The position numbers were made by a program, and so were the translations under genes. Positions 1 to 43,534 of a DNA stretch of 43,534 bases are shown here, piece after piece. Numbering within the stretch: position 1 is the first letter of the stretch; every line of letters begins with the position of its first letter. Where the stretch lies: IMG/VR virus record IMGVR_UViG_3300012944_000012; one strand, written 5' to 3'. The DNA is from a virus. The notes under the pieces are model-generated. The model had not been told where the DNA came from. It saw only the letters and a program-made list of their open reading frames with translations, and made no database searches.

Positions 1-123
1 AATACCAAGCTGCTATCGACGCGCTGGGGCTGACCCAAATCGGCGCGGCGCGGTTTCTCAAGATCGGCGAGCGAACCTCGCGCCGCTATGTCGCGGGCGG
101 TACCATCCCCTATGCCGTCGAAC
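1..123. repeat. Terminal direct repeat, identical to 43412..43534. Overlap of a circular or circularly permuted molecule with a 43,411-bp unit.
   Basis: Compared base by base; all 123 nt match. An ORF continues in frame across the junction. Confidence 0.95.
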
Positions 124-179
124 TGTTGTTCAAGCTGATGCTTGACCGTGGCATCATGCCGAAGGAAATCAGCAAATGA
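3..179 (+). CDS. 3-prime part of the junction-spanning small HTH protein. The full gene is 43372..43534 joined to 124..179 (72 aa).
   Basis: Frame is continuous with the ATG at 43372. Product [50 protein letters not shown]... has an XRE-like HTH. Its TGA (177..179) overlaps the recombinase ATG (ATGA). Confidence 0.7.
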
Positions 180-817
180 CGAAACCGGCCATTGCCTACA
201 TCCGGGTTTCCAAAGCCAGCCAAGGCCGCTCCGGGCTTGGTCTGGAAGCGCAGCAATCCGCCATTGAGCGGTTTTGCGCGGCCGAGGGTTTCGAGGTGAC
301 GCGGCAATTTGTCGAGGTCGAAACCGGCAAGGGCGCGGACGCGCTGGAGCGCCGCCCGCAACTTGCCGCCGCTCTGGTGGCCGCGCGCAAAGCCCAAGGC
401 CCCGTGATCGTCGCGAAGCTGGATCGGCTATCGCGCGATGTCGCGTTCATTGCCGGCCTGATGGCGCAAAAGGTGCCGTTCATCGTCGCCGAGTTGGGCG
501 CGGACTGTGATCCGTTCATGCTGCATATCTATGCCGCGCTGGCCGAGAAAGAGCGCTGCATGATTTCGCAGCGGACCATTGCCGCGCTGGCCGCCGCCAA
601 GGCGCGCGGCAAGGTGCTGGGCAATGCCAAGCAAGCCGCCGCCAACCGCGACGACGCCGACGCGTTTGCTGAAAGCATCCGCGATCAGGTGATGCCGGTG
701 ATCAATCTGTCGTCGCGCCGCATCGCATCGTATTTGAACGATCAAGGTGTGATGTCGCCGACCGGCAAGCCGTGGCAGTCCGCCAATGTGTTGCGCTTGG
801 TCGAACGGCTGAAATAA
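176..817 (+). CDS. Small serine recombinase (resolvase/invertase type).
   Basis: N-terminal [10 protein letters not shown] catalytic-Ser motif, KLDRLSRD motif and a C-terminal HTH-like tail; 213 aa. Confidence 0.9.
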
Positions 818-821
818 AAAA

Positions 822-860
822 GGCCGGTTGCCTCCGCTTGGGATCAACCGGCCTTTGATT
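822..860 (+). terminator. Rho-independent terminator after the recombinase gene.
   Basis: GGCCGGTTG (822..830) pairs with CAACCGGCC (845..853), followed by TTTGATTT. Confidence 0.7.
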
Positions 861-1025
861 TGGATGATCCCCAAACCGTCCGCTGACCATCGCCGCCAAC
901 CGTCCCCGAGCGCGCGAGGGGCAAGGGGGCTTGTTTCCCGCCATCAGGAAAGATCGGCGCGCGCTTTCAGAGGATAGCGCGACAATGCGCCCGAACGCCC
1001 TTTTGTCAATCCCCAGATTTCTTGG

Positions 1026-1529
1026 TTACCGCCAGTTTTCCCAAAATGCCGCCAGCCGATACCCGGCATCGCGCAGGATTTCCAGCGCCGCCACCCGCGC
1101 CCGGTAGTTCGAGCGGAACCCGAGCGCATGGCCGACCGGCTCTAACTCGACTTCAAAACAGGCGACCCGATCCGCGACAAAGGCAGGACGCCTGCCCAAA
1201 TACAGCCGCGCCGCATGATAGGCCGCGCGGTGATCGGCTTGAGCTTCGCTCTTGGCGAGCCCGGACATCCGGCAAGGATCGAACGCCAAGATGCGATTGA
1301 GGTCGATGGAGTTCAAATGCCCCGCCAAGCCGCCAGCGAACCAGTGCAGCGCGTATTTTCTCAGGCCGCTAAATTCCTCGCCCGATATTTTTTGACGCGC
1401 CAGCGCCTTCGCCAAGGGCGCGTCGGTCATCTTGAAGCGATGACCGGACCGGCGGTCGCCGCCGATTTCGAAATGGCCGTGGGAGTGGCGCACGCGCTCC
1501 GGGGTTGGCCCGGCCGGTAATGGTCGCAT
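1026..1529 (-). CDS. Hypothetical protein; C-terminus weakly resembles a sigma-70 region-4-type HTH.
   Basis: 167-aa ORF. GGAGG lies 7 nt upstream of the ATG, inside a CAAGGGGAAAACCTTGGAGG leader. No family recognised with certainty. Confidence 0.55.
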   Translation of the reverse strand: MRPLPAGPTPERVRHSHGHFEIGGDRRSGHRFKMTDAPLAKALARQKISGEEFSGLRKYALHWFAGGLAGHLNSIDLNRILAFDPCRMSGLAKSEAQADHRAAYHAARLYLGRRPAFVADRVACFEVELEPVGHALGFRSNYRARVAALEILRDAGYRLAAFWENWR

Positions 1530-1811
1530 GGGGAAACCTCCAAGGTTTTCCCCTTGCCAAGCCGCTTCGCGCGCGCAGCAGCATTTGACCCGCGCCCGGT
1601 CGATGTCAATCCATTGGCAAGCCTCTTGCTACGCGCAGCAACAGAGAAGGTAGTAGTAATATCTTCTTAGGATAAAGGGGCTGCGCCAGTGGCTGCGCCA
1701 GTGGCTAGACAACTTGCACATAAAATCAATCGGTTGGGTTTTTGTAGACATGCATCCGCGCGTGCATCGAGGCGGCATGGATGCATGCATGGATGTCGGT
1801 GTGCTGCTGAC

Positions 1812-2105
1812 CTATTTCTGACGGCCTTCGGGCGGCGCGTTGTCGTTGGCCACGATTTTTTGAAGCTGATGGAGCCGGTGATGGCAGTCCCTGCATACCG
1901 CCATCAAATCCTCCAGCGGTTCGAAAAATGCATTGCGATAATGAAGGTGATGCGTGTCGTCGGCCGGATTGGTGCAGCGCATGCCGTTCCAGACCGCCTC
2001 GCATCGGTGTCCGGCGCGGGCCTTGGCTTGCTTGGATTTGGCTTTCCAAATGTCGCTGCGAAGATATCCGTCATAGGATTCTTCGCGATAGAGTTGGTCG
2101 CTCAT
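1812..2105 (-). CDS. HNH endonuclease-like protein.
   Basis: Start moved to MSDQLY, which has a GGAGG RBS. Motifs HRCE...HHLHY...CRDCHHRLH. Confidence 0.75.
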   Translation of the reverse strand: MSDQLYREESYDGYLRSDIWKAKSKQAKARAGHRCEAVWNGMRCTNPADDTHHLHYRNAFFEPLEDLMAVCRDCHHRLHQLQKIVANDNAPPEGRQK

Positions 2106-2211
2106 TTGCAGTCCTCCAATTTTCAGAGGACAACAACCAATGCGCACAAAATTAATCTGTCAAACAAGTCGCGGCGTTTGCCGAAGGTCGGTCTTGTGCC
2201 ATTATCCCTAT

Positions 2212-2490
2212 CTATTTGGTAATTAAACGATGCAATAAAATTTTTGTGATGATCTTGTGGGGATATTTTTGGGAAGGTTTCAGCCGCCAGAGCATGTTGC
2301 TGCGCCAGCCTTTGCCAACAGGATCAGCGACCGCAGCAGCCGCGCGCCGAACGTGACGACATTGATCGATGCGAACCAATCCAGCCCGGCGCGGATAGCA
2401 CCACGCGATCAATTCGCCCGTGGTCAGCAGCGCGCCCGGCGGCTTGGCGAGGAAAGCGCGGTAGATTTGGCGCTGGAGACGACCAGCCAT
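2212..2490 (-). CDS. Hypothetical protein.
   Basis: 92-aa ORF in the minus-strand operon. Its C-terminal tail runs into an AT-rich tract. Confidence 0.5.
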   Translation of the reverse strand: MAGRLQRQIYRAFLAKPPGALLTTGELIAWCYPRRAGLVRIDQCRHVRRAAAAVADPVGKGWRSNMLWRLKPSQKYPHKIITKILLHRLITK

Positions 2491-2501
2491 TGCTTTACCT
2501 C

Positions 2502-2819
2502 TTATTTTTTGCGCGGTTTGCGCGCGTTGCCGCGCTGGCGCGAACGCATTTCAGTCTGGTAAATCAGTTCGCGGCGGATCATCGGATGCATCCAGTCCGG
2601 CGCATAATCGAACAGCCGCGCCACATCAACCTTGATCCGCTTCCATGTCCGGGGATCACACTGCGCCTTGCGCGCCAGCCCGGCATCGGTTTTTGGAAGT
2701 TCATGCTCAATGGCAAGTGCGTGGAACAAACAAATGAAGGCGTCGCGGGTTTCACGATCCAATGGCCGCAAACGCTCCCACATTTCCACGACATCATAGC
2801 GCATGTAGGAAAACAGCAT
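2502..2819 (-). CDS. Hypothetical protein, possibly DUF1376/YdaU-like (replication-associated).
   Basis: 105 aa. The resemblance to the DUF1376 N-terminal pattern (W..L.....R.AF..L) is recalled by eye only. Confidence 0.5.
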   Translation of the reverse strand: MLFSYMRYDVVEMWERLRPLDRETRDAFICLFHALAIEHELPKTDAGLARKAQCDPRTWKRIKVDVARLFDYAPDWMHPMIRRELIYQTEMRSRQRGNARKPRKK

Positions 2820-2822
2820 GCG

Positions 2823-3146
2823 TCACCGCCGGTCTGGCGGCACCAGCCGGTAGCGATAGAGCCCTCCCGTCAGGCGCTGACGTTCAACCAGACGTGCGCC
2901 ATATTTCGGTTTGCGAAAATCCCGCAGCCGCGCCGAGACGCTGGCTTCGGTGCCGCCGGTGGCGCGCGCAATCTCGGCAAGGGTGTGGAATTGACCGTCC
3001 CCCATCAACACCGCGACGCGCTCTAGCTGGCCGCGCAACCGCACATAATCGTGCGGTGCTTGATAGGTGCTGCCGTCAAACGCACGCACGGGCAGTGGTC
3101 GATAGGGCACGTCGCCGAGCTTGTCTTTCATGCCGCCCATCGTCAC
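2823..3146 (-). CDS. Winged-helix DNA-binding protein (putative).
   Basis: 107 aa. The segment FHTLAEIARATGGTEASVSARLRDFRK...YRYRL looks like a wHTH. Confidence 0.55.
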   Translation of the reverse strand: MTMGGMKDKLGDVPYRPLPVRAFDGSTYQAPHDYVRLRGQLERVAVLMGDGQFHTLAEIARATGGTEASVSARLRDFRKPKYGARLVERQRLTGGLYRYRLVPPDRR

Positions 3147-3331
3147 GCCTCATTATCGACCACGCGAACCCAACTGTATTTGCAAATCGTCTTGCCGCTG
3201 CCGAGCTTCAACCGCTTGGCATAGAGCGCGCTCATGGTTGGTTTGGGATTGCTTTCAACCTGGCACAGTTCAACATCGTGATCGCTGCCATACTCGCGAA
3301 CCCAAATCGAGTAGCGCTTTTTTCCGCTCAT
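3143..3331 (-). CDS. Hypothetical small protein.
   Basis: Start at MSGKKRYSIW, overlapping the upstream stop (ATGA coupling). Confidence 0.5.
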   Translation of the reverse strand: MSGKKRYSIWVREYGSDHDVELCQVESNPKPTMSALYAKRLKLGSGKTICKYSWVRVVDNEA

Positions 3332-3630
3332 GGCCGCCTCGCGTAGTGCATCGCCAACGCGAACGGATCGATGCCGTAGCAGCGCCAGAACAGCATTTCG
3401 TTCATGGCGTGCTGCTGGCGATGGTGCGTGCCGCATAGCGGCACCGCCCATTGATCGGAGGGCCGTTCGCCGCCGCCAGTGTCGCGCTTGTCGTCATTGA
3501 TGGAACCGACGCGCAAGTGTGCCGCCTCGACCGAGGTATTGTCGCCGCAGATGCAGCATGGCAGCGTCCGGATATGGCGCAGATAGTTTTCGTCGCGCTG
3601 GCGTGGTTGCCGCTGGCGTAGCTCAGCCAT
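3328..3630 (-). CDS. DUF968/HNH-like zinc-binding nuclease (putative).
   Basis: LPCCICG...EAAHLR...PLCGTHHRQQH pattern; 100 aa. Confidence 0.65.
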   Translation of the reverse strand: MAELRQRQPRQRDENYLRHIRTLPCCICGDNTSVEAAHLRVGSINDDKRDTGGGERPSDQWAVPLCGTHHRQQHAMNEMLFWRCYGIDPFALAMHYARRP

Positions 3631-4090
3631 CGCGCGCCCTCCATGCCTGAAAATGATTATCGGTTTCCTGCCACATCTGGCGCGCTTCGCTATGCAGCGG
3701 CTTGCTCAAATCCGAGCGCGAGGTCACGCCGCAGATTTCGCGGACGCATTGCGCCGCCAGTTGCTCGTTGTGGATTTCGGGAAAGTGCAGTTCTTCGGCG
3801 AGGAACGCCCAAAACAGCGGGTCTTGGCAGCGCATGCCCGCTTGTTTGGTCGGCCCGAGTTCGCGCCAGTGCTGCCGTGCGGCGTTGTGCTTCGGGGTTT
3901 CGTCGTCGTTGATTTCGACCAGCGCGCACTGATAGCGCGTGCCCATCGGGGCTTGCGCTATCCGCGTGTCCATATCGACGGCCGCGATGACGAGGTGCAA
4001 AACCCAATCGCCGGACTGCCGTTGCCGCAAGCCGTCTTTTTTGGCTTCAAGCGGGATCGCGTTCGCGCGCGCCTGATCCGCTTCGTTCAT
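3623..4090 (-). CDS. Hypothetical protein.
   Basis: Start chosen at MNEADQ; the longer ORF runs up to 4195. High third-position GC downstream of this start. Confidence 0.55.
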   Translation of the reverse strand: MNEADQARANAIPLEAKKDGLRQRQSGDWVLHLVIAAVDMDTRIAQAPMGTRYQCALVEINDDETPKHNAARQHWRELGPTKQAGMRCQDPLFWAFLAEELHFPEIHNEQLAAQCVREICGVTSRSDLSKPLHSEARQMWQETDNHFQAWRARDG

Positions 4091-4268
4091 CGCCGCCGTC
4101 CGGTTGTCCGGCCTGACGCTGGCCGAGGGGGCGCGCGGTGATTTCGGCGCGGATCGGCGACGGCCGCCAGCCCGCGATTTCATAATGCTCGCCATGGATG
4201 ACGAGGTAACCCGAGATTTCCGGCTGCTCCTTGGAGAAGAACAGAGCGCCGGTTATTTCCTTGCTCAT
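4047..4268 (-). CDS. Hypothetical small protein.
   Basis: MSKEITGALFFSKEQPEISGYLVIHGEHYEIAGW.... Its start overlaps the stop of the annealase gene. The tail overlaps the next gene. Confidence 0.45.
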   Translation of the reverse strand: MSKEITGALFFSKEQPEISGYLVIHGEHYEIAGWRPSPIRAEITARPLGQRQAGQPDGGDERSGSGARERDPA

Positions 4269-4945
4269 GCTGCTTGTGCCGTTCGCTTCTGGATGGTTGA
4301 TAGAACATGGTCCCGCATCGCGCCCGGTAGATCGATGATCAGCGCGTGGTTGGCGTCCGCATAGGCCGCAACTTCACTTGGCGCAATGCTGTTGATGGTG
4401 CCGATCAGCAGGCGATAGGCTTGCCGGTAGGCATGCACGCCGACCACCGGCTGTATCTTGGCGGCATAGGTTTGATACAGCGCATCGAGCCGCCGCTGTT
4501 CGGGCTCCGGGATCATGCTGGATTTGCCGCGCTGCTCCAGCACGATCCACGGCGCTTTGATTTCATAGAGGTAGCGGCCGATCCCCCATCGGACTCCGGC
4601 GCGCTTGAACGCGTCTGACAACGCGCCCTTGTCCGCTTCCATGTCGGTCGCGCCCGCGCCGTCCGCCTTCCAAAGCCACTCGTCGCCGATCTTGACGCCG
4701 ATGTTGCAGACAATCGAGGTGCCCATGCCCGGCGTATAGGTGTCCTGCCAGCACTCCGGACCGCACACGCTATCCAGCCGGTCCATCACGGCGCGGGTAT
4801 CGATGTAGCATAGCGGCTGACCGCGCAGCGGTTGATCGGCCAGTTTGGATTTTTCGTTGGTCGGCCCGACCCGCCATGACACTTCCTCGACCGGGAACGG
4901 GGCCGATAGCGCGTCAAATAGGTCTTGTACGCTGTCCCAGTTCAT
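4265..4945 (-). CDS. Rad52/Rad22-type single-strand annealing protein.
   Basis: SDAFKRAGVRWGIGRYLY motif is typical of the Rad52/22 family; 226 aa. Confidence 0.85.
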   Translation of the reverse strand: MNWDSVQDLFDALSAPFPVEEVSWRVGPTNEKSKLADQPLRGQPLCYIDTRAVMDRLDSVCGPECWQDTYTPGMGTSIVCNIGVKIGDEWLWKADGAGATDMEADKGALSDAFKRAGVRWGIGRYLYEIKAPWIVLEQRGKSSMIPEPEQRRLDALYQTYAAKIQPVVGVHAYRQAYRLLIGTINSIAPSEVAAYADANHALIIDLPGAMRDHVLSTIQKRTAQAA

Positions 4946-5454
4946 CGCACATGCACCGCCAGCACCGGCTCACTGTTGGACAGAAAATAGCCCGGCACTT
5001 GCTGCCCGTTGAGCAGCGCGGTGCGGATTTTGGCCCGGTCCACCTCGCGCATGATCCGGCAAAACTCGTCGGGCAGCTTGTCGGGATCGAGGTCGCCGAC
5101 AATCTGCGGCGTGCCCGCCCTGATCGAAAGCGTGCCTTCCGGCAGTTCGATCTTGCGCAAGTCGGCTTGGTGCAGGATTTGCAGGATCATCGCCCGCAGA
5201 AATTCGATCCGCATCTTGAAGCGGGTTTGCCGCGCCTTCAGTTCCTCCAGCCGCTGTTCCGTGCCGTCGCGCAGCGCCTTGGCGTCCTCCGTGGCGCGCA
5301 GGATCGCGGTCAGCAGTTCCTTGATGTTGGTGGCCCCCTCTAGCGTATCGACGCGCAGCATCTCGTCGTCGCCGACCAGTTCGGGAAACTGCAAATAGAG
5401 GTTGGCAATCTGTTGCCGCAGCCGTTCGGCGTCCTGTTTAAGCATGTTTGCCAT
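4942..5454 (-). CDS. Siphovirus Gp157-like protein (putative).
   Basis: Coiled-coil N-terminus followed by a KIELPEGTLSIR segment, adjacent to the annealase. Start at MANMLKQ. Confidence 0.6.
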   Translation of the reverse strand: MANMLKQDAERLRQQIANLYLQFPELVGDDEMLRVDTLEGATNIKELLTAILRATEDAKALRDGTEQRLEELKARQTRFKMRIEFLRAMILQILHQADLRKIELPEGTLSIRAGTPQIVGDLDPDKLPDEFCRIMREVDRAKIRTALLNGQQVPGYFLSNSEPVLAVHVR

Positions 5455-5626
5455 CCGCCCTGTCGAGAAGCCGTGACAGTCCATCGCGCGCCGCTTCTAT
5501 TTCGCAGTAGGCCGATTTGGTTTGCGCCAGCGTCAGTCCTTGGCCGAGTGCGGCGACATCGGTCATGATCCGGATCAACCGTCTTTGCGTGACATCCGGC
5601 AGTTCACTATGGACAAGTTCAGGCAT
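5438..5626 (-). CDS. Hypothetical small protein.
   Basis: Start at MPELVH, overlapping the upstream stop by 8 nt. Confidence 0.45.
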   Translation of the reverse strand: MPELVHSELPDVTQRRLIRIMTDVAALGQGLTLAQTKSAYCEIEAARDGLSRLLDRADGKHA

Positions 5627-5846
5627 CGATTTTCTTGCCCCGATAGATGGCTTGCGCAAGATGGATTTTTTCCAGCGCCGCGATCAGGATTTGCTCGATA
5701 TGCTCCAGATCGCCGGCCGCGAGGCTTTCAAAGTTCGGCCGCAGAAACATTTGCTCCGCATGGCGCGCGCACATATCGGCCCCGGCCGCGATGCCGTGCA
5801 GATGCGGCTTTACCTTGGCATCCCACTGGTCCAGCGGCAGGCTCAT
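5619..5846 (-). CDS. Hypothetical protein.
   Basis: Start at MSLPLDQW, with ATGA overlap on the upstream gene. Confidence 0.5.
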   Translation of the reverse strand: MSLPLDQWDAKVKPHLHGIAAGADMCARHAEQMFLRPNFESLAAGDLEHIEQILIAALEKIHLAQAIYRGKKIDA

Positions 5847-6277
5847 GACGGCCCCTTGCGCAGCGCCACCTTTTCCGCGATCCACGACCGCAGCACGTCG
5901 ATGTCGTCGCGCAGGATTTCATCTTTGCGTAAGCGCGCCGCGATCCGCATGAAGCCAGTATAGATCGTGGAGTGATCGCGCTCGCCCATCCGGATTGCCA
6001 TGTTGCCAAAGGTCAGCCGGGTCAGCTTGCGGCCGAGGTAATAGACCACCAGCCGGGGATGGGCATGGACAATCCGGTGCGAGTGCGACATCAGATCGAC
6101 CGGGTTGATGTCGTAAAACTCACACACCGCCGAGATAATTTCTTGCAGCGTGGGGCGGTTTTCGGACATGAAGCCGGTCAGCTTTTCCAGGACCTCGCCG
6201 TGTTGGTCGATGGTTTGCTGCATCGTTCGAAGCATCGCCCAAAGATCATGCGGCCGAGCGCCATCGGTCAGGGACAT
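5843..6277 (-). CDS. DnaA C-terminal (domain IV) HTH-only protein.
   Basis: HPRLVVYYLGRKLTRLTFGNMAIRMGERDHSTIYTGFMRIAARLRKDE matches the DnaA domain IV pattern (R..AMYL.R.LT..S...IG..FG.RDHTTV). No AAA+ part is present. Confidence 0.75.
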   Translation of the reverse strand: MSLTDGARPHDLWAMLRTMQQTIDQHGEVLEKLTGFMSENRPTLQEIISAVCEFYDINPVDLMSHSHRIVHAHPRLVVYYLGRKLTRLTFGNMAIRMGERDHSTIYTGFMRIAARLRKDEILRDDIDVLRSWIAEKVALRKGPS

Positions 6278-6305
6278 GACAGATACCCCTTGCCGCGCCC
6301 GGATG

Positions 6306-6542
6306 TTAAGCCGCGCGCTTGTTCGGTTTTTCGAAGCCCCGCATTTTCCAGAGGTGGGGAGGTGCACTGTAGCCACGCCGCCGCAATTCGCGCTCCATGA
6401 CGGCATAGGTATCGGAGGGGAACGCCTCGAAATACCCGTGCCAGTTCCAGACCGCCTTGGGCTTGGCGTGCGTCAGTTCGGCAACTTTTTCGTCACCGCC
6501 GAGGGCATCGATCACCTCTGTCACGCTGGTCAGCCTACGCAT
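6306..6542 (-). CDS. Cro-like small DNA-binding regulator (putative).
   Basis: 78 aa, first gene of the minus-strand early operon, divergent from an XRE repressor gene. Confidence 0.6.
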   Translation of the reverse strand: MRRLTSVTEVIDALGGDEKVAELTHAKPKAVWNWHGYFEAFPSDTYAVMERELRRRGYSAPPHLWKMRGFEKPNKRAA

Positions 6543-6669
6543 GGCCGCTAGCCTACCTCCAAAATTCTTGGGGGTGCAAGGGAAATTTTTGGGAGGATTT
6601 CGATAGGCTCTAACCGCCTAGTCCATTTTTAGACTTTCCAAGTATTTTGGTTTGTGCAATTTTGGCGGG
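6543..6669. promoter_or_regulatory. Divergent immunity-switch region with box B palindromes.
   Basis: CCAAAATTCTTGG at 6559..6571, CCAAGTATTTTGG at 6638..6650, and a degenerate GGAAATTTTTGGG at 6581..6593. Confidence 0.6.
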
Positions 6670-7002
6670 ATGGAGATCGAGCCAATCAACGCTGACGAAA
6701 GTAAATTGATCGCCCGCCGCCTGAGAGTGATCCGCACCTTGGTCAGCGGAGAGAACCAAGCGGCGTTTGCGCGGATGCTTGGCATCTTCCCCAACCGCTG
6801 GAACAACTTTGAGCGCGGCTCGCCGCTGACGCTGCGGGTGGCCTTCCTATTGGTCAAGACCGTTGACGGATTGTCCGTGAGCTATATTACCCACGGAAAG
6901 ACCGGCGACCTTCCCAAGGAGCTACGCCGTCAACTGGCGGCCTTGGAAGCCGAGCTATTTCCGCTTTCCTCGTCAAGGTCCAAGCGGTCGCCAAAGACGT
7001 AA
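6670..7002 (+). CDS. XRE-family HTH repressor (CI-like, putative).
   Basis: LIARRLRVIRTLVSGENQAAFARMLGIFPNRWNNFERG is a classic XRE HTH. Divergent from the Cro-like gene. Confidence 0.7.
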   Translation: MEIEPINADESKLIARRLRVIRTLVSGENQAAFARMLGIFPNRWNNFERGSPLTLRVAFLLVKTVDGLSVSYITHGKTGDLPKELRRQLAALEAELFPLSSSRSKRSPKT

Positions 7003-7112
7003 TCGAGCAGCCGGTGCACCTCATCGAGCACCGCTTCCGCATCTTCCCTTTTGGAAAGCGGAAGTTCTACAAATACGCTAAGCGCGCAAATCCGCCGCTC
7101 GATCCCGTTCAT
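6930..7112 (-). CDS. Possible small ORF convergent with the repressor gene.
   Basis: MNGIERRICALSVFVELPLSKREDAEAVLDEVHRLLDYVFGD.... Protein-like but unsupported otherwise; overlaps the repressor 3-prime end. Confidence 0.25.
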   Translation of the reverse strand: MNGIERRICALSVFVELPLSKREDAEAVLDEVHRLLDYVFGDRLDLDEESGNSSASKAAS

Positions 7113-7305
7113 TGGCTTGGCCCTCACACGTCAAGGTTTCCCGCCCCTTTCCCTGCCTGCTACGCTACGCCTGACCGATCCGTCCGGCCACCAAAAATTG
7201 AAAAAATCTGCCGGGAATTATTTTGCCCCAAAATTGTTTCCCGGTCTTGCGTGACCAAATTTTTTGGGTGTAGGCTGGCCCGGTTCGCGCAAGGAGGAAG
7301 CCGCC

Positions 7306-7608
7306 ATGCACGCGACCGTGATCCCGACCAATGATTTCACCTCGCCGCAACCGCTGAAACCGCCCGCCTATGGTGGCCCGGTCCGCGAGGCCATCGGCAG
7401 CGTTGTCGATAACATCGTCGATGACCTGTGCCGCAAGCTCAATACGGTGCGCGCCACGCTCGACAAGATCGAGCAGCAGGCGTTGCAAAGCGCCGCCGAC
7501 GCCAAGGGCACGCTAAGCGATCACGTCGCGGTCTGCGTCAAGCTCAATGACGAAATCCTGCGCATGCAGGCCATGGTCGCCGAATTGCATCAGCAGATGG
7601 GGGAGTGA
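7306..7608 (+). CDS. Hypothetical protein.
   Basis: ATG preceded by the GCAAGGAGGAAG leader, with a box B copy (7255..7267) upstream. Confidence 0.6.
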   Translation: MHATVIPTNDFTSPQPLKPPAYGGPVREAIGSVVDNIVDDLCRKLNTVRATLDKIEQQALQSAADAKGTLSDHVAVCVKLNDEILRMQAMVAELHQQMGE

Positions 7609-7610
7609 CC

Positions 7611-7883
7611 ATGCCCCGCCATGCCTATACCGACCACGAAAAACTGCGCTGCGTCGAACGCGAACTGAAATTCCGCAATCACACCTATCCGCGACGAGTG
7701 GTCGCAGGGCGGATGACGCAACAGCAGGCCGACCGCGAAATCTACCTGATGGAAGATATCGCCGCCGACTACACCGCCAAGGTTCGCGCCGATGAACCCG
7801 GCTTGTTTGAGCCGCGCTCCAAGGCGGACCGGATCGATTATGAACGCGATCACAAAAGGGCGCTGCGCAATGAGGAAGGATAG
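7611..7883 (+). CDS. Hypothetical protein.
   Basis: MPRHAYTDHEKLRCVEREL...; a GGGGAG RBS lies 6 nt upstream. Confidence 0.6.
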   Translation: MPRHAYTDHEKLRCVERELKFRNHTYPRRVVAGRMTQQQADREIYLMEDIAADYTAKVRADEPGLFEPRSKADRIDYERDHKRALRNEEG

Positions 7884-8085
7884 AAAGGTGCTGCGGATTG
7901 CCTACGGCAAAACCGCGTTGGGCCAACTGATTTTCGACTTGGGATTTACCCGGCTACAGGAACGCTATCTTGCCCGCAAGCATGCCGCACCCATCGCCGA
8001 CATCCGCCGGCTGCGCAAGATCGTTCGCAAGGGGTTGCGCGATGGCCGCCAAGAAAATCGAGAACGTCACAGCCGACGAGCTTGA
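7870..8085 (+). CDS. Hypothetical small basic protein.
   Basis: Start at MRKDRKVL overlaps the end of the previous gene. Confidence 0.45.
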   Translation: MRKDRKVLRIAYGKTALGQLIFDLGFTRLQERYLARKHAAPIADIRRLRKIVRKGLRDGRQENRERHSRRA

Positions 8086-8278
8086 TCGCGTGCTGGGCGC
8101 GGCCCGCCAAGCCAGCGACGAGCTATCCGAAATCGTGGTCCGGATCGGCGCGGGATACGGCGATCAGCTTGACGAACCGCTGCGCTATGCCGCGCAATGC
8201 CTTGCCATGCTCCAGCGTCTTGCCGTCGCCACCTCGCATTTTGTCGCGCGGGCGCGGCGGGATAAAGCCTCCAAATAA
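8042..8278 (+). CDS. Hypothetical protein.
   Basis: Start at MAAKKIENVTADEL; good third-position GC. Confidence 0.5.
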   Translation: MAAKKIENVTADELDRVLGAARQASDELSEIVVRIGAGYGDQLDEPLRYAAQCLAMLQRLAVATSHFVARARRDKASK

Positions 8279-8313
8279 TTTGGACATGGGGACAATTCGG
8301 AGGTAACCTCTCT

Positions 8314-8769
8314 ATGCCGATCATCGATCCAAGGGACTTTGAAACGCCAGCCCTGCCGGAAGTGGTTTTGGCAGCGTTCCGGAGCGTGCCGTACATCACG
8401 TTTCCGGGGCTGGCGCGGTTGCTCAACATGCACAAGCGAACGCTCGCCAAGCATGTTGGAAAAACCGATAGGTTGCCGTGGCGGCAAAAGGGAACGGGTC
8501 CGAAAAAGCCCCACCGGGTTTTCACCCTGTCCGATGTCGCGATGATTTGGCATGGCATGACCAAACAGGGGGACCAATGTCAAAATCAGACCTCATCGGC
8601 AAGCGCGTCAAGCGATCCAGAGAAACCTCGCCGTTCATCTATCGTTTTTCTATCGACGGTCACAAATTCCAAGGCACCACCGGCACCACCGACAAGGTCA
8701 CGGCCGAAGCCTATGCCGAGAAAAAGTTCCAAGAGGCGAGCGCCATCGCCGCCAAGGAGCGCCAGCTAA
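8314..8769 (+). CDS. HTH protein, excisionase-like (putative).
   Basis: FPGLARLLNMHKRTLAKHV...VFTLSDVAMIW. The ORF has no stop until 8769, so its low-complexity tail overlaps int by 193 nt. Confidence 0.45.
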   Translation: MPIIDPRDFETPALPEVVLAAFRSVPYITFPGLARLLNMHKRTLAKHVGKTDRLPWRQKGTGPKKPHRVFTLSDVAMIWHGMTKQGDQCQNQTSSASASSDPEKPRRSSIVFLSTVTNSKAPPAPPTRSRPKPMPRKSSKRRAPSPPRSAS

Positions 8770-9734
8770 ACAATGTGCCGATGACGTTCGGCATGGCCTG
8801 CGACAAGTGGCTAACCGGCAAGGCCACCCGGTTACGGGAACAGGGATTGCAGGAACAGGCCGCTTGGCTGCGCAAGCAGATTGGGGACACCAAGCTGTTG
8901 CAGAACATCCGCAAGGGCGACATTTCGGCGATGGTGGCGGCGCGGGCCAAATGTTTGCGGCCGGGCATCGACGGCACGTTTCGGCGGATCGCGGATAGCA
9001 CGGTCAACAAGACCACCCGGCTGATGCAACGCATCTTGAACTATGCCGAGAGCAATCATGACGCCATCGTGAAGCGGTTTGCGTGGAAGGATTTTTTCAT
9101 CAAGCTGCCAAAGGCCCGCCCGGCCAAGCGCGCGGTGTCGCCGGCCAACGAGCAGATTATCTTGGGCACCATTGCCGCCGATTATCTCGACCTCGCCCGC
9201 TTCGCCATCATCGGCGGCTTGCGCGCCTCGGAAAATCTGCTGCTTTGGGACCAAGTCGATTGGGGCAATAACAAGCTGCTGGACGTGGTTGGCAAGGGGC
9301 ACCGCGAGGGCCGCGACGTGCCGATGGGGCCGGCCGAAATGGCGATCCTGCGGGCGCAATACAACCGCACCGACCGGCACCCGACGCACGTCTTTACCTA
9401 TGTTGCCAAAAAGACCGGCAAGATTCCGCGCACGGATCGCTCGACCATCAAGGACAAGCGATATCCGATCACCTATGCGGGCTGGAAATCCGAGTGGGAG
9501 GAAATGCAGCAGGCGACTGGGCTTAAGGTCCGCATCCACGACCTCCGTCACACGGCGGTAACGCGGGCGCTCCAGCGCACCAACGGCAATCTGCCGGCGG
9601 TGCGCGACATGGTTGGACACGCCGACGGCAAAACCACGCTGCTCTATTGGGATGGCGACGAGCAGGCGGTGCGCGATGCCAAGGACATCGGATTTGTCCC
9701 CAAAGCTGTCCCCAAGCGCAAAAAGACCGGCTAA
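8577..9734 (+). CDS. int: Tyrosine integrase.
   Basis: C-terminal HDLRHTAVTR...VRDMVGHADGKTTLLY (R-H-R-Y catalytic pattern). Start at MSKSDL with an AGGGGGA RBS. Confidence 0.9.
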   Translation: MSKSDLIGKRVKRSRETSPFIYRFSIDGHKFQGTTGTTDKVTAEAYAEKKFQEASAIAAKERQLNNVPMTFGMACDKWLTGKATRLREQGLQEQAAWLRKQIGDTKLLQNIRKGDISAMVAARAKCLRPGIDGTFRRIADSTVNKTTRLMQRILNYAESNHDAIVKRFAWKDFFIKLPKARPAKRAVSPANEQIILGTIAADYLDLARFAIIGGLRASENLLLWDQVDWGNNKLLDVVGKGHREGRDVPMGPAEMAILRAQYNRTDRHPTHVFTYVAKKTGKIPRTDRSTIKDKRYPITYAGWKSEWEEMQQATGLKVRIHDLRHTAVTRALQRTNGNLPAVRDMVGHADGKTTLLYWDGDEQAVRDAKDIGFVPKAVPKRKKTG

Positions 9735-9785
9735 GCTATTGAAAACAGGTTGAAATCGGAAAGCGGAGTGTTTTATTTCTACTCC

Positions 9786-9820
9786 GTGGGTTGCAGGTTC
9801 GAATCCTGCTGGGATCGCCA
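9786..9820 (+). other. attP core candidate: 3-prime fragment of a tRNA gene (T-arm plus acceptor 3-prime strand plus CCA).
   Basis: GCAGGTTCGAATCCTGC T-arm (9793..9809), then TGGGATC-G-CCA. No matching 5-prime acceptor strand (GATCCCA) upstream, so it is not a full tRNA. Confidence 0.65.
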
Positions 9821-9821
9821 C

Positions 9822-9849
9822 AAAAGCCCAATAAAATAAGGGCTTTTTG
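9822..9849 (+). terminator. Hairpin plus T-run directly after the tRNA-like fragment.
   Basis: AAGCCC (9824..9829) pairs with GGGCTT (9840..9845), followed by TTT. Confidence 0.55.
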
Positions 9850-9888
9850 CAATTCCCGATTTTGGCTCGACCAGAACAAAAGGCGCTC

Positions 9889-9944
9889 AAAGGGCACGGG
9901 GGACACCTAAAGGGCACGGGAAATTGTCCCCCAGATTGTCCCCC
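9889..9944. repeat. Candidate integrase arm-type sites (P-prime arm).
   Basis: AAAGGGCACGGG twice (9889, 9909). ATTGTCCCCC twice (9923, 9935). An inverted GGGGGACA at 9898. Related TGTCCCC at 9695 and 9707, and GGGGACAAT at 8288. Confidence 0.5.
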
Positions 9945-9976
9945 GATTCCGCAATTGTTCTCATGGGAGATCGGGC

Positions 9977-10195
9977 ATGCCGTCGTCACAGGCCGAACTT
10001 TTCCCCGCCACCGTCACCATCGGCACGCTGGCAATGCTGCCCGAAAAGCAGCCGTGCTATTGCCGGAAGGCGGACAAACACCACCATGTCAACGAGCATG
10101 TGTTCGACGGCCGGCGCTGGATCATGACGTGCTCACAGGCCGGGATCGACCTGATGGCCGAGATCAGCGGCGCCGCTTCTTCTTGCCGGCTTTGA
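9977..10195 (+). CDS. Hypothetical 72-aa protein next to attP.
   Basis: GGGAGA RBS 6 nt upstream; strong third-position GC. Converges with, and overlaps by 32 nt, the XRE gene. Confidence 0.45.
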   Translation: MPSSQAELFPATVTIGTLAMLPEKQPCYCRKADKHHHVNEHVFDGRRWIMTCSQAGIDLMAEISGAASSCRL

Positions 10196-10454
10196 GCGGA
10201 GCCTCGCTCTCCTTGGGGGCCTTCTCCTTGGGAGCCTTGGCGAGGCCAAGCGGACTGCCGTCATCGGCGCACTGAAACCGCAGCCCCGCACCCTCGAACG
10301 CCCGGTTGATCGCCAATAAATTATTGGTATGGGGAACACGCCGTCCGGCTTCGAAATCGCGGATCGTGCTGCTCGATACCTGAGCCTTGCTGCCCAAGTT
10401 CGCTTGCGACCAATTCAGCCACGCGCGGGCCGCTCTGCATTGTTCCGGTGACAT
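10164..10454 (-). CDS. XRE-family HTH regulator with a Lys-rich tail.
   Basis: MSPEQCRAARAWLNWSQANLGSKAQVSSSTIRDFEAGRR matches the HTH_XRE pattern. Confidence 0.8.
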   Translation of the reverse strand: MSPEQCRAARAWLNWSQANLGSKAQVSSSTIRDFEAGRRVPHTNNLLAINRAFEGAGLRFQCADDGSPLGLAKAPKEKAPKESEAPLKAGKKKRRR

Positions 10455-10810
10455 GCCCGCTTTGTAATAACACTTTGATATTTCGTCAAAATTTCACTTT
10501 ATCGCGGATATTACTCATTATCTCACAGGTTGTTTGTTTTCGTTGACACGTCACCGACCAGCCGGCAAACTCAGCCACAACCCAAAGCTTCACCTCTGCA
10601 CCGCAACAGAGACAACCCAAGATTTTCATCCAAAATTTTTTGAGGTCACCAAATTTTTTTGCTAGGTGGTCTTGCTTTCGCCTTACACGCGGAAGCAAAT
10701 TAACCACCTTCCAACAGAAGCGATCCAGAGAGACAACTGGCGCTTACGCAAATCGCCAATGTCTTGCGTTCGTGCCTCGCTGACTCTCACAGCAAGAGGG
10801 GCAATTTCGT

Positions 10811-11314
10811 ATGGCGATCAAGAAACTCACTTTTTCATTTGACGTGCCGCTAACCAGTCTGTTGAGCCTGATCGCGGCCGGGCAAGCGGATTTGCGGATC
10901 GACGTACTGGGTGACGACAAACCGCTATCCGCAAAGGCTCTGGCCGCCGCTGGCATTTCCGGGCTGCTGCCAAGGCCGCACGGCCATACCGACGTAACGC
11001 GCTCGCGCGGCATCGATGCCTCCGGCAATCGAAAAACCGCGAAGGCCGCCATGCTGGAGGGCATGGCGAAGGCGGCGGGCCACACCATGACGCTCGCGCA
11101 GATGCGACCGCTTGTCGCGGCGCTGGGCTTGTCCCCGGCTTCGGCCAACTCGCAAATCAGCTTCATCACCAAGAAGGGATGGGCCGAAACGACAGAGCCC
11201 GGCAAACACCGGCTCACAGAGTCCGGCCTTACGGAGTGCGCGCGGCGCGGCTTCGACGTAATCAAACCCCCAAAGACCAAGAAGGCCGTCAACGGCGCGG
11301 TGCACCATGGGTAA
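10811..11314 (+). CDS. Hypothetical protein with a possible C-terminal winged helix.
   Basis: 167 aa, CAAGAGGGGCAA leader; first gene of the plus-strand operon. Confidence 0.6.
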   Translation: MAIKKLTFSFDVPLTSLLSLIAAGQADLRIDVLGDDKPLSAKALAAAGISGLLPRPHGHTDVTRSRGIDASGNRKTAKAAMLEGMAKAAGHTMTLAQMRPLVAALGLSPASANSQISFITKKGWAETTEPGKHRLTESGLTECARRGFDVIKPPKTKKAVNGAVHHG

Positions 11315-11657
11315 GAGCAACGGTCACAAGCGCAAGGGCGCGCTGGCGCTGTACCGCTCTTACAATTTCGTTGACAAAGACCCGGTGATTGATCGCATCC
11401 GGACCATCGTCCAAGACGAGGGGCTTTCCTACAAGGACATCCACGTCATCAGCGGCGTCTCGACCGCGACGCTGACCAACTGGTTCGACGGCGAAACGAG
11501 GCGACCGCAATATGCCACCGTCGCCGCCGTCACCTCCTCGCTGGGCTACAAGCAGGAGTTCGTCAAAAGCCAGAAAGATCGATTTCGAGCGCGAGATCGT
11601 CAAAGCACAGCGCGAGATCGAGGCGGCGGCCAAGGGCCGATAACACAGGGGGACTAA
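11307..11657 (+). CDS. HTH DNA-binding protein (putative); the 3-prime end may be frame-disrupted.
   Basis: IHVISGVSTATLTNWFDGETRRPQ is HTH-like. After about 11575 the +1 frame has much better third-position GC (see findings). Confidence 0.6.
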   Translation: MGKSNGHKRKGALALYRSYNFVDKDPVIDRIRTIVQDEGLSYKDIHVISGVSTATLTNWFDGETRRPQYATVAAVTSSLGYKQEFVKSQKDRFRARDRQSTARDRGGGQGPITQGD

Positions 11658-11661
11658 GCAG

Positions 11662-12066
11662 ATGGCACCAAGGAAAAAGAGCGTGAAAAAACACAACGCG
11701 AACCAGCGCGGCACCAAGGACAGTGACGGGATCATTGGCAACCGGATACGCGCCTACCGGATCGAGCGCGGCCTGTCGCAAGAGCAATTGGGGATCGCGC
11801 TGAAAGTTTCGTTCCAGCAAATCCAGAAATACGAAAAAGGCACCAACCGGCTGTCGGCGACGCGCTTGATCGAGACGGCGAAGATCATGGGCGTCACCCC
11901 GCACGATTTGCTGGGCTGGAACGGTGCCGGCGTCAAGCTTGGCAAGGCCATCGACGTTGAAAGCTTCAAGCTGGCGCAGGAGTTCTGCGGTCTGCGCGAT
12001 GGCTTGAAACCGGCGTTCCGCAATCTGATCGAAACGGTGATGAAGGAAAAAACAACGCGCGCCTGA
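11662..12066 (+). CDS. XRE-family HTH regulator.
   Basis: IGNRIRAYRIERGLSQEQLGIALKVSFQQIQKYEKGTNRLSATRL is a canonical XRE HTH. Confidence 0.85.
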   Translation: MAPRKKSVKKHNANQRGTKDSDGIIGNRIRAYRIERGLSQEQLGIALKVSFQQIQKYEKGTNRLSATRLIETAKIMGVTPHDLLGWNGAGVKLGKAIDVESFKLAQEFCGLRDGLKPAFRNLIETVMKEKTTRA

Positions 12067-12096
12067 CGACGGCGAGGGGGAGACAGGCAGTGAGGC

Positions 12097-12741
12097 ATGA
12101 GCGAGCTAAATCAAAGCATCCGCCACATTGAGCGGCCGGACCGCATCAAGCGCCTGAAAATTTCGGACCGGGGGTTTCCGGTGCCGTGGTTCGTCGCGTG
12201 GCTTGATGGCGTGGCGGACTTCCGCGTGATCGCGCCGGGCAAGATGACACAGGCCCACAACCGGCATCGATGCTGGATTTGCGGCGGACCGCTGGGGCGC
12301 TATCTCGCCTTCACCATCGGGCCAATGTGCGCCATTAACCGGACATCGTCCGAGCCGCCGTCACACACGGATTGCGCCGAGTATGCCGCCAAGGCGTGCC
12401 CGTTCCTGAGCAAGCCCAACATGCGCCGCAACGAAAAGGAGTTGCCCGAGCATGGCGAGATCGCGGGAACGGCGATCATGCACAATCCCGGCGTTGCACT
12501 GGTTTACGTTACCCATAGTTATCGGCCGATCAGCGACGGCCGGGGTGGCGTTCTGTTCGAACTCGGCGAGCCAGTCAGCGCCTCGTTTTTTTGCGAGAGC
12601 CGGCCCGCTACCCGTGACGAGATCATGCAATCCATCGATAAGGGTTTGCCCTACCTCCGCGAGGTTGCCGCCAAGGAAAACGCACTCGACGAACTGCAAT
12701 GCTATATCGACCGCGCCCTCAAACTCTTGCCGGCCGCCTGA
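12097..12741 (+). CDS. Cys/His-rich (zinc-binding?) protein of unknown function; intact paralog of 42793..43375.
   Basis: RGFPVPWF...CWICGGPL...HTDCAEYAAKACPFL; alignable by eye with the second copy. Confidence 0.75.
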   Translation: MSELNQSIRHIERPDRIKRLKISDRGFPVPWFVAWLDGVADFRVIAPGKMTQAHNRHRCWICGGPLGRYLAFTIGPMCAINRTSSEPPSHTDCAEYAAKACPFLSKPNMRRNEKELPEHGEIAGTAIMHNPGVALVYVTHSYRPISDGRGGVLFELGEPVSASFFCESRPATRDEIMQSIDKGLPYLREVAAKENALDELQCYIDRALKLLPAA

Positions 12742-12742
12742 C

Positions 12743-13030
12743 ATGTTGATGATCTTCACATGGACCTGCATCCTGCTGACCAACGCCATGCTGGTTTTCA
12801 TGCTGCTGCGGCTGCGCCAGCATCGGCGCGAGTGGCTTGAGTTGGAGGTCGCGTATCAACTGCTGTTGCAAAACCACGAAGCCCTGATGCCGATCCATCA
12901 AATGTTGCAAGAGGCCATGCAACACACCGAACCGGGAGAAAGCTCATGCGTGACCATCGAGCTTCAACACCTCCAGAAAGCGCCCGACTCGCCGCCGACC
13001 ACGTCAACACCCTCCAGACGGCTGCACTAG
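12743..13030 (+). CDS. Small protein with an N-terminal TM helix.
   Basis: MLMIFTWTCILLTNAMLVFMLLRL...; the start was chosen by eye. Confidence 0.45.
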   Translation: MLMIFTWTCILLTNAMLVFMLLRLRQHRREWLELEVAYQLLLQNHEALMPIHQMLQEAMQHTEPGESSCVTIELQHLQKAPDSPPTTSTPSRRLH

Positions 13031-13254
13031 CGCGCGACGTGCTGTCGATCTGGACGGTCTATGACCACCCGAGCGATTTCCCGCACAGCTATGTCGCGCG
13101 GCGCGCCGAGGTGAACCGTCATGGCGTGCAGCCGACCGCCGATGTCATGGTGGGCGAATTGTCGATCATCCGCGCCAGCTTCCTGCAAGCCGGGCTGACC
13201 TGTCTGCCGCGCAGCGAGGACGACGAGGCGCATATTGTTGAGTGCTGGCTATGA
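12946..13254 (+). CDS. Hypothetical protein.
   Basis: 102-aa ORF (WTVYDHPSDFPHSYVARR...). Overlaps the previous ORF by 85 nt, so one of the two starts is probably wrong. Confidence 0.5.
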   Translation: MRDHRASTPPESARLAADHVNTLQTAALARDVLSIWTVYDHPSDFPHSYVARRAEVNRHGVQPTADVMVGELSIIRASFLQAGLTCLPRSEDDEAHIVECWL

Positions 13255-13586
13255 GTTTTGTGCTGCGACAAATTCACCCGCCCGGCAAATCGGCCCTCGC
13301 CGACGAAGCAACGACGGTTGCGCTGGCGCTTGCACTGGGCGAAGGCGGCCCGATCATGGGCGATTATCTGGAGTGGTCCGATCCCAACGCGCGCCACGGT
13401 TTCGGCGATGACCGATGGACCGATGACCTCGCCAAAGCGCAGCGCTTCCCCTCGTTTGAAGCCGCGATGGCGTGTTGGATGGCGCAAAGCACCAAGCGAC
13501 CATTGCGCGACGACGGCAAGCCGAACCGGCCGATGACGGCCTACAGCATCACGGTGGAACGGGTGCCCGAGGGAGCAAAAACATGA
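13251..13586 (+). CDS. Hypothetical protein.
   Basis: ATGA overlap with the upstream stop. Confidence 0.55.
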   Translation: MSFVLRQIHPPGKSALADEATTVALALALGEGGPIMGDYLEWSDPNARHGFGDDRWTDDLAKAQRFPSFEAAMACWMAQSTKRPLRDDGKPNRPMTAYSITVERVPEGAKT

Positions 13587-13849
13587 ACGACGATTTCATC
13601 TTTGAGGTCGGCAACCCGACACATACCGTTGAACTGGCCCGGCTGATCGAGGAAATCATCCGGCACGCCCGCAATGCGGCAACGCCGCGCGTTCGCTTTG
13701 CGTTGCTGCTATGGGACGATGGCCATGACGAGATGCAGGCCATCGTTTCCAACGACCCGGAAGTCGAACGCGTCGCCGATATGCTGGACGACGCCAAGGA
13801 GCGGATCAGCACCCCCGATGCCACTCTGTACGAAAGCGGTCACGCATGA
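13583..13849 (+). CDS. Hypothetical acidic protein.
   Basis: ATGA coupling; start at MNDDFIFEV. Confidence 0.6.
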   Translation: MNDDFIFEVGNPTHTVELARLIEEIIRHARNAATPRVRFALLLWDDGHDEMQAIVSNDPEVERVADMLDDAKERISTPDATLYESGHA

Positions 13850-14070
13850 TCGAGGACATCGACATCAACCACCCGGATTTCGCCCGGATCACCACCGCGC
13901 TGAAACGCGGCCAGTGCCCCGACTGCGACGGCTACGGGTTTGAAGCCGGGCCGCGCGGCGGCCTGTCACGCAACTATTTCTGTATCGGTTGCGGTTCCGG
14001 CTTCAACATCGCGCCAGTGTTGCACTATCCGCTTTTTTTGCAACGCATCGCGCGGCGCAGACGAAAATAA
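13846..14070 (+). CDS. Small zinc-ribbon protein with two CxxCxGxG-like motifs.
   Basis: CPDCDGYG and CIGCGSGF motifs; 74 aa. Confidence 0.6.
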   Translation: MIEDIDINHPDFARITTALKRGQCPDCDGYGFEAGPRGGLSRNYFCIGCGSGFNIAPVLHYPLFLQRIARRRRK

Positions 14071-14082
14071 ATCACACGCATC

Positions 14083-14122
14083 CCAAAAAACTTGGAGCAT
14101 TGTCCAATTTTTTTGGTATCAT
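14083..14122 (+). promoter_or_regulatory. Promoter-like element with two box B copies.
   Basis: CCAAAAAACTTGG at 14083..14095 and CCAATTTTTTTGG at 14104..14116, followed directly by TATCAT. Confidence 0.4.
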
Positions 14123-14153
14123 GCAGCGGGGGCTTCAACACACGGAGCGTTCA

Positions 14154-14546
14154 ATGAACAAGCCATTGTCTGCCGACGAACTGGCCATCCTCGCCACTCC
14201 CGCCATCCTCGCCGTTCCCGTTATGACGCGCCGCGAAAAGCTGATGCGGTTCGCAAGCCTTGTGCGCGCCTCACCAGCGGCCCGGCTCTATATGTTCAGC
14301 AACCTCGAACACATGCATCCGAGCGAACTGACAGGGTTGCGCCACCCGGTTTCGGCGTTCGCACTCGCCGCCGCCGATGGCATCTTCAAGGATGCGGGGC
14401 TTGCCAGCGATACCGTGCTGGACGCGCAAAAGTTCTTCGAACTGACCCGCGCCGAGTTGCATGAGTTCTCATGCGATTGCGGCGGCCAGATTACCAACCG
14501 GGACATGGCCGACCGCATTGAACGTATCGCCGCGCGTTCCGCATGA
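14154..14546 (+). CDS. Hypothetical protein.
   Basis: 130 aa, start at MNKPLSADEL. Confidence 0.6.
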   Translation: MNKPLSADELAILATPAILAVPVMTRREKLMRFASLVRASPAARLYMFSNLEHMHPSELTGLRHPVSAFALAAADGIFKDAGLASDTVLDAQKFFELTRAELHEFSCDCGGQITNRDMADRIERIAARSA

Positions 14547-14705
14547 GTAAGCCGGTCCCCGTGTCCGGCCGCGCAGCGGATGCGGGGACCGTCTCGCAAC
14601 CATCGTAAAAACAGAAAAAGCCCCGCGCCCGGCTGTGAACCGGAACGCGGGGCATACTCGCTTTTACAGGCCATTGGAGCTTAAGAGGCGTTAGTCGAAA
14701 GTAGT

Positions 14706-14718
14706 CCAAATAATTTGG
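14706..14718. promoter_or_regulatory. Box B palindrome upstream of the peptide gene.
   Basis: CCAAATAATTTGG, identical to the copies at 8271 and 39326. Confidence 0.45.
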
Positions 14719-14798
14719 TTGCTTCGGCGACTCGGCCGTGCTCTTTCAATGGGCGCGCGCCCCGGATCGGCCGGGGCGCTTACCCAAGGGGGAACCTA

Positions 14799-14927
14799 AT
14801 GAAGCACCTTCTGCTCGCACTCTCTGCCGTCGCTCTACTCGCCACCGCGATCCCGGCCAAAGCCGGTTGCAACGGCACCTATCACTGCACCCAAGGCTAT
14901 AATGGCAAGCAGGTGTGCGGCTGTTGA
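14799..14927 (+). CDS. Secreted Cys-rich mini-protein (42-aa precursor, predicted 20-aa mature peptide).
   Basis: MKHLLLALSAVALLATAIPAKA / GCNGTYHCTQGYNGKQVCGC: signal peptide with an A-K-A cleavage motif and 4 Cys. CAAGGGGGAACC leader; own terminator. Confidence 0.6.
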   Translation: MKHLLLALSAVALLATAIPAKAGCNGTYHCTQGYNGKQVCGC

Positions 14928-14962
14928 TTTAGCCAGTTCATTTCAAGTTCAATGGATATTGT

Positions 14963-14988
14963 GGGGCCGGGTTTACCGGCCCCTTTTT
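14963..14988 (+). terminator. Rho-independent terminator between convergent genes.
   Basis: GGGGCCGG (14963..14970) pairs with CCGGCCCC (14976..14983), followed by TTTTT. Confidence 0.75.
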
Positions 14989-15707
14989 CATGCCGGATAC
15001 ACTTGCTCGCCGTTGACCGTGATCGACAACGACACGCCCGCCGGGATCGAAATGTCGATCAACGCCTCCGTCTCCGGTTTGGGCGGCGCGACGGTCGCCG
15101 GGCTGATCCATGTCAATAGCTGATCGTCGGAACCGTTGAAGCGGTCGAGATCGACCGCGCCGCCGTCGATGCCGTCCACCGTCCCGCTTTCCGAGTATTG
15201 CCAGAGCGTCCATTGCGGATAGGTGTTGGTCGGCCATGTCGGCGTCCCCGTGGTGTACTGCGCCAGCCAGAGATCGGTGTTGTCGGCCAGCATGGTGTCG
15301 CGCGTATCGCCCAACTGCTCTTTCAAGAGATGGCCGCTATAGACCGTGATCTGCAAATCCCGGTCATCGTCCATCAAGGCTTGCACCGCCGCCTTGAGAT
15401 CGTCCAGCGTGCAGCCTTGTTCCTCATAGTCAATCACCACGCGCTCGCCGGGGACCGGCTCGACGGTTTTGAGGAAGAACGCGATTTGGTCCGTGGCGCT
15501 GACGCCCGATGACAGCCAGTGATAACAGCAGCACTTGATGCCCGCCTTGGTCGCCGCGACGTAGTTGGTGGCGCGGTTGGGATCGACATAGCCGGTGCCT
15601 TCGGTGGCCTTCATGATGCAGGCGATCACGCCAGCGGCCTTGACCTTGTCAAAATCGGGAAAACCCTGCCAATGACTCAGGTCCAAACATTTTGGATGGT
15701 CACTCAT
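14988..15707 (-). CDS. GH25 muramidase (endolysin).
   Basis: CLDLSHWQGFPDFDKVKAAGV...IMKATEGTGYVD matches the glycoside hydrolase family 25 pattern. Start at MSDHPK. Confidence 0.9.
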   Translation of the reverse strand: MSDHPKCLDLSHWQGFPDFDKVKAAGVIACIMKATEGTGYVDPNRATNYVAATKAGIKCCCYHWLSSGVSATDQIAFFLKTVEPVPGERVVIDYEEQGCTLDDLKAAVQALMDDDRDLQITVYSGHLLKEQLGDTRDTMLADNTDLWLAQYTTGTPTWPTNTYPQWTLWQYSESGTVDGIDGGAVDLDRFNGSDDQLLTWISPATVAPPKPETEALIDISIPAGVSLSITVNGEQVYPA

Positions 15708-16203
15708 GACGTGCGAACTCCCCATGAACTGCAAGCGTTGCCGCTTTGTAGATTTCAGATGCCTGTTCGGCAGTATCGGCCATGCCGAGATATTGATATT
15801 TTCTGTCGATATTGGTGCGCGCATAAAATCGTCGGCCATGCGGATGCACACCCTTGAACCCGGATTTATTGTCGCGGCGCACTCCTTGATTGGCCTTGTT
15901 CTGCGAGCTTGTGGCGAGCCGTAGATTATCCCAGACGGTGTCCAGCGGATCACGATTGCGATGATCCACTTCCTTTGCGGGCCACGCGCCTGTCATATAG
16001 AACCAAGCCAAGCGATTTTCACGATAGGCTTTCTGGTCGATCATGATATCTCGCCACGGCTGTCTACCGCGTGGATGATGCTCACACCCCGCCCGATCAC
16101 CGGCATAAATGCGATGATGTGTGACAAGCCAAATGAAAATCCCGGTCTGCGGATCATAGTGAAGCAAATCAAGCAACCGCTGATGCGTGAGATCGCTCAT
16201 CAT
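15700..16203 (-). CDS. HNH_3 plus AP2-domain homing endonuclease.
   Basis: VDHRNRDPLDTVWDNLRLATSSQNKAN...SGFKGV...GEFA. Confidence 0.85.
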   Translation of the reverse strand: MMSDLTHQRLLDLLHYDPQTGIFIWLVTHHRIYAGDRAGCEHHPRGRQPWRDIMIDQKAYRENRLAWFYMTGAWPAKEVDHRNRDPLDTVWDNLRLATSSQNKANQGVRRDNKSGFKGVHPHGRRFYARTNIDRKYQYLGMADTAEQASEIYKAATLAVHGEFARHE

Positions 16204-16427
16204 TTCTCCTTTTGTCGGAACAATTCGCGGACGGTTTCACAGGTCTCAACCACCGAGACAAACTTGCCATCGCTGGTGTTGATGGCGCAGCGAGCGGCAT
16301 CGGTGACGTACTCGTTTTTCTGGCCCTCAATCGCGGCGTGCATGCTGGTCACGGCGGCGGGGTTAATCAGGATGTCGTGGCCGTTGGGACCGTGCAGCAA
16401 CACCAAGACAGCGACCACTTCACGCAT
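16200..16427 (-). CDS. Hypothetical small protein.
   Basis: Start at MREVVAVLVLLHG. A weak FlbD-like look is seen by eye only. Confidence 0.5.
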   Translation of the reverse strand: MREVVAVLVLLHGPNGHDILINPAAVTSMHAAIEGQKNEYVTDAARCAINTSDGKFVSVVETCETVRELFRQKEK

Positions 16428-16590
16428 CGTTGGTCGCCACTTGCGCTTGCGGCTGTAGTCGCTCGAAAAATGCCACCACTTCAGGATCATCGCGCGGCAA
16501 TTGTTCTTCCGCATAGCCCGGCTGTTGATTGAGATAGACGCCCTTGATCGCGCCGTCCGTGTCGCGCTCAATCCAAACCATTTCGGTCAT
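16420..16590 (-). CDS. Hypothetical small protein.
   Basis: Start at MTEMVWIE; ATGA overlap with the fibre gene stop. Confidence 0.5.
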   Translation of the reverse strand: MTEMVWIERDTDGAIKGVYLNQQPGYAEEQLPRDDPEVVAFFERLQPQAQVATNDA

Positions 16591-17771
16591 GCGTCTTTTC
16601 CCCGCCGATCCATCCAGCCGGTGGTGCCGATATAAAGCGTGGTGTTGGCGTTGCCCTGATACAGGCGGGTTCGGATTTGCTGCGCCGTATTGGTCATGCA
16701 CCGCGCCCAAACCCCGGCTTGGGTAAGATTTGTCCCCCAATAAGCCACGGCGGTCATCGCGCCCACGATGTTCGGCCCTTGATCGGAAATCGAAGGATCG
16801 GTTAGTAAAATACCGGCTGGGTTATCGGCGGCAGCGGACGTTGCACTCGTAATCAAAAACCCGGTGACAAGTTGAGCCTCCACGCGGATGCCGGGCGGCA
16901 CGGAGATGGCTCTCAAAACCGCAGCGCCGCCGGGATTGGCCACGTTCACGTCTGGCAAGGTCGCATCCCACTGGAACAGATCGCCGTCTTGGATGAACTT
17001 GACCCATTGCGCCGAGGCATTGAGTCGCCCCGAGCCGATCCGCCGAAACAAGGTGTAAGCCGCCGGGATGTTGCTGCCGAAGGTCGGAGCCGCCGCCGAC
17101 AGCGACATGCAGAAATCGACAACGCCAGTGTCGGACCGCTTGATGACGTAGAAATGATACCAGGTGTTGACCGCGCCAGCCGAACCAACATCCAGAAGCC
17201 CGCCACTGCCGGGGGCGGTCCAATTGGCGATGTTACGCGATTGAGCGCTTGGCTTAACCATCATGTCGGCGTTGGTGCTGTCGGTCGCGGCACCGGGCTG
17301 GAAAGTCACTACGTTTGACGCCCCCGGCGTCGAAATGTTGAGCCCGGCAAGGTAGCTGCGCGGTGCGCCGACGACACGGCTATCCACATATTGCTTGGTG
17401 GCGGCCCCGAGTGCCACCGCAGGATCAGCCGCGAGGGTCAACGGACCTGTTAACGCACCACCGGCCAGCGGCAACGCCTTGGCCCAGTCTGCATTTTTGC
17501 GGCCATACAGCGCGCCGTCGTTTGGCGCATCCGGGATGCCGCCGCCGCTCGCAGGGATCAACACATAGCTTTTGGTGACGGTATTGTAGGCGAGAGCATT
17601 GGTATTCGGGACATCGGCGGGCGGCAGGCTCCCGACAATGCCGAAATCATCATAGTTGAGATCGAACAGATATTTGCCGTTTTGCTTGATGACCTTAATG
17701 CCGGTGCGGCCGTCTACATCTGCCGGGAAACTCACACTGGTTTTGAGTTTGACCTTGGGCAGTAGGGCCAT
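16587..17771 (-). CDS. Tail fibre protein (second receptor-binding protein).
   Basis: The N-terminal ~96 aa are homologous to the tailspike N-terminus. GGGIPDAPNDGALYGRKNADW motif. Confidence 0.75.
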   Translation of the reverse strand: MALLPKVKLKTSVSFPADVDGRTGIKVIKQNGKYLFDLNYDDFGIVGSLPPADVPNTNALAYNTVTKSYVLIPASGGGIPDAPNDGALYGRKNADWAKALPLAGGALTGPLTLAADPAVALGAATKQYVDSRVVGAPRSYLAGLNISTPGASNVVTFQPGAATDSTNADMMVKPSAQSRNIANWTAPGSGGLLDVGSAGAVNTWYHFYVIKRSDTGVVDFCMSLSAAAPTFGSNIPAAYTLFRRIGSGRLNASAQWVKFIQDGDLFQWDATLPDVNVANPGGAAVLRAISVPPGIRVEAQLVTGFLITSATSAAADNPAGILLTDPSISDQGPNIVGAMTAVAYWGTNLTQAGVWARCMTNTAQQIRTRLYQGNANTTLYIGTTGWMDRRGKDA

Positions 17772-19765
17772 CAGGCGCTTTCGTAGAAGCCCGACACGAA
17801 GGCAATGTTTCCATCGGCTACCGGGTAAGTGTTGTCATAATTGCCGAGGATCAGCGTGGTGCTGCCTTGAACCACATAGCCTTGCAGCATCTTGCCGGTG
17901 CTGTTGTTGCGGCCGGTGGCGGTAAACGCCTTGCTCCCGGACAGGATCGGCATGTTCGTCACCCGCAAGTCCTGTGCGGCGCTGCCGTTGGTGGTCATGG
18001 TGATGTTGACGTTGTAGAAAACATCCTTGCCTGTCAGCAAATATGATGCCGATACCGCACCCAAGGTGGTGATGACACCGAGGCCCGAGGTCACCACGGG
18101 CGTGAACGCTCTCCAGCCGGAGTAACCGAGATTGTTCGCCCACGAAATGATGCGACCGCTCGTCGTCCATATCACCGCTTGCGAGGTCAGATTGTTGCCC
18201 GTGAGCGCAATGCGGTCGCACGATCCTGCCAGTGTCAAGGCTGCCGTGGTGTTGCCGCGCAAATCATTGTTCGCGATTATGATATCACTGGTAGCACTGC
18301 TGATGATGATGCCCTTGTCATTGCCGGGATACATCGCCGTCGATCCAAATTTGTTGCCGGAAATATTGCCGCCGACAACGCCGTCATACTGGATGGCGGT
18401 GTTCGCGGTGTTTCCGGTCTGCGATGCGATGATCGAGTTGATGACGCTGATGTTGCGTACCGTTCCGCCGCCGGCGTTCGATGCCACGACGCCAGCGGCG
18501 GAATTGCCTATCGTGATCAACTGATCGAACACGACGTTATCGACCGTGCCAACGCCCGAGATGTTGACCCCGTTAACGGTGCCGTACATTTCGCAATTGG
18601 TGAACTCCAGCAAATGGACGATGCCGCCCGACAACGGTGACACCAAGAGCGCATTGCTGGTGCCCTGATCGAAGTCGGTACCGCTGATCTTGGCGAAGAT
18701 GACGGATTGACCGGCCCCCGGCTGGATGGCTCCGGCGTGCGATCCGCCGAGAAACCGGCTGCTGGTGATAGTGACATCGCCGAGATTGCGCAGCATCAAC
18801 CCGGTGTAACCGCCCGCCGCATTGACTTGCACGTTGTGCAGATTAATCGCGAGTCCACCGGAAATATCGATGCCGACCGAGCCGCCTCCAGCAGCAACGC
18901 TTGAAATGTTGACATCGTCCAGCGAGGTCGAAGTTGCGTTGATTAAAATCCCGGTAGAGGGGCCGGAAAGGAACAGATTGTTGAGCTTGCAATTTGATCC
19001 TGTGACGTTGACGTAAATGCCGCTGGTGCGCGGCACGCTGGACGACAACTGAAAGCCTTGGATGGTGATGAAACCGGCCGACAGGTTGAGGATGTCCGCC
19101 GATGGCGAGTTGGTGACGAGCACGGTGGAATTGTATTTTTCGGCAATCCACTTAGCGCCGACCGAGGGGTTGATGGTAGACGTAACCTTGTAGGACGCCG
19201 CCGGGAAAAACAGCGCCTTGCTTTGAGCGGCGGCGGCCAAGTCGGCGGCAATGATCGCCGCCGTGTCATCGGTCGAACCGTTTCCGACCGCGCCGAAATC
19301 CACAACGCTCAGGCGTTCGCGCGCCTTGTTCTGCATGGTGCGCGTGACCGCGCCAGTTCCGGCTTGCAGGAACATGCCATCGCTTGCCGGTACCCACGCC
19401 AGATTTTTGCGGGCGTACAGGGTGCCGTCGTTCGGCGCGTCCGGGATGCCGCCGCCAGTTACTGGCGTCCATCCCAGATTTTTGCGACCGTATAGCGTGC
19501 CGTCATTGGGCGCGTCGGCGATGCCACCGCCACCGAGGATCGACATCGGCGCGCGGACATAGGCTTTGGTGACATCATTGAAGATCAGTGCGTCGCTATT
19601 GGGGATGTCCGCTGGTGGAACGCTGGAAACCCGCGCAAAATCTTCATAGTCGAGATCAAGAAAATATCTGCCGTTCTGCTTGCGCGCATCGATACCCGCG
19701 CCGCCGACCACGTCGGCAGGAAAATTGACCAGTGCTTTAAATTTGAGATCGGGGAAATCGGTCAT
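17771..19765 (-). CDS. Tailspike with a pectate-lyase-like right-handed beta-helix (putative depolymerase).
   Basis: LSVVDFGAVGNGSTDDTAAI signature, then long Gly/Asn/Ser/Ile-rich coil repeats; 664 aa. Confidence 0.8.
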   Translation of the reverse strand: MTDFPDLKFKALVNFPADVVGGAGIDARKQNGRYFLDLDYEDFARVSSVPPADIPNSDALIFNDVTKAYVRAPMSILGGGGIADAPNDGTLYGRKNLGWTPVTGGGIPDAPNDGTLYARKNLAWVPASDGMFLQAGTGAVTRTMQNKARERLSVVDFGAVGNGSTDDTAAIIAADLAAAAQSKALFFPAASYKVTSTINPSVGAKWIAEKYNSTVLVTNSPSADILNLSAGFITIQGFQLSSSVPRTSGIYVNVTGSNCKLNNLFLSGPSTGILINATSTSLDDVNISSVAAGGGSVGIDISGGLAINLHNVQVNAAGGYTGLMLRNLGDVTITSSRFLGGSHAGAIQPGAGQSVIFAKISGTDFDQGTSNALLVSPLSGGIVHLLEFTNCEMYGTVNGVNISGVGTVDNVVFDQLITIGNSAAGVVASNAGGGTVRNISVINSIIASQTGNTANTAIQYDGVVGGNISGNKFGSTAMYPGNDKGIIISSATSDIIIANNDLRGNTTAALTLAGSCDRIALTGNNLTSQAVIWTTSGRIISWANNLGYSGWRAFTPVVTSGLGVITTLGAVSASYLLTGKDVFYNVNITMTTNGSAAQDLRVTNMPILSGSKAFTATGRNNSTGKMLQGYVVQGSTTLILGNYDNTYPVADGNIAFVSGFYESA

Positions 19766-20100
19766 GGCACCACGCCATCGACAATCGGCAAGGGACCGAC
19801 ACTCAATTGAATGGTTTGCGTGCCGTCATCGTTGGTCAGGGTCAGGCCGGTATCGCACTGGCCGGGACAGAAGCCCTGCATGTCATCCAGCGTGAAGAAC
19901 CAGCGGAAGGTGCCGAGCGCGACGATGGTCAGCTTGCCGTTGTCGGTCGAGGCTTCCAGCAAGCGACCGTTTTTGTCGCGAACCACGAACACCATCGAAC
20001 ACGCGGACAGATCGAGGGGGTTGTCATCGAGATCGGTCACCAGTCCGACGAACACCCAAGAAGCGCGGTTGGATTGCGGCGGGAACGTCACATGATACAT
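19762..20100 (-). CDS. Hypothetical tail-associated protein.
   Basis: 112 aa, translationally coupled within the tail gene block. Confidence 0.6.
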   Translation of the reverse strand: MYHVTFPPQSNRASWVFVGLVTDLDDNPLDLSACSMVFVVRDKNGRLLEASTDNGKLTIVALGTFRWFFTLDDMQGFCPGQCDTGLTLTNDDGTQTIQLSVGPLPIVDGVVP

Positions 20101-20104
20101 GGCA

Positions 20105-21082
20105 CTACAGCTTCATGTAAAGGGTGCAGAGCTTGCGCGGGTTCATGACCGAGATCGGCTGACCGGCCAATCCTGTGCCGCCATCGGTCACAAAGTTATG
20201 CGAGTGATCGAGGTTGACCGGGTTGATGACAGCAGCCGCCCCGACCGAATATGGGCCACTGGCCCAATTTCCCGCACCGCCAGCGGGGCCTATATTTCGG
20301 ATCGCATCGGACGAGTGCGCATGAGTCGCGTTTTGGTTCATGCCAGCGGTCACGCCGTTGTGGACATGCGCCGGAACATTGGCGATCAGAATGGCGATGG
20401 CTTGCCCGCCTCCCGCTGCGCCGAGCACCAGCGGCGACACCCCGAAATACTGCGTCGTCAACCGGCCTGACGGCGCATTGCCCATGTCATCGAGCGCGCC
20501 CATCGCGTAGCCGCGCCAGTCCGGCAACGTCAGTTGCTTGTTGGCCGACCAGTCCGCCGCCGCGCTCACGCCACGCCCGCCGCTGACAACCAACGACGGA
20601 TCGACACCCCAGAGATATTGAAACAGGTTTTGCGTGTCGGCGTTGGCGCGTTCGGTCGCGCCGGATACTGCCGAGCCAATGGTCAGCGCATTGAGCCGGA
20701 CATAGCCGCCGAGCACGCCGATACCATAACGGGCGATGATGTTGCCCATCTGCACCAGCGCGTTGGAATCGACCGGCGTGCCGCCGCCGCCGCCCGCCGA
20801 AGGGCCGATCACTTGGATGCCGTCAGAGGCGAGTTGCACCACGCCGCGCGCGTCCTGCAATCGTATCTTGATAAAACCATCGGCCAGAAAGATTTGCGGA
20901 ATCCGCCCGGCCGCGTCCAGCGTGATCGGGTACGGCAGCTTGATCGTGAGTTGCGAGTCCTGAAACCCGTCCTGCGGCGTTGACACCGTCCCGGCCACGA
21001 TCAGGAACAGTTGGCCACCCTTCAACGGTTTGCCGAATTCGTCAAACTGTTGCGTCATGCTGAGCGGGATGGTGCCTGACAT
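20105..21082 (-). CDS. Tail fibre with a phage tail-collar-like domain.
   Basis: LPDWRGYAMGALDDMG... resembles the tail-collar/MdpB pattern. Start at MSGTIPL. Confidence 0.7.
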   Translation of the reverse strand: MSGTIPLSMTQQFDEFGKPLKGGQLFLIVAGTVSTPQDGFQDSQLTIKLPYPITLDAAGRIPQIFLADGFIKIRLQDARGVVQLASDGIQVIGPSAGGGGGTPVDSNALVQMGNIIARYGIGVLGGYVRLNALTIGSAVSGATERANADTQNLFQYLWGVDPSLVVSGGRGVSAAADWSANKQLTLPDWRGYAMGALDDMGNAPSGRLTTQYFGVSPLVLGAAGGGQAIAILIANVPAHVHNGVTAGMNQNATHAHSSDAIRNIGPAGGAGNWASGPYSVGAAAVINPVNLDHSHNFVTDGGTGLAGQPISVMNPRKLCTLYMKL

Positions 21083-21093
21083 GCTTGCCCCAA

Positions 21094-21118
21094 TAAAAAA
21101 GCCCGCTCGCGCGGGCTT
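21094..21118 (-). terminator. Intra-operon rho-independent terminator (minus strand).
   Basis: The minus strand reads GCCCGC-gcga-GCGGGC followed by TTTTTT. Confidence 0.65.
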
Positions 21119-21141
21119 GGTGTTCGGGATTTCGTTTGGTG

Positions 21142-23283
21142 TTACTGTTGCGCGTCTTTGGTGTTCTGGCCGCCGCGCGTCGCCAGATAGGTCAGTTGCG
21201 CCGCCGTCGCCAGCGCCCGCGCGGATTGCGGCGGCTCCGTCGCCAGCCGCCGGAACAGCGAGGCCGCGCGCGGGTTGGTCAGGATGTCGGCGACCTGTCC
21301 CATGTTGGCCCCCAGCCGCCACTCCTGCATTTTCTGGTTGATCTTCGATGGCAGCTTGACGCCTGCGCTCGCCACCCCGGACAGTGCTTCGCCGACGATG
21401 CCCGCCTGCTTCAGGCGGTTCATCAATTCGGTGTTGAACGAGGTCTGCGAGCCGATCCGCTGCCGCTGCCCTTGCGCCTCCAGCACCTGTAAAAACCGAT
21501 TGAACCCGTCATTGGCCTGCCCGCCGCGCAAGGCGGTAATCGCGGCGTCAAGATTGCGGGCCTGCTGCGGATTGCCGCGCAACACCGCCGCGAACCCGGC
21601 ACCGCCGAACTCGTTGGCCCCGGACTGCAAGCGCTGCACCGCCTCGTCAAAGGTCTGCTCAATGTGCGCGCGCACCAGTTGCCGCGCCGCGCTGGGATTG
21701 CGCGCCGCCAGCGTCGTCACCGCTTGCGAGATTTGCCGCTCGCCGCCCGACAGCAATTTGCCCTCCGGAAACAGCGCCGTGATCGCGCGTTGCGTGTCGA
21801 TGTCTTTCTTGGCCAGCGTTCCAAGCGGGCCGTGCATCAACGGCTCCAGAAACTGCCGGCGGCCCTCGCGCTCGATGGCGAGCGCGGTGGCGTAGGCCGA
21901 CGATTTGGCTTCCGCGATTTGCTTGACCGCCGACGCCGACATTTCATGGCTGGATTGCACGGCGCGATCCCGGCCGCCCGGCGTAAATTTCGAGGCGGCA
22001 TCTTCCGCCAGCTTGTCGAAATGGATTTTGATCCGGTTCAACACGCCGACGCTGTTGTCCGGCAGATGCGCAATCCGCCACGCATCCGGCGTGTTGCGCA
22101 CCGCATGCAACGCCGCGCCAAAACCGGGGATGGCTTCGGCGGGCCGGGGGATCGGTTGCAGTTGCGGCAGCACCACCGAGGCGCGCCGGTTCGGCTGCGC
22201 TGCAATGAAATCCCGGACCGCCTGCAAATCGGTTTCTTGGCGGCGGCGCGGATGGATCGCGGCCCACTCTTGCGGCGAAAATCTCTCGCCTTCCGCCGCC
22301 TGATAATACGGCCGCGCCGCCGCGTTGATATCCTGCTGCACGTCGGCCAGATGCTCCCGTGCCGCCGTGCCAACGGCAGGGCCAACCGCAAACGGATCGG
22401 TCGGCGGCGGCGCGACGGTGTCGAACTGTTGCCGCGCGGTCGCTCGAAGCTGTTGCGGACGCTGCGCCATGAACGGACGCAACTCCCCGGCCCCTTCGGC
22501 GACGCGCTGGATATTACCGAGATTGGTTGCGCCGCCCGAGACATATTGCAGGGCTTCGGCCCGCGTCAGCGGATTGCCAATCTGTTGCGCGTGTTGAAAC
22601 AGCCGTTCGGCTTCATCGACTTGCGCGGGCGTGGCCCCGCGCGCCGCGCGGGCCACCGCCGCCTGTGCGGCGTTCGGAGATGTCGCCCATGCGCCAGCGC
22701 CGCCCGACAGCAACGCTGCGCCGCCGCGCGCATACGGTTCAAGGTCGCTGCCCTTGGTGGCCTGACCGGCCGCCTCCGAAACCAGACCCGGCACGATGCC
22801 TTGCGCGATCACATTACGCGCCACGCTACCCGGCCCGAGCACGGCGGCGGGGATAAATTCAGCGGCGGTTTGCGCATACTCGCCGGGCGTCGTCGTCGGG
22901 GTATGCTGGAGCCCCGACGCTGCATGGATCGCCGCGCCGCCCCAATCCTCCAGCGTCTGCCGTGAGATCAGCGCCCGCTTGTCTTCCTCCGCTTGGACAT
23001 CTTCAAACGGCCGATCCTGCACATAGGCCCGCCCCTGATTGAGCAGCCAAGTCGCGCCGCGCGCGACATCGGCGGGCAACCCGGCGAGCCCGGCCACGCC
23101 CCTGTCAAGCCCGGACACAATCGATTTTCCAATATCTTTGGCGGTGTCAAGCCCGCCGCTGTCGGGTATATCGTCAAAGGTCAGGATCCGGTCCTTGCGC
23201 GGCGTGGCGATGACAACGCGCTTGACGCCCTCCGGTGTCCGGTCAGGGCTATCGGGGACATCATCAAAGGTTAAAACGCCCAT
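21142..23283 (-). CDS. Large internal virion/ejection-type protein (putative).
   Basis: 713 aa, Ala/Gln-rich, third of three large genes between the head and tail blocks. AAGAGG RBS. N-terminal duplicated LTFDD(V/I)PDS motif. Confidence 0.6.
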   Translation of the reverse strand: MGVLTFDDVPDSPDRTPEGVKRVVIATPRKDRILTFDDIPDSGGLDTAKDIGKSIVSGLDRGVAGLAGLPADVARGATWLLNQGRAYVQDRPFEDVQAEEDKRALISRQTLEDWGGAAIHAASGLQHTPTTTPGEYAQTAAEFIPAAVLGPGSVARNVIAQGIVPGLVSEAAGQATKGSDLEPYARGGAALLSGGAGAWATSPNAAQAAVARAARGATPAQVDEAERLFQHAQQIGNPLTRAEALQYVSGGATNLGNIQRVAEGAGELRPFMAQRPQQLRATARQQFDTVAPPPTDPFAVGPAVGTAAREHLADVQQDINAAARPYYQAAEGERFSPQEWAAIHPRRRQETDLQAVRDFIAAQPNRRASVVLPQLQPIPRPAEAIPGFGAALHAVRNTPDAWRIAHLPDNSVGVLNRIKIHFDKLAEDAASKFTPGGRDRAVQSSHEMSASAVKQIAEAKSSAYATALAIEREGRRQFLEPLMHGPLGTLAKKDIDTQRAITALFPEGKLLSGGERQISQAVTTLAARNPSAARQLVRAHIEQTFDEAVQRLQSGANEFGGAGFAAVLRGNPQQARNLDAAITALRGGQANDGFNRFLQVLEAQGQRQRIGSQTSFNTELMNRLKQAGIVGEALSGVASAGVKLPSKINQKMQEWRLGANMGQVADILTNPRAASLFRRLATEPPQSARALATAAQLTYLATRGGQNTKDAQQ

Positions 23284-23575
23284 GCAACCTCTTGTGAAGC
23301 TGGTTCAAGCCGTGATCTTTTTCGGCACCATCGCCATTTTCTACACGGTCAAGGGTGCCCCGCATGACAACGCGCTGGCCGTGATCGTGCTCGCCGTTTT
23401 CATGGTCTTGATCCTGACCGTGATCCCGTGGCTGATTTGGCAAGCGATCAAGCAACTCTATCGCGATCTAAAGCCCGTCCGTGGGCAGTCCGGCGTTCTG
23501 CAATTGCCTGAGAACAGCGTCCCGCGCGCCGGGGTTGCGGGCGATTTTCGCCCGAGCGTTCGCGATAGACTGTGA
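23282..23575 (+). CDS. Candidate opposite-strand two-TM membrane protein.
   Basis: MQPLVKLVQAVIFFGTIAIFYTV...LAVIVLAVFMVLILTVIPWLIW.... Strong third-position GC across the 184-bp gap in the minus-strand operon. The tail overlaps the 539-aa gene antisense. Confidence 0.4.
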   Translation: MQPLVKLVQAVIFFGTIAIFYTVKGAPHDNALAVIVLAVFMVLILTVIPWLIWQAIKQLYRDLKPVRGQSGVLQLPENSVPRAGVAGDFRPSVRDRL

Positions 23576-25087
23576 GACTTCATCCGGCGTCCGGGGCGCT
23601 TCGGCTGCTGGCGCTTGTGAGGTTTGGGGCGCTTGTGATGGTTGTGATGTTGGCGGCGCGGCGGCGTCCTCCGGTCCCATCTTGAAGCCGCGTTGCTTGA
23701 ACTCCATGAACCGTTTGTACGGGCTTGGCAGTTCGCGCATCTTCTGCAAGGCTTCCTTGTGGCTGATTTCGTTGGCCAGCGCCAAATCGGCGATCCGCGC
23801 CACCTCCATGCGATACTCGGCTTTCGCGGTCATGGTGGCGTCGATGATGTCGTTGCCGCCCGGCTGGTTGATCAGCGCTGGCAACGAACCCATGTACAGC
23901 CGTTCCTCATAGTTCGAGGTTGCGCCCGAGCCGGGCGGACGCTGCAACGGCGTGGCCTTTTTGATCAGTGCCGAGTAAGCGCCGATTTCATCCGTGCTCT
24001 TGCCAAGCGGGATGCCGTACTCTAGCGCCTTGCCCTGTAGCGCGGCCTTGCCGCCGGTTTTGAACGTCTGCCGCAAATCGCGCAGTTGTTCCACCGTGGA
24101 TAAATCCTCCTTCGCCGCCTGCCCCTGCTGGCTTAGTTCGTCAAATCGCTTGGTCAGAACCTTGGCCCCTTCGGTCTTGGCGGCGGCTTCGGTTCGTTGA
24201 TCGATGGTGGTCGCACCGCTCTTGCGCAGCGCCAGTTCGAGTTGCAATCGCCCATCGGGGCGGCCCTCATACTGCGTGCCCTTGGCGAGATCATCGAGAA
24301 ACTGGATACGCTCGTTCGGCTTGGCGTTGTCCAGTTCGCGTTTCAACATTTCTTGCGCAAACTTTTTTTGATCCTCGCTGGCATCCGGCGACAGCATCGC
24401 GCCCACATAAGACCGCGCTTGCGGCATGGTTCGCAACTGCGCGGTTGGTGTCGCATCCGCAGCAGCGGCAGCAGCGGGCGGCGGGGCTGGCGCAACGGGG
24501 GCTGGAACAGCGGCTGGCGCAACGCCGGTCGGCCGGGCCGCATCGAACCGCTGCGCAAACGAGAGCGGTTGCGAGAGTGGTTGATCGGGACGCGCGGCTG
24601 GCAACGGCGTCGCAGATGGTCCCGGATACAGCCCGCGCGCCATGCCTTCCGCATCGCCAACCACCGTTGGCGTCGAGGCCACCGGAGCGCGGGCTTGCGG
24701 CGCTTCTTCGTCGTCGGCGGCGTTCGGCACAAGGCCGGGCGCGGGATTGACCTTGGTGGATGGCGCGGGGGCGATGGTCTGCGCCGCGCCGGGCGGGTTA
24801 AACACATTGCCCATGAAGTCTGCGGAAAATTGCCGCGCCAAGCCTTCCTTGCGCTGCTGTTCGGCCAGCGCGAGAAATTTCAGCATCGATCCGGTATCGC
24901 CCATTTCGGCGAGTTGCCCGGCCGCGCTGCGATAATCGACATTGCCCGCCGCCAATTGCTTGCCGAGATCGGATAGCTTCTGCTGGTTCTGCGCCTTCTT
25001 GTAGACCTCGCCAAGGTTCGCCAGCGGCGAAAAATCGTAACTGGAGTTGATGTTGGCTTGCGGAATTTGCAGCGGTGCAATCGCCAT
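23468..25087 (-). CDS. Internal virion/ejection-type protein (putative).
   Basis: 539 aa with a Pro/Ala low-complexity centre; assigned by position. Confidence 0.6.
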   Translation of the reverse strand: MAIAPLQIPQANINSSYDFSPLANLGEVYKKAQNQQKLSDLGKQLAAGNVDYRSAAGQLAEMGDTGSMLKFLALAEQQRKEGLARQFSADFMGNVFNPPGAAQTIAPAPSTKVNPAPGLVPNAADDEEAPQARAPVASTPTVVGDAEGMARGLYPGPSATPLPAARPDQPLSQPLSFAQRFDAARPTGVAPAAVPAPVAPAPPPAAAAAADATPTAQLRTMPQARSYVGAMLSPDASEDQKKFAQEMLKRELDNAKPNERIQFLDDLAKGTQYEGRPDGRLQLELALRKSGATTIDQRTEAAAKTEGAKVLTKRFDELSQQGQAAKEDLSTVEQLRDLRQTFKTGGKAALQGKALEYGIPLGKSTDEIGAYSALIKKATPLQRPPGSGATSNYEERLYMGSLPALINQPGGNDIIDATMTAKAEYRMEVARIADLALANEISHKEALQKMRELPSPYKRFMEFKQRGFKMGPEDAAAPPTSQPSQAPQTSQAPAAEAPRTPDEVSQSIANARAKIARNPGARDAVLRQLQNAGLPTDGL

Positions 25088-25089
25088 GG

Positions 25090-25920
25090 CTACCTCGCCG
25101 GACCGTAATAGCTGCTGCCGAAGATGCCCGGATTGTTCTGTTGCCAGTTCTGCCCCAACAAACTGCCGAGGCCCGATGATGCCGCGCCCGATACCGCGCC
25201 GCCAAGCCCGCTGGAGCCGAGCACACCACCAAGCAAACCGCCGCCCGCGCCGCCAAGCGCGAGCGTCGCCAGCGACAACCCGGCCCCCAGCGCATTGCGC
25301 GCGCCCGACGCCTCGCCCTGCGCCTGTAAATTGTTGGCGCTGGCCAGTCCTGACGTGGTGCCGCCGAGCAAGCCGACTTGGTTCTCCGCGTACTTGGTGC
25401 CGAGATCGGCGAGACTGCCATAGGTCGCCGCCTGCCCGGTGGCCGCGCCCGAGGTCGCCTGTAGTTCCGGCGACACCAAGCCGCCGAGATTTCCCAGCCA
25501 GGTATTGTATTGCTGGTTTTGCAAATTCTGCCCGAAGGTCTGCGCGTCGATGTCGGCATTGCCGGACGCCGCCATGCCCATCGAAGCGCGCCGCCGGTTG
25601 ATGGTATCGAGTCCGGCATCGATGGCCCCGCTATAGCCCGGCGCGTTGGTGAACGCCGCTTGCGCGGCGGCGGTGCCTTGCGGCCCGCCTGCCCCCAGCG
25701 CGCCCAAATAAAGATCGGTGCCCGTGCCGTATTTCTTGGCAAGATCGGTCAGCGGCGAGAACGCGCCAAGGGCTTGATTGAGGTTGGTCTGGCCGGTGTT
25801 GTAGCCGGTCTGGAGATATCCGGTGCCCTGTCCCTGATAGCTATTATAGAGCGCGCGATTTTTGTCAGCCGCTTCCGCTTCGGCACCGCCGCCGAACAGG
25901 GTTGACAGGAAGGAGGCCAT
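25090..25920 (-). CDS. Gly-rich internal virion protein (putative).
   Basis: 276 aa with a Gly/Ala/Ser-rich C-terminus; assigned by position. Confidence 0.6.
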   Translation of the reverse strand: MASFLSTLFGGGAEAEAADKNRALYNSYQGQGTGYLQTGYNTGQTNLNQALGAFSPLTDLAKKYGTGTDLYLGALGAGGPQGTAAAQAAFTNAPGYSGAIDAGLDTINRRRASMGMAASGNADIDAQTFGQNLQNQQYNTWLGNLGGLVSPELQATSGAATGQAATYGSLADLGTKYAENQVGLLGGTTSGLASANNLQAQGEASGARNALGAGLSLATLALGGAGGGLLGGVLGSSGLGGAVSGAASSGLGSLLGQNWQQNNPGIFGSSYYGPAR

Positions 25921-26114
25921 CAGTTTGCTCCCGGCAGGAACTTCTTAAGTGCTGCGTTCCAGATCAGCACTTGGCCGTTGGTCAGTGTCGCGGGGTTCAC
26001 TTCGGAAAACAGATTGGCGAACGTCGCCAGCGCTTGCAGTTTTTCGTACCAGATCGGATCAACGCCCTGCGGCGTATCGAGGGTGACGGTCTGTGCGGGC
26101 AGAACAACCTTCAC
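25920..26114 (-). CDS. Hypothetical small virion-module protein.
   Basis: GTG start overlapping the upstream stop (GTGA). The longer ORF would overlap the upstream gene by 100 nt. Confidence 0.4.
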   Translation of the reverse strand: MKVVLPAQTVTLDTPQGVDPIWYEKLQALATFANLFSEVNPATLTNGQVLIWNAALKKFLPGAN

Positions 26115-27538
26115 CGCAGCACGTCGGTTTGCATGTCCGCGCCCATGAACGCGAAATTGAGCGGCGCGCTTTCTCGCAAGCGCCAGCGCACGCCTTGCAC
26201 ATGCGCCTGCCCCCAAATCCCCGCCCGCACCCGGCCATCGATCAAGGACTGGCGGCCGATCTTGACCACGCGCGGATTGCTCCAGACTTGGCCGCCGTCG
26301 CGCGAGATCATGATGGAAATATCCGGATCGGTTTCCAACGGATCGGCCCCGGTGGCGCGACCGACACCATGCGTCAGATACAATTCGAGGCCGTTGATGC
26401 GCAGCATTTGCGGGAACGCGCCGAGCGGTCCGGTGTCAATCTGGATCAACAAGGGGTCGCCAAATTCGGTATTGGTCAGGCCGTCGATCACGGCGAGGTT
26501 GCCGGTTTTCTTGTCGCCGCTGATCCATTGCCCGAACGCCGCAATCGGAAACGCACCGCGCCAGTATTGCACCAGATGCGATTTGCGCTCATGCCATGTC
26601 TGCAACGTGGTGTCGTACTCCCAACACCAATTAGGCCCCTGCACCACCACGATGCCGTGACCTTGGCTGACATAAACCGAAAGATAGATCGCGGTCTTGG
26701 CGGCTTCCTGCTCAATCAGCAAATCGAGATCGGGCGTCGAGATCGGCGTCGGGGTGTAGCCGTCCAAGGTGGACACCTTGAAATCGTCGCCGATCAGAAA
26801 GATGCCCTTGCCGAACCCGTCATCATGTCCGGCGATGGCGAACGGCCCGACGATGCCGCGCGCGATGGTGGCGATGTAGGAGAACGGATAGCCGGTGTCA
26901 TTGATGCCGCCCCACACCTCAATCGAGGTCGAACCAGCCAGCAGCAATTGACCGTTGCCGAGCGGGATCGGGCGATACAGCGTATCGGGCTTGCTTTCAG
27001 CGGTGGCGACATCGAGTGCGTTGATGTCCAGCGAATTGACCTTGCTGGCCTGCGTGTGGCCGTCGCCATAGGTGAAGATGAAAAATCCCTTGTGGAACAC
27101 CACCGCATTGGGCTGGCCGATGTTGGCCCCGCCCGAGCCTGCGGGATAAGCGCCGACGCCCGCGCCCGTGACGATGAAAGCGCCCTCGCCCGGCGAGACA
27201 ATGACGATATCCGGCAGCGGCTTGTTGTTGCGCGCCAGCGTCACCGGGGCGATGCCGGGCAAGGCCCCTGCTAACAACGTGCCCGCGCCGCCGCCGACCG
27301 GGAAGGTGTAAACGGCGGTGCCAATCACGGCATAGATCAGATTGTTGACCAGCAGCGCGCCGCGATAGTTTGCGCCTGCGGTGGTGCCCCATGGCTTCAG
27401 GCCCGGCACCCGCCAATAGGCGTAGGGCTTGCCGGCGGTGGCCGGCAGCTTTTCCGGGTAGCAATTAATCAGCCGGCCGCCTGCGGCCTGCGGCGCGCGG
27501 CCCGGCGCGTTGAGCAGCGGCAGCGGAACGTCGGGCAT
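26111..27538 (-). CDS. P22 gp10-like tail accessory / packaged-DNA stabilisation protein (tentative).
   Basis: 475 aa. The size, position and segment order resemble P22 gp10 as I recall it; not verified by search. Confidence 0.5.
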   Translation of the reverse strand: MPDVPLPLLNAPGRAPQAAGGRLINCYPEKLPATAGKPYAYWRVPGLKPWGTTAGANYRGALLVNNLIYAVIGTAVYTFPVGGGAGTLLAGALPGIAPVTLARNNKPLPDIVIVSPGEGAFIVTGAGVGAYPAGSGGANIGQPNAVVFHKGFFIFTYGDGHTQASKVNSLDINALDVATAESKPDTLYRPIPLGNGQLLLAGSTSIEVWGGINDTGYPFSYIATIARGIVGPFAIAGHDDGFGKGIFLIGDDFKVSTLDGYTPTPISTPDLDLLIEQEAAKTAIYLSVYVSQGHGIVVVQGPNWCWEYDTTLQTWHERKSHLVQYWRGAFPIAAFGQWISGDKKTGNLAVIDGLTNTEFGDPLLIQIDTGPLGAFPQMLRINGLELYLTHGVGRATGADPLETDPDISIMISRDGGQVWSNPRVVKIGRQSLIDGRVRAGIWGQAHVQGVRWRLRESAPLNFAFMGADMQTDVLR

Positions 27539-27879
27539 CAGAAATAATTAGCTTTGAGGGTTTCGTAGGTCGGGGCGCTGGCGACCAGATAGCGCAACCG
27601 CATTTCGTGTTGATAAATCGCGGCGAGATCGAGCGGCGCATTGGAAAATTCCGCCGCCGCGAAGATCGCCAGTATCCGCGCCACGGTTTCGAAATACAGG
27701 TTCGGGATGTCGTTGCGATCCGGGATCACAACAATCTTGGCGATTTCGGTCAGCACGTCATTGATGCAATTGTCGATGGTGTCGTGTTCGACCGCGCCGA
27801 GGGCTTCCCCCGGCACGAACTTGCCGAGGATCGCCGCCGCTTTGTTGATCAGTTGTTCGCTGGTGTGCGAGAGCGCCAT
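27538..27879 (-). CDS. Head-tail adaptor-like protein (putative).
   Basis: 113 aa, helical, assigned by position. No SD; the start abuts a terminator hairpin. Confidence 0.55.
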   Translation of the reverse strand: MALSHTSEQLINKAAAILGKFVPGEALGAVEHDTIDNCINDVLTEIAKIVVIPDRNDIPNLYFETVARILAIFAAAEFSNAPLDLAAIYQHEMRLRYLVASAPTYETLKANYF

Positions 27880-27881
27880 CT

Positions 27882-27906
27882 AAAAAAAGCGGGGGCCGTG
27901 GCCCCC
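27882..27906 (-). terminator. Terminator after the head gene block (minus strand).
   Basis: GGGGGC-cacg-GCCCCC followed by GCTTTTTTT on the minus strand. Confidence 0.6.
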
Positions 27907-27914
27907 TTTCCTTT

Positions 27915-28205
27915 TCAAGCCGGCTCGTCTTCGGGTTGTTCCGGTGGTGCGCGGCCCGCATAGGCCAAGTCCTCCGGGTTGGCGTCCTCTGGTTTGGTGG
28001 TGTCGCGCGGTCGCAGTGAGGCCGCATGGCCTTCGTGGCCCGGCAGTTCGAACAGCCGGTTGTTTTCCAGCATGAAGATAATCCCCGCGTCCTGCTCGTC
28101 GTCGAGGTCAATGCTCTGGCCGTCGAAAAAGGTCTTGCCCTGCACCTCGATCACTTTGCTGTCGCCTTCCGGCGCGTGATAGATCGCCTGCACCTTGTTG
28201 GACAT
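27915..28205 (-). CDS. Hypothetical acidic protein.
   Basis: 96-aa ORF, last gene before the terminator. Confidence 0.6.
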   Translation of the reverse strand: MSNKVQAIYHAPEGDSKVIEVQGKTFFDGQSIDLDDEQDAGIIFMLENNRLFELPGHEGHAASLRPRDTTKPEDANPEDLAYAGRAPPEQPEDEPA

Positions 28206-28250
28206 GATGTTGGTTTCCTCTCGTCACGGTTTAGGTTTCACATGAAACTT

Positions 28251-28670
28251 TCAGGCGAAAATGGTTCCCCAAAGGTAGTACTCAAACACGCCGGGTGCGG
28301 CGAGGTTGGCGGGGGTGGTGACGGTGAATTGAATTTCCGTCTCCAAGTAGGTCGGGAACGCGAAGCCGGCTGCGGCAATCGTGGTGATGGTGCCGCCCGC
28401 CTGCCCTACGTTGTTGCCGGTCAAATAGCGCGCGGAATTGCCGGGGTCGCCCAACGTGAACAGCAGCGCCACCGTGCCATTGTCCAACTTGGGCACGATG
28501 CCGTAGGCCCCGAGCACCAAGAAGAACGGCGGCACCTTGAACATGCCGACCACGCCGCCGGCCCCGAGGTCGGCGGCTTGGAGGTTGACCTTGCGGCCAA
28601 AGCATTTCGCGGTACGCATGAAGCCCTGCCCGCCCGGCTGCGGCTGGCTCCAGTCTTTGCGATAGACCAT
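28251..28670 (-). CDS. Head-associated ~140-aa protein, paralog C (decoration/cement candidate).
   Basis: MVYRKDWSQPQPGGQGFMRTAKCFG...; paralogous to 28680..29099 and 29148..29570. Confidence 0.7.
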   Translation of the reverse strand: MVYRKDWSQPQPGGQGFMRTAKCFGRKVNLQAADLGAGGVVGMFKVPPFFLVLGAYGIVPKLDNGTVALLFTLGDPGNSARYLTGNNVGQAGGTITTIAAAGFAFPTYLETEIQFTVTTPANLAAPGVFEYYLWGTIFA

Positions 28671-28679
28671 GTGACCCTC

Positions 28680-29099
28680 CTACAGCATGAAGCCACGGAG
28701 ATAGATCGGCAACGCGCCTGCGATGCCGCCCGCCGCCGCCGCCGCCGCCGTCAGGATGATTTCGGTGTCGGCGGTGTAGCGGAACAGGAAGCCGGTCGCG
28801 GCCAGCGCCGGGAACGTCGCCGCCGCCTGACCGAAGGCCGACGCACTGAGCAGACGGTTTGGCACCGCAGCGTCGCCAAGCGAGAGCGTCAGCGTCGCGC
28901 CGGTGTCGAGGTCGGGCGTGACCGTGGGCAGCAAGTCCGTCGCCACAAAGCCGGCGGGCACCACAAAACATCCGACGACATTGTTGATCACGGTGAGATC
29001 GTTGATCGCAATGTTCACGCTGCGACCGAACACTTTCATGGTGCGGGCAAAGCCCTGATTGCCCTGTTGCGGCTGGCCCCAATCTTTCCGATAGACCAT
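28680..29099 (-). CDS. Head-associated ~140-aa protein, paralog B.
   Basis: MVYRKDWGQPQQGNQGFARTMKVFG... Confidence 0.7.
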   Translation of the reverse strand: MVYRKDWGQPQQGNQGFARTMKVFGRSVNIAINDLTVINNVVGCFVVPAGFVATDLLPTVTPDLDTGATLTLSLGDAAVPNRLLSASAFGQAAATFPALAATGFLFRYTADTEIILTAAAAAAGGIAGALPIYLRGFML

Positions 29100-29147
29100 T
29101 TTAAGTCTCCCTTTCCGGGGTGGACCGCGCCGGGATTGGCGCGGCTG

Positions 29148-29570
29148 TCAGCACATGAAGCCCTGCAAATAAAATTTGAGCGTCCCCGGCAGCGGCGTGG
29201 CGGCCGGGACCGCGACGTACAGTTGGATTTCAGTTTCCTTGGGGTAGTAATAAAGCCAGCTTGTCTGCGGCAGCATCGCGTCGGTGCTGGCCCCGTTTTG
29301 TCCAATGTTTGAAACCGCCATCAAACGCTGCGGATTCTCGCCATCGCCCAACCCCAACAGCAGCGCCTTGGGAGCACCGCTATCGAGGCTGGGGATCACG
29401 AGCATGGTCGAGAGCACGACAAATTCCGCCGGCACCCTGAACAACCCGACCGTATTGTTTGCCACCGCGATATCGGAAGCGATCAGACTGGTGCTGCTGC
29501 CAAAGCATTTCATGGTCCGCGAGTAACCCCGGTTGCCCGGCTGCGGTTGTCGCCATGCCTTGCGATACAT
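29148..29570 (-). CDS. Head-associated ~140-aa protein, paralog A.
   Basis: MYRKAWRQPQPGNRGYSRTMKCFG...; immediately downstream of the capsid gene. Confidence 0.7.
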   Translation of the reverse strand: MYRKAWRQPQPGNRGYSRTMKCFGSSTSLIASDIAVANNTVGLFRVPAEFVVLSTMLVIPSLDSGAPKALLLGLGDGENPQRLMAVSNIGQNGASTDAMLPQTSWLYYYPKETEIQLYVAVPAATPLPGTLKFYLQGFMC

Positions 29571-29612
29571 GCTGCCCTCCTGAAAAAGCGCCGGTTGCCC
29601 GGCGCTCTCAAT

Positions 29613-30806
29613 TCATGCGTTCGGAGGTGCGGCGACGAACCCCGTCACCATGCCCCAATCGACGAGATCGCCGACCGTGGCCCCGCTGACGCTGATCGGG
29701 GCCTTGGCGATTTTCGCGGTGCCGTACTGGGTTTCGATGCCGAGGCCGGTGACGAAATCATAATCCGCGTCTTCCAACGTGGTTGGACGCGGCAGTTGCC
29801 CCATCGCATACGCCATCGCGCCCTGACCGCAGAGAAAATACGGCTCGATATCGACCAGCGCCACGCCCGCCGCCTTCAACAGCAGGCGTTGGGTGATTTC
29901 GGGGATTTCCTTGTAGATGATGCCGTTGAACAGCAACGCGCCGCCGGTAAAAATCGGGTTGGTGCCGGTGGCGTTGTTCTCCCGTGAACGCGCGTCGCGG
30001 TTGGCCTGATACATCACGGGATCGGCTTGCAAGTCGCGAAACGCCCTAGAACCGAGGAAGCAGACATAATCCTCCTCGTCGAGTTCGGGCAGTTCCCAAG
30101 GCGTGATCTTGGGCCGGCCGTTGTAGGCGCCGGGGTTGGCCGGATCGACGCCGGATTGCTTGGCTTGATCCTTGGCCAGATTGCCAATCGCCGCCGTCAT
30201 CCGGTCGGCGGTGATGTCCACATTGGCGAACGACGCCGCCACCGTGGAGGTGTAGTTCCCCAACGCCGCGCCGTAGACGATGCGATCATAGTTGGCGACG
30301 TTCCACGCGTTCTTTTGCGCCGTGGACGCCGCCGACCAGCGCAAGCCGTTGACACGGTTGCCCGGCGAGGTGAAGCGGCCCGGCTGGATCGCCGAGGTCG
30401 GGATCGATGACAGCGTGTCGGTCAGGTCATCGCGCACGATGCGCCGCGCCCAGCCGCGCAATAGATCGCGCGCGGTAGACCGCACATTGAACGAGCTTTC
30501 CTTGTTGACGGCGCGGTTGTTGGCCACCGCGTTGCGGCCCCAATCCGCCCATACCGGCATGCCGTAAGAGTCCAGTGCTTCCTCATTGCCGCGCAAGGTG
30601 CCAGCGCCGACACCATCGCCGGACAATTGCGTGACCAGCGGCACGCGGATTTCCTTACCATCGGCCGCAAGATCAGCCATGCGGACGATAACCGCCGTCG
30701 AGGTGTCTCCCATGAAGGGATCGAACCGCGAGCGCCGCAAGAAGTCGGTCATGACGTTGCGGCGGAATTTAATCAGTTCATTGTTGACGTGATTGGACGT
30801 GAGCAT
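29613..30806 (-). CDS. Major capsid protein, N4-gp56-like family.
   Basis: 397 aa. The LSGDGVGAGTLRGNEEAL segment is typical of this family as I recall it. Position after the scaffold gene. Confidence 0.85.
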   Translation of the reverse strand: MLTSNHVNNELIKFRRNVMTDFLRRSRFDPFMGDTSTAVIVRMADLAADGKEIRVPLVTQLSGDGVGAGTLRGNEEALDSYGMPVWADWGRNAVANNRAVNKESSFNVRSTARDLLRGWARRIVRDDLTDTLSSIPTSAIQPGRFTSPGNRVNGLRWSAASTAQKNAWNVANYDRIVYGAALGNYTSTVAASFANVDITADRMTAAIGNLAKDQAKQSGVDPANPGAYNGRPKITPWELPELDEEDYVCFLGSRAFRDLQADPVMYQANRDARSRENNATGTNPIFTGGALLFNGIIYKEIPEITQRLLLKAAGVALVDIEPYFLCGQGAMAYAMGQLPRPTTLEDADYDFVTGLGIETQYGTAKIAKAPISVSGATVGDLVDWGMVTGFVAAPPNA

Positions 30807-30863
30807 CGTCCCGATCCTTCTGGATCAGGCGGCGCTATCCGGCTCGCAAGCCGTCTTTGCTTT

Positions 30864-31658
30864 TCAGCGCCGCCGGGTGGCCGCGTGGAAAAGTTCCTCG
30901 TCGCTCATGTTGTCGTCCGCTTCATTGGACGGCGCGGCGGCTCCGACTTTTCCGATGGATGGAAGTTTCGGGACCACGGGACGATTGACGCTGTTGCCTT
31001 GGCTCACGGCTTGGCCGCGCGCCGCCTCAAAAACCTTTTTCTGAAACTCCGGGTCTTTGAGCGCTTCGTCGAGGACTCGCTGCTTGTAGGCTCCGAGATC
31101 GGAGCCCACGGTCGAGATCACCTCTTTGCCAATGTGCCAGTTGAGGATTTCCCCGTAAGGGTCTATCGACTTCATGGCGCGATTGTAGACGCTCCACGCC
31201 TCGCTATCGCGCGCGCCCATGGCACTCTCCAGTGCCTTGCGTGCGCCCTGCACTTTCTCATCGCCATGCCGGGTAATGGCGTGCTGCAATGAGTAGTGTT
31301 CGGTGACGGCGTTGATCCGTTCCTGTACCGGATCGAGCAGCGGTTTGACTTCCTCCTGCACAAAGGCCGAAGGCGCTTCAAACATATCGCTGCGCTTGGG
31401 CGGCTCCTGTTTCGGGACAGGCTGGCGCAACAACACTTGATCCAGTTGCCGGCGAAACTCATCGCGCTCCCGTTCCGCCGAGCGCCGCGCTTCGGTTTCC
31501 TCCCGCAACCGTCCCGGCGGGATCGCCGGTTCGGCTTCTTTCGGTGCGGGAGGCGGTTGCGGTGGCGGCCCTGCCTCGCTTTCGGTTGGCGGGGTGGTGA
31601 GCACATCATTAAGCAATGCAGCATCGTCCGGCAAAGCCGGATCGGTCTCGTCTTTCAT
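30864..31658 (-). CDS. Scaffolding protein (putative).
   Basis: 264 aa, charged/helical, lying between the portal and capsid genes. Confidence 0.65.
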   Translation of the reverse strand: MKDETDPALPDDAALLNDVLTTPPTESEAGPPPQPPPAPKEAEPAIPPGRLREETEARRSAERERDEFRRQLDQVLLRQPVPKQEPPKRSDMFEAPSAFVQEEVKPLLDPVQERINAVTEHYSLQHAITRHGDEKVQGARKALESAMGARDSEAWSVYNRAMKSIDPYGEILNWHIGKEVISTVGSDLGAYKQRVLDEALKDPEFQKKVFEAARGQAVSQGNSVNRPVVPKLPSIGKVGAAAPSNEADDNMSDEELFHAATRRR

Positions 31659-31692
31659 GGTTCACCTATCGGACTGTCGCGCCGAGGGCGTG

Positions 31693-31738
31693 GCCTTAAT
31701 GTCGTTTAAGGCGGACGTGGCTATGCAGCGGGCATAGC
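31693..31738 (-). promoter_or_regulatory. Two 7-bp-stem hairpins in the scaffold gene leader.
   Basis: GCCTTAA (31693..31699) pairs with TTAAGGC (31706..31712). GCTATGC (31720..31726) pairs with GCATAGC (31732..31738). Confidence 0.4.
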
Positions 31739-31760
31739 GCCGTTGCGATCATCTCGTTGA

Positions 31761-31848
31761 TCGCCGACGAACCGTTGTTCTATCGCCGACGAACCGTTGT
31801 TCTATCGCTGACGAACCGTTGTTCTGTCACGGGCGAACCGTTGTTCTG
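31761..31848. repeat. 4 x 22-bp tandem direct repeat.
   Basis: Copies at 31761, 31783 (identical to the first), 31805 and 31827; invariant core CGAACCGTTGTTCT. The last copy encodes the portal C-terminus (RTTVRP-stop). Confidence 0.95.
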
Positions 31849-33776
31849 TTTTTGGCCTGCCGGTCGGCGTCACGCGCCGCATGTTCGGCGAACAGTTCGA
31901 GCGGGGCCAACCGTGCCTGCTGTTCCAGCTTGCGGGCGGATGCCGTTTTGTGGATCGCGGTGGCTTCGGTTTCGCGGATGTCGGCCAGTTGCTGTAGGAT
32001 GTCGAGGTCGGTCTTCGGCAACTCGCCCGGCGAGTCCGGTGCGCCTTCGGTTTGCGCTTTGGCGATGTTGAGCATGGTCTGCGATTTGGTCTTGTCGATT
32101 TCGGCGTTGGTCTTGCCGACTTCGGCGTTCTTGTTCGCCAGTTCCAGTTGCGCCGCCTGCATCTTGATCGGGTCCGGCTGCGAGATCATGGCGTTGAGCT
32201 TCTTCTTCTCCTTGGCCGGCAGATAAGAGGCTTCGATAATGGCCTGCGGCGGTACCGGCACATTGTTCTGCGACAATGCCATCAGGGTATCGAACACATC
32301 GCCCATCACGGTTTCGGTATCGGGGCCTTCATCAATGTGGATATCGACATCGATTTGCCCCAAGGCGTTGACCAGCGCCGGGCGGCCCCACGGATCGAAT
32401 TGCACGCCGTTGATCATCATGAACTGCGCCACGCCCTGATCATCGGTGACGCGCAAAAACCGTTGCGCGGTCCAGTAGCGTTGCGCGGCGCACCACGCGG
32501 CGCGGTATTGCGCCAGCTTCCACATCCGGAAATTTTTCAGGAACGGCCCGAGTTCGGCGAGCCCCGCTTGCTGCGACATATTATAGGCGCGGCCCGAGGT
32601 GTTTTGCCCCATCATCATCAGTTGCTGGTTCGGCCCGAAATTATCAATCTCGGCCTTGGCGTCCTGATAGTACTGGGTCTGCTGCAAGAACTCCTGATCG
32701 GGCTGGATGATTTCGAGATCGGCCTTGTCGCCGTGATAAACCAGTGTGCCATCCGGCCGTGCGGCTTCCCGCCGTGTGACTTCGACATCATCCACCGCGC
32801 CATCCTTGATCTTCAACTGACGGGTGTTCATGATATGGATCGACTTGGAACGATGCTGGTTCATGGCGTCCTGCGGCCCGCGCAAGCGCCGGACAAATCC
32901 GTAATGGTCGCCGTCGATGTCGATTTGGTTGGCGAACGCAAAAAATTTGGAAATGCTCTTGTTGCGTTCGTCGTAGAACGGGCTATCGCCCTGCATCAAC
33001 AGCGCGGTGCCGGCGTGCAGGCACCATTTCCAGACCCCTTGCTCCAGATACCAGTGATCCACCAACCTGACCCGGTTGCGGTTGTCGGTCCACAGCGTCT
33101 CGCGGTCGGTGTCGAACGCGGTCCAGTAGCCGCTATCGGCCTGCAACGAGCCCGACACCTGATCGGACGCCCCCTCCACCAGTTCATCGAGTTCGGTGAC
33201 ATCGGCCCATTTGGCGATGCCGTGAAACCGTGTGTCGGTAAAATCAAATTTCAGGGAGCGCGGATCGTAGAAGAAGGTCTTGGGATCGCGGTACTCAAAT
33301 CGCAAATCCGGGTCGCCCTGATCGCCTTCGATCAGCATCAACTCGTCCACCGCCAGACCGTGCACCGCGCCGTCGCGGCAGCACTCGGTTTCCAAATCCT
33401 CGAACAACGAGGCGTCGCAGATGGTTCTAATGACCTGGGTGGCGACTTCCGCGCCCGCTTCGCCTTTCGGGGTGTTGGGGTAACACTTGCAGTCGGTGCG
33501 CAGCTTCCGCACGGTACCGACAAGGCTGTCGATCTTCCTTCCAATGCGGTCGAACGTGATCGGCGGCTGGTTGCGCTTTTTCAAGGTGCGCAATTGCTCC
33601 GTGGTCCACTGATCGACATGGTAGTAGCGCCATGACGCCCGAGCTTCGTCAATCTCTCTGGATTTGACGCTGGCGTAGTCCTCAAATTCCTTGCGCCGGG
33701 TGCGCAGCAGCTTGTCGTCGTCGGGCTTTTCCTTGGTGTCGGCATAGTCGGCGCGACTCAGCGTGACGGTCTGCAT
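31827..33776 (-). CDS. Portal protein.
   Basis: 649 aa, directly downstream of TerL with overlapping stop and start, upstream of the scaffold gene. Confidence 0.8.
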   Translation of the reverse strand: MQTVTLSRADYADTKEKPDDDKLLRTRRKEFEDYASVKSREIDEARASWRYYHVDQWTTEQLRTLKKRNQPPITFDRIGRKIDSLVGTVRKLRTDCKCYPNTPKGEAGAEVATQVIRTICDASLFEDLETECCRDGAVHGLAVDELMLIEGDQGDPDLRFEYRDPKTFFYDPRSLKFDFTDTRFHGIAKWADVTELDELVEGASDQVSGSLQADSGYWTAFDTDRETLWTDNRNRVRLVDHWYLEQGVWKWCLHAGTALLMQGDSPFYDERNKSISKFFAFANQIDIDGDHYGFVRRLRGPQDAMNQHRSKSIHIMNTRQLKIKDGAVDDVEVTRREAARPDGTLVYHGDKADLEIIQPDQEFLQQTQYYQDAKAEIDNFGPNQQLMMMGQNTSGRAYNMSQQAGLAELGPFLKNFRMWKLAQYRAAWCAAQRYWTAQRFLRVTDDQGVAQFMMINGVQFDPWGRPALVNALGQIDVDIHIDEGPDTETVMGDVFDTLMALSQNNVPVPPQAIIEASYLPAKEKKKLNAMISQPDPIKMQAAQLELANKNAEVGKTNAEIDKTKSQTMLNIAKAQTEGAPDSPGELPKTDLDILQQLADIRETEATAIHKTASARKLEQQARLAPLELFAEHAARDADRQAKNRTTVRP

Positions 33777-35224
33777 TACAGCAGCATCGGGTCAGCCGAT
33801 GTCACGCGCTCAATCGCCTTGTAGTCGCGCTTCGGCAGGGTGATGGTTTTCACCTTCGGCATCCGTCCTTTGATCATGTGATCGAGCAACTGGCCGATCA
33901 ATCCCAGCGCGTCCACTTGGTCATCGTGCACACCGGCCGGGAAATGCAGCAATTCAGACCTGAAATCCGCCAGCCACGGAGCGCGTGACGGCACATAGAG
34001 CCCACTCAAGGACATGCGGCCTTGGATCGAGCGGGCGCGCACCGCCTTGTCGCCGCGCGTCGGAAACATTTCGCGCTCACACCACGCCCGGCGTTCTCTT
34101 TGCCTTCGGTCCAGAAACGGCCCGATGCCGGCGCGGATTTGGCCCTGTTCTTCCGCCCATGCGAACGGCTTGTATTTCAACACCAGATCGCAGAACGCAT
34201 CGATCCAGATGTCGCTCGTGTTTTGCTGGCGCCACACCTCCAAGAGATACATCCGTTCCTCCGGATCGAGCCCGACCACGGCATGCACGGTGTAGTCGCC
34301 GCCGTCCTTGGTCACCGCATAGTCCGAGCCGCCGTAACATCGCAGGGTTTTCAAATCCGGGATGTGGTTGACCGGATGCAGCCACTCGTCCTTGAAATAA
34401 TCGCCTTCATCCGGCGTCGGTTCTTGCTGATAGAGGGCTGACCACACCCGTGCCGGCGTGTTCACTTTCAAATCGGCGAGTTGCTGGCCGTAGCCGTAGT
34501 CGTCGTCGTTCCACAAAAATTCGCCAACCGGCCGTCCCAGCGGATCATCGTCCTTGGCTTCCGCCGGCAACGACAACACGTCCCAATGCTGGAAATTGAT
34601 CGCCCTGCCCGCGAGGTCGTCCTCATGCCAGCGGGTCTGGATCAGCATTTGCCGGGCGCGCGGCACCAGACGCGGTCTGAAATCGTTGAGATACCAATCC
34701 CACAACCGATCCCGAACCAGAGAGCTATCGGCGTCTTGACGCGAGCGGATCGGGTCATCGATCAAGCCATACAACGCCCGGAATCCGGCGATGCCGGTCA
34801 AGGCCCCGGCCGCCAGATACTCGCCGCCCTGTTCCAGTCCCCATCGTCCGGCCGCCTGATTGTCCGCCGTCAATTTGATGTTCAAGCTAGGCGCGTGATC
34901 GCCGACCAGATTTCGCACCCTGCGGCCCCAGCGTTCCGCAAGTTCGGTGGTATGCGACGCCGCAAGGATCATCGCGGCCGGGTCTTGCGCGAACAGCCAC
35001 GCCGGAAACAGGATCGAGGCATAAGTCGATTTCGCAGAGCCCGGCGGCATGAACACCGCCAGCCGTTCGATCTCGCCACGGGCAAGGGCTTCGAGATACT
35101 GGATCAGCAGCCGGTGATGACGGGCCGGGATATAGCCGTTTTCCAGACACCACTCGGTCAACGAGCCACGCAGCCGTCGCCGCCGCAGCACTTCTTGTGC
35201 GGCTTGGTCCGGCGTGAGGTGCAT
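33776..35224 (-). CDS. terL: Terminase large subunit.
   Basis: Walker A-like FMPPGSAKST. C-terminal nuclease region GGSDYAV...DDQVDAL. 482 aa. Confidence 0.9.
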   Translation of the reverse strand: MHLTPDQAAQEVLRRRRLRGSLTEWCLENGYIPARHHRLLIQYLEALARGEIERLAVFMPPGSAKSTYASILFPAWLFAQDPAAMILAASHTTELAERWGRRVRNLVGDHAPSLNIKLTADNQAAGRWGLEQGGEYLAAGALTGIAGFRALYGLIDDPIRSRQDADSSLVRDRLWDWYLNDFRPRLVPRARQMLIQTRWHEDDLAGRAINFQHWDVLSLPAEAKDDDPLGRPVGEFLWNDDDYGYGQQLADLKVNTPARVWSALYQQEPTPDEGDYFKDEWLHPVNHIPDLKTLRCYGGSDYAVTKDGGDYTVHAVVGLDPEERMYLLEVWRQQNTSDIWIDAFCDLVLKYKPFAWAEEQGQIRAGIGPFLDRRQRERRAWCEREMFPTRGDKAVRARSIQGRMSLSGLYVPSRAPWLADFRSELLHFPAGVHDDQVDALGLIGQLLDHMIKGRMPKVKTITLPKRDYKAIERVTSADPMLL

Positions 35225-35225
35225 G

Positions 35226-35417
35226 TTAGCGGGCTAACCACTCCAGCGCCTTGTCCTTGGCGCGCTGCCAGTTTTCCGGGGTGTCGTCAAATCGCCATGC
35301 GTTGCGGACGCCGTGGTACTCGACGCCGAAACCGTTAAAGCCGTGGTCATCGGCCTGCATCAGCATCACGCCGGGAAATTTCGCCTTGATGTCGTCGGCC
35401 ACCTCTTGCGGGATCAC
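35226..35417 (-). CDS. Hypothetical small protein.
   Basis: 63-aa ORF immediately upstream of terL. Confidence 0.55.
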   Translation of the reverse strand: MIPQEVADDIKAKFPGVMLMQADDHGFNGFGVEYHGVRNAWRFDDTPENWQRAKDKALEWLAR

Positions 35418-35635
35418 TCCGGAAACACCTCATCCAATAGCGTCAACATCGCGTCATGCACGATCTTGAGATTTTTCAGGCCGTTGCGGGCGCGTTCGGT
35501 GGCCCCGTCCAAGGTCAGGTTCTCGAAAATCCGCGCGGTCTTGGTGCGCGCGCCGAGCAGGATGCCGGCCTTGACGGCTTCCCTCAGCGCGTCAGGCTCT
35601 TGATCGTGTTCTGGCCTTCCTCGCTGTTGAACCAT
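35414..35635 (-). CDS. Hypothetical small protein (start uncertain).
   Basis: 73-aa ORF. The ATG overlaps the upstream gene by 52 nt. Confidence 0.4.
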   Translation of the reverse strand: MVQQRGRPEHDQEPDALREAVKAGILLGARTKTARIFENLTLDGATERARNGLKNLKIVHDAMLTLLDEVFPE

Positions 35636-35837
35636 GCCTCGCTTTCCTCCACTGAGGCATCAAACTCGCCGTTGAGATGACGGTCCCGCAGCGCGTCGGC
35701 TTCTCGGCTGTTGGCGAGGGCAAGGTCTTGCGCCAGTTGCAAATCGGGGAACGGCAGCGGCGACAAGAAATCGTGTCCGCCATCGCCTCGAGGCCCGCCT
35801 TGCGCAGTTCAGCCGCCAGAACGTCCTTGGTGTGCAT
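35584..35837 (-). pseudogene. Small acidic protein gene apparently split by a -1 frame change near 35767..35772.
   Basis: The ATG frame gives MHTKDVLAAELRKAGLEAMADT and then turns Cys/Arg/Pro-rich. The -1 frame continues as DFLSPLPFPDLQLAQDLA...EFDASVEESEAW with high third-position GC but only a TTG start. Confidence 0.35.
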
Positions 35838-35991
35838 GCTCTATCGCCTTCGCCAGTTCGTAGAGATCGAGCCTGCCCTTGACGCGTAGGGTGTCCGGCT
35901 TGTCGGTGGCGACGAGTTTCACCGACAAGCGGCCTTCCCGGTTGGCCTGCCGTCGCAGTTCAGTCCGGATCACGTCAATGAGGTGGCTCAT
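35809..35991 (-). CDS. Hypothetical small protein.
   Basis: Start at MSHLIDVIRTEL; ATGA coupling. Confidence 0.45.
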   Translation of the reverse strand: MSHLIDVIRTELRRQANREGRLSVKLVATDKPDTLRVKGRLDLYELAKAIEHAHQGRSGG

Positions 35992-36191
35992 GACACCTGA
36001 TTTTCCATCACCGGCTCTGACCATGGACCGTGGTGCGGGGCCGGATCGACGCCATGCCACAACTCGGCGCGCTGACATCCCGGACACAGCACCAGACTGA
36101 CATTTGACGGATGATCGAGCGTGATCCCGCAATCGCAGATGATCCGAAGCCGGTTCACGGGCAGCGCCCAATAGGCATCGATCAGTTTCAT
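35988..36191 (-). CDS. Small zinc-ribbon-like protein.
   Basis: CDCG...CPGC motifs. Start at MKLIDAYW, sharing a base with the upstream stop (TGATG). Confidence 0.55.
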   Translation of the reverse strand: MKLIDAYWALPVNRLRIICDCGITLDHPSNVSLVLCPGCQRAELWHGVDPAPHHGPWSEPVMENQVS

Positions 36192-36529
36192 CACTCCACA
36201 TCCCACATCTGTTTCAGGCGCGCGATGCTGGCCATCGCCTGCGGCGACGGCGGCGCTTGTTTCAGCGCCGTGAGCAGCGTCATCATCATGTCGGCGAGGA
36301 TGTGATGATTGGCTACCTCCTCGCCGCGCAGCGCGCGTTCGGTGTGTTCAAAGTGGCTCGCCAGCCGCAGCAGATTGGCCGCCGCGTTGAGCGCGATGTC
36401 GGCGGCCTGTTTCGGGCGATCGACCAGTTGCAAAACGGTCATGACGGCTTCGCCGACGCGATTGGCGGCGAGATCGTTCATTTCGCGGAAGGTGCCCGGC
36501 GGCAGCTTCTGCAATTTAGGCTTTGGCAT
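36191..36529 (-). CDS. Hypothetical helical protein.
   Basis: 112-aa ORF in the late operon. Confidence 0.55.
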   Translation of the reverse strand: MPKPKLQKLPPGTFREMNDLAANRVGEAVMTVLQLVDRPKQAADIALNAAANLLRLASHFEHTERALRGEEVANHHILADMMMTLLTALKQAPPSPQAMASIARLKQMWDVE

Positions 36530-36914
36530 GCTGCCTCCGGTACCACGTGCGGCGGCTCATGCCTTCCGTTTTCCATGGTTTCAAGACTTCGGCCGCCTTG
36601 TCGCGGTCCTTGTCGAGCGGCCGGCCCCGGTTCTGTTTAGACGACGGCGCGGCGTCAGGGTTCGACACCGCCGCACCGCCGCCCGATCCGCCCGTGACAG
36701 GCGGATATCCTGTGAAGGGTGCGGCTCCCCGCTTGATCGGATCGACGCCGCGCCCTTCGGACCTTACCCGCTCAAGACCGGATTGTTGCACCGGGCGGGT
36801 TTGGTTCTGATGTTGGCACGCATCCGCGCGCTTGGGTGGTATCGACGGATCGACATCCGGGCAGAAGCCCAGCCGATGCCGCTCGCCGCAGATTTTGCAC
36901 AGCACCAAATCCAT
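36516..36914 (-). CDS. DNA-binding protein candidate: N-terminal CxxCGERH-x5-C motif and C-terminal HTH-like tail. First gene of the late operon.
   Basis: MDLVLCKICGERHRLGFC...KPWKTEGMSRRTWYRRQ. The motif is shared with 37598..37795. Confidence 0.55.
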   Translation of the reverse strand: MDLVLCKICGERHRLGFCPDVDPSIPPKRADACQHQNQTRPVQQSGLERVRSEGRGVDPIKRGAAPFTGYPPVTGGSGGGAAVSNPDAAPSSKQNRGRPLDKDRDKAAEVLKPWKTEGMSRRTWYRRQHAKA

Positions 36915-37008
36915 GATGCCCTCCTTGTGGCAGGAGCGATGCCCAAACGGCCAACGACACCGCCCTTTTCGGAGGGAAATGAGAAACCTCCTAGCCGCTC
37001 CGAGCCTA

Positions 37009-37040
37009 CCAAAGATTTTGGGGCTGTCCAGAAAATTTGG
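37009..37040. promoter_or_regulatory. Two box B copies in the divergent region between the late operon and 37109..37393.
   Basis: CCAAAGATTTTGG at 37009..37021 and CCAGAAAATTTGG at 37028..37040 (one mismatch). Confidence 0.45.
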
Positions 37041-37108
37041 AGGTGACGGGTCAAAATCGGTGGTCACAAAAAATTACGGGAATATGCTAGGGCCAAAGGG
37101 GAACCGGC

Positions 37109-37393
37109 ATGAGCAACGGTTTAACGGAGTGGGAATTTGACGAAATCGCAGCAGAGACCAAGAAAGCAGAGCAAAGCCGCATGCGCTATCTGATTTGGTC
37201 GAACGAACACCGGGGCTGGTGGAAAGCCAACCGCCACGGCTACACCACCCGCACCGACAAGGCCGGTCAATTCAGTTTCGAGCAAGCGACCGAGATTCTG
37301 GCCCGTGCCAACCGCATCAAGGTCGAGGAAATCATGGTCGAAGCGCCGTCACGCGACCTGATCGAGCTTGATCTGGCCTATCCTGATCGATGA
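37109..37393 (+). CDS. Hypothetical protein.
   Basis: 94 aa, CAAAGGGGAACC leader. Plus-strand gene interrupting the minus-strand packaging genes. Confidence 0.6.
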   Translation: MSNGLTEWEFDEIAAETKKAEQSRMRYLIWSNEHRGWWKANRHGYTTRTDKAGQFSFEQATEILARANRIKVEEIMVEAPSRDLIELDLAYPDR

Positions 37394-37597
37394 CGGCATC
37401 GCAAGTGCGAGCCGGAAGAAACCGAGAGAGGCATTGGCGCCCTCCCCCGGAGGTGCCGCGTGGTCTAGGGGACTCTCACGCGGGGGAGAGTTCAACCTGA
37501 TGGCTTGCGCCGCGCCCGCATCTGCCGCATGCGCTCCGCTGCCGGGACCGGCTCAAGATGCGCCACCGCCAACTTTTCAAGATGAACCAACGCCAAT

Positions 37598-37629
37598 TTA
37601 AGCCGCTTGATTTTTAAGCCGCTTGATTT
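37598..37629. repeat. Perfect 16-bp tandem duplication (TTAAGCCGCTTGATTT, two copies).
   Basis: Copies at 37598..37613 and 37614..37629. It lies at the 3-prime end of the minus-strand ORF and supplies its stop codon. Confidence 0.95.
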
Positions 37630-37795
37630 CAGCTTCATACTGCGCGCATTGCGGACACGGCACCGCGACAGCGGTTACGGGCTTCGTAACAGTTACGGAT
37701 GGCGTAACAGGTTTTGTTACGGGCTGCGTAACAACAGGCTCGCACAACCGGCTCCAATGGCGTTCACCGCACGTCCGGCATTTCGGAGCGTCCAT
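37598..37795 (-). CDS. Small CxxCGERH-motif protein with a VT(x)P(V)T repeat.
   Basis: MDAPKCRTCGERHWSRLCEPVVTQPVTKPVTPSVTVTKPVTAV...CPQC.... Confidence 0.5.
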   Translation of the reverse strand: MDAPKCRTCGERHWSRLCEPVVTQPVTKPVTPSVTVTKPVTAVAVPCPQCAQYEAEIKRLKNQAA

Positions 37796-37820
37796 CAAAG
37801 ATTTTCCAGCGTTGGCGGAA

Positions 37821-37940
37821 ATTTTTGGGTGAGAGGGTGTGAAGATGAAGATTTGGGAAAGGGGACGGGTGTTTTTTTGTGGGGATGGCAAGGGGTGTGA
37901 GAGAAGGTTTGGGGAGAGTGGCGGGTTTATAGGGGGTGTT
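37821..37940. other. Extreme strand-asymmetric tract: G-rich on the plus strand, C-rich on the minus-sense transcript.
   Basis: By my count 58 G and only 3 C in 120 nt, with about 10 runs of 3 or more G. Confidence 0.9.
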
Positions 37941-38049
37941 GACCGAAAGCATGCTTGCCCTCCGAGAAATTTTCCCCCTCCGGTGCCCCGCGCCGCGTCG
38001 CATCCCCGCCCGCCCGCGCGATGTCGCAGAAACCCAATGAAATCAGGCA

Positions 38050-38571
38050 TTACTTGCTCGTTGCAACAGGCTTACGTTGGTCGGTCTGTTGCGTTTCATC
38101 GGGCTTGTGCTCGATTGTCAGCGGGCTACTCGCTGCAATGGCGAGTAATTGCTCGTCACTCAACTGTCTTACGTTCACGTTGACCGTGGTTTCAGTCTGA
38201 TACATATCGCGCCACTCGTCCGGATCGGCGTTCTTCAAAGCGAAGATGGCTGCTGTGACGCCAACCCCTATTTTTGTAGTCAGCAGCTTACGTTCCAGCG
38301 CGCGCAGCCGCGCTGCACGCGCAATTTGTACTGCATGGCGAAAGTCCGCGTGACGATCAATCCACTCATACACCGCGTCTTTGCTAACCCTGATCTCCCC
38401 GGCAAAGGCCGTCAGACTATAGCCCTCGCCCATGATCTCTATCACGCTGATGCAATAGGCCGGATCATAGAGCGTTGGCCGTCCGAAGATGTAGCCATAA
38501 GGCTTTGGCTTCGCCCTAAACGGCCGGGGCGAACCGAACCGCTTCGCTGGCACAGTTTGACACTCTCTCAC
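38050..38571 (-). CDS. terS: Terminase small subunit.
   Basis: GRPTLYDPAY...GYSLTAFAGEIRVSKDAVYEWIDRHADF...AAIFALKNADPDEWRD is the classic small-terminase HTH pattern. GTG start. Confidence 0.8.
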   Translation of the reverse strand: MRECQTVPAKRFGSPRPFRAKPKPYGYIFGRPTLYDPAYCISVIEIMGEGYSLTAFAGEIRVSKDAVYEWIDRHADFRHAVQIARAARLRALERKLLTTKIGVGVTAAIFALKNADPDEWRDMYQTETTVNVNVRQLSDEQLLAIAASSPLTIEHKPDETQQTDQRKPVATSK

Positions 38572-38714
38572 TGACCGCGCCGCGCCAGAGCAGGCTTGGC
38601 AGTGAAGCGAACCAGCGTCACCTTGGCGCGGTGCTTGGCCGCGCGGATCAGGCTCGCCTTGTCGCTATAGCTCACCGGCTTGCGGCCCTGATTATTTTTC
38701 TTCGCTTTCCTCAT
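38568..38714 (-). CDS. Possible 48-aa basic protein, translationally coupled to terS.
   Basis: MRKAKKNNQGRKPVSYSDKASLIRAAKHRAKVTLVRFTAKPALARRGQ. AAAGAGG RBS; its stop overlaps the terS GTG (GTGA). Below the ORF-track size cutoff. Confidence 0.35.
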   Translation of the reverse strand: MRKAKKNNQGRKPVSYSDKASLIRAAKHRAKVTLVRFTAKPALARRGQ

Positions 38715-38724
38715 CATTGCCTCT

Positions 38725-38753
38725 TTACAGACTAGGCCATTTTGGCCTATGTT
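38725..38753 (+). promoter_or_regulatory. Promoter-like element with a perfect box A in the spacer.
   Basis: TTACAG, 17-nt spacer, TATGTT. TAGGCCATTTTGGCCTA at 38733..38749. Confidence 0.5.
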
Positions 38754-38796
38754 GTTTTCGACGGCGCAACACCGCGCCAGCGCAAGGGGAACTGAT

Positions 38797-38949
38797 ATGC
38801 ACGATCAAGCAACCGAAAGCGCCGTTGAGCGCGCAATGAACCGGCTCGACGCTCGCCTGATGGCTCACGAGCTAACGCAATCGGAGTATGATCGCGAGGT
38901 CGCCACCTTGGATAAATGGGCACAAGCCCAATATCGTTGCCTGATCTAA
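38797..38949 (+). CDS. Hypothetical 50-aa protein.
   Basis: CAAGGGGAA leader upstream of the ATG. Confidence 0.6.
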   Translation: MHDQATESAVERAMNRLDARLMAHELTQSEYDREVATLDKWAQAQYRCLI

Positions 38950-38966
38950 ACGCAAGGGGAACCAAA

Positions 38967-39227
38967 ATGAAAACGGTCAAGATCGAAACCATCAAGGCGC
39001 GGGCTAACGAAACATTTCGCGGTAGCGTTGACGAGATGTCGATCCAACGGCGCGCAATTCAGTATTTCGTTTCTGATCTATTAATGAAGCACAACGCTTA
39101 TAAAGGCTTTCGATATCTGGAGGCGCACGATGTCGAACCGGGCAAATCGTTCGGGCTAATCCGCAACAACGAACAACCGGAAGGCCCGCATACTTTCCCT
39201 GATGATAGTCGCATCGCCTTCCTATGA
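38967..39227 (+). CDS. Hypothetical protein.
   Basis: 86 aa. The GCAAGGGGAACCAAAATG leader is identical to the one at 41743..41760. Confidence 0.65.
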   Translation: MKTVKIETIKARANETFRGSVDEMSIQRRAIQYFVSDLLMKHNAYKGFRYLEAHDVEPGKSFGLIRNNEQPEGPHTFPDDSRIAFL

Positions 39228-39249
39228 CCGCGATCAAATCGCGACATCA

Positions 39250-39275
39250 AAGCCCGGCATTGTCCGGGCTTTTTC
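39250..39275 (+). terminator. Rho-independent terminator.
   Basis: GCCCGG-cattgt-CCGGGC followed by TTTTT. Confidence 0.8.
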
Positions 39276-39315
39276 TTTGCCTGAAAATAATTTCAGTTTT
39301 CTTGACTAGGCCATA

Positions 39316-39344
39316 TTGACCTAACCCAAATAATTTGGTTATGT
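39316..39344 (+). promoter_or_regulatory. Sigma-70-like promoter carrying box A and box B.
   Basis: TTGACC, 17-nt spacer, TTATGT. Box A at 39307..39323 overlaps the -35; box B at 39326..39338 fills the spacer. Confidence 0.55.
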
Positions 39345-39374
39345 CCCCTCACGAACAACGCAAGGGGATTTTTA

Positions 39375-39668
39375 ATGTTCGATCACAACGCCATGAACGA
39401 GCTAAAGCATGTCGCCGCTGACCGCTATCAGCGCAACGGTTGCGGCGGCGCTCACAAGGTGCATGCAACATCCGTCGCCTATGACAAGGCGCACGGCTAC
39501 GGCGAGATGACGCCGTTTCGGCAAGCGGTCTATCGCGCGCGCATGCAATACAAGGTGGCTTGCGACAACGCGCGGAGCGATTTCTCTTTCGCTCCGGTCG
39601 CCTTCGATCTCGCCAAGGAAGAAAGGCGGGAGGCCGCGCGCTATGCGCTCGCATCCATCCCTTTCTAA
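39375..39668 (+). CDS. Hypothetical protein.
   Basis: 97 aa with a CAAGGGGA leader. Confidence 0.6.
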   Translation: MFDHNAMNELKHVAADRYQRNGCGGAHKVHATSVAYDKAHGYGEMTPFRQAVYRARMQYKVACDNARSDFSFAPVAFDLAKEERREAARYALASIPF

Positions 39669-39813
39669 CCAAACCGAGTTGCCGGCCACCGAGCCCCGCA
39701 TCGCCGAAACCCTGCAACGGCGCGCCAATGCGCCATTGCTTCCCGCAAAACCGCAAATCCCATGTGATGCCGGATTGTTCGGCGACACGCCAAACCAGAA
39801 GGAAATGTTCTGA
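39643..39813 (+). CDS. Possible 56-aa protein.
   Basis: MRSHPSLSNQTELPATEPRIAETLQRRANAPLLPAKPQIPCDAGLFGDTPNQKEMF. GGGAGG RBS. Fills the gap to the next gene (TGATG junction). Below the ORF-track cutoff. Confidence 0.35.
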   Translation: MRSHPSLSNQTELPATEPRIAETLQRRANAPLLPAKPQIPCDAGLFGDTPNQKEMF

Positions 39814-40082
39814 TGTCCAAGACCTTCACTTATTTTACTGATCCCGGCCATGGTTGGCTCAATGTCACCACGGCCGATTGTCTTGATGTCGGTTTGCTTT
39901 CCAGCGATTTCAGCCGCTACTCGTACCGCCGCGCTGAAAAACTCTATCTGGAGGAAGATTGCGACGCGCCGAAGTTTATCACCGCCTATACCGCCAAGCA
40001 TGGCGCGGCACCAACGATCAAGCAAAGCCACACCAACGGCAATAGCTTGATCCGGACGCAAGCGCGGATCAATCCCGCCTGA
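39813..40082 (+). CDS. Hypothetical protein.
   Basis: 89 aa, MSKTFTYFTDPGHGWLNV.... Confidence 0.65.
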   Translation: MSKTFTYFTDPGHGWLNVTTADCLDVGLLSSDFSRYSYRRAEKLYLEEDCDAPKFITAYTAKHGAAPTIKQSHTNGNSLIRTQARINPA

Positions 40083-40104
40083 TCGAAACCGACTCTGACA
40101 ATCC

Positions 40105-40133
40105 AAGCCCGGCCGATTGTGCCGGGCTTTTTT
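40105..40133 (+). terminator. Rho-independent terminator.
   Basis: AAGCCCGGC...GCCGGGCTT followed by TTTT. Confidence 0.8.
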
Positions 40134-40171
40134 GTGCCCGAAATTTATTGGCTGTTTTCCACTAGGCCATC

Positions 40172-40201
40172 TTGACCGCTAGGCCATTTTGGCAGTATGC
40201 T
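40172..40201 (+). promoter_or_regulatory. Orphan promoter-like element with no ORF downstream.
   Basis: TTGACC, 18-nt spacer, TATGCT. Box A copies at 40163..40179 and 40180..40196. Confidence 0.45.
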
Positions 40202-40488
40202 GAAAGATTGCGGTTGCGCCGAACCGGCCAAAACGCGGTATCAAATAACCGCCAATAGCAAGCCCGCCCATGCGTTATTTCCACAAGCCCGCTACCTCAC
40301 TAACCAAAAAATTTGGGCGCACGGGCGAGGCTGCTAATCTGTCAACCAAATTATTTGGGACATACCCCAATTATTTTGGGTTCACTCACTTGACAGCTAG
40401 GCCATTTCGACCTAGCCGCGACGCGGCCTGATTTGCAACTATATTGCGCCAACATCCAAATATTTTGGTGAAAATGTCGGCTCCATGA

Positions 40489-40562
40489 GAGAGTCACCCA
40501 TGCGTTATTTTTCGGTTTTGATACCAGAGTAAGGCGGAAATGTTCGCCGCCCGGTGACTCTC
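40489..40562. other. Candidate structured RNA/DNA element inside the ORF-free tract.
   Basis: A 10-bp perfect stem: GAGAGTCACC (40489..40498) pairs with GGTGACTCTC (40553..40562). It encloses an inner GGCGG/CCGCC hairpin. Confidence 0.3.
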
Positions 40563-40695
40563 CTATTGTGTCAAGTCCTTGCAGCCAAAATATTTGGGTT
40601 GATGTCGCGGCGCAATCGACGCAGCCGTACCCGCACCGATTTGCGCGCTGTAACATTTTGTGACCAAATTTTTTGGATATCCCCTCTAGGCCGTA

Positions 40696-40724
40696 TTGAC
40701 CTATAGGCCATTTTGGCCTATCAC
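40696..40724 (+). promoter_or_regulatory. Sigma-70-like promoter of ardC with tandem box A copies.
   Basis: TTGACC, 17-nt spacer, TATCAC. Box A at 40687..40703 and a perfect TAGGCCATTTTGGCCTA at 40704..40720. Confidence 0.55.
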
Positions 40725-40757
40725 AGGATCAACGCAACGCCAGCAAGGGGAAACCAA

Positions 40758-41633
40758 ATGGCAAACCTTTACACTGATGTCACCGCCCGCATCCTCGCCG
40801 ATCTCGAAAACGGCACCGCGCCATGGGTCAAGCCATGGTCCGCGACGCCGGGTAACAACGTGCCGCACAACGCCGCGACCGGCCGGCCCTACTCCGGTTG
40901 CAACGTGGTGCTGTTGTGGCTGTCGCACGGCCGCTTCGCCTCGCCGCGCTTCATGACCTTCAAACAAGCCAAGGAACTGGGCGGCAATGTCCGCAAGGGC
41001 GAGCACGGCTTTACCGTGTATTTCGTCAAGCCGATGACCGGCAAACCCAAGGACGGCGAAACCGAGGGCAAGGCGTTCACCATGCTGCGCGCCTATACCG
41101 TGTTCAATGTCGATCAGTGCGAAAATCTGCCGGCGAAAATCCTCAACGCGGAGCCGGTCAAGCCGCGCCACACTGACGAGCGCGACGCCACCATTGACGA
41201 GTTCATTGCCGCCAGCGGCTGCGATTTCCGCGCCGATGTCGGCGGTGACAGGGCCTATTACAGCCCGGCCGGGGACTTCGTCGCCATGCCGGCGTTCGCC
41301 GCGTTCCGCTCCGCTGCCAATTACTACGCGGTGGCGTTTCATGAGATGGGCCATTGGACCGGCCACGCCTCGCGCTTGGATCGCGATCTAAAGAACCGTT
41401 TCGGAACCCGCGCCTATGCAGCGGAGGAACTGGTGGCCGAACTGACCGCCGCGTTCTTGTGCGCCGAGTTCAGCATCGACGGCGAGATACGCCATGCCGC
41501 TTACATCAAATCATGGATCGAACTATTGAAGGACGACGCCCGCGCGTTCTTTACCGCCGCCAGCGCCGCGCAAAAAGCCGCCAGCTTCCTGCGGGATCGC
41601 GTGCTCGCCGAGCCGGTGGCGCTCGCCGCCTGA
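40758..41633 (+). CDS. ardC: ArdC-type antirestriction protein (ssDNA-binding N-domain plus zincin metalloprotease C-domain).
   Basis: N-terminus ARILADLENGTAPWVKPW...YSGCNVVLLW (DUF1738-like). C-terminus AFHEMGHWTGH, an HExxH motif typical of ArdC. Confidence 0.9.
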   Translation: MANLYTDVTARILADLENGTAPWVKPWSATPGNNVPHNAATGRPYSGCNVVLLWLSHGRFASPRFMTFKQAKELGGNVRKGEHGFTVYFVKPMTGKPKDGETEGKAFTMLRAYTVFNVDQCENLPAKILNAEPVKPRHTDERDATIDEFIAASGCDFRADVGGDRAYYSPAGDFVAMPAFAAFRSAANYYAVAFHEMGHWTGHASRLDRDLKNRFGTRAYAAEELVAELTAAFLCAEFSIDGEIRHAAYIKSWIELLKDDARAFFTAASAAQKAASFLRDRVLAEPVALAA

Positions 41634-41641
41634 TCTTAAAG

Positions 41642-41669
41642 AGCCCGGCCATGGTGCCGGGCTTTTTTA
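41642..41669 (+). terminator. Rho-independent terminator.
   Basis: AGCCCGGC...GCCGGGCT followed by TTTTT. Confidence 0.8.
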
Positions 41670-41693
41670 TTGGATGATTTCGACTAGGCCATA

Positions 41694-41722
41694 TTGACAT
41701 GCCCCAAATTATTTGGATATAA
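41694..41722 (+). promoter_or_regulatory. Sigma-70-like promoter with box A and box B.
   Basis: TTGACA, 17-nt spacer, ATATAA. Box A at 41685..41701; box B at 41704..41716. Confidence 0.6.
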
Positions 41723-41757
41723 CAGGACATCAACACAGCGAAGCAAGGGGAACCAAA

Positions 41758-41970
41758 ATGTACGATCTAGCCCATGAAAACCAAGCACCCGGCCGGTGCG
41801 GCAAGTGTCGCGGGACCGGCGTCTATGGCTGGGGCGCTTGTGTCAACGGCAAGATGCAAAATTCCGGAACCTGCTTTTCGTGCCGTGGCACCGGCCAACA
41901 GGATACCCGCCAAATCAGGCGCAACCATACCTATAACCGTTACAAGATCGCGGCGATTGCCCGGCTCTGA
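41758..41970 (+). CDS. 70-aa protein with two DnaJ-type CxxCxGxG zinc-finger motifs.
   Basis: CGKCRGTG and CFSCRGTG motifs; conserved leader upstream. Confidence 0.65.
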   Translation: MYDLAHENQAPGRCGKCRGTGVYGWGACVNGKMQNSGTCFSCRGTGQQDTRQIRRNHTYNRYKIAAIARL

Positions 41971-41977
41971 CTCAACC

Positions 41978-42000
41978 GCCCCGGCGCAAGCCGGGGCTTT
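41978..42000 (+). terminator. Rho-independent terminator.
   Basis: GCCCCGGC-gcaa-GCCGGGGC followed by TTT. Confidence 0.7.
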
Positions 42001-42009
42001 CCAATTATT

Positions 42010-42038
42010 TTGGCGACACGGCCAAAAAGTGCTAGTAT
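42010..42038 (+). promoter_or_regulatory. Weak promoter-like element overlapping a box B copy.
   Basis: TTGGCG, 17-nt spacer, TAGTAT. Box B at 42001..42013. Confidence 0.35.
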
Positions 42039-42064
42039 GGCGCGCGAAGCAGGAAAAACACCAA

Positions 42065-42274
42065 ATGGCTACCATGATTACCGAAGTTTACGACGCCTTC
42101 AAAGCTGCGGGAGTGGATGACGACAAAGCGCGCAAGGCCGCCGAGGCCATCGCTTCCTATGAGACGAGATTCCACGATCTTAAATCCGACATGGCGGTTT
42201 TGAAATGGATGGTCGGCACCAATATTGTCCTAACACTTGGCGCACTCGGCAAGTTGCTGGCCATGAAGCTGTGA
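42065..42274 (+). CDS. Small protein with a C-terminal TM anchor.
   Basis: MATMITEVYDAFKAAGVDDDKARKAAEAIA...MAVLKWMVGTNIVLTLGALGKLLAMKL. Confidence 0.6.
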   Translation: MATMITEVYDAFKAAGVDDDKARKAAEAIASYETRFHDLKSDMAVLKWMVGTNIVLTLGALGKLLAMKL

Positions 42275-42390
42275 CGAAGCCGCGCGATATCCTGTATCTG
42301 ATGCCGATCATTGCCGTCGTGTCCGCCATGATTACAGGCGCGGCCATCTTTGCCGCTGGCATGGCCTTTATGAAATTCTTGGGCGGCTGA
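42271..42390 (+). CDS. Possible 39-aa single-TM protein.
   Basis: GTG overlaps the upstream stop (GTGA). ...MPIIAVVSAMITGAAIFAAGMAFMKFLGG. Confidence 0.4.
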   Translation: MTKPRDILYLMPIIAVVSAMITGAAIFAAGMAFMKFLGG

Positions 42391-42413
42391 TACCAACCGC
42401 ATCGATGTTGCGC

Positions 42414-42442
42414 AAAGCCCGGCTATAAAGCCGGGCTTTTTC
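42414..42442 (+). terminator. Rho-independent terminator.
   Basis: AGCCCGGCT-ataa-AGCCGGGCT followed by TTTT. Confidence 0.8.
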
Positions 42443-42456
42443 TTGGTCCGGCCATC

Positions 42457-42485
42457 TTGACCTATCGGCCAAATTGGCCTATACC
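42457..42485 (+). promoter_or_regulatory. Sigma-70-like promoter with tandem box A-like palindromes.
   Basis: TTGACC, 17-nt spacer, TATACC. Box A-like copies at 42448..42464 and 42465..42481 (core GGCCAAATTGGCC). Confidence 0.55.
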
Positions 42486-42517
42486 GTGTCAATGCCAACC
42501 AACGAGGGAAAATCGAA

Positions 42518-42796
42518 GTGACCAACAGCGAAATCAAAACCGGGATCGGCGGCACGGTGTTTGCGGGGCCGGATGCCGTCAAACTGTTTCAGGCCATGAC
42601 CATTGTCAGCGGCTTGCGGCTGTATGCCAAACACCGCATCCAGCCGAGCCGGGGTTACACGCCGAGCGCCATGCTCAAAGCCGCCAGCGGCTTTACCGGC
42701 AAGGCTTACAAGCGCGGCGCATACCAACAGGCCGCCGACGATTTGAAGCTGTGGGCCGACACCATGGCCGCCGCGCTGCCGGTGACAAAATCATGA
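42518..42796 (+). CDS. Hypothetical protein.
   Basis: 92 aa, GTG start preceded by an AGGGAAAA leader. Confidence 0.6.
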   Translation: MTNSEIKTGIGGTVFAGPDAVKLFQAMTIVSGLRLYAKHRIQPSRGYTPSAMLKAASGFTGKAYKRGAYQQAADDLKLWADTMAAALPVTKS

Positions 42797-43375
42797 GGCG
42801 GAGCGTCGTAATTCCGGAACGCATGGCGCACTTGCCATTGGACCGGCGCGGTTATCCGATATTTTTCGGCGCCTTCGTTGAGCCGGACGGCACGCCGCAT
42901 TTCACCATTAATTCCGAGGTCGAAGCGCGTCGAAATGATCGCGCGCGATTTGTGCTCTATCTGCGGCAAGACGCTGTTGCGTGGCCGCTGGTTCATCGGC
43001 GGCCCCCGCTCCGCGTTCCATAAGCGCGGCGCTTATATCGACATGCCGACCCATGCCGAGTGCGCGCATTATGCGTTGCGGGTTTGCCCGTACCTTGCCG
43101 CGCCGAGCTACGCCCGCGAGGTCGGCAAACGCAAGGCGGAAGCCGTCAAGGCCGGCGTCATTGCCATCGATCCAACCATGATCCCGGAACGGCCGTTGCT
43201 GTTCGTGGCGTTGATGGCAGTCGGCCAAAGCATGACCGGCAGCAATGGCTTTCAAAGCTACGTCAAGCCGCACCGCCCTTATCGCAAAATCGAGTACTGG
43301 CAGCACGGCGAGCAATTGCCGGACGCGCTGGGCCGGATGCTGGCAACCGATTTCATGAAGGAAGATGCAGCATGA
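42793..43375 (+). pseudogene. Frame-disrupted paralog of 12097..12741, needing a +1 shift between 42901 and 42953.
   Basis: The N-part (42793..43023 frame) aligns to residues ~10-55 of the paralog. The C-part (42878..43375 frame) aligns from the CxxC motif onward. The Phe-to-Cys distance is 52 nt (17 codons plus 1), matching the paralog spacing. Confidence 0.55.
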
Positions 43376-43534
43376 CCAAGAAACCGAAAACCAAGCGCAT
43401 GAGCGCCGAGCAATACCAAGCTGCTATCGACGCGCTGGGGCTGACCCAAATCGGCGCGGCGCGGTTTCTCAAGATCGGCGAGCGAACCTCGCGCCGCTAT
43501 GTCGCGGGCGGTACCATCCCCTATGCCGTCGAAC
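43372..43534 (+). CDS. 5-prime part of the junction-spanning HTH protein (continues at 124..179).
   Basis: The ATG overlaps the upstream stop (ATGA). See feature 3..179. Confidence 0.7.
   Translation, partial: MTKKPKTKRMSAEQYQAAIDALGLTQIGAARFLKIGERTSRRYVAGGTIPYAVE
43412..43534. repeat. Terminal direct repeat, identical to 1..123.
   Basis: Base-by-base identity. Confidence 0.95.

Follow-up and report, generated by a model that had tools for sequence, protein, structure and literature searches.

Box B, a dispersed 13-bp palindrome, as a putative operator of the genetic switch in a temperate soil phage

What reads a short palindrome that occurs in about 20 copies between the genes of a single temperate phage? 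The window, i.e. the whole stretch of DNA analysed here, is a complete 43.5-kb genome of a temperate soil phage with a P22-like portal, the host of which is probably an alphaproteobacterium. The palindrome, denoted Box B, spans 13 bp and has the consensus [T]CCAAAT-W-ATTTGG[A]. Exact matches to CCAAWWWWWTTGG (CCAA-W5-TTGG) were found at 13 positions (7255, 8271, 14104, 14706, 39326, 40304, 40346, 40367, 40456, 40585, 40664, 41704 and 42001), as compared to 0.00 expected from 100 shuffles of the window. The pattern CCAANNNNNTTGG returned 22 matches in the window (0.95 expected) and added to the exact set four copies whose interior contains a single G/C (6559, 6638, 14083 and 37009). Thus, all 17 start positions of the original prediction are correct. 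The variant GGAAATTTTTGGG at 6581 and 37817 and the 17-mer GTGACCAAATTTTTTGG at 7251 and 40660 are likewise exact. The near-copies at 37028 and 10630 are present as well, albeit the third one starts at 10649 rather than 10648.

The placement of these sites is strongly biased. As called here, 18% of the genome is non-coding, and 20 of the 22 best weight-matrix sites lie in, or overlap, this fraction, making the preference for DNA outside genes extreme. The earlier wording “always intergenic” is nevertheless too strict, as two loose CCAA-N5-TTGG matches with four of five interior positions A/T fall inside genes, one within the GH25 endolysin gene (15683..15695, CCAAACATTTTGG) and one within a tail gene (23129-23141). 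These represent either chance matches or unused sites. Three further in-gene matches with GC-rich interiors (8447, 9251 and 29774) are probably due to chance. The half-site spacing is uniform, with 19 N5 sites versus one N7 match in the window.

Box B occupies the spacer of both divergent promoters in the presumed switch region. The gene to the left (6306..6542, minus strand) encodes a Cro-like, YdaS-type HTH protein of 78 aa with a weak match to PF15943, and it is the first gene of a leftward operon continuing with DnaA_C-like (5843-6277, adjoining the switch), Gam-like, Erf and HNH genes. The gene to the right (6670..7002, plus strand) encodes a CI-like repressor of 110 aa, consisting of a five-helix 434/P22-C2-like HTH domain and a C-terminal helix. 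Its product matches phrog_8 weakly, its family profile matches HipB and the 434 repressor in the PDB (E about 1e-4), and the AF2 model (pLDDT 81.7) superposes on the N-terminal DNA-binding domains of P22 C2 and 434 with an rmsd of about 1.9 Å. Among 5.8e9 proteins, this rare family forms 8 clusters. From gene order, the CI-like protein would be the lysogeny-maintenance repressor; counting against this assignment, the true immunity region could instead be that of a second HTH pair in the window, 10164-10454(-) and 11662-12066(+).

On the Cro side, pattern match and promoter reading place Box B (6559..6571) in a minus-strand promoter composed of TTGCAC (6579-6574), N2, Box B, N3 and TAGGCT (6555-6550), followed by 7 nt to the ATG at 6542. 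The same architecture is found in L052, L053, L054, L058 and L122. On the CI side, Box B (6638..6650) is located 4 nt upstream of the -10 element TGCAAT (6655-6660), which ends 9 nt before the ATG of 6670-7002, so that the mRNA would have little or no leader. L054, L058 and L056 conserve TGCAAT-N9-ATG. The 6638 site is proposed to serve in autoregulation of the CI-like gene. The two-promoter layout is kept in every close relative and is present in L052, L053, L054, L058 and L122. A GGAAATTTTTGGG copy (6581..6593) sits just upstream of the leftward -35, 22 bp from 6559, and its low weight-matrix score indicates that only one half-site is good. The switch region holds two full Box B sites and one half-site.

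Across the window, the link to promoters is evident for part of the sites. Under fixed criteria, 5/20 Box B sites fall inside the spacer of a recognisable sigma-70-type promoter, as compared to 3.3% of random intergenic positions (p about 4e-4), and some four more fit by eye, so that about half can be placed on a recognisable promoter. Box B at 7255..7267 occupies the spacer of TTGCGT (7247-7252)-N18-TAGGCT (7271-7276), upstream of gene 7306-7608, and its orthologue in L058 (at 8706) reads TTGACC-CT-BoxB-GTG-TAGGCT. The next copy (8271..8283) extends over the end of 7982-8278, including its stop codon, and precedes the integrase gene (8577-9734). Two near-copies, each ending in TTTG, follow at 10630-10642 and 10649-10661; the latter lies in the spacer of TTGAGG (10640-10645)-N17-TAGGTG (10663-10668), facing the 10811-14070 operon, and near-copies occur at the equivalent place in L053 (2522/2539), L054 (7652) and L058 (11659). 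Further rightward, a pair with starts 21 bp apart (14083-14095 and 14104-14116) precedes gene 14154-14546, and a single site (14706..14718) precedes a gene for a small secreted Cys-rich peptide (14799-14927) that looks like a moron.

The putative regulon also seems to take in the promoter positioned to drive the terminase and structural operon, a point not made in the original prediction. Here, a full site (37009-37021) and a near-copy (37028-37040) coincide with the minus-strand promoter TGGACA (37030-37025)-N16-TAGGCT (37008-37003), with Box B in its spacer, facing the genes from 36914 onward for large terminase, portal, capsid, tail and lysis. The second GGAAATTTTTGGG half-site variant (37817..37829) lies in apparently non-coding DNA adjoining the small terminase gene. 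Among the early cassettes, Box B at 39326..39338 fills the spacer of TTGACC (39316-39321)-N18-TATGTC (39340-39345), the promoter of gene 39375-39668, and Box B at 41704..41716 that of TTGACA (41694-41699)-N18-TATAAC (41718-41723), the promoter of a zinc-ribbon-like gene (41758-41970). A final copy (42001..42013), upstream of gene 42065-42274, was assigned to a promoter by eye, its right half overlapping the -35 of TTGGCG-N17-TAGTAT.

These layouts bear on the possibility that Box B is itself a promoter element, the alternative named in the original prediction. Such an element might be a spacer, extended -10 or UP-like element, an intrinsically bent A-tract, or a sequence read by a sigma factor of the phage. 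The interior is an A/T tract, and at 14104, 39326 and 41704 the TTGG arm provides a TG two to three bases ahead of the -10; indeed, 14104 abuts TATCAT, forming the extended -10 TGGTATCAT. The proposed TTGAC(C/A) spacer architecture is borne out at 39326 and 41704, whereas 14104 has no TTGAC at the -35. Moreover, the dyad symmetry of Box B is perfect, its distance to the -10 varies between 0 and 4 nt, the -35 is overlapped at 42001, and many copies come without hexamers, none being obvious around 8271, 14706 and most of the six-site array described below. Conversely, four cassette promoters graded strong (~38724, 40172, 40695 and 42456) are free of Box B, contrary to the idea that it marks essentially every early promoter; they carry another palindrome, Box A (TAGGCCA-N3-TGGCCTA), which also overlaps the -35 of the 39326 and 41704 promoters. 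The proteins scanned included no sigma factor. Given, in addition, the covariation with HTH proteins and the Bradyrhizobium phages devoid of the motif (see below), a promoter element is a poor fit and highly improbable.

Six perfect sites (40304, 40346, 40367, 40456, 40585 and 40664; 40304..40676) form an array upstream of ardC (40758-41633). It is part of a conserved non-coding region composed of two repeats of about 170 bp. L034 and L058 retain this region, the lengths of their indels not being multiples of 3. The conserved blocks persist in these relatives despite about 68% identity, the region contains no conserved ORF and has no Rfam match, and between the 40172 promoter and ardC there is no terminator-like site save one weak match overlapping Box B (40355-40370). 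A separate or additional role of the array, be it as replication origin, partition-like iterons, repressor titration sink or roadblock in the ardC leader, is conceivable on these grounds, if doubtful: no replication initiator was identified, and elsewhere the same motif is plainly found at promoters.

Comparison across phages provides the closest indication of what binds Box B. In all 11 of 11 distinct loci with a homologue carrying the helix P-[NST]-[RT]-W-[NGY]-N, CCAA-N5-TTGG precedes the gene by at most about 200 bp. CCAA-N7-TTGG is found in the L056/L190 subclade and GCATATTATATGC-type palindromes in the ‘ISQGQLSRYEKG’ clade, and where homologues have other recognition helices, the palindromes differ and Box B is missing; beyond the Box B clade, this covariation sample is small and phylogenetically clustered. 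Box B was absent from the complete genome of Bradyrhizobium phage ppBeUSDA76-1 and from the 15.6-kb region of ppBdUSDA122-1, the switches of which carry other palindromes. The motif thus travels with 6670-7002 homologues and shifts when the recognition helix shifts. A scan for Box B pairs by DNA pattern alone, covering 185,579 genomes with 120 loci fetched, gave mostly chance matches in AT-rich genomes. In 2/120 loci, both alphaproteobacterial, a homologue of a switch protein is encoded less than 1 kb from the sites: L122 (Candidatus Tokpelaia, 40% GC) with both the CI-like and the Cro-like gene beside Box B, and L082 (65% GC) with the CI-like gene only and Box B at three places.

The covariation with the CI-like recognition helix argues against a site for a host factor as well as against a promoter element. 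A global regulator or nucleoid protein of the host, exploited by phages, would be in line with an AT-rich motif at promoters of a GC-rich genome, as is common for host-factor sites. Still, Box B accompanies CI-like homologues and phage switch proteins across loci and hosts from 40% to 65% GC, and its spacing or sequence changes when these proteins diverge. The Bradyrhizobium phages, which infect alphaproteobacteria as well, lack it, and the genome-wide scan, in which host genomes were covered in part, revealed no clade of bacteria in which Box B pairs recur outside switch loci. We consider a host factor very unlikely.

A different phage protein might bind instead, namely the Cro-like protein alone, the DnaA_C-like protein (5843-6277) or the HTH pair 10164-10454/11662-12066. 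Box B would then serve, for instance, to shut off early genes or as an initiator site, and not as a lysogenic operator. The Cro-like recognition region covaries with Box B equally well (‘VWNW’ in phages with Box B, ‘ISNA/ISNG’ in those of Bradyrhizobium), its gene being absent from a single locus, L082. The DnaA_C-like gene adjoins the switch in the window, L052, L053, L054, L058 and L190, and 11662-12066 homologues exist in most relatives. Within its 8 kb, however, L082 keeps Box B and the CI-like gene with no detectable Cro-like gene, window-type DnaA_C-like gene or 11662-12066 homologue, and the CI-like gene encodes the only window protein common to all Box B loci. In the loci compared, Box B is always found immediately upstream of this gene. 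DnaA domain IV proteins, moreover, normally read asymmetric 9-mers rather than 13-bp palindromes. Binding by one of these proteins in place of the CI-like protein is therefore regarded as rather unlikely. As the Cro-like protein covaries with Box B too, both switch proteins may bind, and the Cro-like protein is probably a second ligand.

The reading we prefer, to which we assign a probability of about three in four, is that Box B is a putative operator of the phage’s own genetic switch, bound by a dimer of the 6670-7002 protein. Each palindrome would accommodate one CI-like dimer, with one recognition helix (P-N-R-W-N-N-F-E) per CCAA half-site, and the divergently encoded Cro-like protein would very probably act on the same sites. 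The proposed action is repression rather than activation: where Box B takes up the -35/-10 spacer or reaches into a hexamer (6559, 6638, 7255, 10649, 14104, 37009, 39326, 41704 and 42001), bound protein would block RNA polymerase. Local occupancy may be raised by neighbouring sites at distances of 17-22 bp and, ahead of ardC, by the six-site array. The starts of paired sites are 17-36 bp apart across relatives, and with a spacing that is not constant, cooperative binding on one helix face would be no more than a possibility. The targets would be the leftward recombination operon, the promoter of the CI-like gene itself, the operon extending to integrase, the 10.6-kb rightward operon, genes resembling morons, the promoter that faces the terminase and structural genes, and a number of early cassettes. 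With sites on nearly all transcription units, one small protein could silence almost the whole prophage directly, with no need for a cascade that starts from a single OL/OR pair. Switch placement, co-travel and covariation favour the dispersed repressor regulon of the original prediction over such a pair, and a dispersed-operator regulon is most likely what these sequences encode.

The regulatory logic is classical, whereas the CI-like family and its Box B site have not previously been described. Lambdoid switches (434 cI/cro, P22 c2/cro and lambda cI/cro) share the divergent HTH genes, the palindromic operators over both promoters and the five-helix lambda-repressor-like fold (~1.9 Å to P22 C2 and 434). 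The half-site of 434 is ACAA/TTGT, which CCAA/TTGG resembles, and the lambda PRM repressor mRNA is leaderless, as the CI-like mRNA appears to be. In contrast, the CI-like protein comprises only 110 aa and has no S24 autopeptidase (autocleavage) domain, and in place of a clear tripartite OR the switch offers two full sites plus a half-site. Instead of being confined to OL/OR, some 20 putative operators are distributed among at least 10 intergenic regions, that of the structural-operon promoter being one of them.

Dispersed operators on scattered promoters of temperate phages are also known for P1 C1 and the Streptomyces phiC31 c repressor. P1 operators are asymmetric 17-mers, and the phiC31 sites are conserved inverted repeats that accompany conserved early promoters. 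Neither the proteins nor the site sequences are related to those described here, and no homology of the switch proteins to either repressor was detected. Mycobacteriophage L5/Bxb1 gp71-type repressors provide global silencing from numerous 13-bp stoperators genome-wide (PMC9283540, PMC6550527), similar to the single immunity repressor with numerous dispersed 13-bp sites proposed here. Stoperators are asymmetric, bound by monomers, and, within transcription units, stop elongation in one orientation (PMC9283540). Box B differs in being a perfect palindrome located between genes or in the spacers of promoters, and its proposed binder, an Xre-type HTH protein, is unrelated.

The C repressor of Sinorhizobium phage 16-3, likewise an alphaproteobacterial temperate phage, acts on xCAA-Nn-TTGx palindromes, a likeness based on the sites. 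In work ascribed to Papp et al., it is reportedly a 434-like repressor tolerating variable half-site spacing (ACAA-N4-TTGT and ACAA-N6-TTGT). One 16-3 protein binds both spacings, whereas each phage here uses one, N7 being that of the L056/L190 subclade. The combination of Box A and Box B, two short palindromes on many modular promoters, resembles the design of the IncP KorA/KorB global regulon, although that is a plasmid system and no KorA, KorB or ParB homologue was seen in the window phage. Presumably, the resemblance extends to the ardC-type anti-restriction gene flanked by individual terminators.

The 13-bp palindrome CCAA-N5-TTGG (Box B) occurs in the window far above chance, as the original prediction had estimated: CCAAWWWWWTTGG gave 13 matches against 0.00 expected, and CCAANNNNNTTGG gave 22 against 0.95. 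All 17 exact copies of that prediction were recovered at their coordinates, as were the variant GGAAATTTTTGGG (at 6581 and 37817) and the 17-mer repeated at 7251 and 40660; the near-copies are likewise present, albeit the third starts at 10649 and not at 10648. The Box B sites are perfect palindromes, and several have a second copy or near-copy 19–22 bp away (6559/6581, 10630/10649, 14083/14104, 37009/37028 and 40346/40367). Counting only sites with an AT-rich interior, the window holds 19 of the N5 form and one of the form CCAA-N7-TTGG. A symmetric weight matrix derived from 13 perfect sites returned 22 sites at or above the cut-off of 15.5 bits, which occupy no fewer than 10 different intergenic regions in the interval from 6.5 to 42 kb. 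According to our own gene calls, 20 of these lie in or overlap the non-coding 18% of the genome. The earlier description of the motif as always intergenic is thus nearly true, the in-gene exceptions being 15683 (endolysin gene), 32938 (portal gene) and a weaker match at 23129.

Several of the sites are embedded in promoter-like sequence. A strict promoter definition (−35 matching in at least four of six positions; −10 with A2 and T6) missed nearly all promoters recognized by eye, and the criteria were relaxed after this version and a matched control was added. Under these fixed criteria, 5 of 20 Box B sites fill the spacer of a sigma-70-type promoter, compared with 3.3% of random intergenic positions (p ~ 4e-4). 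On the minus strand, TTGCAC-N2-BoxB-N3-TAGGCT at 6559 (N18 spacer) faces the Cro-like gene, and TGGACA-N3-BoxB-TAGGCT at 37009 faces 36914 onward, in the direction of the genes for terminase, portal, capsid, tail and lysis. On the plus strand, TTGCGT-N2-BoxB-N3-TAGGCT at 7255 faces gene 7306–7608, TTGACC-N4-BoxB-N1-TATGTC at 39326 faces gene 39375–39668, and TTGACA-N4-BoxB-N1-TATAAC at 41704 faces gene 41758–41970. Four more sites were fitted by eye: 10649 (TTGAGG-N17-TAGGTG), 14104 (extended −10, TGGTATCAT), 42001, where Box B overlaps a −35, and 6638, which lies 4 nt upstream of TGCAAT, the conserved −10 of the CI-like gene.

The copies at 6559 and 6638 overlap the two divergent promoters of a predicted immunity switch, on the Cro side and the CI side, respectively. 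The switch consists of two HTH genes, 6306–6542 (minus; Cro-like) and 6670–7002 (plus; CI-like), separated by 127 bp, and the same divergent pair is found in the related loci L052, L053, L054, L056, L058 and L122 as well as in two Bradyrhizobium phages. In four phages (the window, L054, L056 and L058), precisely 9 nt separate the end of the CI-like −10 (6655–6660 in the window) from the ATG. On the opposite side the −10 (within 6546–6555 in the window) ends 7–9 nt before the Cro-like start codon in three phages, reading TAGGCT in the window and L052 and TATGCT in L054. Because the −10 elements lie so close to the start codons, both switch promoters appear to give leaderless or nearly leaderless mRNAs. 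As it faces the integrase, away from the Gam/Erf early operon, 6670–7002 is on gene order a putative lysogeny-maintenance repressor. A second pair of HTH genes is located at 10164–10454 (minus) and 11662–12066 (plus).

The 110-aa CI-like protein belongs to a rare family, represented by 8 clusters among 5.8 billion proteins. It has no Pfam match at E ≤ 0.01; the family profile, searched against the PDB, retrieved HipB and 434 repressor (E 5e-5 to 2e-4). An AF2 model built from an 8-sequence alignment (pLDDT 81.7) comprises an HTH domain and one C-terminal helix only, and superposes best on P22 C2 and 434 repressor (TM-target 0.77–0.80, rmsd 1.9 Å), with weak Foldseek E-values of about 0.2. Profile and model thus agree on a lambda-repressor-like (Xre) fold of the DNA-binding domain. 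Unlike lambdoid repressors, the protein carries no C-terminal LexA/S24-type autocleavage domain, the basis of RecA-dependent induction, in either the Pfam scan or the model. The switch otherwise resembles the cI/cro pairs of the 434/P22 type. The half-site of 434 is ACAA, to which the Box B half-site CCAA is similar. When viral contigs were searched by exact words for the single CI-like protein, no relatives emerged; this reflects a limit of that method, since tblastn later found homologues in L052 and L053.

To identify which protein reads Box B, loci were gathered by contig look-ups, DNA walking, tblastn against phage records and a single scan of metagenomes that used the alignment of the family. 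In addition, 185,579 genomes were scanned without reference to protein for two Box B copies 4–25 bp apart, and 120 loci were fetched and checked for homologues of the window proteins. Most of the matches listed are chance occurrences in AT-rich genomes. Nine Box B copies within 8 kb of a Clostridia MAG (L176, JAFSHF010000026.1, positions 1–650) belong to an unrelated 29-bp tandem repeat (CCAATTTATTTGGACTGACTCTTCTTAGT). Still, at least two alphaproteobacterial loci among the 120 have a switch-protein homologue less than 1 kb from the Box B pair: L122 (Candidatus Tokpelaia, 40% GC), with CI-like and Cro-like genes, and L082 (65% GC), which has just the CI-like gene. The sequence TTGACAAT-CCAAAATATTTGG-ATTA is common to the two loci.

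Across the assembled loci the palindrome covaries with the recognition helix of the CI-like protein. The helix P-[NST]-[RT]-W-[NGY]-N (PNRWNNFE in the window) occurs in 11 distinct loci (the window, L052/L183, L053/L187/L188, L054, L058, L082, L122, L184, L185, L186 and L189), each with CCAA-N5(A/T)-TTGG upstream of the CI-like gene, at a distance of up to about 200 bp. The same helix, followed by a one-residue deletion after helix 4, is found in L056 and L190, which have CCAA-N7-TTGG at equivalent positions. Eight loci with the helix ISQGQLSRYEKG carry GCATATTATATGC or ATGCAT-N5-ATGCAT and lack Box B. Finally, the helix is APQW or QQAW in the Bradyrhizobium phages ppBeUSDA76-1 and ppBdUSDA122-1 and PQAL in the metagenomic L194; these have other palindromes, and Box B is absent from the complete ppBeUSDA76-1 (43 kb), the 15.6-kb region of ppBdUSDA122-1 and L194. 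This is the pattern expected for a repressor family and its operators. It fits poorly with the alternative readings of Box B, as the site of a host factor or as an element of promoters in general. The original proposal of a dispersed operator for the switch repressor is hence favoured by positional conservation as well as by protein–operator covariation.

The corresponding region of the Cro-like protein covaries likewise (VWNW in Box B phages versus ISNA/ISNG in the Bradyrhizobium phages), and CI-like and Cro-like proteins probably both read the same sites, as in lambdoid phages. The two are separated by L082 only, which has no detectable Cro-like gene. In this locus a DnaA_C-type gene is directly transcribed from the predicted Box B promoter. 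The DnaA_C-like protein was considered as a Box B binder and rejected as the main candidate. The N7 sites (L056: 9811, 9852, 9934, 10651, 17421 and 18629; L190: 732) read CCAAAAT-W-ATTTTGG and are confined to the separate L056/L190 subclade. With the recognition helix unaltered, they may represent a natural change in half-site spacing. The split between N5 and N7 is reminiscent of the C repressor of rhizobiophage 16-3, which has operators of two geometries (cited in PMC3694467); here the geometries differ between phages, in 16-3 they occur within one.

A single operator dispersed over a genome recalls P1 C1, phiC31 c and the stoperators of L5/Bxb1, and as for the L5-type global repressors more than 10 repressor sites are predicted across the genome. 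The stoperators of L5/Bxb1 are asymmetric, monomer-bound and intragenic, and halt elongation in an orientation-dependent manner (PMC9283540, PMC6550527), whereas Box B is palindromic, intergenic or overlapping intergenic DNA in the large majority of cases, and in several cases placed in promoter spacers. A literature search found no phage operator of the CCAA/TTGG type. The novelty lies in the family of the protein, in its operator and in how far the regulon reaches; the principle is already known, and the general picture of temperate phage control is unchanged. The result is a concrete, testable operator–repressor pair for a rare and uncharacterised small Xre-type family in soil alphaproteobacterial phages, for which, to our knowledge, almost no regulatory circuits besides that of phage 16-3 have been described. 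Moreover, the natural series of proteins with N5, N7 and unrelated palindromes offers a system for the evolution of immunity specificity and half-site spacing.

The claim that Box B covers essentially every early promoter proved too broad. The 38.7–42.5-kb region is made of cassettes in which a terminator, a promoter and a common 5'UTR (GCAAGGGGAACCAAAATG) recur, and contains a second palindrome, TAGGCCA-N3-TGGCCTA (Box A; 12 matches versus about 1 expected). Perfect copies lie at 38733–38749 and 40704–40720, and copies with 1–3 mismatches at 39307, 40163, 40180, 40398, 40687, 41685, 42448 and 42465. Box A covers the −35 in every promoter of the region, TTGAC being its degenerate right arm. 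The spacers of the promoters at 39316 and 41694 contain Box B, whereas those at ~38724, 40172, 40695 and 42456 hold a second Box A; as Box A replaces Box B in these four, a second regulator is implied. Among 51 loci retrieved with a Box A 15-mer from viral contigs, only L034, L049 and L031 are related, the others being chance matches; in L031 (IMGVR_UViG_3300036832_001719) the A-A' promoter is present in three copies. Cassettes such as TTGACC-N4-BoxB-(−10) could serve as repressible promoters in alphaproteobacteria. The terminators between 38.7 and 43 kb are near-identical (AGCCCGGC...GCCGGGCTTTTT) and are followed by small genes and ardC, a layout resembling a plasmid leading region.

Upstream of ardC (40758–41633; anti-restriction), the 480 non-coding bp of 40200–40680 contain six perfect Box B copies. 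The region consists of two imperfect repeats of ~170 bp each, with the blocks ATGCGTTATTT, GGGCGAGnCTGCTA and TGTCAA, and is kept in two other lineages, L034 and L058. The region may act as an origin, as a sink for the repressor or, in the ardC leader, as an array of roadblocks to elongation, or it may harbour sRNA genes. These elements can be combined into a joint reading. By analogy with plasmid Kor regulons, control may be global and exerted through two operators. The 110-aa protein alone may exert direct control over all operons, among them the 22-kb structural/lysis operon, and a dedicated late activator would then not exist. The six operators before ardC (as sink, roadblock or origin) may time the first minutes of infection, and a changed dimer geometry may have moved N5 to N7 within the same protein clade, which, if true, would create new immunity types with the recognition helix unchanged. 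That all four parts hold together is unlikely.

In essence, the window is the entire genome of a phage. Its CI-like protein is identical to one on a 43,552-bp metagenomic contig, and in one relative the last 140 bp of the window adjoin its first 800 bp in the alignment. Two stretches of the window, 10 kb and 2.9 kb long, had no megablast match among 50,697 deposited phage records, and hence no annotated close relative. Since relatives carry GcrA or belong to alphaproteobacterial MAGs, and Bradyrhizobium prophages are the nearest deposited relatives of both switch proteins, the host is probably an alphaproteobacterium. Minus-strand genes encode a P22-like portal (31827–33776), the large terminase (33776–35224; assigned by adjacency to the portal, not by family scan) and an Sf6-like small terminase (38050–38571); other products include a GH25 endolysin, a serine recombinase, Gam-like and Erf proteins. 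Directly downstream of the tyrosine integrase gene (8577–9734), a tRNA 3'-end fragment (GGGTTGCAGGTTCGAATCCTGCTGGGATCGCCA) at 9775–9822 probably forms the attP core, which would direct the phage into a tRNA gene. ARAGORN detected no complete tRNA, and an Rfam scan at gathering thresholds gave no hit. The gene at 14799–14927 encodes a 42-aa secreted cysteine-rich peptide (MKHLLLALSAVALLATAIPAKAGCNGTYHCTQGYNGKQVCGC) with a homologue in L054; as it is preceded by a terminator and has a Box B of its own upstream, it looks like a moron. Next to the gene for the small terminase, apparently non-coding DNA at 37674–37733 holds a hairpin unit of 18 bp, GTTACGG-N4-CGTAACA, three times in tandem; with the low-complexity, G/T-rich stretch that comes after it (37830–37950), it makes up a candidate pac or origin region.

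Follow-up and report, generated by a model that had tools for sequence, protein, structure and literature searches.

The accessory-gene array of this phage is divided into mini-operons whose promoters are overlapped, in seven of the eight cases, by copies of one 17-bp palindrome, TAGGCCA-N3-TGRCCTA (box A), and the protein that most probably binds this operator, judging by the sequence, is HTH72, a putative regulator encoded by the final small gene of the array. We favour, with some though by no means full confidence, the view that HTH72 is an Aca-like negative-feedback repressor acting through box A over the whole array, including ardC, since its homologues are found behind the same operator and relatives devoid of HTH72 are also devoid of box A. 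A design of this kind was recently described for anti-CRISPR regulators; here it would involve a novel family of proteins and be larger in scale.

Organization of the array

The window, i.e., the whole stretch of 43,534 nucleotides that was analysed, is a circular assembly with a genome of ca. 43.4 kb, belonging to a temperate, P22-like phage. It gave three genome matches, the MAG labels of which disagree. The array, on the plus strand, starts at 38.7 kb, crosses the assembly junction and ends at 0.8 kb; it runs divergently from the terminase operon and would be expressed early (Table 1). Composite joints divide it into mini-operons, each joint consisting of an intrinsic terminator followed, after 20-45 nt, by a predicted host sigma-70 promoter close to consensus and a Shine-Dalgarno leader.

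The original prediction had described box A, its promoter register, the leader and five terminators, all of which we confirmed, while its interpretation held only in part. It had spoken of about eight near-identical cassettes, each with box A, small ORFs and a terminator. The eight promoters are there, but the similarity is confined to the shared motifs. Two promoters (40172 and 40390) head non-coding stretches in which a conserved ORF is absent, the one at 42010 has box B alone, and within the window no terminator closes the last unit (from 42457), which continues across the circular junction into the regulator and the serine recombinase.

The shared leader GCAAGGGGA occurs five times on the plus strand of the array (0.43 expected), and the 18-mer GCAAGGGGAACCAAAATG is indeed identical at 38952 and 41743; GCAAGGGGAA, the strong Shine-Dalgarno leader of the joints, precedes both orf50 and orf86. 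The five terminators, predicted at 39250, 40105, 41642, 41978 and 42414, are strong and fold with -18.2 to -20.6 kcal/mol (z -3.0 to -4.1).

Table 1. Features of the array and related elements in the window.
Feature	Position	Strand	Description
Terminal repeat	1-123 = 43412-43534		123 bp, ends of the window
Small serine recombinase	176-817	+	Last gene of the P8 operon; conserved in 5/5 relatives
Other HTH genes	6306-6542(-), 6652-7002(+), 10164-10454(-), 11307-11657(+), 11662-12066(+)	+/-
P1	38724-38753	+	TTTACA-18-TATGTT; perfect box A 38733-38749 in spacer; divergent from small-terminase operon; kept in L061, L073, L074
Cassette 1 genes	orf50 38797-38949, orf86 38967-39227	+	ORF calls; orf86 also in L061, orf50 only in window (five relatives compared)
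T1	39249-39277	+	-18.2 kcal/mol, z -3.1
P2	39307-39344	+	Box A 39307-39323 contains -35 TTGACC (39316)
P2 spacer	39326-39338	+	Box B within 17 nt; -10 TTATGT
Cassette 2 genes (orf97, orf56, orf89)	39375-40082	+	orf97-orf56 pair in 5/5 relatives; orf89 only in window
T2	40105-40135	+	-19.7 kcal/mol, z -3.5
P3	40163-40201	+	Degenerate box A pair 40163, 40180; -35 TTGACC at 40172; 18-nt spacer; -10 TATGCT; ORF absent downstream
Inverted-repeat unit 1	40241-40347	+	Non-coding; box B at 40304, 40346
P4	40390-40418	+	TTGACA-17-TAGCCG; spacer box A 40398-40414; ORF absent downstream; kept in L061, L073
Inverted-repeat unit 2	40468-40583	+	Non-coding; box B either side (40456, 40585)
P5 (ardC promoter)	40648-40724	+	Conserved GTAACATTTTGTGA and box B 40664 upstream; five-genome alignment
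P5 operators	40687-40703, 40704-40720	+	First box A contains -35 TTGACC; second, perfect box A in spacer; -10 TATCAC
ardC	40758-41633	+	291 aa; Pfam ArdcN 1e-36, MPTase-PolyVal 4e-48; phrog_7245 4e-87
T3	41640-41670	+	-20.6 kcal/mol, z -3.8
P6	41685-41722	+	Box A 41685-41701 contains -35 TTGACA; spacer box B 41704-41716; -10 ATATAA
orf70	41758-41970	+	Zinc-ribbon protein, four CxxC; weak matches to DnaJ zinc-finger region; also in L061, L063
T4	41978-42000	+	-20.5 kcal/mol, z -4.1; stem strong, U tract short
P7	42001-42038	+	Box B 42001-42013 over -35 TTGGCG; 17-nt spacer; -10 TAGTAT; no box A
orf69, orf39	42065-42390	+	orf39 hydrophobic; both only in window
T5	42414-42445	+	-20.1 kcal/mol
P8 (regulator operon promoter)	42448-42485	+	Box A 42448-42464 contains -35 TTGACC; four-genome alignment
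P8 spacer	42465-42481	+	Second box A; -10 TATACC
orf92, orf76, orf146	42518-43375	+	orf76/orf146 overlapping or frameshifted; all only in window (five relatives compared)
HTH72	43372-43534, on to 179	+	72 aa; runs through the 123-bp terminal repeat; 3' part 1-179

Box A and the array promoters

The ten box A sites lie within 38733-42481, and their predicted start positions were all correct. With up to two mismatches, 15 strand-matches were found at nine sites, all in this interval (0.07 expected), and none of the shuffled sequences attained 15; the tenth site, at 40180 (TAGGCCATTTTGGCAGT), has three mismatches in its right arm. The claim that box A is essentially restricted to these 3.8 kb also stands: there are no full sites outside, and isolated half-sites occur elsewhere only at 27961 and 37374. 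The exact motif is found in only 60 stretches among 2.9 million viral contigs.

The promoters follow one layout, a -35 hexamer, 17 nt containing box A or box B, and TAnnnn, with box A overlapping the -35, the spacer or the -10. As predicted, the change of TGGCC to TGACC yields a -35 box, TTGACC or TTGACA, at 39316, 40172, 40696, 41694 and 42457, followed by a 17-18-nt spacer that holds either another box A or box B, and then by TAnnnn. A half-degenerate second copy of the box provides the -35 of five promoters, and where a copy of box A fills the spacer its final two bases begin the -10. The register recurs across 19 contigs: of their 72 box A sites, 30 have TTGACA (up to one mismatch) ending exactly 2 nt upstream, and the -10 consensus (TAtatn) starts at the last two box A bases. 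All sites of the array have one orientation. Several -10 hexamers are poor against the E. coli consensus, and a generic promoter scanner flagged P1 and P3 alone.

There is a second operator family, box B (CCAAA-N3-TTTGG), distributed genome-wide. It takes the spacer position in two promoters, overlaps the -35 of a third and is clustered upstream of ardC; elsewhere in the genome it adjoins other HTH genes, and in the relative L063 it replaces box A entirely. Through box B the array is probably tied to another regulator, which may be the immunity repressor of the prophage. The common switch proposed for the array is supported, box A covering seven of its eight promoters and accompanying a single family of proteins across unrelated phages, with the amendment that two operator families are involved.

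HTH72 as the candidate repressor

The modelled fold of HTH72 is XRE, a five-helix HTH predicted with confidence (pLDDT 90). Its closest folds are the C-terminal domains of HigA2 and MqsA, Aca1, Aca2, Aca7 and Aca10, and the controller protein C.Kpn2I, with Foldseek E-values of 0.09-0.5, which are weak, as is usual for HTH domains of ca. 65 residues. The Pfam MqsA_antitoxin HTH, the commonest Pfam match of the family, was matched by 30 of its 93 members, while the HTH72 of the window fell below all Pfam and NCBIfam thresholds, with no Pfam hit. The putative recognition helix, RTSRRW/Y, is near-invariant in the family and matches the conserved half-site.

A double-box-A promoter precedes HTH72 in all four aligned genomes that carry it, an arrangement suited to autoregulation. 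In L061, L073 and L074 (57-76% protein identity) both boxes are retained in the ardC and HTH72 promoters, although the flanking sequence has diverged. Contig L029/L050, in other respects unrelated, bears the same double-box promoter, and in a tblastx comparison HTH72 is the sole protein that it has in common with the window; homologues are present in five further contigs with box A. Seven contigs were collected by HTH72 protein homology alone. Five of them carry 1-5 promoter sites with box A (up to two mismatches) upstream of the homologue and within its gene array, where shuffled sequence gives 0.09 per 20 kb; in the remaining two, the operon promoter has versions with 3-4 mismatches. Only degenerate sites were found in L071 and L070, and upstream of a cultured homologue, that of Bradyrhizobium phage ppBeUSDA76-2, lies a double palindrome of variant sequence. 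Conversely, L063 has the same array, with ardC and the recombinase, and lacks both HTH72 and box A, and L080 has neither. This link is correlative, and part of the co-occurrence could reflect common ancestry of whole modules, since HTH72 homologues are common in such arrays.

Binding of HTH72 to box A would then repress the array promoters. When the phage enters the cell, all of them would be fired together by the RNA polymerase of the host; HTH72 would then build up and occlude the core promoters, its own among them, and so cap or end expression of the array.

It is unlikely that box A serves another regulator (the immunity repressor, another HTH protein of the window or a host factor) and that HTH72 merely travels along with it. 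At least five other HTH proteins of the window could bind box A, and co-occurrence is not binding. However, none of them was found by tblastx in the unrelated box-A contig L029/L050, no box A lies near their genes, and the loss in L063 affects HTH72 and box A while sparing the rest of the array; a host factor would leave this joint loss of site and phage gene unexplained.

We regard as rather improbable that HTH72 binds box A as an activator or dual switch, in the manner of a controller protein or a MerR-type spacer binder, and turns the array on. Adjacent double operators do recall the C-box layout, with its activating distal and repressing proximal site, and C.Kpn2I is among the fold matches. 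Yet the near-consensus -35 boxes and optimal 17-nt spacers suggest that the array promoters require no activator, box A lies over the spacer and the first bases of the -10, where steric repressors typically bind, and HTH72 is encoded last in the array that would need it.

There is very little to recommend a role of the palindromes as RNA hairpins (in processing, attenuation or stability), or their being inherited copies of a duplicated promoter with no regulator. TAGGCCAUUUUGGCCUA could fold as a 7-bp hairpin, the site at 38733 received a terminator-like score from the scanner, and an origin of the cassettes by duplication is plausible, but each site precedes the predicted start point of its own promoter, and genuine terminators are already present 20-45 nt upstream. 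Unrelated phages also retain the two-fold symmetry despite different surrounding promoter sequence, with both arms conserved and the N3 centre free to vary, as is characteristic of sites bound by protein dimers. It is scarcely credible that box A is the recombination site of the adjacent serine recombinase in an integron- or shufflon-like exchange of cassettes, even if the start codon of that gene overlaps the stop of HTH72 (ATGA) and relatives differ in cassette content and order. Serine recombinases cut centrally with a 2-nt stagger, which a 17-bp palindrome centred on an odd number of bases (three) does not fit, the array sites keep one orientation and a fixed promoter register, L063 has no box A despite a recombinase 84% identical to that of L061, and the unrelated box-A contigs have HTH72 with no adjoining recombinase.

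Comparison with known systems

Such a density of mini-operons had been called unusual for a phage early region, but there are precedents in the PeSL (promoter-early stem-loop) cassettes of T4-type phages (PMC2839356, PMC4122927) and in multi-operon Aca regulators (PMC13551039). Aca1, Aca2 and others are autorepressors of anti-defence operons (PMC6765145, PMC9410906, PMC13551039) that act on strong promoters, with as many as three adjacent operons predicted to be under their control (PMC6765145, PMC13551039). Like them, HTH72 is a small HTH protein, predicted to be dimeric, encoded at the distal end of an operon that it would control, with a palindromic operator within a strong promoter, and the proposed feedback would likewise give a burst upon entry followed by shut-off. 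No sequence similarity was found between HTH72 and the solved Aca proteins, and in the window no known acr gene was present, ArdC being the only known cargo. Here, moreover, one operator covers seven promoters (up to 7-9 in other contigs) instead of one to three, its spacer/-10 register is fixed, a second operator family is interleaved, and the units under control include two that are non-coding.

The best structural matches of HTH72 are the C-terminal domains of MqsA (TM 0.74/0.80) and HigA2 (TM 0.70/0.74). MqsA is an autorepressor whose site is a short palindrome with a few bases at its centre; HTH72 has neither an N-terminal zinc domain nor a toxin partner. Along similar lines, in the kil-kor regulon of IncP plasmids (RK2/RP4) and in phage phiC31, whose repressor uses conserved inverted repeats, many dispersed operons have nearly the same promoter, over which lies a short palindromic operator for a small global repressor. 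The RK2 operons include the anti-restriction-like klcA, and on that plasmid promoters are shared by two repressors. The KorC operator, which we take to be a 17-bp palindrome starting TAGGGC, resembles box A and the Bradyrhizobium phage variant. RK2 is a plasmid system whereas ours is a phage, and no KorA, KorB or KorC homologues were detected in the window. Lambdoid morons are also single genes or small sets with their own promoter and terminator among phage genes, but as a rule each was inserted independently, with a promoter unrelated to the others, and many are expressed from the prophage, whereas the units here are contiguous and have one operator grammar in common.

Gene content and turnover

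ArdC had been taken as the sole recognisable product of the array, which also encodes the XRE-fold regulator, the four-CxxC zinc-ribbon protein and the serine recombinase. Domain, family and fold searches gave no recognisable function for cargo genes other than ardC; orf97, for example, has 40 homologues, every one from the same lineage, and no match in the fold search. ArdC is the only functional anchor for a reading as anti-defence or host-takeover genes, and the orphan ORFs may have a similar role.

In PeSL cassettes a terminator stem-loop and an early sigma-70 promoter are repeated between small ORFs (PMC2839356, PMC4122927), and the array has comparable composite joints between small ORFs lacking assigned function. 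PeSLs come from lytic T4-like myoviruses and contain no repressor operator, while in this temperate phage the joints bear operators for one or two regulators. In both, close relatives carry different genes between the motifs, and by analogy this suggests shuffling by recombination at the repeated joints. The modularity proposed for the array was supported: promoter, terminator and Shine-Dalgarno joints are kept in four relatives, and the genes between them turn over rapidly. Seven of the 13 array ORFs are unique to the window among the five relatives compared, and in one relative ardC precedes orf97, the reverse of the order in the window.

Organization of the array

The record carries an exact 123-bp direct repeat at its ends (1-123 = 43412-43534), so it is a complete, circularly assembled phage genome (60% GC) in which the + strand array, starting at 38715, runs on across the junction. 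By PHROG and Pfam scans, the stretch between 15 and 38.6 kb carries minus-strand genes for the small and large terminase, portal, major capsid protein, tail proteins and endolysin, with the small-terminase operon divergent from the array; the stretch from 0.2 to 14.5 kb has a tyrosine integrase, Erf, Gam, HNH nucleases and several HTH regulators. The phage is P22-like, not T4-type, judging by the P22-type portal and terminase of its relatives. The original prediction had placed about eight promoter/operator/leader/terminator cassettes between 38715 and 42520. The array extends past 42520, via orf92, orf76/orf146 (small ORFs are named by their length in amino acids) and HTH72, a 72-aa protein with an XRE fold, to a small serine recombinase, its final gene.

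A base-by-base check found all the predicted coordinates correct and bore out the promoter reading (-35, spacer and -10 with their operators). Box A (TAGGCCA-N3-TGRCCTA; perfect palindrome TAGGCCATTTTGGCCTA), allowing up to two mismatches, gave 15 strand-matches against 0.07 expected, all of them between 38733 and 42481; the copy at 40180 has three mismatches. A generic promoter scanner flagged only P1 and P3 among the eight promoters (P1-P8), because it requires T as the last base of the -10. The five terminators (T1-T5) are real, with folds of -18 to -21 kcal/mol and z-scores of -3 to -4, and the shared Shine-Dalgarno leader GCAAGGGGA is enriched (five + strand copies versus 0.43 expected). 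The proposed cassettes need correction in that the units of P3 and P4 have no conserved ORF, P7 has no box A and the P8 unit has no terminator in the window. Terminator and next promoter are joined five times (T1/P2, T2/P3, T3/P6, T4/P7 and T5/P8), with gaps of ca. 20-45 nt.

Coordinates of the array promoters and of other features of the phage genome
Feature	Position	Strand	Description
P1	38724		-35 TTTACA, spacer 18, -10 TATGTT; spacer holds box A
P2	39316		-35 TTGACC, spacer 17, -10 TTATGT; -35 under box A, spacer holds box B
P3	40172		-35 TTGACC, spacer 18, -10 TATGCT; two degenerate box A
P4	40390		-35 TTGACA, spacer 17, -10 TAGCCG; spacer holds box A
P5	40696		-35 TTGACC, spacer 17, -10 TATCAC; two box A
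P6	41694		-35 TTGACA, spacer 17, -10 ATATAA; box A and box B
P7	42010		-35 TTGGCG, spacer 17, -10 TAGTAT; box B, no box A
P8	42457		-35 TTGACC, spacer 17, -10 TATACC; two box A
P1 leader stem	38763-38780		GGCGC...GCGCC
P2 leader hairpin	39345-39368		CCCCT paired with AGGGG
Inverted-repeat units	40241-40347 and 40468-40583		105-120 nt; paralogous; headed by box-A promoters P3, P4
Motif GTAACATTTYGTGA	40648-40663		upstream of box-A promoters
ardC	40758-41633		
76-aa ORF	42793-43023		
146-165-aa ORF	42878/42935-43375		other frame
HTH72	43372 to 179	+	across the junction
Serine recombinase	176-817	+	small; final gene of array
DnaA-HTH protein	5843-6406	-	187 aa
Cro-like gene	6306-6542	-	
CI-like gene	6652-7002	+	
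Tyrosine integrase	8478-9734		
HTH_3 gene	10164-10454	-	
Box B outside array	6559, 6638, 7255, 8271, 10630, 10649, 14083, 14104, 14706, 15683, 37009, 37028		

A candidate box A repressor

HTH72 closes the series of small genes in both the array and the P8 operon; its neighbours are orf146 and the recombinase. Its stop codon overlaps the recombinase start (ATGA, 176-179), and the pair is kept in four other contigs (L061, L073, L074 and L075). The structure model (AF2, pLDDT 90) is a five-helix XRE domain whose top fold matches, at TM 0.6-0.8, were the C-terminal domains of HigA2 and MqsA, the anti-CRISPR-associated regulators Aca1, Aca2, Aca7 and Aca10 (TM 0.58-0.68 for these four) and a controller C protein. 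A family profile recovered 674 proteins, mostly of 63-75 aa and either unnamed or labelled YiaG/XRE/VapI; 30 of 93 family members matched the Pfam MqsA_antitoxin HTH. The presumed recognition helix, RTSRRW/Y, is near-invariant across the family, which fits the unusually conserved half-site of box A.

Several lines of co-occurrence tie this protein to box A. An otherwise unrelated contig (L029/L050) has the same double-box promoter, and HTH72 is the only protein that it has in common with the window. By tblastn, homologues with 36-46% identity were found in five more box-A contigs, where the operator sits in an identical register (TTGACA-NN-TAGGCCAnnnTGGCC-TAtatc), in as many as seven promoters of one contig. 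For a non-circular test, seven contigs were chosen by HTH72 protein identity alone and then examined for box A. Five had it (up to two mismatches) at upstream promoters of the same small-gene array (five sites in L066, four in L068, three in L069, two in L067 and one in L072), the rate in shuffled sequence being 0.09 sites per 20 kb, and the other two (L070 and L071) have versions with 3-4 mismatches at the promoter of the HTH72-homologue operon. A cultured homologue, in Bradyrhizobium phage ppBeUSDA76-2, lies downstream of a variant double palindrome (TAGGGCC...). The negative controls, a relative of the window (L063) and a more distant contig (L080), lack both HTH72 and box A. The register is also fixed at a larger scale: in 30 of 72 box A sites from 19 contigs a -35 (TTGACA, up to one mismatch) ends exactly 2 nt before the box, against a chance rate of ca. 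0.5% per site at a fixed offset, and the derived -10 (TAtatn) begins at the last two bases of box A. P8 has its -35, spacer and -10 under a double box A in all four genomes with HTH72. We infer from this co-occurrence that HTH72 binds box A, and we consider it moderately probable that it acts there as a repressor.

The serine recombinase is excluded as the box A binder, since L063 keeps the recombinase without box A and other box-A phages have no recombinase. A 17-bp site with an odd centre is also ill-suited to a serine recombinase.

The double-box pattern also matched three MAG contigs (L076, L077 and L078). Their labels (Verrucomicrobiota, Phycisphaerae and Gammaproteobacteria) are mutually inconsistent, box A is present in L078 alone, and the fetched stretches contain no HTH72 match; the labels probably reflect chance matches or mis-binned phage contigs.

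In the mechanism that we propose, host RNA polymerase would recognize the eight consensus-like promoters, and HTH72, encoded in the last operon, would bind in dimeric form and block the seven that box A overlaps at the spacer and -10 (in five of them at the -35 too), its own included. The outcome for the whole array would be a pulse of expression or a capped level. The promoters and their overlap with the operators are there to be read in the DNA; binding by HTH72 and the sign and timing of the regulation are what we infer. The same negative-feedback logic has been shown for Aca1 and Aca2 (PMC6765145, PMC9410906) and was lately extended to several neighbouring operons (PMC13551039).

A probable second operator, box B

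Box B (CCAAA-WWW-TTTGG, up to one mismatch) occurs 22 times in the genome against 0.21 expected. Nine sites are in the array, six of them clustered in 40304-40664, and the remainder are dispersed through the genome, often in pairs ca. 20 bp apart. The 6559/6638 pair lies between a Cro-like and a CI-like gene (both with sub-threshold HTH matches only), the 10630/10649 pair lies between an HTH_3 gene and a + strand operon with two further HTH genes, and other sites are directly ahead of genes at 7264 and ca. 14170. With this spread through the genome, box B resembles the operators of a second, global regulator, which is therefore likely to exist and is plausibly the immunity repressor.

Conservation and turnover among relatives

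The exact box A palindrome is present in only 60 stretches among 2.9 million IMG/VR contigs, two of which (L022 and L049, the same as L061 and L062) belong to relatives of the window, 73-78% identical to it. Relatives (L061, L062, L063, L073 and L074) were collected through a small-terminase anchor and exact-protein look-ups. The cassette grammar predicted from the single sequence reappears in L061, L073 and L074, with box A, box B, the Shine-Dalgarno leader and terminators at syntenic places, and alignments of the ardC and regulator promoters across relatives show that operators and -35 are kept while the flanks drift. In L063 the cassette design persists, with ardC, orf97 and the recombinase, and box A is wholly absent; all four of its promoters read TTGACA-N4-box B-ATATAA. 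Box A is therefore a lineage-specific layer, and box B the older, shared spacer element.

Among five genomes (the window, L061, L063, L073 and L074), all share the small terminase, the orf97-orf56 pair, ardC and the recombinase; four of them have HTH72, three orf70 and two orf86. Seven of the 13 window ORFs (orf50, orf89, orf69, orf39, orf92, orf76 and orf146) are absent from the other four, where the corresponding slots hold other ORFs. The array is in this sense modular, as had been proposed: the joints recur while the ORFs between them vary. According to its gene table, the contig carrying P0157 (JGI 3300041966) has ardC ahead of the orf97 homologue, opposite to the window order, which points to rearrangement of whole cassettes. 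Some gene replacements cross cassette boundaries, and the repeated Shine-Dalgarno leader is also found at gene starts within cassettes.

Cargo genes and ORF-less units

The identification of ArdC is secure. It has the N-terminal ArdcN ssDNA-binding domain (PF08401, 126 bits, cutoff 22.6) and the C-terminal zincin metallopeptidase domain (PF18818, 163 bits, cutoff 27.5), it matches phrog_7245 at 4e-87, and its translation shows an HExxH-like motif (FHEMGH). In a DNA search of GenBank phages ardC was the only match (67-72% identity, to Caulobacter phages). It had been thought the sole recognisable product, but orf70 is a zinc ribbon with four CxxC, and the XRE fold of HTH72 and the serine recombinase are recognised too. 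The remaining array ORFs had no family, plasmid or structural match; the model of orf97 (pLDDT 77, pTM 0.49) found nothing better than E 3.7 in BFVD. A tblastn search of PLSDB with orf97 and orf70 found nothing and therefore gave no support for a gene pool shared with plasmid leading regions. Arrays of other HTH72 contigs carry LPD29, DUF3768, DUF2958, DUF6927 and HD_4 genes. Several of these, like the ArdC peptidase domain, are domains known from the "polyvalent proteins" that phages and conjugative elements encode, a likeness that is suggestive only.

Ahead of ardC there is a 560-nt ORF-free stretch with P3, P4, six box B sites and two inverted-repeat units of constant internal spacing (73-74 nt), kept in L061, L073 and L074 and in none of the other fetched loci. 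Their symmetry is real, with 77% of cells pairing under a 22-pair inverted-repeat model versus 26-45% when the partners are slid. We do not claim them as a structured RNA family: covariation was not above that of shuffles, which match the 22-pair model, and RNAalifold was weak (-7.5 kcal/mol, one covarying pair). They could be a structured leader, an ncRNA or a DNA element that a protein binds.

Relation to known systems

Aca-type regulators are small HTH (or RHH) DNA-binding proteins, and HTH72 is one too, by its model, its fold matches and the HTH Pfam hits of its family. They are encoded downstream of anti-defence genes in the same operon; the genes ahead of HTH72 in the P8 operon (orf92, orf76/146) have no recognised function, and ardC, the known anti-defence gene, sits in a neighbouring operon with the same operator. 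They bind and repress inverted repeats at their own promoter, for which HTH72, with the double box A at P8, is a candidate. A phmmer search with HTH72 (E<=10) of all PDB chains, Aca1, Aca2, Aca7 and Aca10 included, found no relevant match, this comparison covering the Aca families with solved structures. An MqsA antitoxin has an N-terminal zinc-binding domain and an adjacent MqsR toxin; HTH72 has neither and matches only the C-terminal HTH portion, scoring 16.6 bits over TIGR03830 positions 61-118, where the cutoff is 61.8. A controller protein governs adjacent restriction-modification genes, and none were found in the array.

The joints resemble PeSLs, the name given by Arbiol, Comeau and colleagues to terminator-promoter joints flanking variable small ORFs in T4-type phages (PMC2839356, PMC4122927). 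As in PeSLs, a terminator stem-loop and an early-type sigma-70 promoter directly after it form a composite joint that recurs between small ORFs (five joints), and close relatives differ in the genes that lie between the motifs. PeSLs are also marked by demonstrated recombination between the motifs (mini-circles, deletions) in a T4-type genome; the present phage is P22-like. The array is best described as a set of Aca-like, operator-marked accessory mini-operons with PeSL-like joints. What is new is the regulator family, the highly conserved operator in fixed register, the number of promoters controlled and the second operator layer. The similarly wired mini-operons of the original prediction are there; their interpretation as a shufflable set of first-expressed anti-defence or host-takeover genes under one common switch is only partly supported.

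If HTH72 binds box A, a family that comprises hundreds of small phage HTH proteins and has had no name would gain a function and an operator. Box A is conserved enough for plain-DNA searches, and each gene behind a box A promoter would become a candidate entry-phase or anti-defence effector, by the same guilt-by-association reasoning that made Aca proteins useful for anti-CRISPR discovery. This route would suit poorly studied phages akin to those of Bradyrhizobium and Caulobacter, in which the cargo is nearly all orphan. Aca-like multi-operon control would be stretched from two or three operons to seven or more, plus a second operator layer, and the joints would exemplify how a temperate phage can swap genes with regulation kept intact. 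A bolder reading, to which we give little credence, is that HTH72 and box A stand for a large regulator-operator family not described before, which numbers at least 674 proteins and in which recognition helix and half-site are both near-invariant, a feedback switch over entry-phase accessory arrays in diverse, probably alphaproteobacterial phages, which in the window lineage also drives the two ORF-less inverted-repeat units upstream of ardC. These units could then act as RNAs, with a regulatory or anti-defence role, or as a structured leader, and not through proteins; if that reading were true, box A promoters would mark undiscovered anti-defence genes.

Other features of the genome

Besides the small serine recombinase the phage has a tyrosine integrase. 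The 187-aa protein has a DnaA C-terminal HTH domain (PF08299, 2.8e-13), and no other replication gene was recognised in the genome. The window yielded no tRNA or tmRNA and nothing at Rfam gathering thresholds; a permissive Rfam scan of 38600-42600 gave sub-threshold matches only, all on terminators. The 76-aa ORF overlaps by ca. 90 nt with the 146-165-aa ORF, either through a frameshift, which may be genuine or an error of the assembly, or because two genes overlap here; the four relatives have no homologue of either ORF. In the P2 leader hairpin the AGGGG of the Shine-Dalgarno is paired, and the P1 leader stem lies directly 5' of the Shine-Dalgarno and is kept in the leaders of L061 and L063. 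Translational control or mRNA stabilization by such hairpins is possible. Finally, the motif GTAACATTTYGTGA, directly upstream of box-A promoters in the window lineage, is also found in unrelated HTH72-bearing contigs (L069 at ca. 8925, L067 at ca. 9675 and L079 at ca. 1315), Bradyrhizobium phage ppBeUSDA76-2 included, and may be a further conserved promoter-proximal element.

Follow-up and report, generated by a model that had tools for sequence, protein, structure and literature searches.

We propose that the tract lying between the upstream terminator and the anti-restriction gene ardC of this phage is a promoter/operator control region that was duplicated in tandem and contains DNA elements in helical phase, a reading to which we give a probability of about 0.5. 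As a compound region it would govern the early cassette of ardC, and it would have originated by tandem duplication of a set composed of a ~108-bp imperfect palindrome unit, phage-specific operators and a TTGAC-type promoter. The conserved palindromic unit is a previously undescribed element, and it looks like a control element acting at the DNA level rather than a small-RNA gene or a replication origin. Such an arrangement would illustrate how one family of soil temperate phages (Bradyrhizobium/Xanthobacteraceae-type) wires the control of ardC, combining stacked promoters and two exchangeable operator types with this undescribed element.

Layout of the tract and promoters directed towards ardC

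The window, meaning the whole stretch of DNA analysed (43,534 nucleotides), has ends that overlap by 123 nt, and it is therefore the complete circular genome of a P22-like temperate phage of ~43.4 kb, containing P22-like portal, capsid, terminase and integrase genes. The integrase is of the tyrosine type, so that the phage is expected to integrate. The ardC product matches the Pfam families ArdcN (E = 1e-36) and MPTase-PolyVal (E = 4e-48) as well as the anti-restriction protein PHROG 7245 (E = 4e-87), and most resembles Bradyrhizobium/Xanthobacteraceae copies. Neither the tract nor its surroundings had a megablast or blastn match among GenBank phages and PLSDB plasmids. Searching 185k bacterial genomes with ArdC yielded 80 loci that have ardC alone in common with the phage, lacking both the units and the box B sites described below, which indicates that the tract is not carried along by ArdC homology; likewise, the upstream 89-aa protein as query retrieved only distant phages, all of them without the boxes. 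A reading of the tract as a tRNA, tmRNA or attP-like locus was rejected, ARAGORN giving no match. The features of the tract are as follows (a dot marks features without assigned strand).

40105..40133, +: intrinsic terminator that closes the preceding cassette (gene 39813-40082), stem 40105-40129 plus T-run
40139..40151,. : box B-like palindrome CGAAATTTATTGG with one mismatch, from the palindrome scan
40163..40201, +: predicted promoter P1, TTGACC 40172-40177, N18, TATGCT 40196-40201, a sigma-70-type match
40243..40351, +: unit 1 (nhmmer E = 2e-20; alignments)
40346-40358 and 40367-40379,. : two box B sites 21 bp apart, between unit 1 and P2
40390..40418, +: predicted promoter P2, TTGACA 40390-40395, box A-like 40398-40414, -10 TAGCCG 40413-40418
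40435..40447,. : 'box C' palindrome GCAAC-N3-(G)TTGC, with GATTT before it
40456..40468,. : box B just upstream of unit 2
40473..40580, +: unit 2 (nhmmer E = 2e-21; alignments)
40585..40597,. : box B 3' of unit 2, in a 30-nt inverted match, 80% complementary
40640..40676,. : box B 40664-40676 together with the conserved block GCTGTAACATTTTGTGA, 5' of PardC
40687..40724, +: predicted promoter PardC, TTGACC 40696-40701, 17-nt spacer, TATCAC 40719-40724
40745-40752, +: Shine-Dalgarno sequence AAGGGGAA of ardC
40758 (ATG) to 41633 (stop), +: ardC (Pfam and PHROG matches)

Both flanks named in the earlier note, the terminator and the ardC ATG, were found; at 40105-40129 the terminator scan detected nine stem pairs and then a T-run, and homologous terminators stand before unit 1 in the relatives. 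As to the description of the tract as ORF-free, two mechanical ORFs exist (40270-40431, plus strand, 53 aa; 40351-40656, minus strand, 101 aa), but start, stop and frame of both are unconserved in the homologous units. P1 and P2 had been regarded as orphan promoter modules with nothing to express. Both are present as described, but the terminator scan detected no terminator between either of them and ardC, and consequently both can serve this gene. Only four sigma-70-type matches occur in 38.5-43.5 kb, P1 among them; P1 also constitutes a 35-nt copy of the ardC promoter core, 86% identical; among the tracts aligned, only those of the window and L331 (relatives are designated by L numbers) have a promoter at its position. 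The -10 of P2 (TAGCCG) is poor. Of the six aligned tracts, five share the CTTGAC of P2, while L196 has TTTGGAC there and a TTGAC 11 nt upstream. Judging from these matches, the three predicted promoters P1, P2 and PardC would all drive transcription towards ardC, terminator-free in between.

Two exchangeable operator types

Box B, CCAA-W5-TTGG, is the most frequent 4-N-4 palindrome of the genome, with 24 sites (at most one mismatch) versus 0.68 expected from shuffles, none of which reached 24, and it also ranks first among such palindromes in the relatives L114, L142/L343 and L196. All six exact copies listed by the earlier note in the tract (40304, 40346, 40367, 40456, 40585 and 40664) were recovered, and further sites are scattered across the whole genome at promoter-like intergenic positions and in promoter spacers. 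From the five copies of box A (TAGGCCAT) claimed for the tract, those at 40163, 40180, 40398 and 40704 are exact and that at 40687 bears one mismatch. The motif makes up one half of the 17-bp palindrome TAGGCCA-N3-TGGCCTA, of which perfect versions occur at 40704 and 38733. This palindrome has 12 sites (at most three mismatches) versus 0.96 expected, 10 of them in the early region within 38.7-42.5 kb, over promoter -35 hexamers and in spacers. P1 has a box A half-site at 40163-40179 and a box A inside its spacer (40180-40196), while PardC has a box A at 40687-40703 and the perfect palindrome in its spacer (40704-40720); taken together, boxes A and B cover -35 hexamers, occupy spacers or stand immediately 5' of promoters.

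Homologous operator positions are occupied by other palindromes in the relatives. CGTA-W5-TACG replaces box B and GCGCTAG replaces box A in L172/L340, GCCTAGGC appears in L331, L329 and L338, and CATAGGGC in L349; the slot of the box B pair at 40346..40379 is filled by phage-specific palindromes, L172 has CGTAATTATTACG at the place homologous to the box B at 40456..40468, and the PardC spacer of L193, L113, L196 and L142 holds box B, not box A. From this sequence comparison we conclude that boxes A and B are phage-specific operators, and the operator array, one of the roles put forward by the earlier note, is borne out by their over-representation, their location at promoter hexamers and the swapped palindromes. 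Other blocks are more constant: the box C block ATTTGCAAC..GTTGCGCC is conserved in the window, L172 and L331, with a variant palindrome in L198 and L142, and the block at 40640..40676 is kept even in the unit-less relatives L193 and L113.

Boxes A and B are presumably the operators of two phage-encoded repressors. If so bound, ardC would be off in lysogens and on from several promoters at entry or induction; ArdC-type anti-restriction genes are needed at once on DNA entry and then silenced. Four HTH candidates occur in the window (10164-10454-, 11662-12066+, 6652-7002+ and 43373-176+), and homologs of the regulators showed no clean sorting with box type among relatives compared from partial genomes.

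The lambdoid/P22 OR/OL regions and the P22 immI Pant promoter (Mnt, Arc) likewise present palindromic operators over early-promoter -35 hexamers and spacers, with some sites paired about two helical turns apart and operator sequences swapped between relatives at homologous positions, the immunity-specificity pattern. Unlike them, the tract interleaves two operator types and stacks three same-direction promoters, gene-free, with large palindromic units between. The scattering of one operator type over many promoters is reminiscent of the C1 operators of phage P1.

A role as replication origin or partition/centromere site, in which box B would supply the iterons or ParB-type sites, could draw on the crowding of six to seven box B copies within 540 bp, some of them 21 or 42 bp apart, on a G+C content of 49.6% versus 60.2% for the genome, and on the large palindromes with A/T tracts. 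We consider it extremely unlikely. Unlike iterons, box B recurs genome-wide at promoter-like sites and in spacers; no partition or canonical replication-initiator protein was matched by Pfam or PHROG among the window ORFs screened, and the tyrosine integrase points to integration. Moreover, the units described below precede other early genes in L331, L338 and L332, and some syntenic relatives have no unit at all.

The ~108-bp units and their phasing

Two further elements singled out by the earlier note are present, namely the 14-nt exact repeat CCCATGCGTTATTT at 40267 and 40497, and the 10-bp perfect stem (40489-40498 with 40553-40562) enclosing a GGCGG/CCGCC hairpin. It had been overlooked that both are parts of a conserved repeated element, of which the tract holds two paralogous ~108-bp copies, with one copy of the 14-mer in each. 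Unit 1 comprises a left arm (40253-40275), an invariant CGTTATTT (40273-40280), an internal box B (40304-40316), a right arm (40317-40339), a -10-like TAATCT (40335-40340) and an invariant TGTCAA (40340-40345). The corresponding parts of unit 2 are the left arm at 40483-40505, which contains one arm of the stem, CGTTATTT at 40503-40510, the GGCGG/CCGCC hairpin at ~40533-40552, the right arm with the other stem arm at 40546-40568, a -10-like TATTGT at 40564-40569 and TGTCAA at 40569-40574.

The search yielded 21 distinct homologous units, spread over at least 12 different phage contigs; the window has two, and each relative one or two. Tight IMG/VR search patterns succeeded, while the loose pattern GCGTTATTT-N25-55-GTGTCAA drowned in chance matches. 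The alignment is nearly gapless (108-110 columns): the distance from CGTTATTT to GTCAA is always 72-73 nt, and the two 23-bp arms lie about 63-64 bp, or some six helical turns, apart. All units share one orientation relative to the downstream gene, be it ardC, a resolvase, an HTH gene or another, and a promoter is always found downstream of the unit. In the window promoters also stand upstream of the units, and no terminator follows either of them.

The spacing between units and promoters is phased. A unit ends 45 nt before the following TTGAC in seven cases and 44, 44, 42, 55, 56, 56, 34, 25 or 67 nt before it in the others, and the upstream TTGAC lies 79, 101, 112/113 or 123 nt from CGTTATTT; the TTGACA of P2, 45 nt past the end of unit 1, thus shows the modal spacing. 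These distances vary in steps of ~10.5-11 bp, with a Rayleigh R of 0.86-0.94 at 10.5-11 bp calculated on 13-19 spacings that are partly related, and of 0.77-0.91 (p about 0.01) when only distinct values are used.

The two units would be ancient paralogs acting at the DNA level, each ending in a -10-type hexamer, TAnnGT. Most likely they offer a platform on which a factor common to these phages binds and bends the DNA, be it a host or a phage protein and possibly RNA polymerase itself, and the unit-bound factor would communicate with the adjacent operator/promoter complexes. Their invariant blocks, fixed length and phased spacing make the units directly testable. If a conserved host or phage factor binds them, they would represent a new control point for phage anti-defence genes, and also a signature for early anti-defence cassettes in metagenomic phage contigs; if the unit is a mere architectural spacer or promoter variant, the locus would be ordinary, though elaborate.

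The size and shape of the units recall ERIC/IRU, Correia/NEMIS and the rhizobial RIME elements, which are likewise imperfect palindromes of ~100-130 bp with conserved length, lying in intergenic DNA that may be transcribed, and in the case of Correia with promoter-like hexamers at the ends, as at the right end of the unit. Selfish miniature palindromic repeats of the MITE, ERIC or Correia kind, devoid of a dedicated function, might account for the TA beside the GGAAG...CTTCC ends, for the location before different genes and for the fact that phages with the same gene order may either carry or lack units (L193 and L113 have none). Nevertheless, we judge this origin very improbable. Unlike those families, the units occur once or twice per phage, syntenic, in a single orientation and phased to promoters, and the u1-type and u2-type left flanks persist across diverged phages. 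Furthermore, the interior has diverged within a constant length, while CGTTATTT and GTCAA, invariant and non-palindromic, persist, and no copies were found in the 80 bacterial ardC-homolog loci (~1.2 Mb), PLSDB plasmids or GenBank phages.

Each unit could alternatively be a promoter module in itself, the tract being a chain of four to five promoters with overlapping or antisense transcripts. One variant would be a rightward, factor-dependent promoter with a -10 of the TAnnGT type and a start near GTCAA, before box B; in the other, the minus-strand TTGACA would provide a leftward promoter, divergent from P2, with its -35. The conserved positions at the right end of the unit are indeed those of a -10 hexamer (T in 19, A in all and T in 19 of the 21 units), and only at this column does a sigma-70-like match recur. 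In addition, box B starts 1-11 nt past the unit in several phages, and the TGTCAA-N10-box B of unit 2 (box B at 40585..40597) mirrors the box B-N10-TTGACA of P2 as an 80% inverted copy. Against the rightward variant, the -35 is poor (2-3/6 in most units) and only 9/21 pass a lenient sigma-70 scan. As for the leftward one, its -10 site is G+C-rich in every unit, no unit has a -10 at 16-19 nt, and the final T that a minus-strand -10 would need is missing from the left arm. Neither variant accounts for the conservation 65-95 bp upstream, in the left arm and CGTTATTT, and we regard this reading as unlikely.

Possible RNA-level roles and comparison with known systems

The earlier note had also considered small RNAs or a structured ardC 5' UTR. 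According to this explanation, transcription starting at P1 or P2, or reading through from further upstream, would produce leader or small RNAs from the units, with a long hairpin and/or a mini-ORF. These RNAs could function as an RNase III or stability element, by sequestration of AGGAAG by a 3'-arm CUUCCU, or through a translated leader (MRYF...) that tunes ardC. P1 and P2 are directed into the units with no terminator before ardC, and the window units fold better as RNA than their shuffles (z = -2.9 and -2.8), as do 7/16 units overall (about -2.6 to -3.5), the well-folding ones sharing the same layout of outer, middle and inner stems. The 10-bp perfect stem of unit 2 and its 9-bp equivalent in L360_u2 look like compensated changes, and an SD-like AGGAAG is followed 7 nt on by ATG or GTG in 16/21 units.

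Nonetheless, we consider this alternative possible but rather doubtful. In 9/16 units z is above -1.6. RNAalifold yielded -0.7 (forward) and -5.1 (reverse) kcal/mol for 15 units and no structure for 21 units; neither strand and no sub-window gave a consensus fold. The folding and covariation analysis against relatives that had been suggested gave a negative answer: dyad pairing was 68.5-70.7% versus 68.2-70.2% after partner shuffling (30-45% when slid), 193/500 and 213/500 partner shuffles reached the observed pairing, and hence covariation did not exceed that of the partner-shuffled controls. Since the arms are complementary in consensus only, the stem of the window is not conserved; the 10-bp stem is absent from the homologous units, and in L331, L344, L359 and L142 the 5' and 3' 'cassettes' are mixed so that the stem is broken. 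No open frame runs across all units, the mini-ORF stop varies from 9 to >50 codons, and five units have no canonical start. Besides, unit 1 lies straight after a terminator, without intervening promoter, in five relatives (L198, L142, L196, L172 and L349). Rfam, C4 included, gave no match at the gathering score in the whole window, and at E <=10 only terminator look-alikes in 39900-40900. Given the stable hairpins of several units and the SD-like AGGAAG, the units may still act at the RNA level through sequence, not structure.

The immI region of phage P1, where the c4 antisense RNA lies upstream of icd-ant, likewise combines a non-coding, repeat-bearing leader, repressor-sensitive promoters and an anti-host/antirepressor-type gene. 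Unlike c4, the tract has no Rfam C4 match, no complementary target repeats at the ardC ribosome-binding site and no conserved fold. A C4- or sar-like antisense logic was rejected, given that the units show no complementarity to the ardC ribosome-binding region. Lambda nut and HK022 put also come as two copies per phage in early leaders, in fixed orientation and with a conserved linear motif beside more variable sequence; unlike them, the units are in tandem in a single leader, not one per operon, have no conserved hairpin, and unit 1 usually stands promoterless just past a terminator. No N-like protein was identified.

Frpo/ssi sequences of conjugative leading regions form a stable ssDNA hairpin that reconstitutes -35, -10 and UP elements (PMC11541004). 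Like the units, they are tied to ardC-type anti-defence early genes and are imperfect palindromes, with a -10-type hexamer and an A/T-rich segment in one arm and the complement in the other (PMC11541004). By analogy, the units might be the phage counterpart of these single-strand promoters of plasmid leading regions, or more generally a new family of helically phased cis-elements through which a conserved host factor is brought to the promoters of phage anti-defence genes, an idea that we regard as a long shot. The single-strand version would place a promoter core (A/T-rich segment, spacer and TAnnGT -10) and its inverted complement before ardC-type genes, and if true, anti-defence genes could be expressed immediately after entry, from DNA that is transiently single-stranded or otherwise non-canonical. 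Unlike Frpo/ssi, the units belong to a dsDNA tailed phage with terminase, portal and capsid genes, and neither relaxase nor oriT was seen among the ORFs screened; their -35 is poor, they show no covariation, and of six units folded as DNA the window pair has z values of -2.75 and -2.55, but z is around zero (+0.4 to -0.7) for L142_u2, L172_u1, L344 and L331_u1.

Several known binding motifs were also compared with the unit by eye. EcfG (GGAAC-N16-17-CGTT) was discarded because the GGAAG-CGTT gap is only 10 nt, sigma-54 (GG-N10-GC) because of wrong spacing, and none of the LexA, CtrA, DnaA and IHF boxes fits the invariant positions. The units have no 3-nt coding periodicity. A number of their invariant positions fall 9 nt apart, namely T14, C23 and G32 in one series and C76, G85 and A94 in another.

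The tract in the phage genome

Comparison with related contigs indicates that the gene-free tract upstream of ardC (40135-40757) is a real, conserved and elaborate phage regulatory region, holding an undescribed family of candidate cis-elements. Alignment shows it to be a tandem duplicated array of a conserved palindromic unit, putative phage-specific operators and a predicted TTGAC promoter; the array terminates at ardC and contains no internal terminator. The same 123 nt stand at both ends of the window (1-123 and 43412-43534), which therefore represents a phage genome that is complete and circular (or terminally redundant), ~43.4 kb long. Besides a major capsid protein, a GH25 lysin and a Rad52-type recombinase, its recognisable proteins are:

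31827-33776, minus strand, P22-type portal
33776-35224, minus strand, large terminase
38050-38571, minus strand, small terminase
8478-9734, tyrosine integrase
176-817, small serine recombinase
40758-41633, ArdC, with ArdcN and zincin peptidase domains

An HTH gene starting at 43373 spans the circular junction, and the serine recombinase gene comes after it. No sequence resembling the window was found among GenBank phages and PLSDB plasmids. A 2826-nt soil-metagenome contig (L326, Ga0137411_1241905) is 98.7% identical to 37942-40774, differing by single-base gaps only, and thus derives from essentially the same phage sampled independently. The nearest ArdC proteins (identity up to 76%) occur in Bradyrhizobium and Xanthobacteraceae genomes; in the 11.5 kb compared, a Xanthobacteraceae MAG contig (L032, DASYNT010000285.1) has only ardC in common with the window, 66-70% identical. 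The large terminase (82-84% identical) and DNA patterns served to retrieve relatives of the phage, which are designated by L-numbers. The plus strand between 38.7 and 43.5 kb is organized as a series of small cassettes, each with its own promoter, most of them closed by an intrinsic terminator:

39249, 40105, ~41650 (read from sequence) and 42414, plus strand, cassette terminators

The early cassettes share a 5' leader/ribosome-binding block, (A)ACGCA..GCAAGGGGAA-N5-7-ATG, at 39355-39377, 40730-40760 and 41735-41760, which also appears at homologous sites of L193, L198, L142, L196, L331 and L329. Its recurrence suggests either a translational signal that the cassettes have in common or a recombination linker joining them.

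Boxes A and B as candidate operators

Every copy of the short palindromic boxes A and B that the earlier note had placed in the tract was recovered, as were the promoter-like module TTGACC-N18-TATGCT at 40172-40201 (P1) and the TTGACA at 40390. Box B, the 13-bp palindrome CCAA-W5-TTGG, has 24 genome sites with up to one mismatch against 0.68 expected, and ranks first among 4-N-4 palindromes in an unbiased count (genome 60% G+C). Box A is half of the 17-bp palindrome TAGGCCA-N3-TGGCCTA, with 12 sites against ~1 expected, ten of them at 38.7-42.5 kb. In the clear promoters, the boxes fill the spacer or overlie the -35 hexamer:

40696-40724, PardC, TTGACC-(box A palindrome)-TATCAC
39316 and 41694, promoters, TTGAC(C/A)-N4-(box B), then a -10-like hexamer

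Box B is retained in L112/L193/L194, L113, L114/L198, L142 and L196. At homologous places L172/L340 carry CGTA-W5-TACG for box B and GCGCTAG for box A, and replacement palindromes were found in other relatives, GCCTAGGC in L331, L329 and L338 and CATAGGGC in L349. Sites fixed in position but exchanged in sequence are the mark of phage-specific repressor operators, and boxes A and B behave as putative operators of this kind. The operator array earlier suggested for the tract is thus borne out at the sequence level by over-representation, location at promoters and replacement at kept positions.

Elsewhere in the genome box B is mainly intergenic and often paired, also with one-mismatch copies, some pairs lying between divergent genes (6559/6638, 10630/10649, 14083/14104 and 37009/37028). 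The last three are spaced 19-21 bp, and one pair is flanked by HTH genes at 10164-10454 (minus) and 10811-11314 (plus). The main immunity switch may lie at these paired sites, and the primary repressor operator may be box B. The operator logic is the same as in lambdoid and P22 immunity regions, and the dispersal of one operator type over the whole genome is reminiscent of the P1 C1 operators.

In the first promoter of the plus-strand early region (38724-38753, TTTACA-N18-TATGTT) the spacer holds a perfect box A palindrome (38733-38749). This promoter is arranged back to back with the late/packaging genes, at the point where these start on the minus strand, so box A probably gates the whole early-accessory region. 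Between P2, the predicted promoter that has the TTGACA at 40390 and points at ardC, and the box B preceding the second palindromic unit lies a further palindrome, box C (GATTT-GCAAC-N3-GTTGC-GCC, 40430-40452). Among the homologous positions examined in L172, L331, L198 and L142, the last two carry another palindrome, GAAAT..ATTYC; box C may be a further operator open to exchange or else a small hairpin in which the changes compensate each other.

A conserved palindromic unit of ~108 bp

Comparison with the relatives revealed two paralogous units in the tract, the imperfect palindromes unit 1 (40243-40351) and unit 2 (40473-40580). The 14-nt duplication at 40267 and 40497 and the 10-bp inverted repeat at 40489-98/40553-62, both confirmed, are, as aligned, parts of this conserved element. 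Unit pairs in the same order occur in L114/L198, L142, L172, L196, L331, L349 and L360, and one unit only in L329, L332, L338, L344 and L359, making 21 distinct sequences from at least 12 distinct contigs. Their alignment contains one internal indel, a single base long, and CGTTATTT lies 72-73 nt from GTCAA in every unit despite the strongly diverged interior. Left flanks of u1 type (ACCGCCAATAGGAAG) and u2 type (GCGGYTCAATTAGAAG) can be distinguished across phages, indicating that the duplication is old. P1 is a 35-nt copy of the PardC core (86% identical); its counterpart is missing in five relatives, where unit 1 lies ~30-45 nt past the upstream terminator. The syntenic L193 and L113 have no units; all that they keep is the terminator, PardC and a pair of box B sites. 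In L331 the pair precedes the homolog of window gene 39375, and single units stand upstream of a serine recombinase gene (L338) or an HTH gene (L332, L344 and L359), the orientation towards the downstream gene being the same in all cases.

As far as can be tested, the units are neither a gene nor a structured RNA. The earlier statement that the tract holds no credible ORF needs amending, in that mechanical ORFs are present (53 aa, plus; 101 aa, minus), and stands in that they lack conservation. At the place of the ATG in the 14-mer, 16 of the 21 units have ATG or GTG, with stops 9 to >50 codons downstream, and no reading frame is open across all 21. At the gathering score Rfam returned no match, and permissive E-values yielded only the upstream terminator, likened to other terminators; none of the curated RNA families fits the units. 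Consensus folding by RNAalifold gave -0.7 kcal/mol forward and -5.1 kcal/mol reverse for 15 units, and for 21 no structure at all, whichever strand or sub-window was folded. Single-sequence folds share a large imperfect palindrome, alignment columns 11-33 pairing with 97-75, with z-scores from +0.4 to -3.5 (RNA parameters) and from +0.4 to -2.75 (six units as DNA). This dyad pairs in 68.5-70.7% of cells versus 30-45% with a slid partner, and scores alike on both strands. When the 3' partners were dealt among sequences, pairing was 68.2-70.2%, and 193/500 and 213/500 shuffles reached the observed value; hence the complementarity resides in the unit consensus and is not upheld sequence by sequence. 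The structured sRNA or leader proposed earlier is not supported on these counts. The 10-bp stem is real in the window phage but not a conserved feature of the units: in L344, L359 and L331 the cassettes of its 5' side (GAGAGTCAC) and its 3' side (GTGACTCTC) occur unpaired. A leader RNA, sRNA or mini-ORF working through its sequence and not through conserved structure, to which the start codons of the 14-mer might belong, is rather unlikely.

Helical phasing and a possible mechanism

Measured between centres, the two arms of a unit are separated by 63-64 bp, or approximately six turns of the helix, and the intervening DNA contains a T-tract and an A-tract spaced ~30 bp. The next TTGAC downstream lies 45 nt beyond the unit end in seven contexts with unrelated sequence in between, and 44, 44, 42, 55, 56, 56, 34, 25 and 67 nt beyond it in the remainder; an upstream TTGAC precedes CGTTATTT by 79, 101, 112/113 or 123 nt. 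A Rayleigh scan of these spacings peaked at 10.5-11 bp (R = 0.86 downstream, 0.94 upstream), and with each distinct spacing counted once R was 0.77-0.91 and p ~0.01, a value indicative only, since some of the spacings share ancestry. DNA-bound proteins in face-of-the-helix contact give rise to one-turn steps, which an RNA element would not impose, and the steps observed are therefore evidence for a phased architecture at the DNA level.

The right end of the unit reads TAnnGT followed by the invariant GTCAA, with exactly the T/A/T positions of a -10 hexamer conserved, in 19/21, 21/21 and 19/21 units. A lenient sigma-70 scan found a recurrent match at this column only (9/21 units), and the left-arm mirror of the hexamer is devoid of the final T. 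That the units are additional promoters, rightward or divergent, is unlikely. In form they are similar to palindromic repeats of the ERIC, Correia and RIME type, and in position to nut/put sites; they also recall the Frpo single-strand promoters of plasmids (PMC11541004) through their link to anti-defence genes of the ardC type and through the combination of a promoter arm with its complement. Family by family, however, the units lack the defining features tested. That they form a new class of phased promoter element for anti-defence genes, Frpo-like or otherwise, is decidedly improbable; selfish palindromic repeats are very improbable, and an origin or partition site is extremely unlikely.

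We favour, with a probability of about 0.5, a promoter/operator region combined with units acting at the DNA level. Two phage repressors on boxes A and B would keep P1, P2 and PardC silent in the lysogen, and upon entry or induction several promoters might supply ardC. The units would serve as binding sites for a factor shared by all these phages, or bend around it, this factor being either a host protein/RNA polymerase or a conserved phage protein, and could communicate with adjacent promoter/operator complexes via one helix face. The promoter/operator part is quite probable; the DNA-level role of the units is tentative, its odds slightly short of even.

In both arms, invariant unit positions recur exactly 9 nt apart (alignment columns 14, 23 and 32, T-N8-C-N8-G; columns 76, 85, 94 and 103, C-N8-G-N8-A-N8-A), a spacing that corresponds neither to a coding periodicity nor to one turn of B-DNA. 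Of GANTC, the motif methylated by CcrM, the genome has just 30 sites. Only two lie in the tract, at 40491-40495 and 40556-40560, one in either arm of unit 2's 10-bp stem; the same GAGTC/GACTC cassette is also found in units of L142, L331, L344, L359 and L360.
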